Virus record (IMG/VR): IMGVR_UViG_3300025530_000275
Coordinates: 62,101-126,100 of that record
Strand: one strand, 5' to 3'
DNA from: a virus
Length of the DNA: 64,000 bases
Shown: one piece after another, positions 1 through 64,000 of the stretch
Numbering within the stretch: the stretch's first letter is position 1
Layout of the letters: each line of letters opens with the position of its first letter
Notes under the pieces: model-generated
Database searches by the model: none
The model's input: the letters and a program-made list of their open reading frames with translations, nothing else
Told to the model about the DNA's origin: nothing
Position numbers and translations under genes: made by a program

Positions 1-61
1 GGGAGAGTTCTCGATTTAAGTCATTGATAACAATGAGTTTATGAGTAGGTGCGTTTGACAT
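1..61 (-). CDS. 5' end of a gene running off the window (MSNAPTHKLIVINDLNRELS...)
   Basis: ATG at 61-59 preceded by AAGGAG RBS; frame open to the window edge. Confidence 0.6.
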   Translation of the reverse strand, partial: MSNAPTHKLIVINDLNRELS

Positions 62-90
62 TGTATTCAACTCCTTAATTTGTTTTTGTA

Positions 91-408
91 TTACTTACAG
101 TCGCTACAGTCGTCTTTGTTGATAGATTCAAGCTTTTCCATGATGTGACTAGCAAGAGAATTCAATTCCTCGTTACTCATGTTTTCAACATCTTTATTCT
201 TGATAATATCATCAATAACTTGATTTTCTTCAGGAGTGAGATCGAACTCATCGCTATCGTCCAGATCAACGAGAAGTCCTACATCATTAACAGAGATTTC
301 TCCAGTTTCTTCATCCTCATCAACATCGAGGACACATTCGCGGATGATTCTATTATGCATAGCATCGATTTCTTTCTTTCGACGTTCCCGCGCAAGTGCT
401 CCAAACAT
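91..408 (-). CDS. small acidic hypothetical protein, probably late/virion
   Basis: ORF 91..432; better start MFGALARE at 408 after AAAGGTGGT; AACA-N6-TA motif at 444-455. Confidence 0.65.
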   Translation of the reverse strand: MFGALARERRKKEIDAMHNRIIRECVLDVDEDEETGEISVNDVGLLVDLDDSDEFDLTPEENQVIDDIIKNKDVENMSNEELNSLASHIMEKLESINKDDCSDCK

Positions 409-465
409 ATTTGTACCACCTTTCTCAAACATATTAAGCTTCTTATTGGTTTGTTGCTATAATAA

Positions 466-1677
466 TTATTTTAACAATGCCTTTATTTTCACTTTCAGAA
501 TAAATAAAACGTATGGTATCAGGTAAAATCTTTCAATATCATTCGCTTCATAGTCATCTATTACCGAATTAAATTCTTCTATAGTTATTTCCTCATTATT
601 ATATGCTTTAGCTATGACCAATTTTAATCCGGAGAGGTCTTCATAGTCCTTATCTATCATTTTATTTATAAATTCATAATCGAGCACTTTAATAAATTTA
701 TTAAGATTTTCCTCATCTTCTTTATACACAAATTCTACGGATTGGAAAAGATCAATATCTTCAATCTCTTTGAATAGGCTTACGGCTAATGGTCTGAAAA
801 GCACATAAGCATTCTTATCCCTCTCCATGGATTTGGTTATAAATTTCTGGAGAAAGAATGTTCTATTATATAAGCGATTATGCTTTGGTTCAAAGGGTAT
901 CGGAGTCTCGAACGCAAAAATTAACTCCAATACCTCATCAAAGTAAATTACTCTATTATCCATCAAAAATTTTATCAAATATTTACAAGTTCCCATACCG
1001 GGAAGCTCATCGGATAATATATCCGGGGTTCTTAAATATCCAATACTGTCATCATAGTTTTCTTCAAGATATCTTGTAAGAATTTTTGAGTATGAATCAG
1101 TGCATTTTTCCAGGATGTTATAGTCTTCACGTCTTATAATAGCCTTATCTTCTGTACCAATATTTCTATAGATAGTATCATAAACTTCAGTGACCTGGTT
1201 TTCAATCTTCTTTGATCTAGAAGTTGGTACTACTGAATAATCTATAATATAATGATCTTCGCCTTTAATGGCCCTAATCTGAACATCAGTTACTATAAAT
1301 ATTATCTCAGAATTAAATGAGGGAATTATAAATGCGTCGCCTGCAACTGGCCTAATGGTTTGGTTAAGCATCATACACTGATCAGAATATTCAGTATAAG
1401 TACCATTTACCTCATCGTAAGTAATAGTTGCAGTGATAGCATTTACTGCAAATAATGGAAAGTTAAAAATCTTATTATATCTTACAGGAGAATCATCTCC
1501 AACATAAGACATTATATCCCTAGTACCAATCTCAGCCGTAGATTCCGCATTATTGATTGAAAAATAGGTACATGGAACTGGGTTAGTATCTAGGAATCTT
1601 GCGAATTGACTAAGGTTTCTCTCTTGTCGTAACCTGGCCTGAGACTCAATTAGATTTTGTACATCTAATACTCTCAT
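466..1677 (-). CDS. conserved jumbo-phage virion protein (possible neck/head-completion type)
   Basis: 403 aa ORF with GAGGTG RBS and late motif at 1753-1764; function inferred loosely from family resemblance. Confidence 0.5.
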   Translation of the reverse strand: MRVLDVQNLIESQARLRQERNLSQFARFLDTNPVPCTYFSINNAESTAEIGTRDIMSYVGDDSPVRYNKIFNFPLFAVNAITATITYDEVNGTYTEYSDQCMMLNQTIRPVAGDAFIIPSFNSEIIFIVTDVQIRAIKGEDHYIIDYSVVPTSRSKKIENQVTEVYDTIYRNIGTEDKAIIRREDYNILEKCTDSYSKILTRYLEENYDDSIGYLRTPDILSDELPGMGTCKYLIKFLMDNRVIYFDEVLELIFAFETPIPFEPKHNRLYNRTFFLQKFITKSMERDKNAYVLFRPLAVSLFKEIEDIDLFQSVEFVYKEDEENLNKFIKVLDYEFINKMIDKDYEDLSGLKLVIAKAYNNEEITIEEFNSVIDDYEANDIERFYLIPYVLFILKVKIKALLK

Positions 1678-1825
1678 ACTTATACACCTCTTTATAATAT
1701 TTTATGCGTCGTATTATAATATTTTATATTTATTTTTTACAGTATTATCCGTTATTGAAGTGTTTAACTTGAAGATAGTACAATAGGGAATTATTTTCCG
1801 GAAAATAAAAAATAGGAGGTAAAAT

Positions 1826-2698
1826 ATGAACCTGGCAGAAAAGCTTAAGCTTATACAGGAAGGTTATTCATTAGAAGATATTAATTCCGGTAGTATTAGT
1901 TTAGGGGCTTTAGTTGAATCCTATAATGATGATTTCACATCTTTCTATGAATCTATAGTAGCTGATCTTAATCATATAAGTCAATTTAACTTTAATATTA
2001 TTAATGAGAGCGAAAATAGGAATATAATAAAGAGATTCATTGATTGGGTAATCGAAAAACTCCGTCAATTTAAAATGTTTATACGAAATCTTTTCAAGAA
2101 AAGACAAGAGGAAATAGTAAAAAAAGAATTTTCCGATGTTAAGAAGCGGGTTGATGCTGGTATTGAATTTAAACCTTTTATGGTATCTAATAATTTAGAA
2201 AAAATAATAAATTCTCCTGACGAGGCTATAGATATTTTGAAAAAAGTATTTGATCAATTTGAAGAAATAAGCGTATCGTTTATGGATAATGCTTATAAAG
2301 GATATAATGATACTATAACCCCTGATACTGATATTGTAAAATTTCAGGCAATCATATGGAATAAGATTCTCGGAAATAATAAAATCGTAGAATCGAATAA
2401 TATAACTGAAAGTGCTATTGATAAATTATTAGGAAAATCCTCTATAATCAGAATATCAACTACGACTCAAATAGAAAATATAGTAAGATTTGCAGACAAA
2501 TTTTATACACTATGGGAAGATGTTAATCAGTCCCTGACATATTATGAAAAACAATTAAAGCAACTTGGAGAGTTCGCAGATGATGGGTTTAAGATAATTA
2601 AACTTATTTGTGAAACATTACTCCAAACTCTTCCTGAAATAATTAGATACGTTGATTCTAATATAAGAAGACTCTCAATAATCAAAAAATATCTATAA
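1826..2698 (+). CDS. putative internal head protein, paralog 1
   Basis: N-terminus similar to the next gene (MNLAEKLKLIQEGYSL vs MNIADQLRLIKEGYSL); xES sites followed by amphipathic IIKRFIDWVIEKL helix typical of processed jumbo-phage head proteins. Confidence 0.55.
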   Translation: MNLAEKLKLIQEGYSLEDINSGSISLGALVESYNDDFTSFYESIVADLNHISQFNFNIINESENRNIIKRFIDWVIEKLRQFKMFIRNLFKKRQEEIVKKEFSDVKKRVDAGIEFKPFMVSNNLEKIINSPDEAIDILKKVFDQFEEISVSFMDNAYKGYNDTITPDTDIVKFQAIIWNKILGNNKIVESNNITESAIDKLLGKSSIIRISTTTQIENIVRFADKFYTLWEDVNQSLTYYEKQLKQLGEFADDGFKIIKLICETLLQTLPEIIRYVDSNIRRLSIIKKYL

Positions 2699-2716
2699 AA
2701 GTAGGAGGGCCATGAA

Positions 2717-3685
2717 TTGAACATAGCTGATCAACTTCGATTGATTAAAGAGGGATATTCATTGGATGACATTAGTGCCATCTCACCCTCTTATTTTACT
2801 CAAGAATCTGTACTAGATAAATTTATTATTGATAGTGAATATTTATCAGAAACGGCCTACGGATTTATAACTGAAAGTGCAGGTGGCATTGTATCATATA
2901 TAAAGAAATTTTTTGAATGGCTGAAGCAAAAAGTGATGCAGTTTTTAAATTTTATAAAATCAAAATTTCAGCCTGAAAAACGATTTGATAACATTTCAAC
3001 GAAACTCAGGGTGATGAGTAATAAGATTACTAAAAATACTGTTTATGAAATCGAAATGCGATCAAATATTTATAACAAAGATGATGATTATGTAGGAAAT
3101 ATCAAAAAACTCTTTTATGAGACCAGAGATCATCTGGTAGGCATTCTGGATGATACTATATACACTTCAAAAGTAGTAACTCTTGGAGACTCATTCGTTA
3201 ATGACGAGAATAAATTTATCAATCTTATCTTTAAGACTGTATTTAATATCGAATTTGATGATGAACAGATAATTCAAAAGTTTTATGGTCAGAACAAAAA
3301 GGTTTTAGTTATATTTAAAAATATAGATCAGATTGTGGATAAAATATACCATATGAAAAAACAACAGCAAGAGATGATTAATTTTATTAATACACAAATC
3401 CCTAGAGAAATGAGAGCATATAAAGATAATGTAGATAAAGTGGTTGAAGAACTTCTTCAAAATTATAATAAATACACTGATATGGGGAATTATGAAAAAG
3501 CATATGAATATCACGTAATGTTGGACAAATATACAGTCAAACTTCAGAAGTTTCTAAAAATATTTAATCATACTATAAAAATGACTACAAAGATGTTAGA
3601 TATTCATAAGCAGATGACCTCTGAGCTTAGTGATGTGGTAGATAGTTTAATTAATATGATAGATTCTAAACCCAAAACTTCATAA
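2717..3685 (+). CDS. putative internal head protein, paralog 2
   Basis: TTG start with GGAGG RBS; ITES + YIKKFFEWLKQKV motif paralogous to 1826..2698. Confidence 0.55.
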   Translation: MNIADQLRLIKEGYSLDDISAISPSYFTQESVLDKFIIDSEYLSETAYGFITESAGGIVSYIKKFFEWLKQKVMQFLNFIKSKFQPEKRFDNISTKLRVMSNKITKNTVYEIEMRSNIYNKDDDYVGNIKKLFYETRDHLVGILDDTIYTSKVVTLGDSFVNDENKFINLIFKTVFNIEFDDEQIIQKFYGQNKKVLVIFKNIDQIVDKIYHMKKQQQEMINFINTQIPREMRAYKDNVDKVVEELLQNYNKYTDMGNYEKAYEYHVMLDKYTVKLQKFLKIFNHTIKMTTKMLDIHKQMTSELSDVVDSLINMIDSKPKTS

Positions 3686-3695
3686 GAAAAAAAAA

Positions 3696-3739
3696 TAATA
3701 ATCCCGATCCTTCCTATACTGGATGGATCGGGATTATTA
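3696..3739. terminator. bidirectional intrinsic terminator
   Basis: 15-bp inverted repeat TAATAATCCCGATCC/GGATCGGGATTATTA between convergent genes, A-tract flank. Confidence 0.8.
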
Positions 3740-4786
3740 ATTCCAAATATAATTTTCTTGAACTTCAATTTCCTTTTTACTAACTCCAAAATCTTTGTGC
3801 ATCTTATTGTAATAAACATACATTTCTAGGCTATTAGTAAATTTTTTTATATTCTTATAGATTCTTTCATAGTAAGAAAGTTCAATTCCTTCATCCGAAT
3901 ATATCTTTATCACAAGATCTAATAATCCATATTGTCTTATATAATGATTTATAGTTTTCTCATATGATGAACCTGAGACTGAGCAATATATTTTATTGAA
4001 CGTATCCTCATTTTCTAAATTATAAAAAACGGATATAATATCGAATGTTCCTTCAGCCATTATCAGCTCTATAGGGGAGTCTGATAATAAATCTATTTTA
4101 GTTGGGATATTATAAGTTTTGAACTTATCAATATCGTCATCATCTTCAAAGATGTTCACTATGGTGTACCTTCTTATTTTTTCAGTACCTGTTACATTTC
4201 TTATAATTACATAATCGTTATAAGTTGATATAAATCCTATCCCATGATCGGATAGGTTCTTATAATAATATTCCTTATTTTTTGACACTTTTACATCATT
4301 ATACTTAAATAGCTCATTCATATTAGTGTGTATTTTCAGCCGAAAAAGATCATCAAATGAAAGATCTAACCCTAATCTTTTATTTATATATTTTAACTTC
4401 GCCTTTGATAATTTATCTTTTGGTGAAGGGAAATTCTTAATATAACGTGTACTTTTTTCTATAAATCGTTTTTCTTTTGACCTCTGCTTATTCAAATTAT
4501 TAAGATAAACATTTGCTTCGTAATTGTTACAATCAATCATTCTAAGAAAATCCGGAGTCACATAACCTTTTGTCTGACCTTGTCGACAGGAGGCCCTGAA
4601 GCATTTATATAGAAACCGGGGTTTCTCTTTCGTTGGAATTGATATATAAAATGAACGTTCCTTTTTTCTCCCGCCATTACAGTATGGGCATATTGAAACG
4701 ATTTCAGTTTTAGCAGTATTGAAATCTGCTTTTTCAAGAGAATTGAGTAATACTTTTGTGATATAATCTATTTTCTGGATATCCAT
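3737..4786 (-). CDS. DNA primase (Zn ribbon + TOPRIM)
   Basis: CPYC...CFRASC zinc ribbon; TOPRIM AEGTFD and YSD motifs; C-terminal KDFG. Confidence 0.85.
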   Translation of the reverse strand: MDIQKIDYITKVLLNSLEKADFNTAKTEIVSICPYCNGGRKKERSFYISIPTKEKPRFLYKCFRASCRQGQTKGYVTPDFLRMIDCNNYEANVYLNNLNKQRSKEKRFIEKSTRYIKNFPSPKDKLSKAKLKYINKRLGLDLSFDDLFRLKIHTNMNELFKYNDVKVSKNKEYYYKNLSDHGIGFISTYNDYVIIRNVTGTEKIRRYTIVNIFEDDDDIDKFKTYNIPTKIDLLSDSPIELIMAEGTFDIISVFYNLENEDTFNKIYCSVSGSSYEKTINHYIRQYGLLDLVIKIYSDEGIELSYYERIYKNIKKFTNSLEMYVYYNKMHKDFGVSKKEIEVQENYIWN

Positions 4787-4847
4787 GATTTCACCTTCTT
4801 TCCATAAAAAGTTGATGCAAAATTATTAAATAACCCGCTCACAATAT

Positions 4848-4858
4848 AATAATATATA
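4848..4858 (-). promoter_or_regulatory. early-type promoter motif TATATATTATT (one of 13 copies)
   Basis: Exact AATAATATATA on + at 4848, 6930, 10556, 19269, 22000, 25255, 26972, 27387, 30937, 37800, 59075, 59179, 61843; all intergenic and oriented for minus-strand transcription; resembles the phiKZ TATATTAC early motif. Confidence 0.8.
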
Positions 4859-5048
4859 TTTGTATGAAGAAAAAAAAATAAACCGGTGTAGATATTTACC
4901 TACCGGTTCTAACATATGAATTTAAAATTCCTAATATTTTTGAAGAGCCTCCCATTTTACTTTTGGCAGAAGCTTAATGGAGCACTTCTTACATCAAAAA
5001 AAAATAATCGCCATGGTGTATTACCATGGCGTTATTTATAAGATTAAT

Positions 5049-5468
5049 TTAAAGGGTTACTATCTCATACTCCAGATTTTCTATTGCACCAGTTTCCGTT
5101 ATACAAGTAAAATCTTTTATATCTATTATCATATATTCATTAATAGTAATGGGATCTAATACCCAATATTCTCTATGAATAAGGGCATCTGGTACTCTGT
5201 CCGCTATTTCTTCAGGAGTTAAAATTCTTACATTATACTTTTCAGTATCGAGTATAAATACTTTAAATTTAGAGCCCACAGATGAGATATAATCTTCTAA
5301 TCCTCTTCCCCCATCTGGAATTGATCCTAAACATCCATTTATTGAATCACTAAAGCAGATCCTGGGAGTTATGCTATCTTCTTCATCATCATAAAATGCA
5401 CTATCGGGAATATCCGGAAAGAATTCCCCATCATGATCCAAATTTACTGATACGTGATATAGTATCAT
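5049..5468 (-). CDS. hypothetical protein, possible ADP-ribosyltransferase-like fold
   Basis: LYHVS...PRICFS...EYW arrangement resembles the ART H/S/E core strands. Confidence 0.4.
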   Translation of the reverse strand: MILYHVSVNLDHDGEFFPDIPDSAFYDDEEDSITPRICFSDSINGCLGSIPDGGRGLEDYISSVGSKFKVFILDTEKYNVRILTPEEIADRVPDALIHREYWVLDPITINEYMIIDIKDFTCITETGAIENLEYEIVTL

Positions 5469-5470
5469 TA

Positions 5471-6169
5471 TTATAAGAAATTAACCGAATTATCAATTTT
5501 ATACTTGTCTAAAAACTTTTGAAGGGATATTTTCTCGGTTGTTCCATCATGATATAAGATTTTAAGTATTTTTTCTTCCCCGACGAGAAGATAAAACTTT
5601 ACCAGCATAAAATTTTCGATTGCTTTATTGTAAGCATCCTCTATTGTTAGAGTATACAACAGCTCGTTTATAGAATAAATATAATCTCTTAATCTATCCG
5701 GTAATGTCTCCCAAATGACATTCATGGACTCATGCTCGAATTCATCGGGCAAACAGAATTCATAGTCTCGTTCAAAGATAATAAATTTTATCTTAAGAAG
5801 TTTCTTAAAGGTTTTAATAGGAATTCTTTTACTCAAACCATTTCCAAGATCTACAAGAACAAATGCTTTAGGATATTTAGAAATGATTTTATTTATCTTA
5901 CGACGTTTAATTTTTCCTTTAAACCTGAAAAGCTCCTTAATTCCATCATTTCTATCATCATAAATGATATATGTTTCAGATGATGGATGTTGGAATTTTT
6001 TAGGACGCTTTTTCTTTTCAGGTAAATTCGCTTGATACGCTTCAAGAAGTTCAGCTTCAAGTTTTTTACTAGGTAGTGAACTTTTACCGGGAGTATTTTT
6101 CATTATATTTTCCAGAATTCTTTCGCCAAAAATGTTTGGCACTAACTGTACAGTTGACATACCTACCAT
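5471..6169 (-). CDS. hypothetical protein
   Basis: Long ORF 5471..6187; start uncertain (ATG at 6169 or 6160 follows AGAGGT). Confidence 0.6.
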   Translation of the reverse strand: MVGMSTVQLVPNIFGERILENIMKNTPGKSSLPSKKLEAELLEAYQANLPEKKKRPKKFQHPSSETYIIYDDRNDGIKELFRFKGKIKRRKINKIISKYPKAFVLVDLGNGLSKRIPIKTFKKLLKIKFIIFERDYEFCLPDEFEHESMNVIWETLPDRLRDYIYSINELLYTLTIEDAYNKAIENFMLVKFYLLVGEEKILKILYHDGTTEKISLQKFLDKYKIDNSVNFL

Positions 6170-6235
6170 ACCTCTTTTCATTTTCAATTTAGAAACACAG
6201 CATAAAGAAAAAATATATGGGAGCGTGTATCTAAG

Positions 6236-6676
6236 ATGAAATTACAAGTTTTATTGGCAACTCTTATTTTGAACACCCATAACGTTAGAGTTCTTCACTG
6301 GAATGTTGTGGGCGTTGATTTCGACCCTGTTCATAAAATTCTTGATAAGTATTATAATACTTTGCAACAATTTACTGATGAAATTGCTGAAATTAGTTTG
6401 CAATTAAATATTCCTACGCTTGGTATGATCGATGCATTTAAAGTGTTAAAAGATGATGAAAAAGAATACATTAGCTTAAGCGGTTCTAAATTTTATAATT
6501 CAGTAGAAGTTTTTGAGCAAGTCGAGAAAATATTTTCTGGGCTTATTACTGCATATGAAGAAGCATGTAGAGATGAAAATATTCCTTCAGATATAAATAA
6601 TAAACTTGAAGAACATATTTACTACCTTCGGAAAGAGCTTAGATATAAAAATCGCAGTCGGCTTGGAAGAAATTAA
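6236..6676 (+). CDS. dps: Dps/ferritin-like DNA-protection protein
   Basis: HWNVVGxDFxxVHxxLDxYY...DEIAE Dps signature; 146 aa. Confidence 0.88.
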   Translation: MKLQVLLATLILNTHNVRVLHWNVVGVDFDPVHKILDKYYNTLQQFTDEIAEISLQLNIPTLGMIDAFKVLKDDEKEYISLSGSKFYNSVEVFEQVEKIFSGLITAYEEACRDENIPSDINNKLEEHIYYLRKELRYKNRSRLGRN

Positions 6677-6755
6677 AAATTGAAAAACAGTCGCCTACTA
6701 TCAAATAGTGGGCGACTTATTTTTTATGAAAGAAGTTCAAGAGCTTGTTTCAGAA
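6634..6755 (+). repeat. ~122-bp direct repeat, copy 1 (dps 3' end + terminator + 3' end of the 8102 gene)
   Basis: Near-identical to 8009..8133. Confidence 0.95.
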
Positions 6756-7139
6756 CGGCTGGCTTGCAAGGGATTATAATTTTAATTGCAACGTTGCAAC
6801 TCGGTGTAACGCCAGCTCTCCTTTTCGCCGTTAGCTAAGATTATATTTTTTGGTTTTCACAAAAATAAAAATGAAATTAATAAACAATTGTAACTCCTCC
6901 TAAAAATTTACTTATTTCTATTTCATAAAAATAATATATATTTATAATAATAAATCCAAAAATAATAAAAAAAAATAAATGGGTTAGATTTCTAACCCAT
7001 TTTATTTGAAATGATGCGGCATGGGTTGAGGGAGCAGCGCCGAGTCATCACTCGCCCTCAGCGATGGGGGTGAGTTCTTCGTTTTTTGCCGATCACATTG
7101 ACGATCGGTCTATACTCGCCTAGCGCACCGCTTCCGCCG

Positions 7140-7898
7140 TCACACAGTCACGTCCCTAAAGCGCAGGCGGATGTACTGGATCAGCGCCAGATACTCCTCG
7201 CCGTGGCGGTTGCCGTCGTGTCTGCTCTTGACTGCGGCCTCGAACTCATCCAGCGTGCCGCGGAAGCATCCACGCGTTACCTCGATTTCGCCATCTTTCC
7301 TTGTATATACAGTTATAGTGCCGTTTTCTAAGCCGACAGAGCTGGCCCAGAAAACGTGTTTGATAGATTCGACCATCGCGTCGCCAGATACCCGAGCGTC
7401 GCCAGATACCCGAGCGTCGCCGTATACCCAAGCGTTGCCGGACACTTGAGCGTCTCCGGACACTTGGGTGTCACCGAACACCCGAGCGTCGCCGTATACC
7501 CAAGCGTTGCCGGACACACGAGCGTCTCCGGACACCCTCGCGTTGCCGGACACGCAAGCGTCATCTGACACCCGAGCGTCGCCAGACACCCGAGCGTCGC
7601 CGTATACCCAAGCGTTGCCGGACACCCTCGCGTTGCCGGACACACGAGCGTCTCCGGACACCCTCGCGTTGCCGGACACACGAGCGTCTCCGGACACCCT
7701 CGCGTTGTCGTAGACACAAGCTTGGTCTGACACCCAAGCTTTGCCTACTTGGTCAAGGTTTTTTTCGCTGGCGATCCAGCCGCCGAGATCGCCAACCTTA
7801 ACCCCGATCTCAGGGATGTCCTTGACGGCTTTAATTTGATATAGTGTGATTCCCGACCACGCCTTTTTGTTATCTGTAAGGATGTATTTTTTGGACAT
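7140..7898 (-). CDS. left-handed beta-helix hexapeptide-repeat protein (prophage type), horizontally acquired
   Basis: Tandem (A-R/W-V-S/Y-G-D/N) hexapeptides; N-terminal GDLGGWIASEKNL and C-terminal VTRGCFRGTLDEF; markedly higher GC than flanks; ATG 7898 after GGAAGGAAAG. Confidence 0.85.
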   Translation of the reverse strand: MSKKYILTDNKKAWSGITLYQIKAVKDIPEIGVKVGDLGGWIASEKNLDQVGKAWVSDQACVYDNARVSGDARVSGNARVSGDARVSGNARVSGNAWVYGDARVSGDARVSDDACVSGNARVSGDARVSGNAWVYGDARVFGDTQVSGDAQVSGNAWVYGDARVSGDARVSGDAMVESIKHVFWASSVGLENGTITVYTRKDGEIEVTRGCFRGTLDEFEAAVKSRHDGNRHGEEYLALIQYIRLRFRDVTV

Positions 7899-8008
7899 TT
7901 TCTTTCCTTCCTTTCCGGCTCCATGGTATAATGGAGCCAAATATAGATTTTTGTTTTGCCGCCTTTTTAGGCAATTTTTCTTTTTACAGCTCCGCTTTGA
8001 CCTACGGC

Positions 8009-8133
8009 AGAGCTTAGATATAAAAATCGCAGTCGGCTTGGAAGAAATTAAAAATTGAAAAACAGTCGCCTACTATTTGATAGTAGGCGACTTATTTTTT
8101 TTTATGAAAGAAGTTCAAGAGCTTGTTTCAGAA
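8009..8133 (+). repeat. ~125-bp direct repeat, copy 2
   Basis: Near-identical to 6634..6755. Confidence 0.95.
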
Positions 8134-8488
8134 GCTTCTTTGCCTTCTTAACTGACTCAATGTTATGCTTAGAAATATAATCATCCACCAACAAAGGAGA
8201 TTTCTTGTTTTTATGTTTTTGCTTTTTAGAAGATTTCTTATCCTTAACTTTATTGTGATGCTTCATTAGCGCTTCCGAATGTTTTTTAGATTTTTTCTTT
8301 TTATTGCCCTTCTTATCAGATTTTTTGAGCTTCTTCAATTCTATATAGAGTTCATTTTCAAAGTTCTTGATTTTGTCCTTTTTCTTACGTTTCTTCTTAG
8401 ACTTTTTAGATTTTTTCTTCGATAGCTTTTTGTAATTATCCGAGAGGATTCCATGTTTGCTGATTACAATTTTGATACTATCAGCCAT
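8102..8488 (-). CDS. highly basic lysine-rich protein (possible nucleic-acid binding)
   Basis: Poly-Lys tracts throughout 128 aa; AAGGAG RBS. Confidence 0.65.
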   Translation of the reverse strand: MADSIKIVISKHGILSDNYKKLSKKKSKKSKKKRKKKDKIKNFENELYIELKKLKKSDKKGNKKKKSKKHSEALMKHHNKVKDKKSSKKQKHKNKKSPLLVDDYISKHNIESVKKAKKLLKQALELLS

Positions 8489-8594
8489 ATTTTATTCTCC
8501 TTTACTATTTCTTTTTAGGGTCTAAAACCGATTTAGCGATGTTCAACATACCCTTAATTACTTTGATGATAAACACTTCTCCTCATCCTCCTTT

Positions 8595-8957
8595 TTATAT
8601 CTCGGCTAAAAGGTCTGTAAATACCGGATAATAATTTAGAATGCAGAGTGCCTGATCTTCATCAAATCTAAATTTATATCTGGTATCCCAGAACCCAACT
8701 TGAATATTATCTATATAAATTTTTTGCATTCCGTCGTCATATCTCATTAGTAAGCGACCTTGTTCAGTAAATAATCTAAAATAGTCTATATTTTCGCCCC
8801 TATAGCCAATATGTTTATCTACCAATCTTTTAAGCCATTTTTCATATTTTTTAGAGATTTTACCTATCAAAATATCATGTACTTTATTTAGCGCATCAAT
8901 ACTAGATCCTTTTTGTAAACCTCTTGGTAACTTAAAGTATACTTGAACAATATCCAC
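8595..8957 (-). CDS. hypothetical protein
   Basis: 120 aa ORF with GAGAGG RBS. Confidence 0.65.
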   Translation of the reverse strand: MDIVQVYFKLPRGLQKGSSIDALNKVHDILIGKISKKYEKWLKRLVDKHIGYRGENIDYFRLFTEQGRLLMRYDDGMQKIYIDNIQVGFWDTRYKFRFDEDQALCILNYYPVFTDLLAEI

Positions 8958-9025
8958 TTAGATCTTTCCTCTCTTTAACTTAATTAATTAAAAAAGAGAT
9001 AGGTCATATGACCTATCTCTAATTT

Positions 9026-10519
9026 TCAAAACATTTCTATCAATCTAATCGTTTCATCAATGATCATGTTTTCATTGATTTCAATGTCGACACCAAGAAG
9101 ATCTTTATTTTGATGATCAACATAAGTTAGTGGATTATTGATGAATGTACCGATATATTTGATGATAATGTTCTCATTGATACTGGAGGACACATCTTTA
9201 TATTGCTTCATAAGATTATAATATCTTGGAAAAGATTTAATCTTGGCCAATTTCTTAGCCCCGATTTTTCTTCCCTTAATACGATTAGAGGGTTTACCAG
9301 TAATAAGATTAGGTACGACCCTAAACCCTCTTCTATAGAGTTCTTCTTTCATAATGATTATCAGTTTAATAAAGTCTTTTCGTTTAATAAACTTCATATT
9401 CTCTAAGCCTTTAAAGTCGTCCGCAAAGAATTGGAGTACCATGTTAGTTTGAGTCATGGACATATCGAGATTCTTTTCGTAAAATTCCATGTCCTCATCC
9501 TTAATCTCTACTCCATATTGTTGTATAAGTTTCTGGATCTTATGTTTACTTCCTTCAGATGATATAATAATATCCCGCTCATCAATTCTAGCAGCATTCA
9601 TTTCCAGTTGTTCAAGACCAGACATTTTGCTATCAGATCTTTTTGTATTGATGTCTGAATAGTCGTGAGTATCTTTTCCTTCTATAGTATACTTTAATGC
9701 ACCTCTGATGCCTACATAGTTCAAGTTTATAAGTATTTTATCAAACTCATATTTATATAGTAAATCCTGAATAATCATTTTGGTTATTCTAGTTTTCTCA
9801 GAGGCCGGAGTGATACCTTTATTTTTATTTCTCTTCCACATACCGCTATCGGTATGTGTGGAATTCTCCACAATTTTGTCAACGGTTGCATAAAGTTTAT
9901 TATAAATATTAGTGTCTTCTTCGAATAATGGAAAGAGTGCATAGAAGCAGTGATAAAGATACTTCTTCATCACTATATCTTCTACCATATCTTTTCTAAC
10001 TGAATAATAGTGAGAAATGATTGGTATAATAATTTTGATAGCAGTGCTAATAGCCATAAGAATCTTTCCATGTTTATTAGTGAACTGATATGGGTTCTCC
10101 TTATATTTTTCATCTTTATCAGACGAAACCTCAAGGTCAACCCTATATTGTTCCTCAACAAATAGCTTTACTTTTTGAACCATAGATTCGCTAAACATTT
10201 TGTTTACAATATCATTAATAAAGCTTTTGAACGTATAAGTAAGATTCTTGAGGTCTATCATCACCTTCATATTAATGTAACAAGTGATAAGTTCTTTATC
10301 CGGGTCATAATAATTCATGAAAATATTAATCGTGTCACAAATGAGTTTTCCTTTCTTATAAAAGGCCGGACGGGGGATGTAAAAGATGTTTAGACCTCTC
10401 TTCTCAATGTTAGGAAAAACTTTCTCAAAATCACAAATAAAAGTATCCCTTTTTCCAAGACGAAACAGAGTAGTTTCATTAGTTAAATACTTATGCGGTT
10501 TACAGACATCGGCTCTCAT
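9026..10519 (-). CDS. putative promoter-specificity (sigma-like) subunit of non-virion RNAP, AR9 gp226/phiKZ gp68-like
   Basis: ~500 aa helical protein under an early motif (10556); QFTNKHGKILMAISTAIKIIIPIISHY resembles the conserved block of this family as I recall it; lies two genes from the chaperonin, as AR9 gp226 does from gp228; start MRADV at 10519 after GAGGGG. Confidence 0.55.
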   Translation of the reverse strand: MRADVCKPHKYLTNETTLFRLGKRDTFICDFEKVFPNIEKRGLNIFYIPRPAFYKKGKLICDTINIFMNYYDPDKELITCYINMKVMIDLKNLTYTFKSFINDIVNKMFSESMVQKVKLFVEEQYRVDLEVSSDKDEKYKENPYQFTNKHGKILMAISTAIKIIIPIISHYYSVRKDMVEDIVMKKYLYHCFYALFPLFEEDTNIYNKLYATVDKIVENSTHTDSGMWKRNKNKGITPASEKTRITKMIIQDLLYKYEFDKILINLNYVGIRGALKYTIEGKDTHDYSDINTKRSDSKMSGLEQLEMNAARIDERDIIISSEGSKHKIQKLIQQYGVEIKDEDMEFYEKNLDMSMTQTNMVLQFFADDFKGLENMKFIKRKDFIKLIIIMKEELYRRGFRVVPNLITGKPSNRIKGRKIGAKKLAKIKSFPRYYNLMKQYKDVSSSINENIIIKYIGTFINNPLTYVDHQNKDLLGVDIEINENMIIDETIRLIEMF

Positions 10520-10619
10520 TCGTTCACATTTCCCCTCATCTTTCTTCACTACAGTAATAATATATATTTCTCATAAAAAACATAAGAGAACTGCCCTCCC
10601 GTCAGTTCTCTTATGTTTA

Positions 10620-11396
10620 TTAAATACGTTTTGCCCGTTTTGCTGTGGACGCCTTTTTCGCCCTAACTGAAATTGAAGCCGTTTTTGGTTTAGCGTCGTT
10701 TTTCTTCACAGCATCAATAGTATGTTCTCTTCCACGTATTTTTTCACGCTGTTCTTTTTTCTGTTGTTCGCGCTGCTTTTTCTTCTCAGCAGATTTTTTC
10801 TTTTGATCAATTTCTTTAGCTTTCATTATTTCAGAAAATTCTTTTAATTCTTTCAATAACTCCCTAAGATTTAACTTTGATGAAAATCTATCTACATCAT
10901 CAATACTAACAAAATTGTCCTTTATATATTTACAGGCATAATAAATACTCTTCTCAAGACCGAGTAGTCTATGAGGGTTTCTTACTTCAGCAAGCTCTTT
11001 TACTGCCTGTGAGGGCAACATTCCTCTTAATTCATCTATCAGCATCTTATTTCTCCTAAATGTGTTAGCGAAAGTGAACACAAATGAAGGAGAATTGCTG
11101 ATAGCTTTCATGGGCCAATTTAAGAAGTTTGCATCTTTAGATTGAAAAGACCTATCAATTTTGATTACAATATCATAGTATAAGTCCGGAGTAGTCTCAG
11201 ATGGAATTAATAAATGGAAATAATAGGCATTCCGATGATTATAAATATGAGTTTGAAATTTTTCATGGATATCAAGTAATGCCTCATATCTTGCATCATA
11301 TTCATTTTTAACTATTCTTAAAGAGCCAGCAGCTGACCCTTTTCCCAGGGGATTATTTATATACTGATTGATACTTAAAGTCATTAATTTCACCAC
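10620..11396 (-). CDS. conserved jumbo-phage hypothetical protein with basic C-terminus
   Basis: 258 aa ORF; late motif at 11407-11418. Confidence 0.65.
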   Translation of the reverse strand: MVKLMTLSINQYINNPLGKGSAAGSLRIVKNEYDARYEALLDIHEKFQTHIYNHRNAYYFHLLIPSETTPDLYYDIVIKIDRSFQSKDANFLNWPMKAISNSPSFVFTFANTFRRNKMLIDELRGMLPSQAVKELAEVRNPHRLLGLEKSIYYACKYIKDNFVSIDDVDRFSSKLNLRELLKELKEFSEIMKAKEIDQKKKSAEKKKQREQQKKEQREKIRGREHTIDAVKKNDAKPKTASISVRAKKASTAKRAKRI

Positions 11397-11474
11397 CTAT
11401 TAGTATTAATGAGGTGTTCCCTACAGGAATAGATATAAAGGGATGGATAATAGTTATCCATCCCTTGTTTTTAA

Positions 11475-13235
11475 TTACAAAGTGGCGTCCCACTCATTAT
11501 AAATGTCTGTCATAATTGTATTGGAGGTTGCCAATACAAGCGCGGAATCGATAGCCTGTTCCACAATAAGAATATCAGTAGCAGCAGGGTTAATAATAAC
11601 ATTTGCAAATTCATCATCAGATGCAAGATTTACAACTACAAAAACAGGATGATTTTCAAATTGAGTATCTACAGAAATTACAGTATTACCATTATCGTTA
11701 ATAGTAATTCTCTCATACGCATCCGCTGTCAAAATATACTGGAAAAATTCATCATCATTGGATAACGTGACTCTATTAGAGATAAGCTTTCTGTATACTT
11801 CAAGATATGCCTTGAGAATGATTTTCAAAAGATCTGAATATACATTATTCATGCTAGGATCTGCTTTATATTGTTGAATAAGAAGTTGATAGATTACGTT
11901 CATAGTAGAAATATTACACCCAGCAAAAAATCCAGTCTTTAATGCAGACTGAAGGGCTTTAATTCCATCTTCCGCAAGACGATAATTGATCGTTTTTCTT
12001 TGAGTTGTATCGCCGCCAACGAAGATGGTTGTTGTACCATGCTTCAATCTTGCAATACGAGCTTTAAGTCTATTGATTTCACGCTGAGCTTCCAATGCTT
12101 CATCCTTTGACACATTGGGATTCTCATTGAGATACTCAAGTTCCAGAATTTTATCTTCGATAGATTTGATATGATTATCAAGCTCTTGAGATTGTTTAAA
12201 TCCTGCAAGCGTTACTTTCTTGTCCTTAATCAGAACATTTTCCGCGTAACCTTTATTAATAGTACCAATAGTTTCTTTAGTCAGCTCAAGTCCTTCTTCG
12301 AGATATGCACAACCAGAAGATTTAATAAGATCATAGAAAGTATCTTTATCTTGAAGAATATTTGCAGTGCTATATACAACGGCCATATTATGCAAATATT
12401 CAGGTTGACGTTGAGAAAGGGCCTCGATAAATCTCAGGAAATTTTCATTCTTTATTCCAGAGCAAATGATTAAGAGAGATTTCCCGTTAAGTTTAAGATG
12501 GTTAGCATAGTCTACGATATCGTTATTGATCGTAAGAGCTCCATCAACTACAATAATTTCAACGTTTTTGAGCTTACAAGTTTCGATATCGTAGTTATTA
12601 AATGCTTGATTGATGACACGACCTTTGATGGTCATACCTTTAGTATTAGAGTAATAAGTAGAATCGCTAGAGCTATAGTCGAGTACAATATTTGTATCCT
12701 CAAAATTTTCAAGATTCTCATATACTTCAATAATTACATCAGTCAATTCTTTATTTCTATCCGTAGACGTATATACGAGATGAAATGCATCATCTTTAGA
12801 TTCGATTTTAGATGCAGCGTTTTTCAACAATCCTACGATGCCTCGTTGAATATGTTGTGCTGCATTATAAATAGAAGACGGTGTGTATTTCTTCCAGATT
12901 TCGCGATTTTCGCGAAGTTGTTTATATACCTGTGCCATGATGAGGACGGCAGATGTTGTACCGTCACCGACAATAGTAGCCTGTCGCTGAGCAACTTCAA
13001 TTGCCATTTGATGAACGGTGCGCGCAATGCTGCTGTCCATTTTCATCATCGTAAGATTTTCAAGGCCGTCTTTGGATGATTTGATTTCACCTGGGCCGAG
13101 CATAAAGATATTATGAGTACCACCAGGTCCATACGTTGCACCGACTGTATTGGTGATAATATCAAATACGTGAGATACAGTCCCGTGAAATGTTGCCGGA
13201 TTACAGATATTTTGTTTGAAGTACTCTCTGTCCAT
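11475..13235 (-). CDS. groEL: GroEL-like phage chaperonin
   Basis: TYGPGG, SKDG, VGDGTTSA, EDGIKA motifs; 586 aa. Confidence 0.92.
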   Translation of the reverse strand: MDREYFKQNICNPATFHGTVSHVFDIITNTVGATYGPGGTHNIFMLGPGEIKSSKDGLENLTMMKMDSSIARTVHQMAIEVAQRQATIVGDGTTSAVLIMAQVYKQLRENREIWKKYTPSSIYNAAQHIQRGIVGLLKNAASKIESKDDAFHLVYTSTDRNKELTDVIIEVYENLENFEDTNIVLDYSSSDSTYYSNTKGMTIKGRVINQAFNNYDIETCKLKNVEIIVVDGALTINNDIVDYANHLKLNGKSLLIICSGIKNENFLRFIEALSQRQPEYLHNMAVVYSTANILQDKDTFYDLIKSSGCAYLEEGLELTKETIGTINKGYAENVLIKDKKVTLAGFKQSQELDNHIKSIEDKILELEYLNENPNVSKDEALEAQREINRLKARIARLKHGTTTIFVGGDTTQRKTINYRLAEDGIKALQSALKTGFFAGCNISTMNVIYQLLIQQYKADPSMNNVYSDLLKIILKAYLEVYRKLISNRVTLSNDDEFFQYILTADAYERITINDNGNTVISVDTQFENHPVFVVVNLASDDEFANVIINPAATDILIVEQAIDSALVLATSNTIMTDIYNEWDATL

Positions 13236-13257
13236 TCAAATCTCTCCTTTTTTATGA

Positions 13258-13944
13258 TTAAAATATAATATTATCGGATTCATCTGTGGCTAAAAGGTTA
13301 ACTATCCCAAAAAGAAATTGTTTTTCGTCTCTTAAATCCATAATTTCTGGTATCTTGAGAAATAATGCTTCATCTTCTTCCCGGTAATTATAACCAATTT
13401 TGGAAAGTAAATATGTGAATAGTCGAGAATCCATTTCAGGATGTTCAACTATATTTTTCATCATTTCAATATCATGAAGAAATAAACAAGTCATTTGATT
13501 TTCATTGATGTATCTAACAACTTGATTCACATCAAAGATATCAAACAATGGTTCTTTAATTTCTGGAAAAACCTCCTGCACATTTATACTCACAGGAGAA
13601 GCTATATGAATTTCTTTTATAAAACTTTGTCCCAATAGAATATTCAAATAATATTGTAAATAAGCAATTGGTGATTCATCAGTTATTTCTTTAAAATTTG
13701 CTTTAATAAAGTTAAAATAGAACTCTTCCTCTATAGTTTTATCAATAATTCTTGCAGTATTTTTATTAGCGAATTGTAATACATTCACAATATATTCAGT
13801 ATCATCATATTTAGAGAATGGATTATCAATACCATGCTTATTTTTCATAAAATTTAAAAATCCTACGGACTGGAGTAGAATTGTATTATAATTCAAAATA
13901 AGAATTCTCTGTTGTTCTTCTTTCCCCTCAAATACTTTTAACAT
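13258..13944 (-). CDS. hypothetical protein
   Basis: 228 aa ORF with GGAGGTGG RBS. Confidence 0.7.
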   Translation of the reverse strand: MLKVFEGKEEQQRILILNYNTILLQSVGFLNFMKNKHGIDNPFSKYDDTEYIVNVLQFANKNTARIIDKTIEEEFYFNFIKANFKEITDESPIAYLQYYLNILLGQSFIKEIHIASPVSINVQEVFPEIKEPLFDIFDVNQVVRYINENQMTCLFLHDIEMMKNIVEHPEMDSRLFTYLLSKIGYNYREEDEALFLKIPEIMDLRDEKQFLFGIVNLLATDESDNIIF

Positions 13945-13983
13945 ACAATTCCACCTCCTTTATTAGAAAAAAGAAGGAGAGTA

Positions 13984-14826
13984 TTACTCTCCCTCTGTCA
14001 TTTGAGAAATGATTTTCTCCAGCTCATCACCAGTAGGATCAGTCACTTCAATTTCTTCACTGAAACTTGGAAGACCGCTTCGGTTAGATACGTTATTGGC
14101 ACTACCCGACCATCCAGATTGACGATCTCCACCGCCGCGACCGGAATTTAACGGTTTAGACAGATCGACATTAAGAGCAACCATCATAGAATAAATAGAT
14201 TGTTCGAGCCGACGTTGCTGATAGCGATTTTCGTGGTTTTGAGCATGTGTATATCCATTCGTCATCGCTTTAGCAAAATCAAGCATCGCATCCAAGAAAT
14301 ATTCGAATTCCGAATTATTTTCTTCGATCGAATACGTCCCGCTAGTAGGCTCATAATCTTTAACAATTTTATCTTGATTGAAAACATGAACCAGATATTC
14401 TTCAGTGCGTTTGTTATCATCCATGTTTGTATAGATGACCACACAGATATCATTAGGATTAACTTCGCCTGTAAGATGCTTCAATTTTTTCTTCAGATCT
14501 CTTGCCAATGCAAATTGGAGAAGCCCTCGTTTCAAAGGAATCCCGAATTCTTCAAAATTTCCAGTCTCTTCGAATTTCCGAAGAACCTTAATTCCTTTTT
14601 TGTGAAGAGCTTTGCAGTCTCTAGGTTGAAGATATGCAAAAGCTCCATTTTTGTAATCAAATTGCAAATAATCTTTATTCGTATCAGGATTCTTTAACGG
14701 GAGGTGAATTCCAATCGCGGCAGTAGATTCAAAATATCTTACTGTCAAACAGGTTTGAGTGTCATAGTTAACACTCTTGAACCCGAATGTTTGAACAGTT
14801 GGCCGACGTTCATTATTTTGCTGCAT
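13984..14826 (-). CDS. putative single-stranded DNA-binding protein
   Basis: Beta-rich N-domain, Gly/Asn linker and acidic tail; inference only. Confidence 0.4.
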   Translation of the reverse strand: MQQNNERRPTVQTFGFKSVNYDTQTCLTVRYFESTAAIGIHLPLKNPDTNKDYLQFDYKNGAFAYLQPRDCKALHKKGIKVLRKFEETGNFEEFGIPLKRGLLQFALARDLKKKLKHLTGEVNPNDICVVIYTNMDDNKRTEEYLVHVFNQDKIVKDYEPTSGTYSIEENNSEFEYFLDAMLDFAKAMTNGYTHAQNHENRYQQRRLEQSIYSMMVALNVDLSKPLNSGRGGGDRQSGWSGSANNVSNRSGLPSFSEEIEVTDPTGDELEKIISQMTEGE

Positions 14827-14937
14827 TTTTTATTCTCCTTTTCGTTAAATTAAATCTAATTATGGGTTTATTTTATAATGAAATATTACAATTCGTACAT
14901 TTTTGGAGCAACTTTTAAATAATTAACTGTAAAAGGG

Positions 14938-15312
14938 GTGATAAAAATGTACGACTCTGAATTTATTTCAGATTCATTATTCACGTTTGATACTCTTAAA
15001 ACTATAGGTGGGGCATCATTGCTCTGCTTCCTTATAGTTGCTTACACTAAAGATATAATTGATAGATTTATTCCATGGCTTCCTACTAACGCTTATTCGT
15101 TACTCGTGGCTTCAATTATCCTCCTTCTTGTACAAATAAATGACGATCCTTCATGTTTGACAAAATGGCAAACGTATTTTTTATCATTTGCTAATGGATT
15201 TTTAGTTTCAGCTGCTGCTAGCCATACTAATGAACTGGGTGTCCGATTTCCCAAACTTAAAAGAAAAATTAAAAGAAATGATGAAAATCTTAATGAGAAA
15301 AATTCTGAATAA
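14938..15312 (+). CDS. holin-like membrane protein
   Basis: Three hydrophobic segments and a basic C-terminus. Confidence 0.55.
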   Translation: MIKMYDSEFISDSLFTFDTLKTIGGASLLCFLIVAYTKDIIDRFIPWLPTNAYSLLVASIILLLVQINDDPSCLTKWQTYFLSFANGFLVSAAASHTNELGVRFPKLKRKIKRNDENLNEKNSE

Positions 15313-15375
15313 TAAATGTAAAATCAAATAAGACTAGGAGGATTTACCTCCTAGTCTTCTAAATAGTTTTTTTTC

Positions 15376-18300
15376 TTAGCCAATTTCTACAATATTAGAA
15401 ATGTATTTACCAGATGCTGTTTTATAAACAGATTTGATTCCAAGACAATCCAAAATTGGTTCGATAAGATTCATATACTTCTGAACCATTGTCTCTACAT
15501 CCATTATTTTGAGCAACCATTTTGGGACCTCATGATCTAAAGGAATGGCAATCTGTGTAATCCCGCTTTTTAGATTTGGGTCCTTCAGAACTTCAACTAT
15601 TTTCTCAAACATTTCTCTATCTTCAACTGAAAGAATAGCTATATCTTTTGGAGATTTTATATCTACCTTTATTAAATTTACTACTGCCGGAAGTTCAATC
15701 TCCCAGTCAGGATATAGAGAATTCCATATATAAACTGCTTTAAATTGACCAATACTGAATGGATCTTTATATGCATCCAAAGTGTTAACTTTAGATAGAC
15801 TTAACAGTTCTTTATCGCCTGTAAGAAGATTCTTCCTGATATCTTCTTCGAGCTTCAAAAATTTCTTTAGAGCTTTTTGGATATCAACTTTATCAGATAC
15901 TATATGTTTGAAGATTATAGATTCGATTTCTTTCCTTAGCCTCTCTGGAGCTGCGGAGATTTTCATGAAATCGAAACCTTTAACATCTGTAATACCTTTC
16001 GGGAAGTATTTACCTTCCTGAAGTTTATAGTTTGAAAGATATCTTTTCTTACCCTCACCAACCAGAAGTGAGGTGAAATAGAACTCATTCTTAAACACAT
16101 AAGTCCCAAGAGGAGCCTTATCCACATTTGTAATTTTCTCAAATTTCTTAAGAGATCTTGAAATAGCTTCAGTTAAAATTACGGCAATAATATTAATAAT
16201 CTTCAATTTATAGCTTTCAGATATTCTTTCGTCTTCTCCATTTTTAACAATTTTTACTCTTTCTACTTTATCCCCAATAATCTTATCAATATGATCTTTA
16301 AGAGATCTTACAGTTATAATATTCGAGTCTGTATCAATGACCACTACTGAGTTTCTAGGGCTTTTTATGAGCCTTTCCACTCGACCATAATAGTGATAAT
16401 TGTAATGACAATATTCCATAATAATCTCCGTCGCTTCTCTTAAAAATTTAGAAGTACGACGCAGAGGTTCTTCTGGGTTCATAAATGTAGAAGTTTGATT
16501 AATAAACTTTCTCAGAAGTTTTTGTACATAATTGCTTTCAGAAATGAATTTCTTAAGATTATTCTTGTAATATAGTTTATTAAGGGATTCTTGAGGAACG
16601 TTCCTCAAATAATTTTCAAGAAGTTCTTCGTCAAAGTTCTCTATATTTTTACACTTCTTCTTAAGACGTTTCAAAACATCTTTAATAGTTTTATTTTCAT
16701 TTAATATCACAGAATCATCATAACTTGAAGATTCTCTGATGATATTATCACAATAGTGGAATAGTTCATTCATATCATAGAACTGCAATGTATCAGTTAA
16801 GAAGTCTTCAAATAGCGTCATAGCATTACTTATAAGTGTCTGACCTTTACTGGTTACAGATTGGGCAATATGGTAATTGTAGTTAAACGCCGCATTATTC
16901 CCAGAGACGCCATATTCGGAGTTGGCATAAACTTTTTTACGATTTTGCATCAGATCATACAACCTGAATTTATCCATATCACCCGCTTCTTTATAGTTTA
17001 AAGCTTGTTTCTTCAATATCTTTCTCTGTTTGAGAAGATTATCTAATATTAACAGACCAGGTATCAAACCTGACTCATCGTGTCTCTTAAAGAAAGTTCC
17101 AGATTCCGTCATGATTGGACGAACTTCTGCAATCCAATCAATTACAGAAAGTAGTGTAGTTTGATACTCAACGTCGTCATAGTTATTATAAATAGTAGCG
17201 TTTACATCTTTGATATCTCTTTTATATATATACTTTATAAAAGATTTGATATTAGATTCCTTTTTATCTGGAAAAATAGTCTTAAATACACTAACCATTT
17301 TCTCAGACCAATACTCAAAGAATTTATCAGTATTTTTACCTTTATAGTAAACGATAGTATTATCTTTTTTAGACCATTTTTTGTATTCCTCAATGTAATC
17401 CTCAATATTTTTAAGACTAAACCATTTTACACCGAGTTTGATCCAGTCTTGAGTTTCATAATCATCTACAAATTCCCCGCCTCTAAGTGCTGGTGTCGTA
17501 CCATATTCGAGATGAGAAACTTTACCTTTAATAATCAATCGACCATATTGGGTCGACCTCGCAATATTATTTTTAAGCTTGATATTTGGATACATAGCTC
17601 CAGCATCAAGGTCTATACAGTCGGAGAAAAGCCGATTGGATCTCTTGTCGCCAAAAATTTTCTCCCCGGTTCTAGTAAGATTTGTAGGATCACCTACAAG
17701 TGCACCTTTAAGTTTCTCCTCATCTTCTTCATCAATAACCACATCCTCTTGTCTACTATTAGAGATGTAGTCGATATTCATATTATTACCCATAACGTAA
17801 CCTTGTTCAAAATGCCCAAGACTCCAAAGATTTTTCAAAGACACAGTTTGTCTATTCGCCTTATCTATTCTTGTACCAGAATCATATCCTTTGAAGAAGA
17901 TATCATCAATATCTCCAGTTTTTCTTTCAATACCAGCGAGCAGCCAAACGTCATTTATGTTATATAGAACAAAGTTAAAGTATTCTTCAATAACCGCATT
18001 AATTGTATTTGTAGATGATTTATCCCATCTTCTTTTTTGCTCTTTCAGTTCGATTCTAGCAATATTATCAAGAGCATTGGACCCATAGTCTTTACCGCCT
18101 TTACGCCTAGCAGCATAGAACATCATTTGGTCCACGTATTTAGTATAGGAGAGACAATTGAAAGTATCCCCACGGTTCTTAAAATCATTTTTATATTTCT
18201 CATCCAAATGATAATGACACCATGCTGTTTTGAAATCGGGATGAGAAAACAAGACTTCTGGAGGAATTCCAAGATATACTGCTTTCTTATGAATAGTCAA

Positions 18301-19188
18301 AAGGTCATAAGGCATGTTCCAAATACCAGTGAAGTCGGGTTTCATCAAATGCTGAATTTGAAACATCTTGTAGAGCATTTCGATTTGATCATCGAAAAAC
18401 ATTACGTAGTAATCTGCCTCGCCGAATTTATGGTCAAACTCTTCATGACATACTTCAATAAATTTATCCAGATTATCCTCAAATTTTCTCTGTTGAGGAT
18501 ACCTTTTATAGTCTCTATGCAGAAAAGTAAATACTTTGGGTTTGTAATTCTTGTCCAATCCAATATCATAATCATAAATAGTCGTTATAGCAGATATCGG
18601 AGGTTTGCCCCTATCAATATCATACCTAGACGCCCCGTAGATATCAGACTCAATGTCAAGATATGATTTAGTTAATGTATTCTCTTTAGGTTTATAATGA
18701 AGGTTTGCGGTCAAATATACATAATCGAGAATATCATAATCCGAAAAATAGAATCCTTTATGCTTATGGATTTCCTTGATTCCATTCCATTTGCCCAATT
18801 CAAGGGCGCGGTCTATTACCATTTTAACAACTTTATCTTCTTCAGAATTGATATTATCTTTTAAGATATTATACATCGTCTTAGTAAGATTTCTATATGG
18901 GGCTTCCATTCTATCTACTTGGTCCAAAGATAAAAACTCCCGCTGACTCCTAAACTGACTTTGAACCTCTGGTTTGGCCATATAGAAATTTGTGACTGGA
19001 TTAGAAATAATTTGAAGGTTTTTCTTTTTTGTATCAAAATCTCTATACACAATGAATAATTGATCGTCGGTATAAGAACCATCTTCAAGTTTTCTAGGTT
19101 TCAAATATTGTACGTTTGTGATAAGAATATTATCTTTTCCTTCTGGCAAATTCAAAAGGGGTTTTGGTAGTTTGTCATAAAAATCCAT
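15376..19188 (-). CDS. family B DNA polymerase, single chain
   Basis: Exo motifs YLDIE, WNMPYD, YNINDV; polymerase motif A DLDAGAMYP, motif B KVYANSEYG, motif C IDTDS. Confidence 0.93.
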   Translation of the reverse strand: MDFYDKLPKPLLNLPEGKDNILITNVQYLKPRKLEDGSYTDDQLFIVYRDFDTKKKNLQIISNPVTNFYMAKPEVQSQFRSQREFLSLDQVDRMEAPYRNLTKTMYNILKDNINSEEDKVVKMVIDRALELGKWNGIKEIHKHKGFYFSDYDILDYVYLTANLHYKPKENTLTKSYLDIESDIYGASRYDIDRGKPPISAITTIYDYDIGLDKNYKPKVFTFLHRDYKRYPQQRKFEDNLDKFIEVCHEEFDHKFGEADYYVMFFDDQIEMLYKMFQIQHLMKPDFTGIWNMPYDLLTIHKKAVYLGIPPEVLFSHPDFKTAWCHYHLDEKYKNDFKNRGDTFNCLSYTKYVDQMMFYAARRKGGKDYGSNALDNIARIELKEQKRRWDKSSTNTINAVIEEYFNFVLYNINDVWLLAGIERKTGDIDDIFFKGYDSGTRIDKANRQTVSLKNLWSLGHFEQGYVMGNNMNIDYISNSRQEDVVIDEEDEEKLKGALVGDPTNLTRTGEKIFGDKRSNRLFSDCIDLDAGAMYPNIKLKNNIARSTQYGRLIIKGKVSHLEYGTTPALRGGEFVDDYETQDWIKLGVKWFSLKNIEDYIEEYKKWSKKDNTIVYYKGKNTDKFFEYWSEKMVSVFKTIFPDKKESNIKSFIKYIYKRDIKDVNATIYNNYDDVEYQTTLLSVIDWIAEVRPIMTESGTFFKRHDESGLIPGLLILDNLLKQRKILKKQALNYKEAGDMDKFRLYDLMQNRKKVYANSEYGVSGNNAAFNYNYHIAQSVTSKGQTLISNAMTLFEDFLTDTLQFYDMNELFHYCDNIIRESSSYDDSVILNENKTIKDVLKRLKKKCKNIENFDEELLENYLRNVPQESLNKLYYKNNLKKFISESNYVQKLLRKFINQTSTFMNPEEPLRRTSKFLREATEIIMEYCHYNYHYYGRVERLIKSPRNSVVVIDTDSNIITVRSLKDHIDKIIGDKVERVKIVKNGEDERISESYKLKIINIIAVILTEAISRSLKKFEKITNVDKAPLGTYVFKNEFYFTSLLVGEGKKRYLSNYKLQEGKYFPKGITDVKGFDFMKISAAPERLRKEIESIIFKHIVSDKVDIQKALKKFLKLEEDIRKNLLTGDKELLSLSKVNTLDAYKDPFSIGQFKAVYIWNSLYPDWEIELPAVVNLIKVDIKSPKDIAILSVEDREMFEKIVEVLKDPNLKSGITQIAIPLDHEVPKWLLKIMDVETMVQKYMNLIEPILDCLGIKSVYKTASGKYISNIVEIG

Positions 19189-19364
19189 TTACAACGCCCT
19201 TTCTTTATATAGACTGTACTAATTAGGGGTTCAAAAAACATTAATTTTATACATTTTATCTTCATTTTAATAATATATATTCATATGATATTTATATTTA
19301 TCTTTACAGTAAAAACAGCAGTATAACCATTACCCAAATTTGTCAAGAGGAGTTGAAAAAATAA

Positions 19365-20606
19365 ATGGCACGGGTAAAGATCAGTAAAATTCGTGTGTCT
19401 GACGAAGAACTGGAAGAATTGGGTATAAACAAAGACTTCTATGAGGATTGGCGTTCAGAGAACGGATTTATTAAAGTTTCCCTATCTCCTTGGGGCGCTG
19501 CAATGCTTAATGAGAGTATGGAAGATAAAATTGAGCAGAAGCGTAAGGAACTTGAAGAACTACGTAAAAAGTATTCCCAGCTTGAAGATATTAAGGAGAA
19601 GGGTTTATCTAAAAAAGAAAAGAAAAAGCTGAAGAAAGAGAAGAAGAAAAAGAAGAAGGAAAAGAAACGTCTGAAAAAACTTCCTGAATCTACGAAACTT
19701 CTTTATGGGGCTATTGAAGAATATCAAGAAAAGTTCCATAAAGATAAGAAAAAGAAAAAATATGATATTGGATTTGAAGGTTTAAGTGTTAAGGAAAAAA
19801 CTAAAAGAGATTCTAAACTGTCTGAAGAGGAAGTTGAAAAACGTAAAGAGGAGAAAGAGAGTAAAGAATTCGAAAAACGATTCGAAGAACCTCTTGCTCT
19901 AATTCGTGAAAACTTGATTGATATGACTGAGACTCTTGTTGAACTTAATGATATGATAAAGGAGACTAAAGAGTCTCGGGCTAGAAATAAGCATGTTATG
20001 CTTAAGGATCTTCTTACGACTAAGGTAAACTTATTTAATGCCAGAGCATCCAGTGCAAGATCTATGGCTGATATTCAGAGAGCCAGGGTTGATCTTGAGC
20101 TTAAGAGGGTTAAAGAGAAAGGTGCTACCGGTGATGAGAGAACCAAAAATATTGCTCTCATGAATAAACTCTTCCCTCAACTTTTGGCATCCGGCGCACT
20201 CGATAAAGGAATTGGTAAGTCTAAGAATGATGACGATGATGACTATAAGAAGGATAAGAAGAAGAAAAAGAAAAAAGTTAAAAATAGAGATAGTGAGGAA
20301 AACTTTGAGAAGAGAGTTACTAAATTGATTAAAGAGGGAGAAATTGAATTGAGCCCTCATGAGCTGGCTATAGATATGGAAGGAAAATATAAAGTTGCTA
20401 TTATGAAATCTTTTAAAACTGGCGACTGGGCCGTGGTTGCCACTGATTTGAATGGTAAAATTATTCGTGACTTTAAGGAACGATATCCAGGTCTTCTTCC
20501 TAAAAAGAAAGATTTGGACCTCAGGTGGGACGATGAAAAGGATATCGCTAAAGATAGGAAGACTGATAGAATCTTCCCGGTTATTCAAGTACCACATCTT
20601 TATTAA
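19365..20606 (+). CDS. hypothetical Lys/Glu-rich coiled-coil protein
   Basis: 413 aa ORF, GAGGAG RBS, late motif at 19314-19325. Confidence 0.75.
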   Translation: MARVKISKIRVSDEELEELGINKDFYEDWRSENGFIKVSLSPWGAAMLNESMEDKIEQKRKELEELRKKYSQLEDIKEKGLSKKEKKKLKKEKKKKKKEKKRLKKLPESTKLLYGAIEEYQEKFHKDKKKKKYDIGFEGLSVKEKTKRDSKLSEEEVEKRKEEKESKEFEKRFEEPLALIRENLIDMTETLVELNDMIKETKESRARNKHVMLKDLLTTKVNLFNARASSARSMADIQRARVDLELKRVKEKGATGDERTKNIALMNKLFPQLLASGALDKGIGKSKNDDDDDYKKDKKKKKKKVKNRDSEENFEKRVTKLIKEGEIELSPHELAIDMEGKYKVAIMKSFKTGDWAVVATDLNGKIIRDFKERYPGLLPKKKDLDLRWDDEKDIAKDRKTDRIFPVIQVPHLY

Positions 20607-20654
20607 CCAAAAAAAAAAATAAAGCTCTACAGGTATCAACCTGTAGAGCTGTTT

Positions 20655-20891
20655 TTATATTAGTCCTTGATACAGATCATGCCCGCATTCAATCTCCATC
20701 ATTTTTCTTTCTCTTCTAAGGTCCTCGTAACAATTGAGACACAGATTGCCAGTTAATTTTCCATCACCATAAATTTCATCTTTGTCACAAGAGCAAGGAT
20801 TCATAAACGGATTATTTTTTATCATACTCATTAAAAAGTGAACGATTGTCACCATCAGTAGAATATATACCTTGATTAGAACGTGCTTCAT
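20655..20891 (-). CDS. small Cys-rich hypothetical protein
   Basis: CSCD...CLNC; overlaps upstream ORF, start uncertain. Confidence 0.45.
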   Translation of the reverse strand: MKHVLIKVYILLMVTIVHFLMSMIKNNPFMNPCSCDKDEIYGDGKLTGNLCLNCYEDLRRERKMMEIECGHDLYQGLI

Positions 20892-20997
20892 TATAAGGTT
20901 CTTCCATGTCTATTTCACAGGAAATACACATACCATTCTTGAGTTCATCAGTGTATTCACCACAGACAGTACACCTATCAACAAAAATCTTACCCAT
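20812..20997 (-). CDS. small zinc-ribbon-like protein
   Basis: MGKIFVDRCTVC...CISC; AAGGAGG RBS before ATG 20997. Confidence 0.6.
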   Translation of the reverse strand: MGKIFVDRCTVCGEYTDELKNGMCISCEIDMEEPYNEARSNQGIYSTDGDNRSLFNEYDKK

Positions 20998-21016
20998 TTT
21001 ATCCTCCTTAATACAA

Positions 21017-21280
21017 TTAATCAGCCAACCAAGGATACCAGGTTCCTTGGTCAACTTTATAATTAAATGTCTTGAAAGAGATACCGTAACGCTCACGGAT
21101 TTTGAAATATTGAAAATATATTCGACGTTTTTTCAAAACTTCAAGTCGTTCACGTCTTTCCTTTATTCTTTCTTTCAAATCTTCTACTGCCTGCAAATAA
21201 TGTTCATCAATGAATTCCTCATTTTCTTCTTCCACAATTTGTTTATGAAAAATATTTTTCACTTTATCCAAAAGTTTCAT
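21017..21280 (-). CDS. hypothetical protein
   Basis: 87 aa, GGAGG RBS. Confidence 0.65.
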   Translation of the reverse strand: MKLLDKVKNIFHKQIVEEENEEFIDEHYLQAVEDLKERIKERRERLEVLKKRRIYFQYFKIRERYGISFKTFNYKVDQGTWYPWLAD

Positions 21281-21346
21281 AATTATCTACCTCCATGAAA
21301 AAATAAAGGAACACAGAAAAATTTATTCTGTATTCCTATTTAGAAG

Positions 21347-21574
21347 TCAGGTATTCAAAGTGTTTTCATTTTTCATTTTTTTATACTCTTCCAAGTCATC
21401 AAAAACTGCGACCACGAGTTCATGATATGCTTTAACCGGACATTTATCGCAGTCCAGTTTAATTCCTCTTGATGAACAAATGTGGCATGAAGTATTGAAA
21501 TTTTTCACTGCTTCTTCCTTCGTGTTGGCCATATCCTGATGAATTTTAGACAATTGAACAAACTTTTCTTTCAT
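21347..21574 (-). CDS. small Cys-rich hypothetical protein
   Basis: CHIC...CDKCP; GAGGTG RBS. Confidence 0.65.
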   Translation of the reverse strand: MKEKFVQLSKIHQDMANTKEEAVKNFNTSCHICSSRGIKLDCDKCPVKAYHELVVAVFDDLEEYKKMKNENTLNT

Positions 21575-21586
21575 AATAAATCACCT

Positions 21587-21982
21587 CTATAAAAATAGTT
21601 TGAATGACACAATAATTCTCTCTTCGAACTTTTTTTGAAAAGTCGGGTATTGACAAATAGCAATATTTACCTTCTTGTTATATCGACCCACTAGAAGCTT
21701 TACTTTATGTATTTTATTCATATGATTAAACTCCTGAGTAGGATCGAATATAAATCCTGCAATATTTTTTGTCATGACGACTTTTGATTCATAAAGTTGT
21801 AACGAATAAAGCATGTAAGGATGATGTAAGAATAATGGACAGATTAGACCACTCTTCATGGTTAAATAACCATGAACTTGAATATAACATCTGCTACTCC
21901 TATCATACAATATAAGACCAGGAACAATACTTTTTATTAGATTATCAGTATCACCTCTAGTTTTTAACATATTTTTAATCAC
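21587..21982 (-). CDS. hypothetical early protein
   Basis: ORF directly downstream of early motif 22000. Confidence 0.6.
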   Translation of the reverse strand: MIKNMLKTRGDTDNLIKSIVPGLILYDRSSRCYIQVHGYLTMKSGLICPLFLHHPYMLYSLQLYESKVVMTKNIAGFIFDPTQEFNHMNKIHKVKLLVGRYNKKVNIAICQYPTFQKKFEERIIVSFKLFL

Positions 21983-22065
21983 CTCCTCTATCTCAGTTAA
22001 ATAATATATAATTGAATAGTATTATACTTACAGAAAAAAGGCGGTATGGGAATTACCCATACCGC

Positions 22066-24792
22066 TTATACTATTTTAATCATATTATCAGGATCAAAAT
22101 TATCAATACCATGACCAGGAAATAGTATGAAACATACAGAATCTTTATAGTTTTCATAATACTGTCTTGCATGAGTTATCATAAATACTTGCGTAATTCC
22201 TATACGCTTAATTTGCTTCATGAGAATATTACAATAAACGGACTTATTATACTCAGAGAATCCACCATCCACTTCATCAAGAGCCAGAATACCATATGAT
22301 GCAATAACTTGCTCAATAAGTGCCATTGACAGACATGTTGATATGAATGCTCTCTCTGAGGTGGATGCATCAGATATATCATCTCCAGTCTCTCCATTAT
22401 GAGTAAATGGAATTGTAAACTCATTCTCATCAATAATGAATGGATGAAGATGTAATGTACCATCAAAAGTTTCACTCAATAATACATTTGCAGTTTTTCT
22501 AATTTCATCTACATACATATTCAAGAGACTTACTGCCATACCTTTATTAGTAGATAGAGCTTTCTTTATAAGAGAAAGGACTTTAAGATTTTCTTCTAGA
22601 ACTTCTTTTTCCATATTAAATTCTTTAATTTTGATTTCTTGATATTTATATTTATCTCTCTCTTGAGTAAGAGGCTTCAACTTATGTTCAATAATTTTGA
22701 GTTTTTGCTTTCTTTCATCAATTTTTTCATGAAGTTCATTGATTCTATTAATATCACTTTTAATCTTATCAAATCTATCAGATAGTTTGATTATTTCATC
22801 TTTACCTTCCTGAAGCTTGATAAACATTTCTCTAGCATCTGTCAACACTTGTTCTCTTTCTTTAAGAACTTCAAATAGTTCCTCCATTTCTTCAAGTTGT
22901 TTATCTTCTACCTTTATTTCTTCCATAAGGGATTCATACTTTTCAGTAAGTTTCTTTAAGTCGGATTTAATTGAATCCACCATATTCTTATTAGAATCGA
23001 ACTTTTCAAGCTCCATTTTTATCTTCGGAATTTTAATATTCTTGATTTCCTCATATTCAGCTTTATCTTGTAAGATTTCAATAAGATCATAATAATCATT
23101 CTCTACCGGCTCTATGGTTTTATACTTTTCCAATATTTTTAAAAGTTTTTCCTCGGTAGAAAATGAACTGTTGAATGGTAGCTTAGAGATAAGATAATAT
23201 TGACTTCTATAAATATTTACAAGATTCTCGACTTTAGCCTTCACTGTAATCATTTCAGCATATCTCTCAACCTTATCAACAAGATCATTATATTCTTTAT
23301 TAATTTCCCCAAGCTCGGATTCAAATTGTTTAATTTTCCTGTCAATCTGAACCCATTTGTGGTAATCTTGAAGGAATTCACATGAATCAATAGTGCAATC
23401 TTTTGGCCTCTTTGATATACTTTCTTTTAAGTACTCATAAGCTGAAAGTTTTGTTATGTTAGAAGTTAAATTATCTACTCGCTCTTTAATCTTATCATGC
23501 TTTTCTTTGGTTTGAATGTACTTTTCTTCAAGTTTATTTGTAAATATAGATTCAATAGACTCCTTCAATACTGAAGGGCTATCACAATTATTATATATAT
23601 CAATCATAAATTCTCTTAACGATTCTATTACATTTATACCCTGCTTTAAATCTTCTGCTGTTAATGAACTATTCAACTTTTTAGTTCTAGAGTCAAATTT
23701 TTCGATGGCTTCTTCATATTCTCTCAATAGTTTTACCAAATCCGATTTAGATAAATCACCAGATATCTGATTGAGAAATAATTCTTTCTCACTTATTTGA
23801 TCATATAAAGTAGACTTCATATATTTCTTAGAATTAAGTCTGGATCTTAGATCTACAAGCTCTCCCCAGATTTTATTTTTTAAGGCGGTAATTTCTTTAA
23901 GCTTCTTATCACATTCACTAAGAGTTTCAATATTGAAATCTTTTCGAATAACTTCAATTTTTGATAATATTTTCTCTTGAGTTTTCTCAAGGTCTTTTAA
24001 ATTAGACTTAATTTCTTTATACTCGGATTCCAATTTCCCTTCCGGATCAATAGAATCCAGCTCGGCTTTAAATTTGTTTAGCTTTCCTATAGTTTTATCA
24101 CGCTTTGCTACAAGTTCATTTGTCAAAGATTCTATTTCAGACAGTTTTTCTTTTACAGTAATCTCATCGTCCATTTTACCAAGTTTATCTGTAATAGACG
24201 TTAACAGAGATTTAACGTCTCTATATTTTTTATCAATTATTTTCTGATAAACTTGAGTGTCGTCTGCTTTAGGAATAAATTTATAGATATGATTTTTACG
24301 GTTGGCTCCGGTCATTTTGACTAAACCGACCATGTCTTCATTTTGAGTAGAAAGTCTCAGGAAATCTTCATCAATTCCAAATTCTTGTTCAACTGCTACA
24401 AGAAATGATGAAACATTCCCATTTGGATTAAGATCTTTTTCTACCCCATTCTCAATCTTAAAGATATAAGATTTAGTAGAATGAGATCCTGATTTATTTG
24501 GAATGTATACGTGCTTTATTTTTATCTGTTTTTCTTCGTCATAGATATCTTCATAAATTAAAAGTTTGTATCCTTCTTTTCCTTTTCTAATAAATTTATC
24601 CCTATTATCAGTAGTGCCAGAAAATGGGTGAAGGATTGATAATAGTGTAGATTTTCCTTTAGCATTTGGACCAAGAATAATAAATATGGATTTATCTCTA
24701 AATTCCTCTAAATTCAGAGAAACTGTCTTCTTTCCTAATCCATTATATAATCCAATAAAATTATGTGCTTCAAAATATCTTAATCTATACAA
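22066..24792 (-). CDS. sbcC: SbcC/Rad50-like SMC-family ATPase
   Basis: Walker A GPNAKGKST, long coiled coil with central CxxxxC, degenerate signature ASTSE, Walker B LDEVDG, ITH. Confidence 0.9.
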   Translation of the reverse strand: MYRLRYFEAHNFIGLYNGLGKKTVSLNLEEFRDKSIFIILGPNAKGKSTLLSILHPFSGTTDNRDKFIRKGKEGYKLLIYEDIYDEEKQIKIKHVYIPNKSGSHSTKSYIFKIENGVEKDLNPNGNVSSFLVAVEQEFGIDEDFLRLSTQNEDMVGLVKMTGANRKNHIYKFIPKADDTQVYQKIIDKKYRDVKSLLTSITDKLGKMDDEITVKEKLSEIESLTNELVAKRDKTIGKLNKFKAELDSIDPEGKLESEYKEIKSNLKDLEKTQEKILSKIEVIRKDFNIETLSECDKKLKEITALKNKIWGELVDLRSRLNSKKYMKSTLYDQISEKELFLNQISGDLSKSDLVKLLREYEEAIEKFDSRTKKLNSSLTAEDLKQGINVIESLREFMIDIYNNCDSPSVLKESIESIFTNKLEEKYIQTKEKHDKIKERVDNLTSNITKLSAYEYLKESISKRPKDCTIDSCEFLQDYHKWVQIDRKIKQFESELGEINKEYNDLVDKVERYAEMITVKAKVENLVNIYRSQYYLISKLPFNSSFSTEEKLLKILEKYKTIEPVENDYYDLIEILQDKAEYEEIKNIKIPKIKMELEKFDSNKNMVDSIKSDLKKLTEKYESLMEEIKVEDKQLEEMEELFEVLKEREQVLTDAREMFIKLQEGKDEIIKLSDRFDKIKSDINRINELHEKIDERKQKLKIIEHKLKPLTQERDKYKYQEIKIKEFNMEKEVLEENLKVLSLIKKALSTNKGMAVSLLNMYVDEIRKTANVLLSETFDGTLHLHPFIIDENEFTIPFTHNGETGDDISDASTSERAFISTCLSMALIEQVIASYGILALDEVDGGFSEYNKSVYCNILMKQIKRIGITQVFMITHARQYYENYKDSVCFILFPGHGIDNFDPDNMIKIV

Positions 24793-24837
24793 ATATAATT
24801 CATCCTCCCCATTGTGAGATATTTATAAGAATAAGAG

Positions 24838-25158
24838 TTAATTCTTTTTCAATTTTGCTTTCAAATCCCTACATGCAAATTCATCAGCAGTATAAACATC
24901 AATTCCCTCATTATAATAATTAAACCCAAGGACATCATCTATTAATTTTTGGAAATGTTTCCGCAAATTCTGATATTGTAATAGAGATATTTTATCATGT
25001 CGATTATTCCATCGTTCAATTACTTCTTCTTCTGTGTTTGCAAACATTGTTACAGTACAATTCTGACATTTAATAATTATCTTATTAATGTGAATCGGTT
25101 GAGAACCGCAAAACGGACATGGAGTTATGATTTTCATAACGTCTTCCCTCTTTTGCAA
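24838..25158 (-). CDS. Lar-family (restriction alleviation-like) Zn-finger protein
   Basis: PCPFCG...CQNC...EEVIERWNNR pattern. Confidence 0.7.
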   Translation of the reverse strand: MQKREDVMKIITPCPFCGSQPIHINKIIIKCQNCTVTMFANTEEEVIERWNNRHDKISLLQYQNLRKHFQKLIDDVLGFNYYNEGIDVYTADEFACRDLKAKLKKN

Positions 25159-25328
25159 TTTTTACATATTTCTCGCATATCATGTCACTCACTTTATCAT
25201 CTTAATAATCTAATAAAAAGTTCTTTATAAAATACATTTTCGTTTACCTATGTAAATAATATATACCTTATATAATAGTAAGATTATAGGGGATTGAAGA
25301 AAAAAAAATAAGCTAGCGGGTAGCTAGC

Positions 25329-26279
25329 TTATTTAAAATGCTTCTCAACGAATTTCAGCCTTCTGTCCCAATTGGGATGGGTTGAGAAAATATCCAGAGA
25401 TCTTACGTTGCCGAAAAATGCCAAAGTTGCGTTTTCTACCTTCGGATTTTCAATATTTTTGAATTCGTTTATTAGTTTAGTATATCTATCTAAGCCTACA
25501 ACCTTTGCAGCAAAAAGATCGGCTCTGAACTCCCTACGTCTAGAATAGGTGAGAGAAATTAATTTGAGGAGCCACATCACCACAATGTCCATAATGATGC
25601 CGACAATGAAATATATTGCATTCGAAAGATTGATTCCAAGATATTCTTCAATGGCTGTAGTGATAGGATATAGTACAATTTTAATGGGCAGAGTAAGTAG
25701 CGTAGTTGTTGCCACAAGGAAGAGATCCAAAAATGTTTGATTTCTCATGTCTCCGTTTACAATATGCCCCATTTCATGGGCTATAACTGCGAGCGCGGCA
25801 TCCTCAGACATATTTTCAAGGAAGGCAGATGTGATTACAATAAGACCCTTATTTCTTGTAGGCCCTATAGCATACGCATTAACCTCATCGGTTTCTTCAA
25901 TAGCTACTCTTGGGATATTGATTCTCAATTTGTCCGCCATTTCGACGATATACAGATATAGTTTCTTTTCGTATTCACTACCTATGAAACTACCATCTTC
26001 TGCGAATCCAATTTGTCTAACATTTTCTTTTTCCAAATACCTGTCTCTATGTGTGAAAAGATTGAAAAGAGTAATGATAAATTGAAATATCAGAATACCT
26101 GGAATTACATATAATAAAGCTCCGGCAGATACAATAGTTAAAGTCGTGAATGTAGACATAATCAAAAGAGTGATTATAACCGTGAATCTCCATCTACCTT
26201 TGCCGACTTTGATGTCATCCTTCGAGAAATCTAATCTCTCCGGATATTCCTTTCCAAGAATGTTTATCATAGTAATCAA
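25329..26279 (-). CDS. htpX: HtpX-like membrane zinc metalloprotease (M48)
   Basis: NAYA, AHEMGH, SRRREFRAD, STHP motifs with transmembrane segments. Confidence 0.9.
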   Translation of the reverse strand: MITMINILGKEYPERLDFSKDDIKVGKGRWRFTVIITLLIMSTFTTLTIVSAGALLYVIPGILIFQFIITLFNLFTHRDRYLEKENVRQIGFAEDGSFIGSEYEKKLYLYIVEMADKLRINIPRVAIEETDEVNAYAIGPTRNKGLIVITSAFLENMSEDAALAVIAHEMGHIVNGDMRNQTFLDLFLVATTTLLTLPIKIVLYPITTAIEEYLGINLSNAIYFIVGIIMDIVVMWLLKLISLTYSRRREFRADLFAAKVVGLDRYTKLINEFKNIENPKVENATLAFFGNVRSLDIFSTHPNWDRRLKFVEKHFK

Positions 26280-26378
26280 CTCCTTTAAATTAAAATTTTT
26301 TATGTGTAAGACTTAATACAAGGAACATAGAAAAAAATAAGGGGAAGGATTTTTGAGCCTCCCCCTTATACTGAATTA

Positions 26379-26828
26379 TTACATCGGGTATTTGTCGCTG
26401 AATTTTTCGAGCTTGGCGTTGATTTTTTCGATGAGCTTTTTTCCGTCTTCGATGAGGTCGGAAAAATGATGTTTAATCACCGGCCATACGATGTTCATGA
26501 CAACCTTTTTAACAAAGCCGTAATTTTTCTCGACCACATCTTTGTGACGATCGGCGAAGTCTGCAATCTCCATGGATATGTCGCAGAAAAGTTCGAGCGA
26601 GTCCGAGATGAACTCATCCGAATACTCGATGTGGACGTTGTCTCCCTCCAACCACAATTTGCAAACAGGGCTTTCAATCGTTTCGTCCGGCCCCAACAGT
26701 TTGTCAATCTCGAAGTTTGCCTCAACGAGCTCATCAATGTACATGTCTTCGATGCCCAGCTTCGTAAAAACTTTGTTCATAGATGCAAAGAAATTTTTGA
26801 AGTGTTCTTTCTTGATAGTAACGATCAT
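26379..26828 (-). CDS. hypothetical protein, GC-elevated
   Basis: 149 aa, AAGGAG RBS, C/G-ending codons unlike neighbours. Confidence 0.75.
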   Translation of the reverse strand: MIVTIKKEHFKNFFASMNKVFTKLGIEDMYIDELVEANFEIDKLLGPDETIESPVCKLWLEGDNVHIEYSDEFISDSLELFCDISMEIADFADRHKDVVEKNYGFVKKVVMNIVWPVIKHHFSDLIEDGKKLIEKINAKLEKFSDKYPM

Positions 26829-26862
26829 AGGTAAAACATCTCCTTTAAATTAAAATTTTTAG

Positions 26863-27030
26863 TAGAAGATTATGAGAATCATTGTGAGCAGAACATCAAC
26901 TTGATACAAAGGAACATAGAAAAAGTTTCATTCAAACATTTTTTAATCCTCCTTCTATCTTTATTCATTACAATAATATATAATCTCAAGGCTTCCTACT
27001 TGCACCAGTTATAGTCTTCAATAAGAGGCC
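26863..27030. repeat. internally deleted duplicate of the 27058 gene plus its promoter
   Basis: Three blocks match ~27095-27132, ~27227-27254 and ~27348-27447. Confidence 0.85.
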
Positions 27031-27057
27031 ATAAATATTTTGTGATATTAGCGAGAA

Positions 27058-27354
27058 TTACATTGCATCAAGCCAATTGTTACAGGCACCGATGTAGAAG
27101 ATTATGAGAATCATTGCGAGCAGAACATCAATTTGTGCAAACCTTCTTAAAAATTTCCTAGCAAGAGTCTCTTCTTCGTTAAATTCCACGTATACCACAA
27201 TTGCCATTTCAATGATAATCATTCCAAATACAAGGAACATAGAGAAAGTTTCATTAATAGGATTAAATCTGTTGAAAATTAACATGAATCCGAGAGTGAT
27301 TAGTAAAACATAGTTGAATTTGAAATACATGTTTCTAATGACTCGTGCAAACAT
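27058..27354 (-). CDS. small early membrane protein (three TM segments)
   Basis: Hydrophobic 98 aa; AGGAGG RBS; early motif at 27387. Confidence 0.75.
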   Translation of the reverse strand: MFARVIRNMYFKFNYVLLITLGFMLIFNRFNPINETFSMFLVFGMIIIEMAIVVYVEFNEEETLARKFLRRFAQIDVLLAMILIIFYIGACNNWLDAM

Positions 27355-27636
27355 TTTTTAATCCTCCTTCTATCTTTATTCATTACAATAATATATAACC
27401 TCAATGCTCTCTACTTGCACCAGTTATAGTCTTCAATAAGAAGCCATTTATGCTTAATATTCAAAAAGAAGAAGAGATAAAATAACCGTTTCAATGCTTC
27501 AAGAAAAAGTATTAGAAGGAAAAAATGAATATGAGATAATAAATTTTATCAAAAAATAATAAAAGTGTAAAAGGGAGCAGACCCATTTGGGCTGCTCCCT
27601 CATTTTATTTATATCAAATTACTCAAGGTATAATTT

Positions 27637-29052
27637 TTATGATAGCAACGAAAATTCAACATCTGCATTGTCCTTTTTGACTATTTTTATATAACCGATG
27701 GATTCTTCTTCGTCATCCACTATATCATCAAAATCAGGACTTTCGTTATTATCAATAGGCTGAGGTTGAAATCTCATATCGTTGCGACTTTTAATATAAT
27801 TCATATTTGCTTCAAAATGTCTCTCTTTATCACCTTTTATCTTAGAGGAGGAAATTTTAATAGCTTCCTCAATACTCATTTTAGGATTGTTTGCGAGTAT
27901 ATACTTAGTAGAAGTAATAATTTCTTTCAATGATGCCATTGGCAGTCCTTTAGTATATTTGGCAAACAATTTACTTATATTTTCTTTAGTATCAAAGACC
28001 TCATTAAGATTCTTACTTTCAAAGAAAAGCAATCTAGTCTTATATGACGGGTTGTCAATTTTATAAGTTCTATCAAATCTACCTGAGCGATTCACAAACG
28101 CTGGATCGATTCTTTCAGGATAGTTTGTAGTTCCTATTATATATGACCCGGATTTCACATCAATGCCATCTAAAAGATTAAGAAATTCGGAACGGTTCTC
28201 AGTGTTAATAAGAGAATCCATATCTTCAATAATGATAATAGCTGATCTCCCATTTAATGCCCTAAGTAAAGATGATAATACATGAGTTATATCAAATGAT
28301 ATATTCGGATTTATTACAATCTTACTTACTTTTTCCCCAATACGTCGAATTATTTCTCTAATCAATGCAGATTTTCCTGTACCGGGGGGTCCATGTAATA
28401 TAGCTCCTCTTTTATAGGGGATGTCCATCTTCTTGTACAAATCTTTAGTTTCTTCGGAGAAGAATGAAGTTATATCGTTAATTACTTCACTTAGTATAGA
28501 TTTCTCTTCGAAAACCAGATTTTCATCAGATACACGTTTCTTTATAACATCGACCGGTTTATCAGATTTGCTACCGGCTTTAGATATTTCAATATATTCA
28601 CTAGGTTTACATTTAAAATCAATATCATTAAAGATATTGACCTGAGAAAAATCTTGTTGCAGGATAGGTTTAACGATCTTTGCAAATTTCTTCAATTTCT
28701 TGATATCGATCATAAATATGCAATAGAATGCATATTCATATACAGAATATATCATTGCAGTATTCAATTTTTTCGATATCGCAATTCTTTGAAACCGTTT
28801 GAAATCACTTATAAGTTCAAAGCTTCCGATAGGTCTAGTTGGTGGAAATAGCTTATGATAATCATATACATTTCCAATGTCCTTGAACTTACCCGCTTTT
28901 AATAACTGAGTTATAATAGTTGGATTATAGACATACATTGTACTAATCTGATAACGTTTAATGTTAAGCCTATTTTTGGGCTTAACTTTCTCTGTAACAA
29001 GCGTGTACAGAGCTTGTTCAATTGCCGGATCAAAAAATGACACTCGTATCAA
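27637..29052 (-). CDS. AAA+ ATPase
   Basis: GPPGTGKS, IIIEDMD, TTNYPERIDPAFVNRSGRFD. Confidence 0.92.
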   Translation of the reverse strand: MIRVSFFDPAIEQALYTLVTEKVKPKNRLNIKRYQISTMYVYNPTIITQLLKAGKFKDIGNVYDYHKLFPPTRPIGSFELISDFKRFQRIAISKKLNTAMIYSVYEYAFYCIFMIDIKKLKKFAKIVKPILQQDFSQVNIFNDIDFKCKPSEYIEISKAGSKSDKPVDVIKKRVSDENLVFEEKSILSEVINDITSFFSEETKDLYKKMDIPYKRGAILHGPPGTGKSALIREIIRRIGEKVSKIVINPNISFDITHVLSSLLRALNGRSAIIIIEDMDSLINTENRSEFLNLLDGIDVKSGSYIIGTTNYPERIDPAFVNRSGRFDRTYKIDNPSYKTRLLFFESKNLNEVFDTKENISKLFAKYTKGLPMASLKEIITSTKYILANNPKMSIEEAIKISSSKIKGDKERHFEANMNYIKSRNDMRFQPQPIDNNESPDFDDIVDDEEESIGYIKIVKKDNADVEFSLLS

Positions 29053-29130
29053 ACCTCTCCTCTTCCCTAAATTAACCTATAAGGGTTATGGGATTGATGT
29101 TCCCATAACCCTCTTGAATCCACACTATTC

Positions 29131-29862
29131 TTAAAGAAGCCTTTCCAGATCCTCAGGAGTTGATATAATTTCAATATTTTTATCGTTGATCGGGAAGTGT
29201 TCATCATTGAATACAAGAATAGCCTTCCCTTCTTTAGAGATCGGATCTTTAGCCGTTTGTTTATCAAATATCAATATACCATAATTGAAATCAAACAGAT
29301 TCGCATATTCATCAAGTTTAAAGAAAGTGAGAGTACTTCCTTTTTCTAAAGCTTTCTTCGTATTCGCTCTATCCCAGTTTTTCTCCAACCTATTAAGATA
29401 TTGAGCGAGATCAATTTGCTTAGAAATCAGTGCCAGTCTAACTGCTTTTATTCCCGTGTCATCATTTTCTTTGATTTCGGGTTCGAATACATTGCCAGCA
29501 CTTTTGAGTTCTTCGATAGGAACTTCATTCAGATATTCATTGAGCTTTTCTTTGATAGTTTCAGGAGTAATTTCAAAAATCCTCGAAATGTGATATATTT
29601 TCCGTTCTTTCTCATTCCGAGGATAAACAACAACTACCCGTTCATCTTTGTCAAGATAGACGCCGGGCTCAATTGAATTTTTCTTATATCTCCCCATATA
29701 AGGAAATACATATGGGTAGCTTATAGAAATATTTCCTTTACCACCTCCAAATACATAGGCGTTACCAAGTTCCAGTTCATCAACTTCTCTGAAATTATAG
29801 ACTCGGTACATATATTCGCCTATTTTTATTATCTTATTTGATAGGGTATTTCGGTTACTCAT
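29131..29862 (-). CDS. conserved jumbo-phage hypothetical protein (possible HTH-like C-domain)
   Basis: 243 aa ORF in an early operon. Confidence 0.65.
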   Translation of the reverse strand: MSNRNTLSNKIIKIGEYMYRVYNFREVDELELGNAYVFGGGKGNISISYPYVFPYMGRYKKNSIEPGVYLDKDERVVVVYPRNEKERKIYHISRIFEITPETIKEKLNEYLNEVPIEELKSAGNVFEPEIKENDDTGIKAVRLALISKQIDLAQYLNRLEKNWDRANTKKALEKGSTLTFFKLDEYANLFDFNYGILIFDKQTAKDPISKEGKAILVFNDEHFPINDKNIEIISTPEDLERLL

Positions 29863-29886
29863 GCCAATTCATCCTTTCTCTTAAAA

Positions 29887-30651
29887 CTACCAACCTTTCG
29901 ATCTCGAAAATCCAGGGTTTTGTAATTTTAATTTGTCTATTCCCGTATTAGAGCCATCGTTATCTAGTCTAATTTCAGGCTCTTTGTAATCATCAAAGTC
30001 TTCAAGTAGAGATTTTGAAAACTCGTATTCAAATTTTCCTATTTCTGAAGATTGAAGATAAGTTATAGCCATAAGACCTGCCATATGAAAATCAAATTTC
30101 TTTATGAACTTTAACATTGTTTTAAACCTATCTTCTTTTATATCAATAAAAGTCTTATTCTTATAGTCTAAACATAGCTGAATCATTATTTCTGGTTCGC
30201 TATATTCTTCGTTCATTACCAGAATCGGGTTTATGATTATAAATTTATCTTTATAAAATTCAATTATGTCAGTAGAGATATAATTACTATTTATTTTGTA
30301 AGTATCTCCGATTTTTATTATCAAATCGTCCTTTTTTAGAACTTTATTTATCTTCTTAAGATATTTACAGAAAAAATCCCTATTAGTTATATTCAGTATC
30401 AATGAATCTGAGTATATCTCATCCTTAAACTGAATTGATAGTATTGAGGAATGAGATAATCTTAATGTGGTTATTTTAGGAGTATCCTTGTATCTAGATT
30501 GATAGGTAAATTCTTTGTGATAATAGTCCCTATTTCCTAATTTGTTAGGCTGAGACAACTTTACCTTATGATACAAGATAACATTACTTGATAATTTCAT
30601 TATAGGAATAGATATTACATCAACAAGCTCTTTCTTAGTTATTCTAATCAT
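29887..30651 (-). CDS. hypothetical protein
   Basis: 254 aa ORF translationally coupled to the upstream gene. Confidence 0.7.
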   Translation of the reverse strand: MIRITKKELVDVISIPIMKLSSNVILYHKVKLSQPNKLGNRDYYHKEFTYQSRYKDTPKITTLRLSHSSILSIQFKDEIYSDSLILNITNRDFFCKYLKKINKVLKKDDLIIKIGDTYKINSNYISTDIIEFYKDKFIIINPILVMNEEYSEPEIMIQLCLDYKNKTFIDIKEDRFKTMLKFIKKFDFHMAGLMAITYLQSSEIGKFEYEFSKSLLEDFDDYKEPEIRLDNDGSNTGIDKLKLQNPGFSRSKGW

Positions 30652-30652
30652 C

Positions 30653-30907
30653 TTATACCATAAATACTTCCTTTACTTTTGTATCATCTACACCATCTAT
30701 CTCTTTTACATCAATTTGAAGCAGATTTTTCTTGTTTTGATATTGCGGAGTTTGGACCTCTGCATATATCGTGATTTTAGTGCCAATGTGAATCTTTATG
30801 ATGTCGCCTTTCTCCAAATTCGTTCCAGATGAAACTCTTGTTACCAACGTTATATTCGGAAGCTTAATGTACAACTTTTTTCGATTACTCTCTTTCATTT
30901 TCTTCAT
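30653..30907 (-). CDS. hypothetical protein
   Basis: 84 aa; GGGAGG RBS; early motif at 30937. Confidence 0.7.
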   Translation of the reverse strand: MKKMKESNRKKLYIKLPNITLVTRVSSGTNLEKGDIIKIHIGTKITIYAEVQTPQYQNKKNLLQIDVKEIDGVDDTKVKEVFMV

Positions 30908-30962
30908 TAAAATTCCTCCCCATACATTCCTAAATTAATAATATATATTTGTGCCAAAAAGC

Positions 30963-32549
30963 CTAGTCTACTAGCACGGTGATAAGCTTGTTCCCTTTTG
31001 CTTTCTGGACAAGATATTTACTCCGCCTATTATATTGAGCAGCAGCCTCATTGAAGTCAATATTAACTATTTCTATATAGTAAACATTCTGACCGGGTAT
31101 TTCCCTACAACGTCCCGGTAATTGATTTGCATAAACTGGATTGCTATAGGGAATAAGGTTTATCATAACTTGTAAATCTGGAACATTTGCTCCGGTTCCA
31201 ATCCCTTTTTCAGTAGCGAGAATAATGTCCTTAGTTAGTTCAAGTTCGCGTTCCTTGATATTTTTAATTTCACTTGAATATAATCCTATACTATATTCAG
31301 GGAAATTTACTTCAAGGAATTTCTTTATGGTTTTAAGAAAGTCTATAGTTGCCCCAAGAATGAGCATTTTTCCTCTAAACTTCTCAGTTTTATTTAAACG
31401 GATAAATCCTTTTTCATTTCTTATATACTCACCATGAGAAACTTTTTCATGTTGTACATAGTTTGATTTTTCCCTACTTCTTATAAATATATCTCTTATA
31501 GCTCTATTTAAAGCTGTAAAAAATTGATATCTGGCCCCTTCCTTTGAGACCAAATAGTCAGAATATTTCACAGCAGATAGTCCTTCTTTTACTTTACACG
31601 AGGCTCTTTGCTTCATAGTGGGTTTATGTTTAAATTGATAGATTAGCATTATAATATAATTCTCTTCAGGCTTAACAAGTTCTTTCCCATATATTGGAAC
31701 TCCATAAAATATTTTCTTAAAGATTTCATTTTCAAATCTATCGCCCCTGTAAGCAGAGGCGGTCAAATAAATATTTTTCTTAATATTTGTATAGCAATCT
31801 ATAAGAACATTTGTTCTTAGATCCATATGTGCCTCATCAATTATTTTAACTCCTGCCCTAGTCTTTTCAATCATCTCTTGAAACTTAGGCCATCCATAAG
31901 TGTTCGCATATGATAGAACAGTTCCTTTAGTAATTATGAAAATCTCTTTATTCTCATATTTTCCTTTCCTAATATCTTCACACATATCAGAACCTCTAAC
32001 TACCAGAATATTATCATCCCTCTTATTTGTGAATGCAGTAAAAGCTTCGTACCATTGATCAATCAGCTTGCTTAATTTTGAGGGAATGAATATAATAGCT
32101 TTGGTTCTAAAATATGATAGTGATGCAACTGCACAATATGTTTTTCCTTTACCCGTATTGAGATCACAAAATACTTGAGAGAATTTATCAGTATAAGAAT
32201 GCTTTCCAAGACCACATAAAAATGAAATCATTTCAACTTGTAAAGTCTCTCTAGGTTGCTGATATAGTCTAATATCTATCTTATCATATTCTTGAGGTTT
32301 GAAATTAGTTGTTATTTTCCTTTGAAAGTCAAAATAACGGAGAATATCCTTATATGGATATCCTCTTGGTATTCTTAATTCATCTTTATCTTCATCATAA
32401 TAATAACCTATAGGAATATACTTATAAATTCTTTTATCAAAAACACTAAGTCGTTTTTCTAAAGTAGTTAAATCTTCATTCCCTTTTTTAAAATTGGGAA
32501 TTATATAGTGAGAAAAATTTGCAATTATATTATCATTCATCGCAATCAT
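30963..32549 (-). CDS. superfamily 2 DEAH helicase (UvsW-like)
   Basis: TGKGKT, IIDEAH, TAS, GTGANVP, QLPGRCR motifs. Confidence 0.9.
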   Translation of the reverse strand: MIAMNDNIIANFSHYIIPNFKKGNEDLTTLEKRLSVFDKRIYKYIPIGYYYDEDKDELRIPRGYPYKDILRYFDFQRKITTNFKPQEYDKIDIRLYQQPRETLQVEMISFLCGLGKHSYTDKFSQVFCDLNTGKGKTYCAVASLSYFRTKAIIFIPSKLSKLIDQWYEAFTAFTNKRDDNILVVRGSDMCEDIRKGKYENKEIFIITKGTVLSYANTYGWPKFQEMIEKTRAGVKIIDEAHMDLRTNVLIDCYTNIKKNIYLTASAYRGDRFENEIFKKIFYGVPIYGKELVKPEENYIIMLIYQFKHKPTMKQRASCKVKEGLSAVKYSDYLVSKEGARYQFFTALNRAIRDIFIRSREKSNYVQHEKVSHGEYIRNEKGFIRLNKTEKFRGKMLILGATIDFLKTIKKFLEVNFPEYSIGLYSSEIKNIKERELELTKDIILATEKGIGTGANVPDLQVMINLIPYSNPVYANQLPGRCREIPGQNVYYIEIVNIDFNEAAAQYNRRSKYLVQKAKGNKLITVLVD

Positions 32550-32671
32550 CCTTTATAGCTTATGCTATAAAATAAAATTTTATCATAATTTTGTTGTGTA
32601 AAATTTAAAAAAGAAACGCCATTAATATGGCGTTTCTTGTATTTTTTATATAATTATTCAGAAATTTACCA

Positions 32672-33889
32672 CTATGCTTTTCGATTCAGTGCATATCTTC
32701 TACCAAAATTGTTACAAGATCCTGTACACCACATGGTTTTAAGTTGTACCTTGGATAAATTATCCAAGTCAATTTTTGGAAAATCTTGATGAATTTTATG
32801 CTCGGGGTTGGATAATTCCAAACTTCTTTTATATTTGATGAAAGTTTCTTTAGTTTGTCTCATAATTTCATTTTGTGCCTGACAGCAAAGTCTTTCATAA
32901 CATTTAAGGATAAAATGTTCATAAAGCCCTCTCTCATTTACGAGAACTTCTGTTGCTTGAGGATATGAGTCTTCTGGGAGAGAAATGAGATCCTCAAGCC
33001 ACTCATCTTGATAAGAGGTATTCTTAATCAGATTCGGAACGTATAAGCGAGTTGTACTGTTTTTAGCATCTAAATTATCCATAAACGCCATATAATGCAG
33101 TGTCCTATGGCGCTGAGCTTGTGCCAATTGAGCAAATGATGCCCAATAGTAGGTGCTGTATACATCATCAAAATAATCAGTCGGATTTTCAGGGGCTTTC
33201 CTAAGATTAAACAAAGAAAGCTTTACATTTTTATTTTTTCTATTCATTCCTTCAACTTCAAAAGGCTTCAGTGTTTCAAAAAACTTAATAATCTGTTTAT
33301 TTAGCTTTGTAAAAAATGGATGACCTGGATATTGTTCTTGATTTTCACGAATGAACTTTACAAGCATTTCAATCAGATAATTAATTTGGCAAAGATTTGT
33401 TGTATATACCATGGTGGTGGGTGTAAATACGCTGATTACGTATCTAGCATTTTCCATTGCAAGTTTTTTAATATGATTATCTTTAAGTAGAGGATATTCC
33501 TTTTTGATCAATTCCTCGAAGATAGAACACCATTTTTCGTAAAGTGTTCGCTCACCTTCAGAAATTTTTTTCATTTTTGTATATCTTGCAGATTTCTCAG
33601 AAGTAGTATATGGTTTTTCATTATTAATAAGCATTGCTACAATTTTTGGAATATCCCTGAATACCAGAGTATAATGAACGTGCTGATATACCGAATGATG
33701 ACCGCTGTTCAAAGTGAGATCAATTCTTCTTTGAGTTTTCTCAATATCTTCATTTAAAATAGATTCAATGTCATCCTTCATATAACAAACACCTGCGGCA
33801 TAGGATGACAATTTTAATGCTTCGTCAATGGGTATTGTATATCCAGTTTTTGTCGAACCCAACACAATTGTTTGCAAAATAAAACACAT
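32672..33889 (-). CDS. thyX: FAD-dependent thymidylate synthase (ThyX-like, long two-domain form)
   Basis: GHHSVYQH, EKSARYT, ENARYV, QAQRHRT, RLCCQAQNEI motifs. Confidence 0.8.
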   Translation of the reverse strand: MCFILQTIVLGSTKTGYTIPIDEALKLSSYAAGVCYMKDDIESILNEDIEKTQRRIDLTLNSGHHSVYQHVHYTLVFRDIPKIVAMLINNEKPYTTSEKSARYTKMKKISEGERTLYEKWCSIFEELIKKEYPLLKDNHIKKLAMENARYVISVFTPTTMVYTTNLCQINYLIEMLVKFIRENQEQYPGHPFFTKLNKQIIKFFETLKPFEVEGMNRKNKNVKLSLFNLRKAPENPTDYFDDVYSTYYWASFAQLAQAQRHRTLHYMAFMDNLDAKNSTTRLYVPNLIKNTSYQDEWLEDLISLPEDSYPQATEVLVNERGLYEHFILKCYERLCCQAQNEIMRQTKETFIKYKRSLELSNPEHKIHQDFPKIDLDNLSKVQLKTMWCTGSCNNFGRRYALNRKA

Positions 33890-33985
33890 CCTTTTCTTAT
33901 TATTTTTTATAAAAAGTCGTTGATAAGTTTATTTTTAAAAAAAATACAAAAAAGAAAATAAGCGGCATAGGCTAAACTATGCCGC

Positions 33986-34657
33986 TTATTTTGAAGGAAT
34001 TTGCTTATTTGTATCACCTAAATGGTATAGGAAATATTTATCGAAATATATTGAAAATAGAACCCGTACAACGGTCTTTCTATAACGATTTTCCATTTCA
34101 AAATCCCCATTAGGAGATACAATGACTATTTTATCTCTATACATATTTATTATAGTATAGTAATTGACATCCAAATCTTGTTCATAGTCCAAAAGGAATA
34201 TTTTATCCATATCAATATATGGAATATCGAGTATTGTTTCATAAAAGATCCTATTATTTACTGCGTAAAAGTAAAAGCTATTCAAATCGGTAGTATTAAA
34301 CAATAATTGTAATATGAATGAATGAAGAACACGGAGTTCGTATAGTTTTGAAGTTACCTCCACGAAATTAATTGCTGCTTTGTTAGTATATAATACTCTG
34401 TCATACTGAATGATACATTCCTGTAAATTGTCTTTAATTCCAAAGTATTTATCAATAGCATCATTATAATATTTTTCTTCAAATAGAGTTTTTAATTGCT
34501 CATAGTCTATAATTTCATTGGTGAGAGGTATTTCTTTATACCTAGTAGGCCTCCTATTAGTCAGACTATTGACCTGACTACTTAATGATTCAATAGAGGC
34601 TTTGATTTCATCAACCTTTCGATCTAAGTCGAAAAGTTTTCTAATCTTTTTAAACAT
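33986..34657 (-). CDS. hypothetical protein
   Basis: 223 aa ORF. Confidence 0.7.
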   Translation of the reverse strand: MFKKIRKLFDLDRKVDEIKASIESLSSQVNSLTNRRPTRYKEIPLTNEIIDYEQLKTLFEEKYYNDAIDKYFGIKDNLQECIIQYDRVLYTNKAAINFVEVTSKLYELRVLHSFILQLLFNTTDLNSFYFYAVNNRIFYETILDIPYIDMDKIFLLDYEQDLDVNYYTIINMYRDKIVIVSPNGDFEMENRYRKTVVRVLFSIYFDKYFLYHLGDTNKQIPSK

Positions 34658-34736
34658 TTTACATCCCTTTCATTATTTATTAAAAAGCGGCAACCTCTAC
34701 AAACCTGGTTTAAAGTATAAGTTTTCATTCTCATCG

Positions 34737-34948
34737 TTATACACCTCTTTCTAATTTTGAAATTGGAACCATAAAAGCCCCACATGTTATACCTTTGACT
34801 TTCACCATTAGTGATGCAGTTTTATGTGAAATATGACCAAGAAATACAACTTCAGTTCCTTTCTTATATGATTTTCCTGATGAATTTATAAAATTATTTA
34901 TTAATATAAATGTATCCCCGGTTTAACTTTTCTTATATCAATCTCCAT
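34737..34948 (-). pseudogene. frameshifted small gene (~70 aa if one G is restored)
   Basis: AGGTG RBS, MEIDIRKVKPG; after a one-base shift in the GGGG run (~34916-34919) the frame continues DTFILINNFINSSGKSYKKGTEVV...LERGV*. Confidence 0.5.
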
Positions 34949-35023
34949 TCTATATCACCTTTAAAAAATGAAAATTGGAATGGTGTGAGGAGATTTTATC
35001 CTCCTCACACCACTTTCTCTCTG

Positions 35024-36319
35024 TCATTGTTCGTTGATAAACATAATACTGTAGATCGAAGATCCGCGCTTCTTATATGTCTCAGGCATCTTGAGTTGTC
35101 TCTTAACTTTCTCAAACATTAACCCCAGGGTTACGGAGTTGGACATAATAATCGAATCGTTAAGAGACATTAACTGATACATATCCGGAGTTTGTTTGAT
35201 TTCCCAGTCGGGAATCTCCAAGGGATTATCAGCTTTTCTAATAAGATTTCTCAAAAGCATTTCGATATGGACGGATGGAATAGCCATTCCTCCATATCTA
35301 TATAATTTATTCAATTTTGCACTAAATTCATGATAATCGGAAACCCCTTTAAGTTGCTTCTTTCCTTTTTGAATAAACCCAGCTAGTTCTTTAAGAGGTT
35401 TCGCCAATTCAGCATTAGAAATTCTTAAGAACGCAAATGGCTCATCAATATTGAACTCACTGAGAGGGATTTCAATAGTTTCGTTCCCGTCCATGATAAA
35501 GAATTTCCTATCTCTCAGCGCATTAAATACCTGTCTTCCAAGATACAGCTGAGTATTTTGTTCCTCATATACTTCGAATAATTCTCCAGTTTTAACATTT
35601 TTAAAGATCAACTTATTGACATAATAGTTATCAGCCTGATCATAGTTTTCAGGGTTTTCCATGTACACATCAGACGTGTTGAACACAATTCGATATTTCG
35701 TCAGATCGATATCTCCATTAAGGCTGAACAGCCAACCATTTTGATTAATCAGAAACATTTTATCATCAATCAGATTAATGGATGCACTTGTTGTTGCAAG
35801 AGCATGTCTTGCAGACAATTGTCTCTGAGTTTTACTCTCATTAGAGTCGATTGCCGCAAACAGCCCTGCGTGCATACCGTAGTTTACATTATACAGAAGT
35901 CCATAACATGTCTTACATATTTTATTTTCTTTATTTGCACAAGTAATCGGAGAACGAATCTCGATTGTTTTTCCAATGAGGTGCTGATCTTTACTTGTGA
36001 TAACCCTATATCGTTTCTTATCAACTTTGTAGAATCTTCCCTCGAATAACTGGAGATCAAGGTTAGATTCTATCTTTACTCTAAGAAAGTTTTTAGTATT
36101 ACAAGAGTACGTAGGGTCTTCATTCAAAGTAATGTTAGACGTTACGAAGCTCTGGTGTCTACCATAGTAACCAGAGTCGCTGACAGCCAATTGCATTATA
36201 GCAGCTTTCCGTGCACCTTGAGCGTCTATATAAAGAGATTTGACATCTTTAAGACCATAAGTTAAAAAGTTGCTATTAGTAGTAAGTGGAATCGTCGATC
36301 CAGACAAGTCTGGTTTAAA
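35024..36319 (-). CDS. rpoC: RNA polymerase beta' C-terminal subunit, exon 2
   Basis: FKPDLSG, bridge helix VSDSGY, RSPITC..ICKTCYG Zn site, trigger loop QRQLSARH, VHIEMLLR. Confidence 0.9.
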   Translation of the reverse strand, partial: FKPDLSGSTIPLTTNSNFLTYGLKDVKSLYIDAQGARKAAIMQLAVSDSGYYGRHQSFVTSNITLNEDPTYSCNTKNFLRVKIESNLDLQLFEGRFYKVDKKRYRVITSKDQHLIGKTIEIRSPITCANKENKICKTCYGLLYNVNYGMHAGLFAAIDSNESKTQRQLSARHALATTSASINLIDDKMFLINQNGWLFSLNGDIDLTKYRIVFNTSDVYMENPENYDQADNYYVNKLIFKNVKTGELFEVYEEQNTQLYLGRQVFNALRDRKFFIMDGNETIEIPLSEFNIDEPFAFLRISNAELAKPLKELAGFIQKGKKQLKGVSDYHEFSAKLNKLYRYGGMAIPSVHIEMLLRNLIRKADNPLEIPDWEIKQTPDMYQLMSLNDSIIMSNSVTLGLMFEKVKRQLKMPETYKKRGSSIYSIMFINEQ

Positions 36320-36941
36320 CCTTATCTTCACACGGAACGCTACTCCGTGCAGTTCTCAGAGGATATATTCCTCATGAACTTCTCCGGCTTTCCCGGATGA
36401 GGGGACTATATAATTACCCATAGGAATATAAAATATTCCCTTAGGGTTCTGCCGTTTCCATTTAAGGGGTTCTCACCCACCGCCAAAAGCTTGCGGCCGT
36501 ACTCCTGTTGCCGAATTTCACGGCTAGTATCTACCATAAAGGTAGACCTATGGATAGTCTCTGGGGTTATTTAAAGCCGTTCAGAAATATTGGTCAGATA
36601 TTTTTGATATTATATATCTTTTGCTAGTTTTAAAGTCATGATTTTTGTCATATACAAGAGGTTTCCATTCTTCTTTCTTTATACTTACTATCAATTTGAT
36701 TATATTAAGCACCTCTCTTTAGATTTTATTATAAATTTAATTTTAACGGCTTTAAATAACCTGCTGATTCCGCATTGTACAAACCCTTAGGCTTACTATC
36801 GCCATAGGCCATCCTCTAACTTGTTTCTGCTTTCGCTCCATATACGTTGACCAGACGTATAGGCATAGAGGCTTTAGTCGGTCCCAGCATTTAGGCAGAT
36901 TATTCGACTGACCGTTTCCAGCCAGAAGGGGCTATCCTTTA
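36320..36941 (-). ncRNA. group I self-splicing intron (622 nt)
   Basis: P1 GGGU|UA...UAGCCC with U.G at the splice site; P AAUGCUGGGA, Q AAUCAGCAGG, R CCAGAGACUA, S UUAUAGUCC; terminal G; splicing gives in-frame HLG/FKPD. Confidence 0.93.
36581..36712 (-). pseudogene. relic of NUMOD4-type homing endonuclease inside the intron
   Basis: 43-codon ORF ...KKEEWKPLVYDKNHDFKTSKRYIIS... in the P6 loop, closed by GTTATTTAAAGCCGTT/AACGGCTTTAAATAAC. Confidence 0.55.
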
Positions 36942-37745
36942 ACCCAAATGGATGAATACTTCCTGAACTTGTCTTTTATTAACACCTACACCTGCTCTAA
37001 TAAATGGCTTTAACGGATTATTCTTATCAGATTCATTCATAAGAATCTGGAAGAATCTATCCGTTTGCTTAATCAGAAATTTTTCTGCCTCACTTACTTG
37101 GAAATTTTTCAAGTCAATTTCAGTATTCATAATGGCTTCAATCTCTCTATTTCTTTTAGCCATTTTAACCATATCATAGATAGAAATAGAGCTTCCAAAC
37201 AGTGGACCAAGCTCTACTGCAATTCTATTGAAGTATACCTGAATATCAAACAAAATTTCGGAAAATTCAGGTACTGTAAATCGATCTCTATATTTATCTG
37301 CAAATTTATTAAAGTATTCCTCGTATTTCTTATTATGGAATACTTCTGCATTAAAGATGTCATCCTTAGTTACCGGAATTCCTGAAACAATAAACGGTCT
37401 CCACATGATGATATTGTAGAGGAACCGAATAAAATTCATTTCATGAAAATCTCCGTAAGAATCGAATTTGAATGCAATGGTCAGTTTGGACAATTCATCT
37501 TTTGATTCAGATAGAAGACGTTTTGTTCCTCTAATTAATGCCTCGACATAAGAGTCATATGCATCAATATTTTCAAATTCATTAATGATCGGATACAGTT
37601 TATTCAATTCACCGTACTGGTTATACATTCCCTGCTCTTTCAATTGTTCCTCAATCTTTGTCAGATTATGGACCCAATTCTCAAACGGTTTAATAGAATC
37701 TTTAAATTTTCTCTTAATCTTATGATGTTTAAGTTTTTTACTCAT
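36942..37745 (-). CDS. rpoC: RNA polymerase beta' C-terminal subunit, exon 1 (non-virion type)
   Basis: Joined to exon 2 by intron removal; early motif at 37800; start MSKKLK at 37745 after AAGGGAG. Confidence 0.85.
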
Positions 37746-37868
37746 ACATGTCTCCCTTCCTTTTCTTCCTTTTAAGAGTATGGTTATATTGCTCATTACA
37801 ATAATATATATTTCAAAGAAAACTGATGATGACTGATTCAGTCATCATCGAGTTATAAATGACGATCG

Positions 37869-38390
37869 TCATACAAGTTTCATCTGACTTCTCTTGGCGG
37901 CTAATGCACTCGCGTCCGGAACTTGTTTGAACTGGCGTTTCATGACAATAGTTCTCGCCTCATTGTATCGGGAATCATTATGGATCTCCGCAGTGAGACG
38001 CTTGATAATACGACGGAGAGCAGCAATCTTATAATAGCGAGGATCGCCAGCTTTTTTCGCCATCTGCATCCGCAGAAGACGCTCTGCTTTACTCCGTTGG
38101 GATTGACGGGAAAGTACAACGAACGATTGTCCCATTGCATTTTCAGACAGAAGTCCATCACGAATCAAAGTATGCGCATTTTCCGTCAAGAACTCTTGGG
38201 CGATTTCAAATGCATATGTTTGAGCAGCTTCGTAAATCGCCGCAACAGTGGCTTCAGAAATCATATCTTCAGTGATGACATCTTCGCCAATGGGCTCGTC
38301 TTGCTGATCCTGTTCGAGTTCGTCGTTCTCTTGAACTGCCGCCGTACCTTCCAGTAAGGTCCTGAGTCGTTCTTTAAGAGTATCACTCAT
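37869..38390 (-). CDS. putative processed virion head protein
   Basis: Start MSDTLKERL after AGGAGG; acidic N-half with repeated xxE sites, basic C-half; elevated-GC codons. Confidence 0.6.
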   Translation of the reverse strand: MSDTLKERLRTLLEGTAAVQENDELEQDQQDEPIGEDVITEDMISEATVAAIYEAAQTYAFEIAQEFLTENAHTLIRDGLLSENAMGQSFVVLSRQSQRSKAERLLRMQMAKKAGDPRYYKIAALRRIIKRLTAEIHNDSRYNEARTIVMKRQFKQVPDASALAAKRSQMKLV

Positions 38391-38505
38391 CTTTATTTCC
38401 TCCTTAATAGTAGCTATTATTTCTTTAATATTCTGTTTACTTATAATTTTAATGTACAAAACGGAAAACCTTTAATGGATAAAGAAATATAAGAGGTGAA
38501 TAATA

Positions 38506-39195
38506 ATGGATGTAACATCTTTTTATAAATCTTTCATGAAAGTATCTGATACATTAAACAAATTTAAAGCAGATAAGTTTAATTTCTCCAAAGGTGTATT
38601 TTCGACGTATGATGATGGAATTATGACAGTGATCACATTTAATGAAAAAATTGAAAGGGAGATTATTGAATTATTTCCCTTTAAGTTTGATATTTATCCG
38701 ACTGTATTTAAATTTACGGAAAAGCATCTTCGAATCCAAAAGATTAATTTTTTGGATAACGAAATAGAATTTTTATATAAATGCGAAAATAATAAAGCAA
38801 TGTATGAAGATAAGAATTTTAGTAAAGTTATGGATCATATTAGTAAAGAAGGAAATCTGTATCGCATAAAAATAGATATTGGTGAAACTGAATTGTATAA
38901 GAAAATAATTTCAATTTTAAACTCTTTAAAGGAAATGAATTTTGATGAAAGTAAAGAGTTTAATATAGATATTTATAAAGAAATAAATAGTTCTGAAATC
39001 CCAATTGTTATTGATGATGATAGATTTTATGTGCGATTATCTAAATCTACATTCCAGAATGTTGCTAAAGGTGATGTTGCATCTGTAAAATGTATTCCAT
39101 ATAAAGATGAAAAATCCTTAGTATTTTTGACTGTGACGACAGTCAATAAATCAGATTACCAGATACTCAATATTTTCAATGCACTATACTTGTGA
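38506..39195 (+). CDS. hypothetical protein
   Basis: 229 aa, GAGGTG RBS. Confidence 0.7.
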   Translation: MDVTSFYKSFMKVSDTLNKFKADKFNFSKGVFSTYDDGIMTVITFNEKIEREIIELFPFKFDIYPTVFKFTEKHLRIQKINFLDNEIEFLYKCENNKAMYEDKNFSKVMDHISKEGNLYRIKIDIGETELYKKIISILNSLKEMNFDESKEFNIDIYKEINSSEIPIVIDDDRFYVRLSKSTFQNVAKGDVASVKCIPYKDEKSLVFLTVTTVNKSDYQILNIFNALYL

Positions 39196-39217
39196 GTAAA
39201 GAAGGAGTTGATTAAAA

Positions 39218-41542
39218 TTGGCCGACACTAGGCGCAATACTAAAAATGAACGTGCTATTTTAAGAAATATGAATTCAATACTATCTAATTTGACAAAACT
39301 ATCCAGGGCAACAAATTTCTCCACTTATGGGATCAGCAAAGATCTCTATAGCACTGAAAGAATGTTAAACACCTTGGACCAATTGTCAAAAAAGGATGAA
39401 AAGTCATTAAGGTCTACCGTCCAAGGAAGTATTTATAACAATTCGAGATTGAATACTTTTGGTCTTACATCAAAATCTAGAATTAGTGGCGATGATAAGA
39501 AAGACAGTATTTTTGATATTGTAGCTTCTAATAAAAATCTTTTCTTAGAGCTTAAAAATCATATTATGATGAATGAAAAGCTTTATGAAACCCTTCAAGA
39601 TTATGAAATATTCAGGAGGGCAATACCTCAGGTATCAAGAGTAATAGATCTTCTGATAAACAGTATAGTCACCCCGGAGGCTATAACATCTGAAATTTTT
39701 TCACTTGAATATAATTTTGAGAGTGAAGCAAAAAATTCCCAAGCTAAGAAAATTAGAGAAAAATATGATCTCAATAATAAAGTAAAATCTATTGTAGAGA
39801 ATTATCTAGTCATTGGAACTGAATATGTTACAGTTGTCCCATATAGGTCTATAATTGATTCTATTAAGCAAGATCAATTTAGCCCGGATACTAAATCAAA
39901 AATTGTAAGAGAGTCATTCCTTATAGATTATAATGAGAAAAATAAAAACTCTCATAATATTTTAACTGAGACGACTATTATGGAGGCTCTTGATAAAAAT
40001 CTTAAAGATAAGCTAAAGAATATGGATGGTCAAAAGAAAAAGAAAGCTATTGAAGATTTAAATAATGAGATTAATAAGTATATTAGTAATATTAAAGTTT
40101 ACAAATCTAATAAGAAATTAATGTATGATTCTGCATTGGTAGAAGCAGTTCAATCAGAAGGTGAATTACTGATTGAATCTTCATATGATGAAATGATTGA
40201 TAGAGTTAGTAAGACTAAAATTGATTTCTCTAAAGGTAAGACTGCAAGTGAAGGATTAATACAGTCTTCCAAAGGAAGTCAAAATGATTATGATAAACTC
40301 AAGATTCTTGGATGTAAGATAGAAAGGCTAGATCCTGCAAGGGTATGGCCTCTTAGAATAAAGGATACAGTTATTGCATATATTTACATTGAAGAACGTC
40401 GAGATGATTCTATTAGAATGAATCTTAGACATCATTTCCAGCATTATTTCTCATTCTATAGGACTGCTTCCTCTGAATATAATGAGCATACTATAAAAAT
40501 GCTTGAAAATCAGATTATTAGAAATATAGGTAATGCAGTCTTATCTAATATTTCACCGAGATTCGTTGAGGCGAATTTCGACGACATGGATGTATTTTAT
40601 GAATTCCTCAGAGATCGCCAAATTCATAAAGAGGCTAGAGATATCATCATTCTTCATCCTGACGACGTAATCGAGTTTAGACGTCAACAGGGTTCAATCA
40701 TGAAGAATGCATTGTTTTTCTTAAAATTATACTTGTTACTCCTTCTCAGCAATATTCTTACCAAAGTGAGAAGGGGATCTGACAGAACTGTTTGGTATGT
40801 AAATACTGGATTATCAAATGATATTGAGGGCTCTGTAATGGAAGCAATTGAAGCAGTACAGCAGTCTCAAATCAGATGGTCTGATGTTGGAACAATTAGT
40901 GGAATTGTTGGATCAGTAGGAAGTGTGGTTGACCTCTTTATTCCTCAAGGAGATGGTGGGGAACAACCAATTCGACCCGAGGTTGTATCAGGTCAACAGG
41001 TTGAAATGGATGAGCCATTCCTGCAATTCCTTATCAAATCTATTATTCTCTCATTTAATATACCATCTGTAATTGTCGACTATACGGAAGAAGTAGATTT
41101 TGCAAAAACTTTGTCGATGGCCAATCTCGATATTGCATCATCGAGTGCTCACGCCCAGGCAGAACTTAATGGTCCATTAACAAAACTCTTAAGATATGTA
41201 ATGGCCTATGAGCTTGATCTCTCTAAAGAAGAGATGGATTCTATACATGCTACTCTTATTCCATCAAGAAGTATGCTTATGCAGATAACTAATGAGTTAC
41301 TCAATACTGTTAGAGATCTTGGTCAATCTATGGCTGAGATTACTATCCATGAAGATAACGAAATGCTTAAGAAAATCTTCGTAGAGGAATTCGTAAGAGA
41401 TAACCTGACATATGACTGGAAACATATTGACAAGATCGTTAATGGAATTAAAGAAAGACTTGTTGAAGAAAAGCTTAAAGAAAATATAAAAACTTCTGGA
41501 GAATCTTCGAACGATGGTAGCAGTGGTGGAGAAATGTATTAA
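39218..41542 (+). CDS. portal protein
   Basis: 774 aa; IPQVSRVIDLLINSIV clip-like helix, RRGSDRTVWYV, FNIPSVIV...EVDFAKTL; context beside tail and terminase genes. Confidence 0.7.
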   Translation: MADTRRNTKNERAILRNMNSILSNLTKLSRATNFSTYGISKDLYSTERMLNTLDQLSKKDEKSLRSTVQGSIYNNSRLNTFGLTSKSRISGDDKKDSIFDIVASNKNLFLELKNHIMMNEKLYETLQDYEIFRRAIPQVSRVIDLLINSIVTPEAITSEIFSLEYNFESEAKNSQAKKIREKYDLNNKVKSIVENYLVIGTEYVTVVPYRSIIDSIKQDQFSPDTKSKIVRESFLIDYNEKNKNSHNILTETTIMEALDKNLKDKLKNMDGQKKKKAIEDLNNEINKYISNIKVYKSNKKLMYDSALVEAVQSEGELLIESSYDEMIDRVSKTKIDFSKGKTASEGLIQSSKGSQNDYDKLKILGCKIERLDPARVWPLRIKDTVIAYIYIEERRDDSIRMNLRHHFQHYFSFYRTASSEYNEHTIKMLENQIIRNIGNAVLSNISPRFVEANFDDMDVFYEFLRDRQIHKEARDIIILHPDDVIEFRRQQGSIMKNALFFLKLYLLLLLSNILTKVRRGSDRTVWYVNTGLSNDIEGSVMEAIEAVQQSQIRWSDVGTISGIVGSVGSVVDLFIPQGDGGEQPIRPEVVSGQQVEMDEPFLQFLIKSIILSFNIPSVIVDYTEEVDFAKTLSMANLDIASSSAHAQAELNGPLTKLLRYVMAYELDLSKEEMDSIHATLIPSRSMLMQITNELLNTVRDLGQSMAEITIHEDNEMLKKIFVEEFVRDNLTYDWKHIDKIVNGIKERLVEEKLKENIKTSGESSNDGSSGGEMY

Positions 41543-41552
41543 TCGAAAAAAT

Positions 41553-41590
41553 AACACCCCATACTCCGATATACGGAGTATGGGGTTGTT
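41553..41590. terminator. bidirectional intrinsic terminator
   Basis: CCCCATACTCCG/CGGAGTATGGGG stem between convergent genes. Confidence 0.85.
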
Positions 41591-41593
41591 TTG

Positions 41594-42403
41594 TTAAATG
41601 ATCGTCGTTTGAGGTTGAACTGCTTGACCGTTGAGATTTCCGCCCGGATGGAACGGATTGTGAACAACCCGGCCATCACGAACAGCCGAGGTCATGTAGT
41701 AGTTAATGACCCGTTTCCGTTCGGCAAGCATTTGTTCAGCTCTCATATTGATCTCAGGGCCATATCTCAGAACACCTCTCATAGAGATGTCATGACCTTC
41801 AACGATTCCGATTTCCCCTGCATTCAGGTGATAAATTTCCCGAGGCAAGGAAATCGGCATAGCAGCCGTAATATAGTGTGCACGACCTTGAATTTCAGTC
41901 ATTTCAGGGTTCGTATTGCACACAATGAACGATGCGGTATGGTTTTCCAAAGAGTAACCACCGGGCATAGACGAAGCCATACCTTTGTAGTCCTTAATCT
42001 TGGACACCTCGTCACCGCCTACCAGATACAGCCATTCTTGGATCATATTGTAGACCGGCAACTTCTTGAATTCTAGGCAACGAATAGTGAAAGTATCGAA
42101 GTTGCTTTCAGTATATGTTGCATGAGGAACTTTCCGGTCTGCGAATCCATGAACTTGATCTTGGTAGTTTACCGTAATTTCAGGCAATCCGGTGAAGCTT
42201 GTTGAAGTACGTTCAAAAATAGCTTTAAAGTTTGCGCCGAATTGCGTACCGAAGACTTGGTCGTGTTTAATCAGTACCGGAGGTACGCGAATCACAAATA
42301 TGTGGACATATCCGGTATAAGCCGGGTCAAAATTTTTCAGCTGATCTTTACTAAGGTTGGGAACCCCCAACCAGAGCGCGTAAGGGCTAAGAACTTCCGC
42401 CAT
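41594..42403 (-). CDS. tail tube protein
   Basis: Immediately downstream of sheath; beta-rich; high-expression codon bias. Confidence 0.7.
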   Translation of the reverse strand: MAEVLSPYALWLGVPNLSKDQLKNFDPAYTGYVHIFVIRVPPVLIKHDQVFGTQFGANFKAIFERTSTSFTGLPEITVNYQDQVHGFADRKVPHATYTESNFDTFTIRCLEFKKLPVYNMIQEWLYLVGGDEVSKIKDYKGMASSMPGGYSLENHTASFIVCNTNPEMTEIQGRAHYITAAMPISLPREIYHLNAGEIGIVEGHDISMRGVLRYGPEINMRAEQMLAERKRVINYYMTSAVRDGRVVHNPFHPGGNLNGQAVQPQTTII

Positions 42404-42436
42404 TTATATTTACCTCCTTTATTTTTTATGTTTCGA

Positions 42437-44221
42437 TCAGACGATCGTGAACGTAAACGTGGTACCTTTGTTGATATACTTGAAGCGGACCGTAATCGTT
42501 ACGTTGACACGATTCCGATCATCACCATAATTGCCTGCCCGTGCCGTTTCAATGCTGAGCTCGCCGACTTTCCCTGCCATTTCAATTTCAAGACGCTGTT
42601 GAATCCGTGCGCCGTAGCGTTCGATATCTGCGTCTTCGAGGAAGTTCCAGCGTTCAGCTTTAGCTTCGAGTAAGCAGGAACGGATCATTTGGTGAAGGAG
42701 GTGTACGTTGTTACGCTCACCCAGACCAAGTGACCGTACTTTCAAAGAAGTTGCTTGATGGAATCCCTGATAACCGGACGAGTCCTCCATAGCAAAGTTG
42801 ATTTGGTTGTCGACCAGTTTTTCAGCGGAATCACTGTTTTCATCATAGATAATAGGTCGATAAGTTCCAGGAATGATATTGTCGTAGGTGTAGTTGGCAC
42901 CTGCAAACGGACGCGCCCCGCCTTCGAAGGTGTTAACATGATTCGGAATCGAGAATGCTTCGAAGAAGGACAGAGGCATTACGATTTTCTTATTCGTGAA
43001 CGGATCGCGGAAAGTAGCGACGCCACCAACAATGACAACCTTTTCGTTGCTGTAAGTGATACCACCGCTAACCCGAGCATTAACAATAGCTGTTACAGTT
43101 TTATTGTCACGACCCGTATCAATAATAGCTTTAGTAGTTTTGCGACGTTGAGCAAATGCGACGATTGCATCTTTGACCTCTTGAGGAGCGCCGAAGTCAA
43201 ATACATAGTCAATAAAGTATTTGTACTCGTTCTCCAACATTTGGGTCGGAATCTCATCGAATGCCTCAACATAGCGATCCATCATGGCGTCTTCGCGGTT
43301 CGGTTGATCAACCGCAAAGGTACCGTCGCTACCACCTTCCATCGCAATACCACCAGAAGCAGTATAATCGACGGAAGATTCGAGGATTACATAGTCCGGA
43401 TATGGTTGGTTATCCTTAGTTCTTCCGAAGAAGATATCAGGTTTATCCAATTCCGTTTCCGGAATATAGTCTTTAATAGCCTGGATATATTGATTATAAG
43501 TGGAAAGCACATTGAAGAACACGTTCATGGACTGCTCTTCGAAAATATCATTAGCATAAATGCTTTGTCCATCCAGGGTTGCATTCTCATCGAATGTAAA
43601 CCCAATGGATTGAGGAGATGCAGACGGAGATTCACGAGTTTCCAGAGTATATGCTTTCTGATCGATTTGCTTATCGAGGGACGTATTCGGAATCAAGCGG
43701 AATGTAAATTTATTACCTTCCACACCTTTCCAGTTAATTCCCGTGATAGCAATCGGGTAGACCATAAACCCGTCAGCATCTGGGTTAAGATTGAGGAGAG
43801 CTTCAGCATCAGTAATCATAGTTTCAAGATCAGTTGCATTATCAAGCGTACGGTTTTCGAACACAACTTCAGCTTTCCCTGCATTATTTCCCTCGTTCGG
43901 GAACCGCACTTTGGCTACGATAACAATATGGCCATGCGCAGCCGTTCTCGATACGATGCGGCGAATATACACGTCACCGCCACCACGAAGAAATTCATAA
44001 GCATAGTACAAAGGCGCAAGAGTGGTCAAAATGTTCGGTTGACCATAATTCTTCACAAGAGTTCCATGCGTATTTGCTTGGAACAGCTTGATTTCATCAT
44101 CCTTACCAAAACCCTTTGTCGAGAAAATCGGAATGAATGCACGGGGCCGGTCAGGAGATGTTACCGCTGGAGTTTCCGGCGTGAACGTCGACTGGTCCAC
44201 AATTACGATTTTATCAAACAT
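42437..44221 (-). CDS. tail sheath protein
   Basis: 594 aa; GGSDG, C-terminal VNVTITVRF sheath-like strand; codon bias; tandem late motifs upstream. Confidence 0.82.
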   Translation of the reverse strand: MFDKIVIVDQSTFTPETPAVTSPDRPRAFIPIFSTKGFGKDDEIKLFQANTHGTLVKNYGQPNILTTLAPLYYAYEFLRGGGDVYIRRIVSRTAAHGHIVIVAKVRFPNEGNNAGKAEVVFENRTLDNATDLETMITDAEALLNLNPDADGFMVYPIAITGINWKGVEGNKFTFRLIPNTSLDKQIDQKAYTLETRESPSASPQSIGFTFDENATLDGQSIYANDIFEEQSMNVFFNVLSTYNQYIQAIKDYIPETELDKPDIFFGRTKDNQPYPDYVILESSVDYTASGGIAMEGGSDGTFAVDQPNREDAMMDRYVEAFDEIPTQMLENEYKYFIDYVFDFGAPQEVKDAIVAFAQRRKTTKAIIDTGRDNKTVTAIVNARVSGGITYSNEKVVIVGGVATFRDPFTNKKIVMPLSFFEAFSIPNHVNTFEGGARPFAGANYTYDNIIPGTYRPIIYDENSDSAEKLVDNQINFAMEDSSGYQGFHQATSLKVRSLGLGERNNVHLLHQMIRSCLLEAKAERWNFLEDADIERYGARIQQRLEIEMAGKVGELSIETARAGNYGDDRNRVNVTITVRFKYINKGTTFTFTIV

Positions 44222-44259
44222 CTGTGGTATACCTCCTCTTTAGTGAGTAAATTAGTATT

Positions 44260-44292
44260 TAATTCAATGTTGGTTTACACCATATAAGTGTT
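44260..44292 (-). promoter_or_regulatory. tandem late promoters AACA-N6-TR
   Basis: AACACTTATATG (44292-44281) and AACATTGAATTA (44271-44260); same motif at 444, 1753, 11407, 19314(+), 32584, 45059, 54281, 54328(+), 59571; matches the AR9 late consensus. Confidence 0.75.
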
Positions 44293-44302
44293 GTCTGGAG
44301 CG

Positions 44303-45037
44303 CTAATTTCCCTTTATAACCTTCTCTATAGGACTAATAGACTTAACATTTTTATCATCTCTATTATCAGAGACAGTCAACATGAATTTTATATCCTCAA
44401 AACTTATAGCAGCTAATGTAGAAGTAAAAGCTGAGTTTTCCCTAATATTAAGAGCTTTTATTTTTGAATTATCAGTATCTTTTGACGTAACAACCATTCT
44501 TGCAGGACGAGAATAATCATTTTTGTCCCTATATACTTCAGATATTGTCAAGTGTTGAATATATTGAGGTACTCCGAGTTTCGTATCATGAATCTTTTGA
44601 ACTTTATTCTCAATCTCAGGCAATTTCCCATAAGGGGCCCTAATTTTTCCATCATTTCTAAGACTAACAAATCTCTCTACCATTATAGATGTTTTTACAA
44701 TATACCTATTATGCACAATAGGCGACCCTTTATAGTAAGTAAATACTTTAAATTTTTCCATTTCTCCATACAGATCAAGCTCTGTCGTAGATACATCATC
44801 CGGTCTGGTTGTTACAATAGAAGGGAACAAGAAATCTCCATAATCCTTTTTACCTGAATCATTTTCACTATGATAGAGCTTATATTTCACAATAAAAAAT
44901 AGATTATAAATTTCCCCATCTTGAACTGCTAATTTAGATTCAAAATAACTTTCAGGTACAAAAATTTCGCATTTATAGGTATCCAATAGTATGGAAGACC
45001 CATCTTGCTTGAAATATTGTTTATCTAAAGCACTCAA
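44303..45037 (-). CDS. conserved protein resembling the extreme C-terminal segment of RNAP beta' (possible virion RNAP fragment)
   Basis: VPQYIQHLTISEVYRD...STLAAISFED...SPIE parallels IPSVHIEMLLRNLIRK...SVTLGLMFEK of the beta'-C in this window; late promoter. Confidence 0.45.
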   Translation of the reverse strand: MSALDKQYFKQDGSSILLDTYKCEIFVPESYFESKLAVQDGEIYNLFFIVKYKLYHSENDSGKKDYGDFLFPSIVTTRPDDVSTTELDLYGEMEKFKVFTYYKGSPIVHNRYIVKTSIMVERFVSLRNDGKIRAPYGKLPEIENKVQKIHDTKLGVPQYIQHLTISEVYRDKNDYSRPARMVVTSKDTDNSKIKALNIRENSAFTSTLAAISFEDIKFMLTVSDNRDDKNVKSISPIEKVIKGN

Positions 45038-45149
45038 TTAACCACACCTCCTACTCATTATCGTTTTGTTCCTTATTTTTATATTAATCCGTTATTTTCA
45101 AAAAAAAAAATAAAATCGCAACCGGTTATTTTTCCGGTTGCGACTTCTT

Positions 45150-46616
45150 TTATTTTGCTAACATAAGACGGTCTTTGATACCTTCGACCAATTCCATGAG
45201 TAGTGTATTACAAGCGTCATCATAAAGAGCCTGGCTAAGAAGCTTCATTGTGTATGAAAGCACATATTTCATATGAGTGCTATTATTAACAACCGAAGGC
45301 TTAAATGTTCTAGCCAAAATATACGAGATTGCAATTGCGGCATTTCTTGCCTCTTTGATATCATCAGCCTTAATATCATTTTCTTTAATAAATTGCTTAA
45401 TGTCAATCTTATCTTCAGTTTCAACTTCTTCCTTTTTGGCCTTAGGATCTACTTTAGGCTCTTGCCCCCTTAGGATCATACCCATTTCGATATATTCACT
45501 AGGGGTCAATTGCTTGATACTCTCATATGTTCCCCTCATAATTGCCATCTCCAAGAAGCTTACCCATATTGAGGTAAGTGCTTCAGCGACATTTGCTTTG
45601 ACGCTAAAGTTTGGAGGGATTGGGAACGCCACATTCATTGTAGGATCATTATGCAGTCTTCCAATGAAATCCAAAATAGCTTTATTAAGAATCTTAGGAG
45701 ATTTAAAATCTTTCAGAATTTTATCAGCACCATTTTCACATTTAGTATAAATGTATCTGAAATCAAGAGTTTCTTCAACGGCTCTAATTTTATCTTTAGT
45801 AACTTCCTTCTCTTTTTCCATGAAAGGATTATTTTCATAACCCTCTCTACTATTCAGATATTCAAGATATAATTCGAGATATTTCTTATATTTATGAAAT
45901 TCAGTGGGGTAAGTTTCAGAATCGTTCTCTATTTTATTCCGAATATCCTCTTGGACTTTATCCACATCAAGGCTCTGGAAGAATTTAATATGTCGATTAA
46001 TTTCTTCAGTCGCATCAATAATTTCTTGATACTCAATAATCCCATCTTTAAAATCGACAAGAAGTTTCCTAGCAAGGGATACATAATCCTTGGGGTTAAA
46101 TTTCTTAATGCGATCAAAAACTTCGGCCCCATAAATATTTTTAATCTCAGCAGCAGAAAGATTTCTAATATCTTTTTTATCCAAATTAATAATTTTTTCT
46201 TCAATGGATGAAATAATTTCATCAGCATCTTCATCGTCTAAATCTTCTGGTATAAGCACTGTCAGACTTTGTTTCACAATATTCGAGAGATATCGTTTGA
46301 TATTTTCCGGCTCAAGTTCTTGCAAGGAGTTAATTTCAGGCAGATCATTTCCCGTCCCAGGAAGTCTCTCTCCTGTAATTCCATCCTCTACCACTACGCC
46401 GGTTGCTTTTTCCAAACCAACATCTTTCTTTCCGAGTTCTTCAAGAAGCTCCTCACGGCTTTTTCCTGCAAAAATATCTCCTTCTTCAGTAAAAGCTTTA
46501 ATAGGAGTAGGCTCCTGATTGGGGTGATTTTGCAGGACAGTAAGAGGAACCACATTATCTTTAATAGTGATAGCAGCCTCCCCAACTTTTTCTTTAGAGT
46601 TTTTCCTTTTCGCCAT
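45150..46616 (-). CDS. hypothetical protein
   Basis: 488 aa ORF coupled to the upstream gene. Confidence 0.75.
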   Translation of the reverse strand: MAKRKNSKEKVGEAAITIKDNVVPLTVLQNHPNQEPTPIKAFTEEGDIFAGKSREELLEELGKKDVGLEKATGVVVEDGITGERLPGTGNDLPEINSLQELEPENIKRYLSNIVKQSLTVLIPEDLDDEDADEIISSIEEKIINLDKKDIRNLSAAEIKNIYGAEVFDRIKKFNPKDYVSLARKLLVDFKDGIIEYQEIIDATEEINRHIKFFQSLDVDKVQEDIRNKIENDSETYPTEFHKYKKYLELYLEYLNSREGYENNPFMEKEKEVTKDKIRAVEETLDFRYIYTKCENGADKILKDFKSPKILNKAILDFIGRLHNDPTMNVAFPIPPNFSVKANVAEALTSIWVSFLEMAIMRGTYESIKQLTPSEYIEMGMILRGQEPKVDPKAKKEEVETEDKIDIKQFIKENDIKADDIKEARNAAIAISYILARTFKPSVVNNSTHMKYVLSYTMKLLSQALYDDACNTLLMELVEGIKDRLMLAK

Positions 46617-47443
46617 TACTCATTCTCCTCATCCATTTTAATTGTGATATTGAATACTTCGATCAGATTATCTGTGATTGAAAGAATAATGTTTCTGTCA
46701 TATTCTCCATCTACGATTTGCTGAAGGATATTATAAACAATATCCGATTCATCAATGAACTTCCAAGAAATAGAAGGCATTCCATCTTCATCCCTATCGG
46801 ATAGGGATTCAATATCTCCAGAACGTGATGCATATCTAATGAAAGTTTCAAAGTCAAAGTCAAGATGACCAACTTGTTTGATAAGTTCATCAATATTACT
46901 TACAGCAATATATTTATCATTATCTTGATCTGGCTCCAATCTTTCGACCACTTGAGTATTCAAAAGCTCTTCCGGAATACCAGCAATAAGAGACTTATAA
47001 TTTTCAATAATATAATTCAAAAGAAAAGAGGTTGTAATATCTTTCAGCTCGATTACAAAAAATTTATACATATCATAGGCAACCGTCTTAAGGGAATCAT
47101 CATCGTAATCAATTTCGACATTATACCTGTCTTGAATCCAATAGATTATATTCCTATATAGTTCCTCTTCAAAAAGAATAGCTGCATGATAATCATCTTC
47201 ATGATATTTTTCAGAAATTTCTTCAAGTTTCATTCTAAATTGGTAAATATAATCGACATTATTACATTCTAATCCTTCATAAATTTGCTCTTTTATAGCC
47301 TCCGTATAGAATTCATTATCTATGAATTCTATAATGTTGCGAACGTTACTTTCGTTCTGAGGACCGTCGTCAAATTCAAGGTCTATCACAACAGTTCCCT
47401 CCATTTTTGTTTTTAAATGTATATTAATTCTATGGTTTAACAA
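46616..47443 (-). CDS. acidic hypothetical protein
   Basis: 275 aa ORF; real start probably internal. Confidence 0.7.
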   Translation of the reverse strand: MLNHRINIHLKTKMEGTVVIDLEFDDGPQNESNVRNIIEFIDNEFYTEAIKEQIYEGLECNNVDYIYQFRMKLEEISEKYHEDDYHAAILFEEELYRNIIYWIQDRYNVEIDYDDDSLKTVAYDMYKFFVIELKDITTSFLLNYIIENYKSLIAGIPEELLNTQVVERLEPDQDNDKYIAVSNIDELIKQVGHLDFDFETFIRYASRSGDIESLSDRDEDGMPSISWKFIDESDIVYNILQQIVDGEYDRNIILSITDNLIEVFNITIKMDEENE

Positions 47444-47497
47444 TAATATTTTTATATGTAAAAACGGTCTAGGAAAAAATCCTAGACCGTCACACTT

Positions 47498-49684
47498 CTA
47501 CCACCATGAATTGCCTGTATATCTATCAGACACACCAAATAGTGAATTTTTTAGATTAGTTGATCCTTGTTGACCATTAAACATTCGTCCAGCAGCTCTT
47601 GCATTCAACTCCCTGAATGCGTTTTTCCTAATTTTAGAACCAGCAAATCCTTGAGTTTCAAATAAAGTACTTACACCATTATCGCTAGCTTCAAGATCAA
47701 AAATTTCTTGCTGAACTTCTCTCTCATAGTCATCTATAAATAAAAGATCTTCAAATAACCCTGCAAAATAGGGATTTGAATCTACTATAGATTTTACTTT
47801 TAGCTGCTTAAAGATTTTAGCAACTTTATCTTCTTTAACCCCTTTTTCCTCGATCTCATCTCCATCGAAGTTAAAGGGATTGAACAGACCAAACCTTGCA
47901 AGGTTTCTACCATAGAACATAACGTAGATACATGCAAGGTAAGCAAATATGGCGTCGTCATGTTGACCAGAGGAGTGTTCAATTCTATTTTCATTCTTAT
48001 ACTCAAGATGCCTGATCTGATCAACAAGCTCTCTTGCATTGATTTTAGATTTATATTTAGATACGAATTGAAGTAACAGCTCCATCATCTTAGGACGAGT
48101 AGCTGATGTTACTTCATGACCGTATATAATTCTATTCTTAGGTTTCTTTTGGATAATTCCATCTTTACGAGTTTCCTCAGCAAGTCTTACAGCATAATCG
48201 AAATATAGATGATGTTTGAGTGAACTATGTCTAAGATCTTCAATTATAGCATCCCCGATATTGTTATTCTCGATAATCAGTACTGAGTTCGGGAAGTGGT
48301 CATGTACTAATGTTAATAAGAAACGTTTTAATTCTTTAGATCTAATAGTATTATTTATAAATAGACCAACTATTTCTAAGGTCTGAGAATCGACGATTGC
48401 AACTGCCGTTGAGTCACGACCGATACCCTTAGAAACGTCGACCCCTATTAAGTATCTTCTATAAGGATCAAATTCTCTGTAAATATAAACTTCATAGTAT
48501 TTATTAACCCTAATAGTTTTAATCGGAGGAATAGCCATACTATCCAGCTCATCAATATCTTCAGGAAGGAAAGGAGAATTACTAGATGATTTGTTCCATT
48601 GAAGGAGCAATTCACGACGAATCTTGATCCAGTTATGGTTCATCCGCCTACATTGCTCTTCAAACCATTCCATATCCTTTCCAAGTTGTAGGAAGGAGAA
48701 TGATATATAAACCATCCCATTACTTGAGTTCTTCTGGAGCCATGTCTGTATCTCATCAGGGTCCATATCGTATAGGGACTCACTAAATCTAGCTGCCCTT
48801 TCTTTCAGATTGAAACCATATTCACCATGTGCAGTTGCTCTGTCTCCAGGAGTACTGGTTATACATATAGCATATGGCTTACCGTTTTTAGCTGCGTTCT
48901 CAGAGGCTTTAGAGAATGCAGGAATAGCAGCGGCATGAATTGTTTCATTAAGGAGTATAAAGTTAAACTCGTCAAACCATATAGAAGGAACTGAAAGACC
49001 ACGACCAACACGTTCAGCTGATTGGACGTTTCTAGCCCCAGCTTTAGTAATAATAGTATTTTTAAGCTTCTTATTTTTGATCTCATTAACATTGTCGGTA
49101 TCTTTCTTAAGCTGCCCTGTCTTTTCATCGAGAGTAAATACCATCTGCATATATTCAGGTAATAGAGATCTGCTCTCTTTGAGACGAGTCAAGTTGGAGA
49201 CTGACGCGGCCTTATCCATGTTCATGAATATCGTAGTAGACGAAGTTGTTCCATATGAGAATTGCCATAGATACCTCTGAACCGCACCTGTGGTTTTACC
49301 AAACTGACGAGGAAGTTCCAAGAAATGGCTTATATTATGCTCAAAACAAAATGCTTGTGCAAGGTTTCCACGATGTAATTGGAAAGGCGTACCGCCACCG
49401 ACTTCGGTCGAAGCACCTTCCTCTGGTATCCTTGCTATCTCCCTTAGGAAATAGTAATAGTTCCTAGACACTTCAACGAGAACTTTACCCATCTCCTCGG
49501 GACTTAGATCGGGATCATAAGGATCTATATGAATAAGATCCTCATCATATAATTTAAGCATAAAGTCATAGTTCTTAATTCCAGCCTTCTTTAAAAGTAA
49601 AGCAACTTTTAAGAAGGAAGTATTGGTGGTCTCCCAGTGTACGTAATACTCCTCTTCGTATTTATTATAGGGACGTTTGAGCAT
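47498..49684 (-). CDS. terL: terminase large subunit
   Basis: PRQFGKT Walker A, WFDEF Walker B, TSTPG, IGVDVS nuclease, HDDAIFA. Confidence 0.93.
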   Translation of the reverse strand: MLKRPYNKYEEEYYVHWETTNTSFLKVALLLKKAGIKNYDFMLKLYDEDLIHIDPYDPDLSPEEMGKVLVEVSRNYYYFLREIARIPEEGASTEVGGGTPFQLHRGNLAQAFCFEHNISHFLELPRQFGKTTGAVQRYLWQFSYGTTSSTTIFMNMDKAASVSNLTRLKESRSLLPEYMQMVFTLDEKTGQLKKDTDNVNEIKNKKLKNTIITKAGARNVQSAERVGRGLSVPSIWFDEFNFILLNETIHAAAIPAFSKASENAAKNGKPYAICITSTPGDRATAHGEYGFNLKERAARFSESLYDMDPDEIQTWLQKNSSNGMVYISFSFLQLGKDMEWFEEQCRRMNHNWIKIRRELLLQWNKSSSNSPFLPEDIDELDSMAIPPIKTIRVNKYYEVYIYREFDPYRRYLIGVDVSKGIGRDSTAVAIVDSQTLEIVGLFINNTIRSKELKRFLLTLVHDHFPNSVLIIENNNIGDAIIEDLRHSSLKHHLYFDYAVRLAEETRKDGIIQKKPKNRIIYGHEVTSATRPKMMELLLQFVSKYKSKINARELVDQIRHLEYKNENRIEHSSGQHDDAIFAYLACIYVMFYGRNLARFGLFNPFNFDGDEIEEKGVKEDKVAKIFKQLKVKSIVDSNPYFAGLFEDLLFIDDYEREVQQEIFDLEASDNGVSTLFETQGFAGSKIRKNAFRELNARAAGRMFNGQQGSTNLKNSLFGVSDRYTGNSWW

Positions 49685-49852
49685 TATCTCACCTACTTTC
49701 AGACGTAATTTCCGTAATAGTTTATTAATAGTTCAGTAAAGCAATATGTACATACTAGAATTTCTCCCTTAAGGAACATAGAGAAATATAGATATAGAAA
49801 ATAAAAAATCCCAAGGAGTGATTCCTTGGGAAATCATTCACATAAAAGTCGA

Positions 49853-51040
49853 TTAACCTTCGTAACCTGCCGGATATTCCACATAGATATCATATCTCTT
49901 CTTCGTAGGTTTAAGATTTTTCATAATTTTAGGCAACTCTACGAACTTTTCAAGGAATTCCTTGATAACTTCATCGTCAGGATTTTTATCCAAATACTTC
50001 TCAATAATATAGATATTATCATACACTCTATCAAGAAGACTTAAACGTTCATAGTTAGAGGACATATTTTGCATCTTAAATGTAATGATATCATATTCCT
50101 TTTGGAGAGAGGTCGGATTAGGCCGCTTTCTTTTAATAACACTTTCTATTACATAAGAAGCGTCGTCGCCTTTCTTACTCATAATGAATTCAATAGTTGA
50201 TTCTTGAAGCATAGAAAGTTCATACGGTTTCATATACTCAATTTCGCTAACTTTTTGCCCGAATAACTCTTCCTTCACTTCAATATCAATAGACGGGAAA
50301 AGTTTAAATATTTTAGTATCATAGAATTTTTCTACGTATTGTTTATGCCAATTATATTGTCTCATGATACCTTTCATTTTTTCCATAACGATTTTAATCA
50401 TTACAGAAGCAATATAGGTGTCAGCAATATCTTGATGGTCTGGATTTGAGAGATCGAACTCTTCAATTTGTTCAGAAATGGTTTTAATAGCCGAATTGAA
50501 GTTCTCGTATATATCCATTTCAATAAGAATACGATCAGGTTCATATATTTCAATATCAGGAAGGACGGGTTCTTTATAAGTTCTATTTGCGATATCTAGT
50601 AATGCTAAATCCCTTATTTTATTATCCATATTATAGAGAACCTCAATTACTTTCATATGAGTCATACGACAAGCATGATATAATGCAGCTTTGAACCTCT
50701 CAATTGCTGTATATGTCAATACATTATGTGAGAGATCATGAATGAGCAAGGCTGCAATTTGTTTACCGTCCAAAAGGTCTAATAAGCTTTTTTGAATTTC
50801 AACTGCATAGCTTCTTATCTCAATACCTTTTTGATTTGACAGCACAGTTTTTGGAAATACTATCATTCCATAAAAAGTCTGCGCTCTTGTCGAATCGTTT
50901 ATTATTACATCAATACAAGGAATTTTAATTTCATTATTTAAAATATTTCTAATTTTATTGAGATATTCCTTTCTATTCTCGTAATTGTTTTTCAGTTCAT
51001 CAAAAGTTACGGCCAAAAAATTGAACACATATTTATTCAC
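49853..51040 (-). CDS. putative virion protein
   Basis: 395 aa ORF between capsid and terminase; LQES/VIES sites. Confidence 0.6.
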   Translation of the reverse strand: MNKYVFNFLAVTFDELKNNYENRKEYLNKIRNILNNEIKIPCIDVIINDSTRAQTFYGMIVFPKTVLSNQKGIEIRSYAVEIQKSLLDLLDGKQIAALLIHDLSHNVLTYTAIERFKAALYHACRMTHMKVIEVLYNMDNKIRDLALLDIANRTYKEPVLPDIEIYEPDRILIEMDIYENFNSAIKTISEQIEEFDLSNPDHQDIADTYIASVMIKIVMEKMKGIMRQYNWHKQYVEKFYDTKIFKLFPSIDIEVKEELFGQKVSEIEYMKPYELSMLQESTIEFIMSKKGDDASYVIESVIKRKRPNPTSLQKEYDIITFKMQNMSSNYERLSLLDRVYDNIYIIEKYLDKNPDDEVIKEFLEKFVELPKIMKNLKPTKKRYDIYVEYPAGYEG

Positions 51041-51144
51041 ACCGAGGTTCCTCCCTTTAAATAGTAGAATTTATATTAAGTTCTGAAATTAAATTACAAA
51101 AGAAACTCCCAGTGGTTTTTTACCACTGGGAGCTCTGTTGTTTG

Positions 51145-52791
51145 TTAGCTGAGGTAGAACCCGTCATAATAGTCGGCGTAGTTGTTCTGCATTTCGATAA
51201 CCGCCATCACCGGATAGTATTCCTTGGTTTGATAACGGCTCGAAACCATGATAGCCGGGAGCGCCGGGTTCACACTGCTCCGGTATTTGTTCGAAACGTA
51301 GTTCGCATACCGGTAGTGGTTGATCGTGATCATGTTGTTTTGGATCGAGTTCGGAATCAGGTTGACATAGATCTTACCCGGCTCCACGCGATCCGTGGAC
51401 AGGTAGAAGATCGTATTTCCGGTGCTCATAACCGCAAAATCGTAGTTGACTTGCGAGGTACCGGTCATATCTTGATTCCGGCGGAAGATATATTGCTCAC
51501 CGGAAGCGTTCGGAATCCGAATATCGATCGGGTTTCCGACAACGCGGAAGTGACAATCATCCAGTTGAAGTTCCGATTTCAGGCGGATACATACCCGTTC
51601 AATGAACGGATGGAATTCCCGCCGCAGCCATTCCTCACGACCCAGACTGAATCCAGCATCCGGGGTTGCATTGAACTGCTTCGTCAGAATAGCCTGGGAT
51701 TCGAGGTCTTTCAGGACTTCATAGATGGACCGGTCTTCGATTTGCTCGATCAGTTGACCCATTTGGTTGGTGTACTCTTCGAGCACGTTGACGCCAGTCA
51801 TGCGAGACACATCGTCGATGAATTCGACGGACGGATTCACTTCGATGTGTGCGCCATCCGGAATCGCAACGTTGGTGTGCTTGTGTTCGAAGCCCGTCAC
51901 CAGAGCTTTGAGGTGAGTTTCGGACGACAAGCGAGCAGCGAATGTAACCGTTTTGACGCGCGGCGAAGTCGAGCTCAGGCTCGTAAGAACAGCAGCTTCA
52001 AAATCAATTTCACCCATGATCGTTGCTTTCTTCTGGTCGTCGCCGAATACAACATCTACGCTGAAGCGACCAGTTTCGATGTCGATTTGGCGAGAACGGC
52101 CAACGATCTTGAGCGTATCCGGATCTTCCGGAGTCGTGCCATCTTCTTTGACAGCAGTGAATGCTTTCACAGAGATATCAATCGCAAGCTTGTTGCGGGC
52201 GTCGATCGAATTCTCCGCGAAGATGTCATAGCTAGATGCCGGGCAGTCAACCGTAAAGTCGAATTTTTGATGCAGGTTGTTCACCAGATTCGAGTTGCGG
52301 TTGAAAGCATCGACGAAGTAATGCTTGTTGCCTTGGATGTCGATCACGTATTGTTTACGTTCAGTGATCTTGAACGCAGGCTTCTCAGCCTGTACCGTTT
52401 TCACGGCGCGGTGCATAACAGCTTTCACATAAGAGCGAATTTGGAAACCGAACGACGTCAGCGAAATCGGCTTCAGTGCAGCCAGACCTTGCTGAGTAGA
52501 CTCAGTGAGCAGCTCGTTGACAACGTTTTGCATCGAAACTGCACGGGCCGCAGCATCTTCCCGAAGAACAGCGTTAACCAATCCAGTGCCTTCAAATTGT
52601 TGGCGTTCAAGGATTTCATTGACGGACTCCAGGAACGCTTGTGCGGACTCCTTCGATTTGAAAATGCTTGCCATATCGTTGGCGACGTTGCTTCCATACG
52701 TTTCATACAACGCTTCATAGAAGCTCTGCACCTGGCGATCGGAAGCGGTAGACATCCCCAACGTCAGCTCAAGATATTCCGGCTTTGACAT
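51145..52791 (-). CDS. major capsid protein precursor
   Basis: Strongest high-expression codon bias in the window; probable LLTE/S maturation site; adjacent to protease; followed by terminator. Confidence 0.8.
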   Translation of the reverse strand: MSKPEYLELTLGMSTASDRQVQSFYEALYETYGSNVANDMASIFKSKESAQAFLESVNEILERQQFEGTGLVNAVLREDAAARAVSMQNVVNELLTESTQQGLAALKPISLTSFGFQIRSYVKAVMHRAVKTVQAEKPAFKITERKQYVIDIQGNKHYFVDAFNRNSNLVNNLHQKFDFTVDCPASSYDIFAENSIDARNKLAIDISVKAFTAVKEDGTTPEDPDTLKIVGRSRQIDIETGRFSVDVVFGDDQKKATIMGEIDFEAAVLTSLSSTSPRVKTVTFAARLSSETHLKALVTGFEHKHTNVAIPDGAHIEVNPSVEFIDDVSRMTGVNVLEEYTNQMGQLIEQIEDRSIYEVLKDLESQAILTKQFNATPDAGFSLGREEWLRREFHPFIERVCIRLKSELQLDDCHFRVVGNPIDIRIPNASGEQYIFRRNQDMTGTSQVNYDFAVMSTGNTIFYLSTDRVEPGKIYVNLIPNSIQNNMITINHYRYANYVSNKYRSSVNPALPAIMVSSRYQTKEYYPVMAVIEMQNNYADYYDGFYLS

Positions 52792-52888
52792 GTTTCTTTT
52801 CCTCCTTTAGTAGAGTAAGTAAAATATTTATTCTTTGTTGGGTTTTTATAAAACCTCGATTTTATGTTGATTCTTGAAAATTAATTTT

Positions 52889-53536
52889 TTATTTATCTTT
52901 AGAAGACATTTCTACGATGTTTTTATAAAGTTCATCTAAATATCGTTTTTCTAGCACAAATTGCATAAAATTATGGTAATTTATCTCATAGGAATTATCA
53001 GCATATTTATATAGAATATAATCATTAAGCTTCTCCAAAAGATCTGAACCCTTCTCAATAGCTATCGTCAAATAATGCCTTACATGATCAGAAGTTGGTA
53101 CAAATTCAGATAGTTCATTAATAAGTCTTGAAGTGTCATCTCTTAAATCTCTATATTTATTAAAATTTTTGAAAGCAAGTATACTTCTGGTTTTTGGGTC
53201 TATATTTAACAGACTGCCAGGTTTGGGTTCATTAGATATTGAAGATGACTCACCTCCCGAATCTTCGCCAGCTTCAGGTTCAGTAGATGAAGAGTCATCT
53301 TGATCGTCTGAATCGTCTTCGTCTTCTAAACCATACTTATCATCTTCAGAATCATCCTGATTCGGATTATCCTCAGCGGATTCATCCCCTTCAGGTTCTT
53401 GATCGCTAGTTGCAGGCTGTTCTTCTCCACTAGCAATATCTTCTTCATTTTCAAGATCATATTTATCCTCTTCTGCTTCCAAGAGAATATTATTTCCTTC
53501 CAATATCATCTTGAGTCTTTCTTTAATAGATGACAC
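52889..53536 (-). CDS. acidic head/scaffold-like protein
   Basis: LLEAEE then long acidic disordered tract; N-terminus similar to the 37869 protein (IKERLKMILEG vs LKERLRTLLEG). Confidence 0.55.
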   Translation of the reverse strand: MSSIKERLKMILEGNNILLEAEEDKYDLENEEDIASGEEQPATSDQEPEGDESAEDNPNQDDSEDDKYGLEDEDDSDDQDDSSSTEPEAGEDSGGESSSISNEPKPGSLLNIDPKTRSILAFKNFNKYRDLRDDTSRLINELSEFVPTSDHVRHYLTIAIEKGSDLLEKLNDYILYKYADNSYEINYHNFMQFVLEKRYLDELYKNIVEMSSKDK

Positions 53537-53549
53537 TGTAATCCCTCCT

Positions 53550-54248
53550 TTAGTCCTTTATGTTATACTGTATTCGATCCATTGCTCTACCAATTTGATT
53601 TTCAATTCTCATAAGTTTATATTTAGCCTTAATATCTCCTCTGGCCTCAGCATCCTTGATTTTTTCTTGCACAACCCTCAATTCAAATTTCAGGTCGTTA
53701 AAAATAAGATTCTTATATTTTGCATCAGTTCTTTTATCAATAGCAGTTTGAACTAAAATTGCTAATATAGTAGAAATAATTTTTACAGGAATTCCCCCAG
53801 GAATAAGAAGTCCTATAATAAAAGACCTTATAAGATTCTTGAGCATTCTTGAAAGATCTATGGTTCTTTTAACCACAGTATCATAGGTTGCATTTCTTTT
53901 ACTTTCTCTATGAAGTTTAATAAATCTATTGAATTTCTCATTTAACCTTTCGGCCATTTGTTTTTCAGCAAGAGTAAATTTGACAAGAGTTTTCGATACT
54001 TTATCTTTAGCCTTTCTAAATGTCTGAGCTATATTTTCATTTAATTGCGCCTCATCAATTTCTTCAATAATAATAGATTCTTGAATAGTTTCTATAAGAG
54101 AATCGATCAAGGCTTCCAGTTTTAAATCTTGATCAATCCCATCATCTTTATTTTCCAGCGTATCTTCAAAATTCAATTCATTTATTGATTCAAGTATTTT
54201 CATCTTGTGCTCGGATATAAACTTACTATTGTAAAAGCTTGTATCCAT
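53550..54248 (-). CDS. putative virion head protein
   Basis: ILES/IQES sites; late motif at 54281. Confidence 0.55.
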   Translation of the reverse strand: MDTSFYNSKFISEHKMKILESINELNFEDTLENKDDGIDQDLKLEALIDSLIETIQESIIIEEIDEAQLNENIAQTFRKAKDKVSKTLVKFTLAEKQMAERLNEKFNRFIKLHRESKRNATYDTVVKRTIDLSRMLKNLIRSFIIGLLIPGGIPVKIISTILAILVQTAIDKRTDAKYKNLIFNDLKFELRVVQEKIKDAEARGDIKAKYKLMRIENQIGRAMDRIQYNIKD

Positions 54249-54367
54249 GAAAATTCTCTCCCTTTATGAATATATTAGATTATTCAAATGTTTCAAAATA
54301 TACATTAGTACAGCGTTTGGTAATTCAAACACTACAATAATAGTAGACTACTTTTTTGAGAAAGGAT

Positions 54368-55252
54368 ATGATGAAAAATATGTTTACCACCAAAACAAAA
54401 AAAGAGTTTCCTATCTACTATATAGTAGAAGCAGCAATCAACCCAGACGACATAAAGACTGAGATTATAAGAGAAAATGTAGTAGATACGGCAGATGGGA
54501 AGAAAGTGAAGACTGTTACTGCCGAATCTGTTCTTCAAAGCTTCGAAAGAATTAATTGGAATGGTCGTAGTTATCCTGGAAATATTGTTATGAGAAGTCT
54601 TAATGAAGACCCGAAAATTCAAAACGATATTCGTATGAGACAATGGGCAGGGGAATGGTGCCATCCGGACAGCACAAGCCCCGTTCGTCAATCTCAAGTT
54701 CTTGATCCTTTCGTGTCTCATTATATTGATAAGTATTGGCAGGATGGAAACCTTCTTAAGGCACATGTAACCACGGCACCTTTTGGCTACGGTTTGGATA
54801 TGTATAACAAACTTATGGCAGGTCGTCCATGGGGCTTCTCTCTCCGGGCATTTGGGGCTACTGATTCAAACAATGTAGCTATTTGGCCTCTTAGAATTAT
54901 CACCTATGACCAGGTAAACAGACCTTCACATAAAGAGGCATATTCTACAAGACAAAACGTCATTTCTAAAAACGAATACACTGATGATTTCTTACAGGAA
55001 TGTTCGGTTATGTATCCCGTAGATCAATCTACTCTACAAAAAGAAATTACAAACTTCGTTCTTGAAAAATCCGATAATGTAAAGATCGCTAAAGAATTGT
55101 TTGGTCTCCAAGAATCTCAAGGAGAGTTTAATGATAAAGGCCAAGTAATGCTTGAAGGATCTTATCTTGGTACTACTATTAGAGTATATCTTCCAGTGGA
55201 GTCATATATTCGAGAAAATTATATGAATATGCTCCGCAGTCTTAAGCAATAA
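54368..55252 (+). CDS. prohead (capsid maturation) protease, T4 gp21-like
   Basis: NWNGRSY, GEWCHP, FSLRAFG (catalytic Ser), TYDQVNRPSH. Confidence 0.88.
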   Translation: MMKNMFTTKTKKEFPIYYIVEAAINPDDIKTEIIRENVVDTADGKKVKTVTAESVLQSFERINWNGRSYPGNIVMRSLNEDPKIQNDIRMRQWAGEWCHPDSTSPVRQSQVLDPFVSHYIDKYWQDGNLLKAHVTTAPFGYGLDMYNKLMAGRPWGFSLRAFGATDSNNVAIWPLRIITYDQVNRPSHKEAYSTRQNVISKNEYTDDFLQECSVMYPVDQSTLQKEITNFVLEKSDNVKIAKELFGLQESQGEFNDKGQVMLEGSYLGTTIRVYLPVESYIRENYMNMLRSLKQ

Positions 55253-55281
55253 TATTGAAATATAGTTCTCTTTGAGGAGGG

Positions 55282-56004
55282 TTGTTAATGAATATCAATA
55301 CAATACTGGATATACTCCTCAACCAAAGGCTTGGTCTTGTTGAATATAAATTGGATTATTTATATCCAGAGATTCATAAAAATCTTCTTACTAACACATT
55401 ACCTATCTTCTCACAATACTTTCCATATTATAGAAGATATTTATTCAATCCCAGTGAAAATAAGTCAGACGTCGAAAATGAATATTATCTGAATATACCG
55501 GAGGTCCAAGCAAATAAATTACATGTTATTTCAGTAGCAGATGTGAGGGCTAAATCCGGGGTTGAAGGTAATGCATTTATGGATAGCTATAGACCATTTG
55601 CAATGACGATAGAGGACGTTCTTATTAACTCTGCGTCTACAAATATTGCATCCTTGACTAACTATAGTTACAGAATGTTTAGATTTATACCTCCTAATAA
55701 AATACGTCTAAAAGGTTTTGGAGAATATGAGGTATATATCACATTAAAATTGACATACCCATCATTCTCATCTATACCAGAATCTATAATAGAGCAATTC
55801 CTCGACTTGGCGGAATGTGATATAAAAATCTTCATATATAATAAGCTGAAACATTATGATCAGCTTAGTATGCCTATGGGTAATATGGATCTCAAACTTG
55901 GAATATTCGAGAATGGCGAATCCGAACGTAGAGATCTTATAGAGAAATTCAATACGAGAGGATTTGCAAATAAGGCTCGAAGATTCTATCATCGTTACGA
56001 GTAA
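55282..56004 (+). CDS. putative neck/head-completion protein
   Basis: TLPIFSQYFP...FLDLAECDIK pattern; follows protease. Confidence 0.5.
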   Translation: MLMNINTILDILLNQRLGLVEYKLDYLYPEIHKNLLTNTLPIFSQYFPYYRRYLFNPSENKSDVENEYYLNIPEVQANKLHVISVADVRAKSGVEGNAFMDSYRPFAMTIEDVLINSASTNIASLTNYSYRMFRFIPPNKIRLKGFGEYEVYITLKLTYPSFSSIPESIIEQFLDLAECDIKIFIYNKLKHYDQLSMPMGNMDLKLGIFENGESERRDLIEKFNTRGFANKARRFYHRYE

Positions 56005-56030
56005 TTTTCAAATTAAGCAAAAAAAAAAAT

Positions 56031-56063
56031 AAATCCAGGGAAGGTGTATTCTTCCCTGGATTT
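56031..56063. terminator. bidirectional intrinsic terminator
   Basis: AAATCCAGGGAAG/CTTCCCTGGATTT stem between convergent genes. Confidence 0.85.
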
Positions 56064-56064
56064 G

Positions 56065-56295
56065 TTATCCATTTATTTCTCTTGCCACTTCTTCAATTAC
56101 TCTGAAACTCCCATCTACATATTCCGCACCTTCAATGGGAAGATAATCAATATTCTCGGCGATTTGTAAAGCCTCATCAATATCCCGAGCCTTGATTCTC
56201 ACATAGTTTCCTACTTCCCAGGTTATCGGAATTGTATATTCCTTCTGTAACCATACTTTGATTTTACTTTTTGCCACCGAACGGCCCTTCCTCAT
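56065..56295 (-). CDS. hypothetical protein
   Basis: 76 aa ORF overlapping the beta-N stop. Confidence 0.55.
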   Translation of the reverse strand: MRKGRSVAKSKIKVWLQKEYTIPITWEVGNYVRIKARDIDEALQIAENIDYLPIEGAEYVDGSFRVIEEVAREING

Positions 56296-58186
56296 TTAGT
56301 TCTATTTTTATAAGCCCATTTTTGTTTCTCACATACGACCCTGGGCTATAATCAGGTCTCGGTCTAGCTGTTATCCTGATAAGATGGAAGTTCCTCTTAA
56401 TTACAATAAACCCTTTAGAATTACGCACATAAGCAGACGAGTCCAAATTTCTTTGAACTTTTATCAGTCCACTAGATGTACGCACATACTCTGGTTTGAC
56501 AATTTGAATGTAACCTTCATCATTCCTAAAATCTCTATACTTCAGATTGAACTTACGTTTATCATGTTCTTCTCTAATTGCCTTATAGTGAGCTTGTATC
56601 ATTCCATAATACTGCTCATTTTCTTTAATTTGCTTAATACGTTTTCTGAGTCTCTTAGCATATGGTCTTTCAATAGACTCAGAATCCCCGAAATATCCGC
56701 CATCATAGATCTTACAGAACGGTGTTAACATACCAGAAATTCCAGGTGAGCTCGATGAAATAGCATTAAGCTCAAATCTTCCAAGATAGCTAGGATAAAT
56801 ATCTCGTTGTTCATCCTTAACCTTATCAGAGGGTAGACCCTGAATCCCTGTGAATGAAAACTTCAAGCCATTTAGCGCTTGAAGATCATTGATATCAATA
56901 TTGTAACGGAATAGAGGAGAAGGTTTCCTCCCTCTGAATAGTGACTTTATCAAAATGTGCTCATCAAATTTGAAGATTCTAGAAAGTTTTTCTTTGTCAT
57001 ACGGCCTCAAATTGAGGGCATAATTGACCTTATCTTTCAAGAATCTACTAAAATGAGCAGCAATATATTCATTGGTCCTTATTCTCTTATTGAGAAGAGA
57101 ATTATTATCCATATTTCTCAGTTCGTTAAACTCCCTCATCATCCAACGCAATACACAATAGATATCTGCTTTATCTTTATAGTCTATTCTCAGAGAATTC
57201 TGAGTTGCAGAATCAAGAACATTTCTAAATGATTTTAGTACATCATATCCTTTATTCAACTGATTTTTTGCAGCGGACGTGAAAAGAGAACCAAGCCTCT
57301 TTACCCATAACTCATTATCATAGATATCCTCAATTTTATTTCTAGTATTGAAGATCTGGATAAGCATTCCGGTAAATGATCTAAAGAACGCATCATCTTC
57401 AAATAAAGTCTTTTCCGCTTCTAGAAGTATATTCGAGTTTACTTTGAAGTAATAGAATAGTTCAGGGTTTTTCACTTCAGTCACTACGTTTAGAAACTTA
57501 TCATAACCAAAGAACTCGATTGTTCCCAATATTCCCTTTTTAGCAGCAAAATAGAAAATAGGATTGAATTTCTTTTTGAATAAATTTACCACGAGATTAC
57601 TAATCCTAAATTCTTTACCGGAATCTACACATATAAGAATAAATCTTTTACGCTTATCTTCTCTACTAAGTCTGAGTTGAATTCTTGACTTTAGAATCAC
57701 CTCACCTTTCCGGTTATAGGTAGCATTATCAACTACCTGGAACATGGCAAGAGTCTTGTTTCCGGAAATCATGAAGTGATATCTATCTATATATTTTGGA
57801 AGAAGGATAGTATTTTCAACTTTTTCGCCACCGACAATATCTACAGTAAATTTTATAGCATCATAGATATCCGGTTGAACCGGAATGAGTTTTTCAATTC
57901 TATTCTTAATAATCTTCCTATTCTTGATATTCCTCAAATTCAGACGAATATCAAGTTTTGAAGGATCTCGAATATATTCAACATCTCTTACAAAGATATC
58001 AGGAAGCATTTCGATAGATTTCAGATCTTCAGCAATAAACTCCCAGATTTGTTTCCCTTTTCTTCTATCAAAGAGATCTTCATTGACACCAGCTTCAGTG
58101 GCCATTCTGTCTGACATCATTGCGACCATTTGGCTCACATAGTTTTTCGCCAATCCTATCTTCCTTCCTTTCCGCTTATAGTACAC
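56264..58186 (-). CDS. rpoB: RNA polymerase beta N-terminal subunit (non-virion type)
   Basis: LLPKY..FMISGNKTLAMFQ, NKRIR, RDIYPSYLGRF...SPGISGML; C-terminal repeat tail. Confidence 0.85.
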   Translation of the reverse strand: MYYKRKGRKIGLAKNYVSQMVAMMSDRMATEAGVNEDLFDRRKGKQIWEFIAEDLKSIEMLPDIFVRDVEYIRDPSKLDIRLNLRNIKNRKIIKNRIEKLIPVQPDIYDAIKFTVDIVGGEKVENTILLPKYIDRYHFMISGNKTLAMFQVVDNATYNRKGEVILKSRIQLRLSREDKRKRFILICVDSGKEFRISNLVVNLFKKKFNPIFYFAAKKGILGTIEFFGYDKFLNVVTEVKNPELFYYFKVNSNILLEAEKTLFEDDAFFRSFTGMLIQIFNTRNKIEDIYDNELWVKRLGSLFTSAAKNQLNKGYDVLKSFRNVLDSATQNSLRIDYKDKADIYCVLRWMMREFNELRNMDNNSLLNKRIRTNEYIAAHFSRFLKDKVNYALNLRPYDKEKLSRIFKFDEHILIKSLFRGRKPSPLFRYNIDINDLQALNGLKFSFTGIQGLPSDKVKDEQRDIYPSYLGRFELNAISSSSPGISGMLTPFCKIYDGGYFGDSESIERPYAKRLRKRIKQIKENEQYYGMIQAHYKAIREEHDKRKFNLKYRDFRNDEGYIQIVKPEYVRTSSGLIKVQRNLDSSAYVRNSKGFIVIKRNFHLIRITARPRPDYSPGSYVRNKNGLIKIELNEEGPFGGKK

Positions 58187-58290
58187 ATTATCATATTCTC
58201 TATATACTTTTTATAGATAAAAAATTTTTAATAAACGCCATAGGCCGAAACCGGATTGATGTCCGGTTTCGGCTTGACGTATAAAGGTTA

Positions 58291-58995
58291 TTAAACCAAT
58301 GCTTCGATAAGGCGGTCGTTCTTGATCGTTTGTTTGAATTCTTTGCTGGGAACAAATCCGACTTCCCACTTGTCCTTCTTACGCTCAATCGTATAAGTTC
58401 CCTCTCCGGGAACTTCATACTTCACAACTTCATCCGCCGACTTGCTGTTTGCAAGTACGTGAATGATGGCTGCAATGTGAAGCGCAATGAACAGTTGAGC
58501 CGACGTCTCATCCAGTTCTACGCCACGGTCCGCCTCTGTTTTCTTTTCAACCCATTCGCCTTCCTGGACATCATATTCATCCAGTTTGCAGCAATGGATG
58601 ACCGTATCCAGCAGAAGCTTGCTGTCGATAGAAGAAGCAATGGATTCAATCAGCGACACATTGTTGTACAGCTTATCTTCGAAGCTGTCCAGTTCGCTCA
58701 AGAACTTCTTCTCGTTCGTGAGACTGAACGTCGGATTCAGCGACAGAGACTCGCCGGACTTCCGTGCGACGACTCCATAAGTAAACGGGCCGATAACCAG
58801 CTGTACTTCTTCCCTGGGCTCCTGATCCATCATCAGGTACAGCGTGCGCGGGATTGCATTCGAAATCCCCGTATCAATAATCGCCTGAAGTGCAAGGTCG
58901 ATTTCTGCCTTTTTCGTTTCGCCGTTGATGTTGCGTTCGCAGTGAAACGCTTTCGAAGATACAGAATTTGTTACCTCGATAAGTTTCTTTGCCAT
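58291..58995 (-). CDS. abundant HU/IHF-like DNA-binding protein
   Basis: C-terminal EVPGEGTYTI...VGFVPSKEFKQTI HU-like signature; AGGAGG RBS; high-expression codons; two early motifs upstream. Confidence 0.55.
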   Translation of the reverse strand: MAKKLIEVTNSVSSKAFHCERNINGETKKAEIDLALQAIIDTGISNAIPRTLYLMMDQEPREEVQLVIGPFTYGVVARKSGESLSLNPTFSLTNEKKFLSELDSFEDKLYNNVSLIESIASSIDSKLLLDTVIHCCKLDEYDVQEGEWVEKKTEADRGVELDETSAQLFIALHIAAIIHVLANSKSADEVVKYEVPGEGTYTIERKKDKWEVGFVPSKEFKQTIKNDRLIEALV

Positions 58996-59241
58996 TCTAA
59001 AACTCCTCCTATTAATGAAGTTTTTATTGTAAAGACACACTTAGTATAAACTAATAATGTGTCTTTCACACAATAATAATATATATTTGACAATTACGAC
59101 GACTACAAATAGCTTATAGAAAAAATGCTACTGCATATTACCACCTCTCGCTCGATAATATTGTTTATTAGTCAATACAATAATATATATTTGTCTTTAG
59201 TTTGCTTCAATAACTATAATTTTGAAAAATAAATATAAGTA

Positions 59242-59271
59242 GCCAGAGGGTATCATTTATAACCCTCTGGC
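59242..59271 (-). terminator. intrinsic terminator of the putative ncRNA
   Basis: GCCAGAGGGT/ACCCTCTGGC stem followed by a U-rich tract on the minus strand. Confidence 0.8.
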
Positions 59272-59286
59272 CATGATATATATTAA

Positions 59287-59571
59287 GGACATGACTGCGA
59301 GATGAGCCTGATCATCAAACCCAAATTTATTTTCGCCTACCATTCCTGAAAACCTCTTTCTGAGAGCACAGCAAAATCCTCTTCACTCTCTGCGACGGTT
59401 AATCCAATGCGATAGGATTAACCCAGACAGAAAAATCCGAGGAAATATCGCCGATTACCCCTAATATGATAGTGGGATAATTTGTGACCTCAGTTTTTCA
59501 AAGAGGCCGAGGAATGGACTCGACGATTTCATTAATTCTTGCATAATACGACTCTCTCGCAAATCATTCCC
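59287..59571 (-). ncRNA. putative ~285-nt structured non-coding RNA of unknown family
   Basis: Late promoter placing +1 at G59571; 5'/3' ends pair; nested long-range helices; downstream terminator; no ORF in the track. Confidence 0.7.
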
Positions 59572-59616
59572 AATATATTGTTCATAAATTTCCAATATTT
59601 TGCTTTTGACCCAAAG

Positions 59617-61815
59617 TCAAGAGTATTGACTGATAAACTCTGATAGTAGCATCACAGGGATGCCTTTTTTCCTTGCAATTAATGCTTTCTTACCATCGAG
59701 TCTATCAGGAGTCACTACAAGCAAATCATATTTACTTCCTGTTTCAATAATCTTAAAATTTAATGCTTTGCATATTTTTTCAAACTCAGGATTATTCCTA
59801 AATCCTGACACCAATATTACTTTATCATAATCCTTTTTAGTATCAACACAATTTAGCAGATTCTTCAATTCGACAAATTCTTCATAGGCGTTAATAAGAC
59901 CTTTGGAGAAATCTTTGGCCTTCTTATCAATACCTTTTACCGTCTTCAATTTTTTATAGAGAACATTTTCATCTTTGGATGACATCAACTGCTCTAATTC
60001 TTTTATAGAAATTTTATCGAGAATTTTTTCAGCAGTCTTCGTCCGAAGACCCGGTATTCTCAAAAGATCTATAACTTTTGGATATTCGATAGGTGCCTTT
60101 ATTTTATTTTGAAACTCATTCCAGGCTTTTTCCAAGTTTAGACCTTTGAGAACTTTAGAAAGATCTTTATATCCCATTTTTATAAACTCGATTGCATTGG
60201 ATATGCCTACAATTTCCACCAAGTCATTCGCGATTTCTTCCCCAAAGAAATCGAGATTCAGAATCCGTATTGCTTCCAGGATTCTTCCTACTTTATGACC
60301 AGGACAATCTTCATTGATACATTTTAACATATCTTTAGTTACAATAAGCTCAAAATTACATTTTATGCAATGTGTTGGAAGCATAAGAGGTTCTCCATTC
60401 TTAGCCGGTTTACATGTATCATCTTTATAGATGTATCCCATAACGTCTGCATTGTAGGATACAATAACTTCATCCCCAATATGAGGATTAAGTTCTTTAA
60501 ATCTTGTAATATTGTTAACCGGAGCTTTCTCATATCGAACACCATTAAATTCAATTGGCTCGAATGTTATATTAACTCCGATAAACCCCTGCTTCCCCAT
60601 AGATGGAAGTATCCCAGTGATTTTCGTTCTCTGCATCATTGCATCGAATTTATAGGCAATTTGCCACTTGTTCTTATTACTGGATCTTCCAAGTTCATTC
60701 TTTAAAGTATGGTTAACTATACTTATAACCAATCCATCTATACTATATGGAATCTGAGATCTTTTAGATGAATATTCCTGTACTGTTTTCTCTATCTCAG
60801 AAAGAAGTTCATCAATATTTCCATACAAATAAGTATATTCATATGGGAATTTTTCAGAACTATCAAAAAATACACAGGAGTTTCTCATTCTAATAAAGAT
60901 ATTTTCAAATGTTGCATCGCGATTTTTATCTAGTTTCCCATACAGATCTATAATTCTATCATCTGTAAGTAGCGGAACTAAAGTTACACACTTGTTAATC
61001 TCTATTAATTCATCTTTAGGCGTTTTCGGATTAGAGATACGTTTTAGGGCTGATGCAATTGCCGCCCGTCTTGTAGAGTAATTAATATTCACAATTTCAC
61101 TGAGTCTTTTTCTTCCATACTCAGTCACAATTGCTTCATATTGAATTCCCACAGTTTTAGGAAGTAATACAGTGTCAATCCAACGTATAGGATTTCTTCC
61201 AATCAAAATATTGGAGAGATCTACACCCTTATTTTCTTCAAAATTACCCCTGGTTACTGCCTTTACAGGGGTCAAAATATTTTCATTATTTCTAAACGTT
61301 ATAGTTACGGATGTACCGTCGAACTTAGGGGCTATAATAATCCCAAGTTTCTTTCTAGAAGTTTCTTTCATTATTTTTCTTAACCATTTTTCCACAGAGG
61401 GCTTATCGCTAACATTATAAACAGTATAAGCCTTATCCAAAGTACCAGCAAGTTCAGGGAAATCCTGCTCAGTACTTCTCATACCAGCTGGGATGAATGA
61501 TTGAAACGGCTCTTTCCCATCATTGAGATTTTTATATATCTCAATAAGCCTATCATACATATCATCCGGCATCAATCTATACAGAATTCCACTCATGTAC
61601 TGATTTAGCTCATAAAGCGACTTAGATACTTTCAAGATATTCTCTAAGCCCTTTAATTCATCCACGGTTATAGATTCATCGGGTTTGAAAACTATTTCAT
61701 GTAGAGTCAGCACGATCTCAGGATCTTGTAATCCTACAGCCGCTGAAGCATACTGTCCATTATCAATGTAGTTTAGTAGTCGTCCTGTTATCTTACTGAA
61801 TTTAGCCATCCTCAT
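59617..61815 (-). CDS. ligA: NAD-dependent DNA ligase
   Basis: PKFDG, TRGN, DGLVI, WQIAYKF, CxxC...C..C Zn finger, HhH and BRCT-like C-terminus. Confidence 0.92.
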   Translation of the reverse strand: MRMAKFSKITGRLLNYIDNGQYASAAVGLQDPEIVLTLHEIVFKPDESITVDELKGLENILKVSKSLYELNQYMSGILYRLMPDDMYDRLIEIYKNLNDGKEPFQSFIPAGMRSTEQDFPELAGTLDKAYTVYNVSDKPSVEKWLRKIMKETSRKKLGIIIAPKFDGTSVTITFRNNENILTPVKAVTRGNFEENKGVDLSNILIGRNPIRWIDTVLLPKTVGIQYEAIVTEYGRKRLSEIVNINYSTRRAAIASALKRISNPKTPKDELIEINKCVTLVPLLTDDRIIDLYGKLDKNRDATFENIFIRMRNSCVFFDSSEKFPYEYTYLYGNIDELLSEIEKTVQEYSSKRSQIPYSIDGLVISIVNHTLKNELGRSSNKNKWQIAYKFDAMMQRTKITGILPSMGKQGFIGVNITFEPIEFNGVRYEKAPVNNITRFKELNPHIGDEVIVSYNADVMGYIYKDDTCKPAKNGEPLMLPTHCIKCNFELIVTKDMLKCINEDCPGHKVGRILEAIRILNLDFFGEEIANDLVEIVGISNAIEFIKMGYKDLSKVLKGLNLEKAWNEFQNKIKAPIEYPKVIDLLRIPGLRTKTAEKILDKISIKELEQLMSSKDENVLYKKLKTVKGIDKKAKDFSKGLINAYEEFVELKNLLNCVDTKKDYDKVILVSGFRNNPEFEKICKALNFKIIETGSKYDLLVVTPDRLDGKKALIARKKGIPVMLLSEFISQYS

Positions 61816-61908
61816 TCCCCTTCTTCTATTTACTTCTATATGAATAATATATACTTTCTAAAAATATTATTAGGAGTGCACAGAAATCGTGCACTCCTAA
61901 TAATATTT

Positions 61909-63996
61909 TTATCGTCTCAGTTTATCCCATCCATCAAAGAATATTTTTATAGATTTCTTATCCATACTTTTAATTTCATCCAAAAGAATATCTCTAACCT
62001 CTTCATCAGATCCTCCATATTCAAACTCTAGGGCCATACCACATACCATAAATGTAGCATTAAATAGATCAACTACCCTAGATTTTGGATTCTTCATCTC
62101 TATACGAAGATCTTCGGAGAAAATATTTGTATGAAGAAGTTGAGAAAATTCACGCCTTCCAGTTACAGAAGTACAATAAAGTCTTGTAAAGAAATTGATG
62201 GCCGCAGGATCGTTACAGAGATTCAAGATATCCATCTCCATATTACCAATCCTGATAGCTTGGTTATTAAACAATGCTGTACCTCTGCTATATGCATGAG
62301 ATTTAATAGGCAAAAATGTTCTAGGATTAATTGTACCTTTAGATCTTACAGAGAATTTCGTTATTGGCTCATGTTTAAGTCTGTAGATATACGTATCAGA
62401 CATAATCATCTTACGTTGAATATTATAAACCCCTCCGGATTTATCCATAAACGTAAACCTTTTCTTCTTAGGTTCAAATCTCTCTATAAGTTTTGAATAG
62501 TTCTTAAAGCTAATAGACATACTTGGGGGTTGGAATATAACAAATTCTTTAGTAATTTGTGATAGGAATTCTTCCTTCTCCTCTTTATCGAGGGATTTAT
62601 AGAACTCCCTTACCATTTTTTCTTGGTCGGGGTTACATATCGACAAGAAATCCAGAAGTGCTTCGAATTTCTTTTTCTTAGGAGCATCCCCTTCCAGAAT
62701 CTGATCCACAATCCAGTTCAATTCAAGTTCATATAGCTGAGATGGATTCAGACGTCCAATGACGCTCAGAGCACTAAAGATGACTTCTACATATTCACCA
62801 TCTTCACTTCTTGGCATGTATTTTTCTGGAACTATCTCGGAAACAACACCTTTATTCCCATGGCGTCCAACAAGTTTTGTTCCGACTACAGCCTTTTTCT
62901 CATTAACTACAGTTATATAGATGATTATGTCATCAAAAATCGATCCATCATCATCCCACTTGACATGCTTCCCGATGCTCATCACATCTTTAGCGCGAGA
63001 ATATGTTATACCAATTTGATCCGAATATTCATTTTCCGGGTTCCCAACAATTTCTTCAAGTGTTTCTTTAAGCTCGCGCCAATAATTGTTAATCAACTTC
63101 ATATATTTCAAAATTTGGTGATTGACCTTATCAGTGGAAATTTCATCAATTGGTATATTAGAATAAATATCAATATCTACTACAGTTCCTTCTGCATAAT
63201 ATAGAGTATCACCAAACATCTCTTTTCTAAGATTTTTACTTTTTAGCATATATTGTGCGTTATTATAATCAATTCTCCGTCTCCCACACAATACTTTATT
63301 TCTAACTTCCTCTCCAATATCCGGAAATGCCTTATAGACTTCACTATTTCCGTAAAGATTGAGTAGGATATCGTTAGTATTCTTTGGGATCTTGTAAGTA
63401 TTTACGTTCGTGACTTTCAATCTTTTTGCAAGTTTGTCAGAAATCCTGAATGCGTCCTCAACAATTGCTGGATCTACCATATATACGGTCTTTGCATTTA
63501 TACCTAAGCGATAGTTCATATTATCATCATAGGAGCGGGATCTGTATAGGATCTCCCCCGATTTTACTTTATCTCCAACTTTCTTAGAATCAATAATTTT
63601 ATTATTCATTTTTACACCAGTTGCTTCTGCAAAAGCTTCAACTTCATTCCTAAATACAATATCGTAATAATTTTTGCCAGCTTCTTTAAGAATCAAAGCA
63701 TAAACAAAATCATTGTCAAATTTTCTAATCTTCTTTACAACTTCAAAATTTTTATCAGATCTATAGTAGGAAGTCGACCTATCTCCAAACAATTTCTCAT
63801 ATCCAGTCACGATTCTCGGAATTTCCGGATTTTCAAGATTTTTAGATTGTGCAATCTGTTGGAAGATCAGAGCCGCCCGAGAAGAGTTTACTTTATTCCC
63901 AATCGGTATAAATAAACCGCTTCCGAGAGCGTGGTCAATATTTTTAATCTCACTAGCTATTCTATCAAGTTCTTCCATTTGTTCTGGTTGTAACAT
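61909..63996 (-). CDS. rpoB: RNA polymerase beta C-terminal subunit
   Basis: NSSRA, EDAFRIS, GTKLVGRHGNKGVV, GRLNPSQ, RLKH, IRIGNME; the start may lie beyond the window edge. Confidence 0.92.
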   Translation of the reverse strand: MLQPEQMEELDRIASEIKNIDHALGSGLFIPIGNKVNSSRAALIFQQIAQSKNLENPEIPRIVTGYEKLFGDRSTSYYRSDKNFEVVKKIRKFDNDFVYALILKEAGKNYYDIVFRNEVEAFAEATGVKMNNKIIDSKKVGDKVKSGEILYRSRSYDDNMNYRLGINAKTVYMVDPAIVEDAFRISDKLAKRLKVTNVNTYKIPKNTNDILLNLYGNSEVYKAFPDIGEEVRNKVLCGRRRIDYNNAQYMLKSKNLRKEMFGDTLYYAEGTVVDIDIYSNIPIDEISTDKVNHQILKYMKLINNYWRELKETLEEIVGNPENEYSDQIGITYSRAKDVMSIGKHVKWDDDGSIFDDIIIYITVVNEKKAVVGTKLVGRHGNKGVVSEIVPEKYMPRSEDGEYVEVIFSALSVIGRLNPSQLYELELNWIVDQILEGDAPKKKKFEALLDFLSICNPDQEKMVREFYKSLDKEEKEEFLSQITKEFVIFQPPSMSISFKNYSKLIERFEPKKKRFTFMDKSGGVYNIQRKMIMSDTYIYRLKHEPITKFSVRSKGTINPRTFLPIKSHAYSRGTALFNNQAIRIGNMEMDILNLCNDPAAINFFTRLYCTSVTGRREFSQLLHTNIFSEDLRIEMKNPKSRVVDLFNATFMVCGMALEFEYGGSDEEVRDILLDEIKSMDKKSIKIFFDGWDKLRR

Positions 63997-64000
63997 TTAC

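Follow-up and report, generated by a model that had tools for sequence, protein, structure and literature searches.

A short peptide tag shared by unrelated nucleic-acid-handling proteins in an uncultivated phage clade is a possible docking or targeting signal

Hub-docking peptides and sorting signals organise cellular replication and transcription, and the T4 clamp is, to our knowledge, the sole well-studied case of hub docking in a phage. Sliding-clamp-binding peptides (the bacterial QL[SD]LF motif, the PIP-box and the C-terminal gp45-binding tails of T4 gp43, gp33 and gp55) are short, lie at termini or in loops and dock many unrelated DNA-transaction proteins to one hub; the clients of T4 gp45 include transcription proteins, a link between replication and transcription that recurs among the proteins described below. 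Terminal sorting signals (NLS, PTS1, Tat, Sec and T4 capsid targeting) place a terminal peptide on functionally related cargo. Multisubunit-RNAP jumbo phages of the chimallivirus type depend on a lineage-specific nuclear import (PicA/Imp) to get RNAP, helicases and recombination proteins to their DNA; bioinformatic searches have found neither a conserved signal sequence nor a linear import signal for it, and a folded surface patch is recognised (PMC11087766). The nearest cultured relatives of the phage studied here, PBS1, PALS_2 and phiR1-37, are reported to be without chimallin (10.1101/2023.02.24.529968). Our literature search found no paper joining jumbo phages with short linear motifs (SLiMs).

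We analysed a window of 64,000 nucleotides (Table 1) together with the 206,953-bp phage genome to which it belongs (G000). This genome matches R-[NST]-x-x-G-[FYL]-I-x-[IVL] seven times against 0.10 expected, in four proteins: the non-virion RNA polymerase subunit beta-N has four of the matches, and an SF2 helicase, a DnaB-like helicase and the 19365 protein have a single one. When the entire genome is scanned in six frames, all seven fall inside real genes and none in non-coding frames. The first-pass annotation had named six full copies, all of which were recovered in place, and had asked how their frequency compares with shuffled proteins; the motif is far above chance, as 2000 shufflings of the 183-ORF proteome gave a mean of 0.10 matches and a maximum of 2. 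A pattern trained on the four beta-N copies alone finds three matches elsewhere (Poisson probability ~2e-4), and a seven-copy profile gives its members 27–32 bits and the best other proteome match 4 bits. Synonymous codons vary among the copies, which argues for selection on the peptide rather than on a DNA repeat and rules out a DNA-level repeat or recent duplication as their source. The motif is a real, selected and position-independent module in tails and loops of proteins with unrelated folds, as had been proposed.

Table 1. Tag copies, their carriers and neighbouring features (window coordinates unless marked otherwise)
Feature	Position	Strand	Remarks
AACA-N6-TA late-promoter-type site	19314..19325	+	begins 51 nt before the start codon of 19365
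19365 protein, 413 aa	19365..20606	+	Lys/Glu-rich stretches; C-terminal region of mixed composition
N-terminal tag of 19365 protein, W-R-S-x-N-G-F-I-K-V	19449..19478	+	core copy 19452-19478, residues 30-38
GYIKIV after acidic tail of AAA+ ATPase	27679..27696	-	not a tag member
SF2 (ResIII/DEAD) DNA helicase, 528 aa	30963..32549	-	Pfam PF04851 and PF00270, phrog_16
~30-residue insertion in SF2 helicase (residues ~353-386)	31392..31493	-	between RecA-like halves
Tag copy in SF2 helicase insertion	31395-31421	-	
Non-virion RNA polymerase beta-N, 640 aa	56264..58186	-	matches AR9 gp105 and nvRNAP beta of Staphylococcus jumbo phages (tblastn)
Four tandem tag copies in beta-N tail	56303..56527	-	residues 554-562, 569-577, 588-596, 620-628
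Beta-N tag copies singly	56501-56527, 56456-56482, 56399-56425, 56303-56329	-	
Seventh tag copy, DnaB-like helicase C-terminal tail	genome 145507-145533		outside the window; six-frame scan

The extended consensus of this ~11-residue tag is [YFW]-[VI]-R-N-x-[KN]-G-[FYL]-I-x-[IVL], in which the R, the N/D, the G, the aromatic residue at G+1 and the aliphatic residues at G+2 and G+4 are fixed and the remaining positions are free. At nine to eleven residues with few fixed positions, it falls within the size range of SLiMs (3–12 residues). Among curated families (Pfam, PHROG and PDB sequence), no significant match covers the tag region.

The homology core of beta-N stops near residue 520, where its phrog_2943 match ends, and is followed by a clade-specific C-terminal extension whose four copies bear out the multivalency proposed for the polymerase. 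The same copy number and spacing are found in the relatives G001–G004, and the tail carries three copies in a clade of 54–69% identity and three variant copies at 29% identity; the beta-N orthologues of AR9, MarsHill and LPJP1 are without the tagged tail. Searched with phmmer against 1.84 billion representatives, the tail matched two beta-N orthologues, a low-complexity artefact and nothing else. Since the structural model of the tail is of low confidence (pLDDT 57), with the repeats modelled without confident packing, a beta-hairpin shape for the tag is only suggested.

The SF2 helicase copy had to be distinguished from a buried core element. It proved instead to lie in a clade-specific insertion, a low-confidence loop (pLDDT 54–62) on an otherwise confident AlphaFold2 fold (mean pLDDT 90.5), which is missing from the AR9, BpSp and SA1 helicases and from P0101–P0108. 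A degenerate second tag lies upstream in the same insertion and is intact in G001 and G004. Within this helicase family the tag is internal in the present clade, missing in a clade of 50–57% identity and N-terminal (residues 17–27) in G011, so that the family records independent grafts. In the DnaB-like replicative helicase, which from its family we presume to be a hexamer presenting six tags, the copy forms a conserved island within a variable tail. The DnaB tail of G015 carries the variant S-S-N-G-L-F-V-x-V-P, and because a simple pattern finds no other G015 protein with it, the peptide may be confined to the helicase in that lineage.

The 19365 protein matches no entry in Pfam, PHROG or PDB, and an ESM Atlas search with it gave nothing useful. 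Its tag is unchanged in position in G001, G005 and G006 and takes another form, the D dialect described below, in G009 and G011; full-length orthologues were found in tag-bearing genomes only. An AACA-N6-TA site lies within 120 nt upstream of 40 of the 183 genes (background 0.037 per 120 nt), among them the 19365 gene; the three enzyme carriers (beta-N, SF2 helicase and DnaB-like helicase) have no such upstream site. One of the earlier assignments fell away: GYIKIV of the AAA+ ATPase, taken for a partial copy, scores 2.8 bits with the tag profile, which is noise, and misses the R-N-x-x half, while GYIKIVKK is kept in G001. By comparison, the degenerate copy Y-G-R-T-x-x-G-H-I-A-I in a protein of 85 aa beyond the window is a real member, because its orthologues have clean copies at the same position.

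Across six genomes, the tag lies within 45 residues of a terminus in 37 of 41 carriers against 14.8 expected. The copies in beta-N and DnaB lie beyond the Pfam and PHROG profile matches, and overall the tag keeps to parts of its carriers that are disordered or exposed rather than to folded cores, as SLiMs do. It also has their evolutionary plasticity, with gains, losses, independent grafts, tagged accessory HNH genes and one to four copies per protein. All carriers with a family assignment belong to nucleic-acid-handling families, namely nvRNAP, DnaB, SF2 helicase, NAD ligase, DGR reverse transcriptase and Avd, and Ant, with seven further tagged proteins in HNH-endonuclease families. A PC4-like protein has weaker copies under the carrier threshold, and the DNA polymerase is without the tag.

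Orthologues in related metagenomic phages retain the tag, and the comparison with AR9 and relatives that had been suggested found the tag-carrying segments absent from AR9, PBS1 and Staphylococcus jumbo phages. The metagenomic relatives fall into dialects, R-N..G[FY]I in this clade and R-D..GF..L in two distant genomes (G009 and G011), and every lineage uses a single dialect across all its carriers, switching jointly at orthologous positions. Carriers of one genome were compared within whole IMG/VR genomes; P0084 beta-N and P0032 DnaB lie on different contigs. The N-type pattern occurs seven times in G000, seven in G001, six in G005 and five in G006, and not at all in G007–G009, G007 having no tag anywhere. 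The D-type pattern has 10 matches in nine G009 proteins against 0.21 expected and 0–2 in other genomes, exact counts that are slightly optimistic as the expression was framed after the profile hits were known; in G011, at least 16 carriers are D-type. Base composition does not account for the dialects, since G005 and G006 retain the N type at a GC content of 41–45%. That the carriers of a genome have one dialect in common lends indirect support to one common partner.

We searched for such a partner by phyletic profile, as G000 proteins present in G001, G005, G006 and G009 and not in G007. Seven proteins fit: a tail-fibre-like protein, an SLT transglycosylase, a polyphosphate kinase, the 19365 protein and three unknowns of 355, 280 and 185 aa, the last three with no PDB or cultured-phage match. 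Four proteins that track the tag distribution have no informative homologues. The correlation became less clear when 22 genomes were searched with profiles, and we therefore claim no receptor. A phage sliding clamp was not detected in G000 with PF02768 (beta-type) or PF09116 (gp45-type), and a host clamp or a divergent phage clamp may take its place. Chimallin was likewise not detected in G000, G001, G005, G006 or G009 at E<=1 with phiKZ gp54 (residues 118–625), a single query sequence of limited sensitivity.

We favour the reading, with a probability of about 0.55, that the peptide is a tag by which its carriers dock at, or are targeted to, a single receptor specific to the lineage. It would probably fold as a self-contained hairpin, with a tight N/D-x-x-G turn and the conserved hydrophobics on the second strand, and the clade would attach it to termini and exposed loops of proteins acting on phage nucleic acid. 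There it would most likely bind one lineage-specified receptor, either a hub protein where replication and transcription take place or a gate controlling access to that place. The proteins recruited there would be the non-virion RNAP with its four copies, the SF2 helicase and the replicative helicase with one per subunit; relatives would add DNA ligase, both DGR proteins (reverse transcriptase and Avd), selfish HNH endonucleases and a protein of the Ant type.

The main rival to this docking-tag reading is direct DNA binding, which we consider unlikely. The hairpin would then be a mini nucleic-acid-binding module, AT-hook-like, that raises affinity for phage DNA, and the dialects might follow lineage-specific DNA features. 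As all assigned carriers handle nucleic acid, a DNA-binding role predicts the same carrier list, and the variable copy number and conserved aromatic and basic positions fit it as well. Small C-terminal DNA-binding modules are common on homing endonucleases, and the tag shows a loose likeness to the cold-shock-domain beta1-beta2 hairpin (W-F-N-x-x-K-G-F-G-F-I). Like the tag, the AT-hook is a very short module of variable copy number in the tails of unrelated DNA-associated proteins; however, its core R-G-R-P is in none of the tag copies. No cold-shock domain was matched in Pfam at E<=0.1, the tag having neither the G-F dipeptide of the K-G-F-G-F-I motif nor the remaining strands of the five-stranded OB fold, and other Pfam matches are equally absent. 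Furthermore, the best-conserved tag positions (G+1, G+2 and G+4) are hydrophobic rather than basic, and the turns of the D dialect are net-acidic (R-D-E-D-G, T-D-S-D-G), a poor fit to DNA contact.

The valency of the tag, four on beta-N and six on DnaB if the assumption of a hexamer holds, would also suit multivalent stickers that bind themselves or the 19365 protein and build an RNAP/helicase/19365 factory or condensate. The Lys/Glu-rich 19365 protein, always tagged and full-length only in tag-bearing genomes, and the loosely modelled beta-N repeats point the same way, but the late-type promoter before the 19365 gene is absent from the enzyme genes, and single-copy carriers such as the small HNH proteins are better suited to a client-receptor model, which makes this arrangement improbable. 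A protease or chaperone recognition signal that times turnover or folding is in our view very improbable. Its terminal placement is typical of degrons and a GroEL-like chaperonin and the AAA+ ATPase are encoded near the carriers, but an essential RNAP subunit with four copies in tandem is hard to square with degradation, the tag is kept across wide divergence on core replication enzymes, and nothing links it to any protease. It is scarcely credible that the beta-N tail is an ordinary polymerase domain, equivalent to beta 'external 1', and the other copies chance hairpins. In an ESM Atlas search the protein-language-model features of the tail come close to those of Rpb2 domain 4/5 and the external-1 domain (0.85–0.90), a likeness that the tool grades as a lead only and that may be context leakage; AR9-type polymerases are without the tail, and the enrichment, orthologue conservation, dialect covariation and independent grafts exclude coincidence.

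As a docking tag, the peptide would differ from clamp-binding peptides in several respects. It has no Q and no LF or FF pair, and neither QL[SD]LF nor Q-x-x-[LIM]-x-x-[FY]-[FY] is found in any copy; it is probably a hairpin rather than extended or 3-10 and occurs in up to four tandem copies; and it sits on a replicative helicase and on homing endonucleases in a phage with no clamp gene detected. It resembles sorting signals in being evolutionarily transferable, taken up by newly acquired or selfish genes, yet it occurs at either terminus or internally, may repeat and has no cleavage site or known translocon. T4-type capsid targeting, in which the prohead protease cuts off an N-terminal leader of some 10 residues at a Glu site, does not describe it, as most tags are C-terminal or internal and no conserved Glu site follows them. 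Unlike chimallivirus import, in which recognition is also lineage-specific, the phage has an explicit linear tag. That the tag is a genuine sorting signal, in a chimallin-less branch of the multisubunit-RNAP jumbo phages with a selective DNA compartment or gatekeeper, seems doubtful; access to DNA would then require a linear hairpin tag in the dialect of the lineage, which would explain why selfish homing endonucleases and DGR machinery carry it.

Across a whole uncultivated clade, one linear tag marks polymerase, helicases, ligase, DGR proteins and homing endonucleases, and thus offers a sequence handle to predict which phage proteins work at phage DNA. The peptide used as bait is a direct route to the receptor, and the dialects are a natural swap experiment for recognition specificity. 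If the receptor is a gate rather than a hub, selective phage-DNA compartments would extend beyond chimallin phages, and if the tag is a true sorting signal, a linear 'nuclear localisation signal' would for the first time be known from a bacterial virus.

Judging from its sequence, G000 (a single virus record of 206,953 bp and 34% GC, of which the window covers bases 62101–126100) is a distant uncultivated member of the jumbo phages with multisubunit RNA polymerases, because its non-virion RNA polymerase beta-N subunit, DnaB-like helicase and SF2 helicase are 25–35% identical to those of the Bacillus phages AR9 and PBS1, Staphylococcus jumbo phages, Listeria phage LPJP1 and Yersinia phage phiR1-37. 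The peptide tag on these proteins is real, strongly non-random and conserved. Translation confirmed the six full copies of R-[NST]-x-x-G-[FYL]-I-x-[IVL] reported by the first-pass annotation, each at the position given there: four in the beta-N tail, one in the SF2 helicase and one near the N-terminus of the 413-aa 19365 protein. Scanning the entire genome in six frames yielded exactly seven matches, all inside long genes, the seventh lying 20 residues before the C-terminus of the DnaB-like helicase P0005, outside the window. The recurrence noticed at first pass is well beyond chance, as shuffled proteomes contain 0.10 matches on average and at most 2, against 7 observed. With a profile of the seven copies, members score 27–32 bits and all other sequences at most 4 bits; the GYIKIV of the AAA+ ATPase, once counted as a partial copy, does not belong to the set, its score being 2.8 bits. 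The C-terminal G-Y-I-K-I-V-K-K of this ATPase is kept in the relative G001, though not as a full tag. In extended form the consensus reads [YFW]-[VI]-R-N-x-[KN]-G-[FYL]-I-x-[IVL], and synonymous codons differ among the copies, indicating that the conserved entity is the peptide. The motif is absent from the curated families (Pfam, PHROG), solved structures and literature searched.

Features of G000 and the related genome G011
Feature	Location	Strand	Remarks
GroEL-like chaperonin	window 11475–13235	-	phrog_5725, E = 4e-59; with DNA polymerase, flanks region upstream of 19365 gene
DNA polymerase, 1270 aa	window 15376–19188	-	flanks region upstream of 19365 gene; untagged
SbcC-like subunit	window 22066–24792	-	phrog_77, E = 3e-43; between 19365 gene and AAA+ ATPase; untagged
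AAA+ ATPase	window 27637–29052	-	weak similarity to clamp-loader PHROGs (phrog_168, E = 7e-8)
PC4/p15-like ssDNA-binding protein	genome 26379–26867, outside window (L153)		PF02229, E = 4e-7
Gene pair: 81–110-aa protein ending in tag, 185-aa clade-specific protein directly downstream	genome 173864–174757, outside window (L150, L152)		
Polyphosphate kinase 1, full-length	genome 195446–197584, outside window (L151)		all four PPK1 Pfam domains, best E = 2e-67
DGR-type reverse transcriptase and Avd-like accessory protein, both tagged	G011 144896–147146 (L162:6296–8522)		

The copies lie at termini or in loops of their carriers. Those of beta-N and DnaB are found past the end of the Pfam and PHROG matches, and of the 41 carriers counted in six genomes, 37 bear a copy no more than 45 residues from a terminus, compared with 14.8 expected under uniform placement. 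Consistent with the proposal that the motif had been grafted onto its hosts, AR9-type orthologues lack the carrying segments: the beta-N subunits of AR9, MarsHill and LPJP1 stop where the extension starts, and the AR9, BpSp and SA1 helicases are without the ~30-residue segment that bears the SF2 copy. An alignment of 33 helicase homologues reveals this segment as a clean insertion, present only in a clade of 74–100% identity and two relatives at 55–60%, and missing in eight other relatives at 49–57% and in all more distant homologues. In an AlphaFold2 model of the SF2 helicase (49 sequences; mean pLDDT 90.5), residues ~361–390 average only 54–62, so the insertion is predicted to be a flexible surface loop ahead of the first strand of the second RecA-like domain; a buried core position, which would have spoken against the first-pass idea of a docking tag, is not what the model gives. 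The beta-N tail was modelled poorly (pLDDT 57), with a confident helical hairpin at residues ~502–549. Short strands flank the N-x-x-G turn in three of its four copies, their packing not being confident, which leaves the beta-hairpin shape suggested at first pass a plausible candidate.

Among 1.84 billion representative proteins, the beta-N tail has only two true matches, both beta-N orthologues with three repeats. Closer relatives in IMG/VR, G001–G004 (76–81% identity), all carry four beta-N repeats with identical spacing and retain the tag on their SF2, DnaB and 19365 orthologues; a second, upstream copy stands in the SF2 insertion of G001 and G004 and is degenerate in G000. The DnaB tag is retained across a clade of 50–83% identity, with Y, R, G and I invariant and the rest of the tail variable. 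DnaB homologues at 33–40% identity bear a variant tag in one to four copies, shorter ones lack the tail, and beta-N homologues show the same pattern down to 29% identity. In another group of ~215–225-kb phages (loci L075–L077, L080–L082, L084), DnaB has a third tail variant close to its C-terminus, S-S-N-G-L-F-[VI]-x-V-P; searching G015 with a simple pattern gave no match to this type on other proteins. In G008 (117103–121574; L062), a DnaB-like gene matches query residues 29–628 over 2472 nt with a longest open frame of 511 aa, suggesting a frameshift or else interruption by an intein or intron.

Tag profiles were run on all six-frame ORFs of the near-complete genomes G001, G005, G006, G007, G009, G011 and G015, of G008 (79% complete) and of the partial contigs G002–G004. 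G001, G005 and G006 share their carriers with G000, apart from the SF2 helicase, which is untagged in G005 and G006. Extra carriers are a 125-aa protein of G001 with a domain of 'HNH endonuclease' PHROG families, an 81–96-aa protein whose G000 orthologue bears a degenerate copy, and a pair of orthologous proteins without known function in G005 and G006. In G005 (9.4 bits) and G006 the C-terminal copies of the PC4-like protein are weaker and fall below the threshold for counting carriers; in G000 and G001 its tail has only degenerate G-L-F-type remnants. The carriers of G009 include beta-N, DnaB, the 19365 orthologue, an NAD-dependent DNA ligase with an N-terminal tag, two HNH-family proteins and an Avd-like protein. 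G011 has at least 16, among them a DGR-type reverse transcriptase (two copies), Avd, an Ant/KilA-N protein, four HNH-family proteins, beta-N, DnaB, the 19365 orthologue, the small protein and an SF2 helicase. In this helicase the tag is N-terminal (residues 17–27), not internal; a single protein family has received independent grafts at different positions. Selfish mobile genes have likewise adopted the tag, and since both the reverse transcriptase and the Avd-like protein are tagged, the diversity-generating retroelement of G011 seems to bear the same address as the replication enzymes.

All carriers of one genome also switch dialect together. In G009 and G011, whose beta-N is ~30% identical to that of G000, every carrier uses R-D-x-[DEKN]-G-F-x-x-L followed by a basic residue or proline (D-type), in place of the R-N..G[FY]I pattern (N-type). 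Base composition does not account for the switch, because G005 and G006 (41–45% GC) retain the N-type.

Dialect counts per genome (N-type expected, ~0.1 in each)
Genome	N-type	D-type	D-type expected
G000	7	0	0.24
G001	7	0	0.30
G005	6	1	0.28
G006	5	2	0.31
G007	0	0	0.24
G008	0	0	0.23
G009	0	10 (in 9 proteins)	0.21

This behaviour matches that of a docking or targeting signal, which would be read by a single lineage-specific receptor: the tag is short with few fixed positions, sits at termini or in loops, is freely gained and lost, has been grafted independently, has been adopted by selfish genes and changes dialect jointly. The main rival is that the tag binds DNA or RNA directly. However, its conserved residues are mainly hydrophobic and the turns of the D-dialect are acidic, both of which favour a protein receptor over a nucleic acid.

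The search for this putative receptor detected neither a clamp domain of the beta or gp45 type nor a chimallin homologue, the latter result being consistent with the reported lack of chimallin in PBS1, PALS_2 and phiR1-37 (10.1101/2023.02.24.529968). Seven G000 proteins are present in G001, G005, G006 and G009 but absent from G007. Three are of unrelated function (a tail-fibre-like protein, an SLT transglycosylase and a polyphosphate kinase). The remaining four, the 19365 protein and proteins of 355, 280 and 185 aa without assigned function, have no PDB or cultured-phage match; the last three are encoded at genome 29631–30698, window 13984–14826 and genome 173864–174421, respectively. Polyphosphate kinase 1 is common to G000, G001, G005, G006, G008 and G009 and was not found in G007. 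In G000, G001, G005, G006 and G011 alike, the 185-aa gene directly follows the gene of the small tagged protein on its downstream side; the 185-aa product is a candidate partner. The full-length 19365 family was found only in tag-bearing genomes, shorter homologues matching its central region being more widespread; the 19365 gene adjoins the DNA polymerase gene and bears an AACA-N6-TA late-type promoter, a site found at none of the enzyme carrier genes. All of these observations are leads rather than findings.

The closest functional analogues of the tag are clamp-binding peptides; in T4, replication and late-transcription proteins have a gp45-binding tail in common. The tag is unrelated to these peptides in sequence, and no clamp gene was found here. 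In chimalliviruses, which also have multisubunit RNA polymerases, import into the phage nucleus is selective and recognizes a surface patch, no conserved signal sequence having been found (PMC11087766), whereas the G000 clade has a linear tag, which is notable in a sister group for that reason. The best interpretation of the motif is a new docking or targeting tag, one whose general kind is already known, with a putative receptor and mechanism. As all family-assigned carriers handle nucleic acid, the destination of the tagged proteins may be the place where phage DNA is replicated and transcribed.

Follow-up and report, generated by a model that had tools for sequence, protein, structure and literature searches.

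A structured non-coding RNA of a family absent from Rfam, encoded in the non-virion RNA polymerase gene cluster of AR9-like giant phages

Introduction

Giant phages of the AR9 type carry a multisubunit, sigma-less RNA polymerase of their own, and the question raised by the present locus is whether the DNA behind the ligase gene in the cluster encoding such a polymerase specifies an RNA of its own and, if so, of what kind. The window, a stretch of 64,000 nucleotides, is part of a 206,953-bp IMG/VR virus record. On its minus strand the candidate RNA gene lies between ligA (59617-61815), which Pfam and PHROG identify as an NAD-dependent DNA ligase, and a gene for a 234-aa protein (58291-58995). 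The preliminary description had drawn attention to a raised GC content and to a position between RNA polymerase subunit genes, and both observations hold. The region has a GC content of 0.43, whereas the genome lies at about 0.34 and the next intergenic stretch at 0.26-0.30. An ORF with RNAP beta domain 6 (61909-63996; Pfam, PHROG) lies upstream of ligA, and a 640-aa ORF (56264-58186, minus) lies downstream of the 234-aa gene. The latter has no Pfam domain and bears the PHROG label ‘polymerase’, and its database relatives are solely nvRNAP beta/beta’ pieces of Staphylococcus and Bacillus jumbo phages, with 24-27% identity to those of Staphylococcus jumbo phages; this homology therefore places the ncRNA gene within the nvRNAP gene cluster. 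The nearest cultured relatives of the ligase belong to the AR9/PBS1/BpSp group (about 25-27% identity). The genome contains 20 exact copies of the AR9-type early promoter AAATATATATTAT, and thus an AR9-like transcription system is in use.

To our knowledge, almost no phage ncRNA has comparative structural support. By 2021, 21 phage ncRNAs had been described (PMC8545117). Here we describe a free-standing RNA of ~290 nt, supported by covariation and kept by a clade of AR9-like giant phages inside the gene cluster of their sigma-less RNA polymerase.

Relatives of the locus

A protein search with the ligase yielded 14 proteins with 43-99% identity, and their contigs were collected together with IMG/VR and JGI metagenome loci. 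A gene-free stretch follows ligA in every relative, in L011 and L027 after one inserted ORF, and at this same place all 14 metagenomic relatives carry a rod of 250-315 nt. The habitats of the clade are digesters, bioreactors, soil and gut. In the window and the 14 relatives alike (15/15 loci), the predicted transcript begins with five bases that pair with a site 250-315 nt further on, and a hairpin comes after that site. Exactly two hairpin tips, those of the rod and of one side hairpin, are present in 12 of the 15 folds, and fold z-scores across the loci range from -7.4 to -2.0, with the exception of L021 at -0.6.

Covariance models R1 and R2 gave strong matches to the window, L002, L005, L006 and L018, and matched L007 at E = 4e-5 and L008 at E = 8e-4. 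A search with R2 found a single copy in the phage’s own genome. The eight loci of groups B and C are linked to the RNA of the window by position, promoter, size and shape alone. With the filters off, R2 did not find the rods of L009, L010, L012, L013, L014, L021 and L027, whose tie is therefore one of position, promoter and shape only, and it reached L011 only at E = 1. Alignment of groups B and C by MAFFT and RNAalifold gave merely fragments of structure. In AR9 and BpSp, ligA is followed by no such gap, and R2 finds nothing above noise (E = 0.33). A blastn search of the region against 50,697 GenBank phage records matched nothing, and an exact 24-base core pattern occurred in IMG/VR in the L002 relative alone.

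Structure and covariation of the RNA

The minimum free energy of the RNA strand (59571-59286; nt 1-286) is -109.3/-110.8 kcal/mol, far better than that of dinucleotide shuffles (-74.9 +/- 4.5 kcal/mol; z = -7.65; as good in 0 of 200), a comparison that the preliminary description had named as a possible refutation. The plus strand folds 32 kcal/mol weaker, and therefore the minus strand is taken as the RNA strand; an asymmetry of this size is expected if G-U pairs matter. The basal helices first described, GGGAAUGAUU.GCGAGAGAG/CUCAUCUCGC.AGUCAUGUCC, UCGUC/GGCGA, CCAUUCCU/AGGAAUGG and GGCCUCUUU/AAAGAGGUU, are all present in this fold, as are the two hairpins AUUAUCCC/GGGGUAAU and GGUUAAUCC/GGAUUAACC. 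The features of the locus are collected in Table 1.

Table 1 Features of the ncRNA gene and of the adjoining promoters (window coordinates).
Feature	Position	Strand	Remarks
AR9-type late promoter AACAATATATT	59572-59582	minus	exact match; AACA at -11 to -8, T at -1
ncRNA body, nt 1-286	59286-59571	minus	imperfect rod with paired termini, about 101 bp, two hairpin tips
Basal rod, 5’ strand, nt 1-72	59500-59571	minus	pairs with 59286-59359
UGAAAAA segment	59494-59500	minus	pairing of the basal rod reaches to U72; the GAAAAA after it is an unpaired bulge
Junction helix, 5’ side CUGAGGUCAC	59484-59493	minus	partner strand GUGCUCUCAG (59360-59369)
Side hairpin AUUAUCCC-(12-nt loop)-GGGGUAAU	59454-59481	minus	5’ strand of the three-way junction
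Apical arm: GGCGA/UUGCU, CCUC/GAGG, GGAU/UGAA internal loop, UUUUCUGU/GCAGAGAG, tip hairpin	59371-59452	minus	helices 89-96% paired
Tip hairpin GGUUAAUCC-(9 nt)-GGAUUAACC	59397-59423	minus	part of the apical arm
Basal rod, 3’ strand, nt 213-286	59286-59359	minus	MFE fold and alignments
Intrinsic-terminator-like hairpin and U-rich tail	59225-59272	minus	local fold -23 kcal/mol
Early promoter 1, ahead of the 234-aa gene	59192-59180	minus	predicted +1 at 59173
Early promoter 2, ahead of the 234-aa gene	59088-59076	minus	predicted +1 at 59069

Four members were used to build a covariance model of the 194-nt apical domain, and this model recovers seven full-length members (the window, L002, L005, L006, L018, L007 and L008), which are the alignable ones. 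Homologs near ligA and their covariation had been proposed as a check on the gene; 14 related loci were found, and compensatory changes are seen in the seven-member apical alignment. In this domain 93.4% of cells are paired and 47 of the 64 pairs are changed on both sides, counts that come from an alignment fitted to the structure of the model and that were reached by 0 of 500 shuffles. When the 3’ partners were slid by 1-3 columns, pairing fell to 43-49%, and 14-17 pairs were changed on both sides. As the apical alignment was fitted to structure, pairwise structure-blind alignments were added, and over the whole rod these gave 10-19 pairs changed on both sides, some of them deep in the basal rod (6-280, 10-276, 13-274, 38-245, 46-239 and 48-237). 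Their slid controls gave 3-10 such pairs in 17 of 20 cases, and 17 at one slide of L027/L010. The structure-blind test includes two pairs from the diverged groups that are beyond the reach of the model, L010/L027 and L009/L012.

The same comparison decides the architecture of the cap. The four-armed cap first described is rejected, as a nested rod with just one side hairpin agrees better with the covariation: over the seven homologs the proposed cap helix GAAAAACUGAGG/CCUCGGAUUUUUC has 73.5% of cells paired and two pairs changed on both sides, and GAGAGUG/UGCUCUC has 66% and one such pair, against 93-96% of cells paired, with covariation, in the competing nested helices CUGAGG.CAC/GUG.CUCUCAG, GGCGA/UUGCU, CCUC/GAGG and UUUUCUGU/GCAGAGAG. 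The supported anatomy begins with a basal rod and continues past the unpaired UGAAAA bulge into a three-way junction, from which an 8-bp side hairpin and an apical arm extend. The junction helix is 93.4% paired, with changes on both sides at 8 of 11 pairs; in L005, for instance, CUAAAAAC paired with GGUUUUUAG replaces the CUGAGG.CAC/GUG.CUCUCAG of the window. The side hairpin is 98% paired, with changes on both sides at seven of its eight pairs.

Sequence is conserved beyond pairing at UGAAAA, which is invariant in the seven alignable members, and at CUCGGAUUUUUC, GUGAAGAG and UUGCUG, and this conservation suggests specific recognition. The most conserved bases are those of the junction, none of them forming a single-stranded seed, and the remainder of the rod drifts. 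The GGAU/UGAA internal loop of the apical arm is conserved; the tip loop (9-12 nt) and the side loop vary among relatives. In all members the longest uninterrupted helix is 7-15 bp. The AU-rich weak centre first described, taken as a bubble of the 6S kind, is not supported by the fold, where the largest unpaired element on the rod axis is the 6-nt A-rich bulge beside the three-way junction.

A scan of fold energy in 300-nt windows on a 150-nt grid covered the first 144.6 kb of the genome, with a grid that splits the ncRNA. Its strongest outlier was an island of GC 0.63 at 7140-7940 on the minus strand, in which several frames are open owing to a repeat. This island was rejected as an RNA gene, as it encodes a 266-aa hexapeptide-type repeat protein (GDARVSGNARVS...).

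Promoter, terminator and transcription

The preliminary description had assigned the RNA a late promoter of its own, with the start on the first paired G, and a terminator shortly 3’ of the rod, and both assignments are upheld. The late promoter consensus of AR9 is AACA-(6N)-T-A/G, and transcription starts at its last base (PMC5312081). The element AACAATATATT (59582-59572) fits this consensus, and the predicted +1 is therefore G59571, the first paired base of the closing helix. AACA-N6-Y-R ends at the first paired base of the rod in 15/15 syntenic loci, and upstream of the RNA, where the flanks have diverged, AACA (-11 to -8) and the -1 pyrimidine (T in 14 loci, C in L005) are the sole positions kept in all 15. 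An AACA-type late motif is expected by chance about 0.5 times per kb per strand, and late timing is a reading of the motif; by this motif the ncRNA would be a late transcription unit of the AR9 type, with a predicted site of initiation.

The terminator begins 14 nt past the last paired base of the rod and consists of a GC-rich 12-bp stem (59272-59241) with a loop of 10 nt, owing to which a simple terminator scan missed it, and a U-rich tail (59240-59225). Hairpins with U-runs are also found 3’ of the rod in L002, L005, L006 and L018; a hairpin follows the end of the rod in all 14 relatives and is terminator-like wherever inspected. The linker between rod and terminator (59273-59286, minus) opens, in the five closest members, with a conserved (U)(U/C)AAUAU. 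The linker of the window reads UUAAUAUAUAUCAU, two mismatches from the early-promoter core, and its motif could be a processing site or a chance AT-rich sequence.

Alternatively, the rod might not be a separate gene and might instead belong to the ligA transcript, as a cis-acting 3’ element such as a stabiliser or a signal for processing. In the window the ligA stop lies 35 nt from the rod with no terminator between them, and therefore read-through from ligA would include the ncRNA element too and would end at the same terminator. The relatives speak for a separate unit: the promoter motif stands exactly at the first base of the rod in 15/15 loci; in L005 (5248-5440), and likewise in L015 and L016, the RNA promoter is set apart from ligA by a terminator hairpin and an AT-rich spacer of about 190 nt; and L011 and L027 have one more ORF (94 aa; about 180 aa with repeats) between ligA and the RNA. 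By sequence, the RNA unit shifts as one block together with its promoter. In addition, the RNA-library contigs on the rod stop short of ligA, and 290 nt with a sequence-conserved junction far exceeds what a stabiliser needs. We therefore judge a ligA element improbable.

Four metatranscriptome assemblies hold parts of the region, and three of them have a short contig wholly inside the ncRNA gene (59322-59511, 59291-59552 and 59272-59543). The next gene is covered by separate contigs, and no contig bridges the RNA to ligA or to the next gene. In RNA library X16 the neighbouring genes are covered and the ncRNA has no contig; contig depth cannot rank expression. As contigs show neither strand, ends nor abundance, and DNA carry-over in RNA libraries is possible, this transcript evidence is supportive, not decisive. 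No ORF is conserved in position within the ncRNA across the 15 members, and 5 of the 15 have no ATG-initiated ORF of at least 15 aa, in agreement with the non-coding character proposed earlier.

The adjacent 234-aa protein

The gene downstream of the RNA encodes a clade-specific protein family (window 58291-58995, minus; L002:6729-7436; L006:4345-4932 and 5023-5727, among others), which is present in relatives as one or two tandem paralogs, with a decayed copy in L005/L015. The GC content of the gene is about 0.50, against 0.34 for the genome. The 234-aa protein has no match in Pfam, PHROG, PDB sequences or GenBank phages, no usable match in the ESM Atlas and no Foldseek match in the PDB at E <= 0.001. 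Two tandem exact AR9-type early promoters, AAATATATATTAT-(6N)-G, lie on the minus strand between the RNA terminator and the 234-aa gene (Table 1). The transcript from the second of these would open with a hairpin, GUGAAAGACACA...UGUGUCUUUAC (about 59069-59029), which is kept in L002.

One way in which the RNA might act is as the partner of this protein, or of its tandem paralogs, in a ribonucleoprotein loosely like that of HBsu and scRNA. The family directly follows the RNA in every relative read downstream (13/14 loci; the contig of L011 ends first and L027 was not read that far), and like the RNA the protein has no homolog among 50,697 GenBank phage records. Its AlphaFold model has a pLDDT of 90.9; the closest nucleic-acid binder to this model is single-chain IHF (Z 7.3, rmsd 2.9 over 120 aa), and the halves of the model match HU/IHF at Z 3.5-3.9. 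The modelled fold suggests that the protein may be a pseudo-dimeric HU/IHF-like nucleic-acid binder, and RNA binding is known for proteins of the HU family: the reference list of PMC4231752 includes Nakamura 1999 for HBsu with scRNA and Macvanin 2012 for HU with ncRNAs. However, the fold match is middling by the scale of the tool, unrelated microtubule-inner proteins score equally, and a family at the sequence level is absent. Moreover, the protein gene has two early promoters and the RNA a late one, and therefore the two belong to different temporal classes, and adjacency in one conserved module is weak evidence. A pairing of the RNA with this protein is thus, in our judgement, distinctly unlikely.

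Discussion

The results allow us to conclude with high confidence that the locus contains a real, independent gene for a structured ncRNA of a new family. Rfam 15 does not contain this family, of which the ncRNA is the founding example, and ‘new’ here denotes a new RNA family, not a proven new mechanism. The predicted start and stop of the RNA are clean, and its conserved domain is defined.

As to its function, the paired termini, the short interrupted helices and the conservation of the junction beyond pairing favour a protein-binding decoy or scaffold. We propose a series of steps, in which the phage’s sigma-less non-virion RNAP would transcribe the ncRNA late in infection, the paired termini and the helices interrupted every 15 bp or less would guard it against exonucleases and RNase III, a protein would dock on the conserved domain of junction and apical arm, and the RNA would act late as a decoy or scaffold in a ribonucleoprotein, without base-pairing to mRNA. 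We regard the joint claim, an independent gene for a stable ncRNA of ~290 nt together with a protein-binding mode, as evenly balanced; the protein-binding mode itself is a tentative candidate, to which we give somewhat less than even weight. By gene neighbourhood only, the nvRNAP and the adjacent 234-aa protein are the candidate partners. If the partner is the phage polymerase or a host factor, the RNA would represent a new viral use of RNA in host takeover or in late-stage control.

A different mode would be that of a base-pairing regulator, or of a precursor cut by RNase III or another nuclease into small RNAs directed against host or phage mRNAs. Dicing of a long hairpin is conceivable, and the tip and side loops are variable among relatives, as target-specific seeds might be. 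However, helices interrupted every 7-15 bp are poor RNase III substrates, and the phage genome has no genes for RNase III or a dsRBD protein. The most conserved bases lie in the junction and not in a single-stranded seed, and in a search that covered the phage genome alone, no sites complementary to the loops and conserved strands were found. We consider such a mode quite improbable and retain the protein-binding decoy or scaffold as the preferred reading.

A virion or packaging RNA had been listed early on as an alternative, and the phi29 pRNA would be its model. The pRNA combines a helix of paired termini with a junction bearing two loops, and the present RNA superficially resembles this design. 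The late promoter is of the class that AR9 uses for virion components (PMC5312081). Nevertheless, the pRNA model (RF00044) has no match, inspection of the sequence showed no complementarity between the side loop ACUAUCAUAUUA and the tip loop UAUCGCAUU, and the gene lies in the transcription and replication module, away from the terminase and portal genes. A virion or packaging role of the phi29 type is accordingly highly improbable.

The position of the gene suggests a further alternative, a regulator like 6S or Ms1, in which the rod would bind the phage nvRNAP or vRNAP, or the host RNAP, so as to sequester or escort the enzyme during late infection. In its favour, the gene is located within the nvRNAP cluster (between the 61909-63996 beta piece and the 56264-58186 ORF), its promoter motif would imply transcription by the same nvRNAP, and its rod shape and size of ~300 nt are like those of Ms1, a binder of the sigma-free RNAP core (PMC4191392). 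On the other hand, the central single-stranded bubble that both 6S and Ms1 need is absent, the rod axis having nothing larger than the 6-nt bulge, and the 6S model is without score even at E <= 10. The promoter-mimicking UGUU, the RNA equivalent of the template-strand promoter element of AR9, is absent from 6 of the 15 members, and YA-N6-UGUU is not conserved. Furthermore, AR9 and BpSp, with the same polymerases, have no such gene after ligA. Binding of RNAP would be argued from gene neighbourhood and analogy only, and we think a regulator of this type unlikely. A more specific form, in which the ncRNA would be a self-made feedback regulator of the nvRNAP, produced late by this polymerase and binding the nvRNAP or packaging-bound vRNAP through the A-bulge and the three-way junction in place of a bubble of the 6S type, is likewise unlikely; if true, it would be the first viral counterpart of 6S/Ms1, by a different recognition principle.

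Comparison with known RNAs

None of the 4227 families of Rfam 15 reaches its gathering score in the window or in the 14 related loci, as the preliminary description had expected of a covariance search. At E <= 10, the region 58900-59900 gave nothing relevant, the 6S, SRP and pRNA models all being without score. ARAGORN found no tRNA or tmRNA gene in the window, consistent with the absence of such signatures noted earlier. The large ornate RNAs (GOLLD, ROOL, HEARO, OLE and raiA), known ribozymes and introns had no covariance match in the window or the 14 loci. A retron msr-msd RNA was ruled out, as the 207-kb genome has no RVT_1 match, and so was a Y RNA/YrlA, as neither a TROVE (Ro60/Rsr) match in the genome nor an Rfam match was found. 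We found no description of this RNA in the literature.

The earlier reading as a new phage ncRNA therefore stands, with no Rfam match and with its own promoter and terminator; the 6S-like decoy suggested with it is not supported by the anatomy, from which the bubble is absent. 6S RNA (SsrS, RF00013) is likewise a rod-like, stable ncRNA with paired termini, and the phage RNA could in principle titrate polymerase in the same way. 6S RNA, however, is about 185 nt long, and its large central bubble imitates an open promoter and serves as template for pRNA, whereas the phage rod is free of a bubble. As 6S reached neither the gathering score in the window and the 14 loci nor E <= 10 in 58900-59900, it was rejected as an identity.

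Ms1 of Actinobacteria binds the sigma-free RNAP core, needs its central bubble for this and has two short hairpins near its ends (PMC4191392). Like the phage RNA, it is a free-standing gene product of about 300 nt with a long double-stranded hairpin, whose sequence drifts while shape and synteny persist, and the phage nvRNAP is likewise a sigma-less multisubunit enzyme. The phage RNA differs in its blunt paired ends, its A-rich bulge of 6 nt and the single side hairpin of its three-way junction; bubble and end-proximal hairpins are absent from it, and the sequences are unrelated.

The large SRP RNA of Bacillus subtilis, scRNA, is with HBsu another point of comparison, as a Bacillota rod of roughly 270 nt that binds an HU-family protein, and a gene for a protein of HU/IHF-like fold may adjoin the phage RNA. 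An SRP-like scaffold, one of the alternatives first named, is nevertheless contradicted by the lack of any match to the SRP model even at E <= 10 and by the absence of a domain IV tip: the phage RNA has a variable tip loop of 9-12 nt, compared with a GNRA tetraloop and domain IV loops in SRP RNA, and its ends are simply paired, with no Alu domain.

Among viruses, adenovirus VA RNA I is an abundant late RNA encoded by the virus, with a terminal stem, a central junction domain and an apical stem, which serves as a protein decoy and does not act through base pairing. It belongs to a eukaryotic virus, is about 160 nt long, is made by Pol III and targets PKR. The likeness would be one of design alone, a counterpart of PKR being absent here. 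Nearer to the present phages, the jumbo phage phiKZ produces ncRNAs of ~100 nt and ~180 nt that are derived from UTRs (PMC8545117). These too are non-coding transcripts of a phage with its own multisubunit RNAPs, but they are short and UTR-derived, whereas the RNA described here is ~290 nt long, has a promoter and a terminator of its own, and is supported by covariation across its clade.
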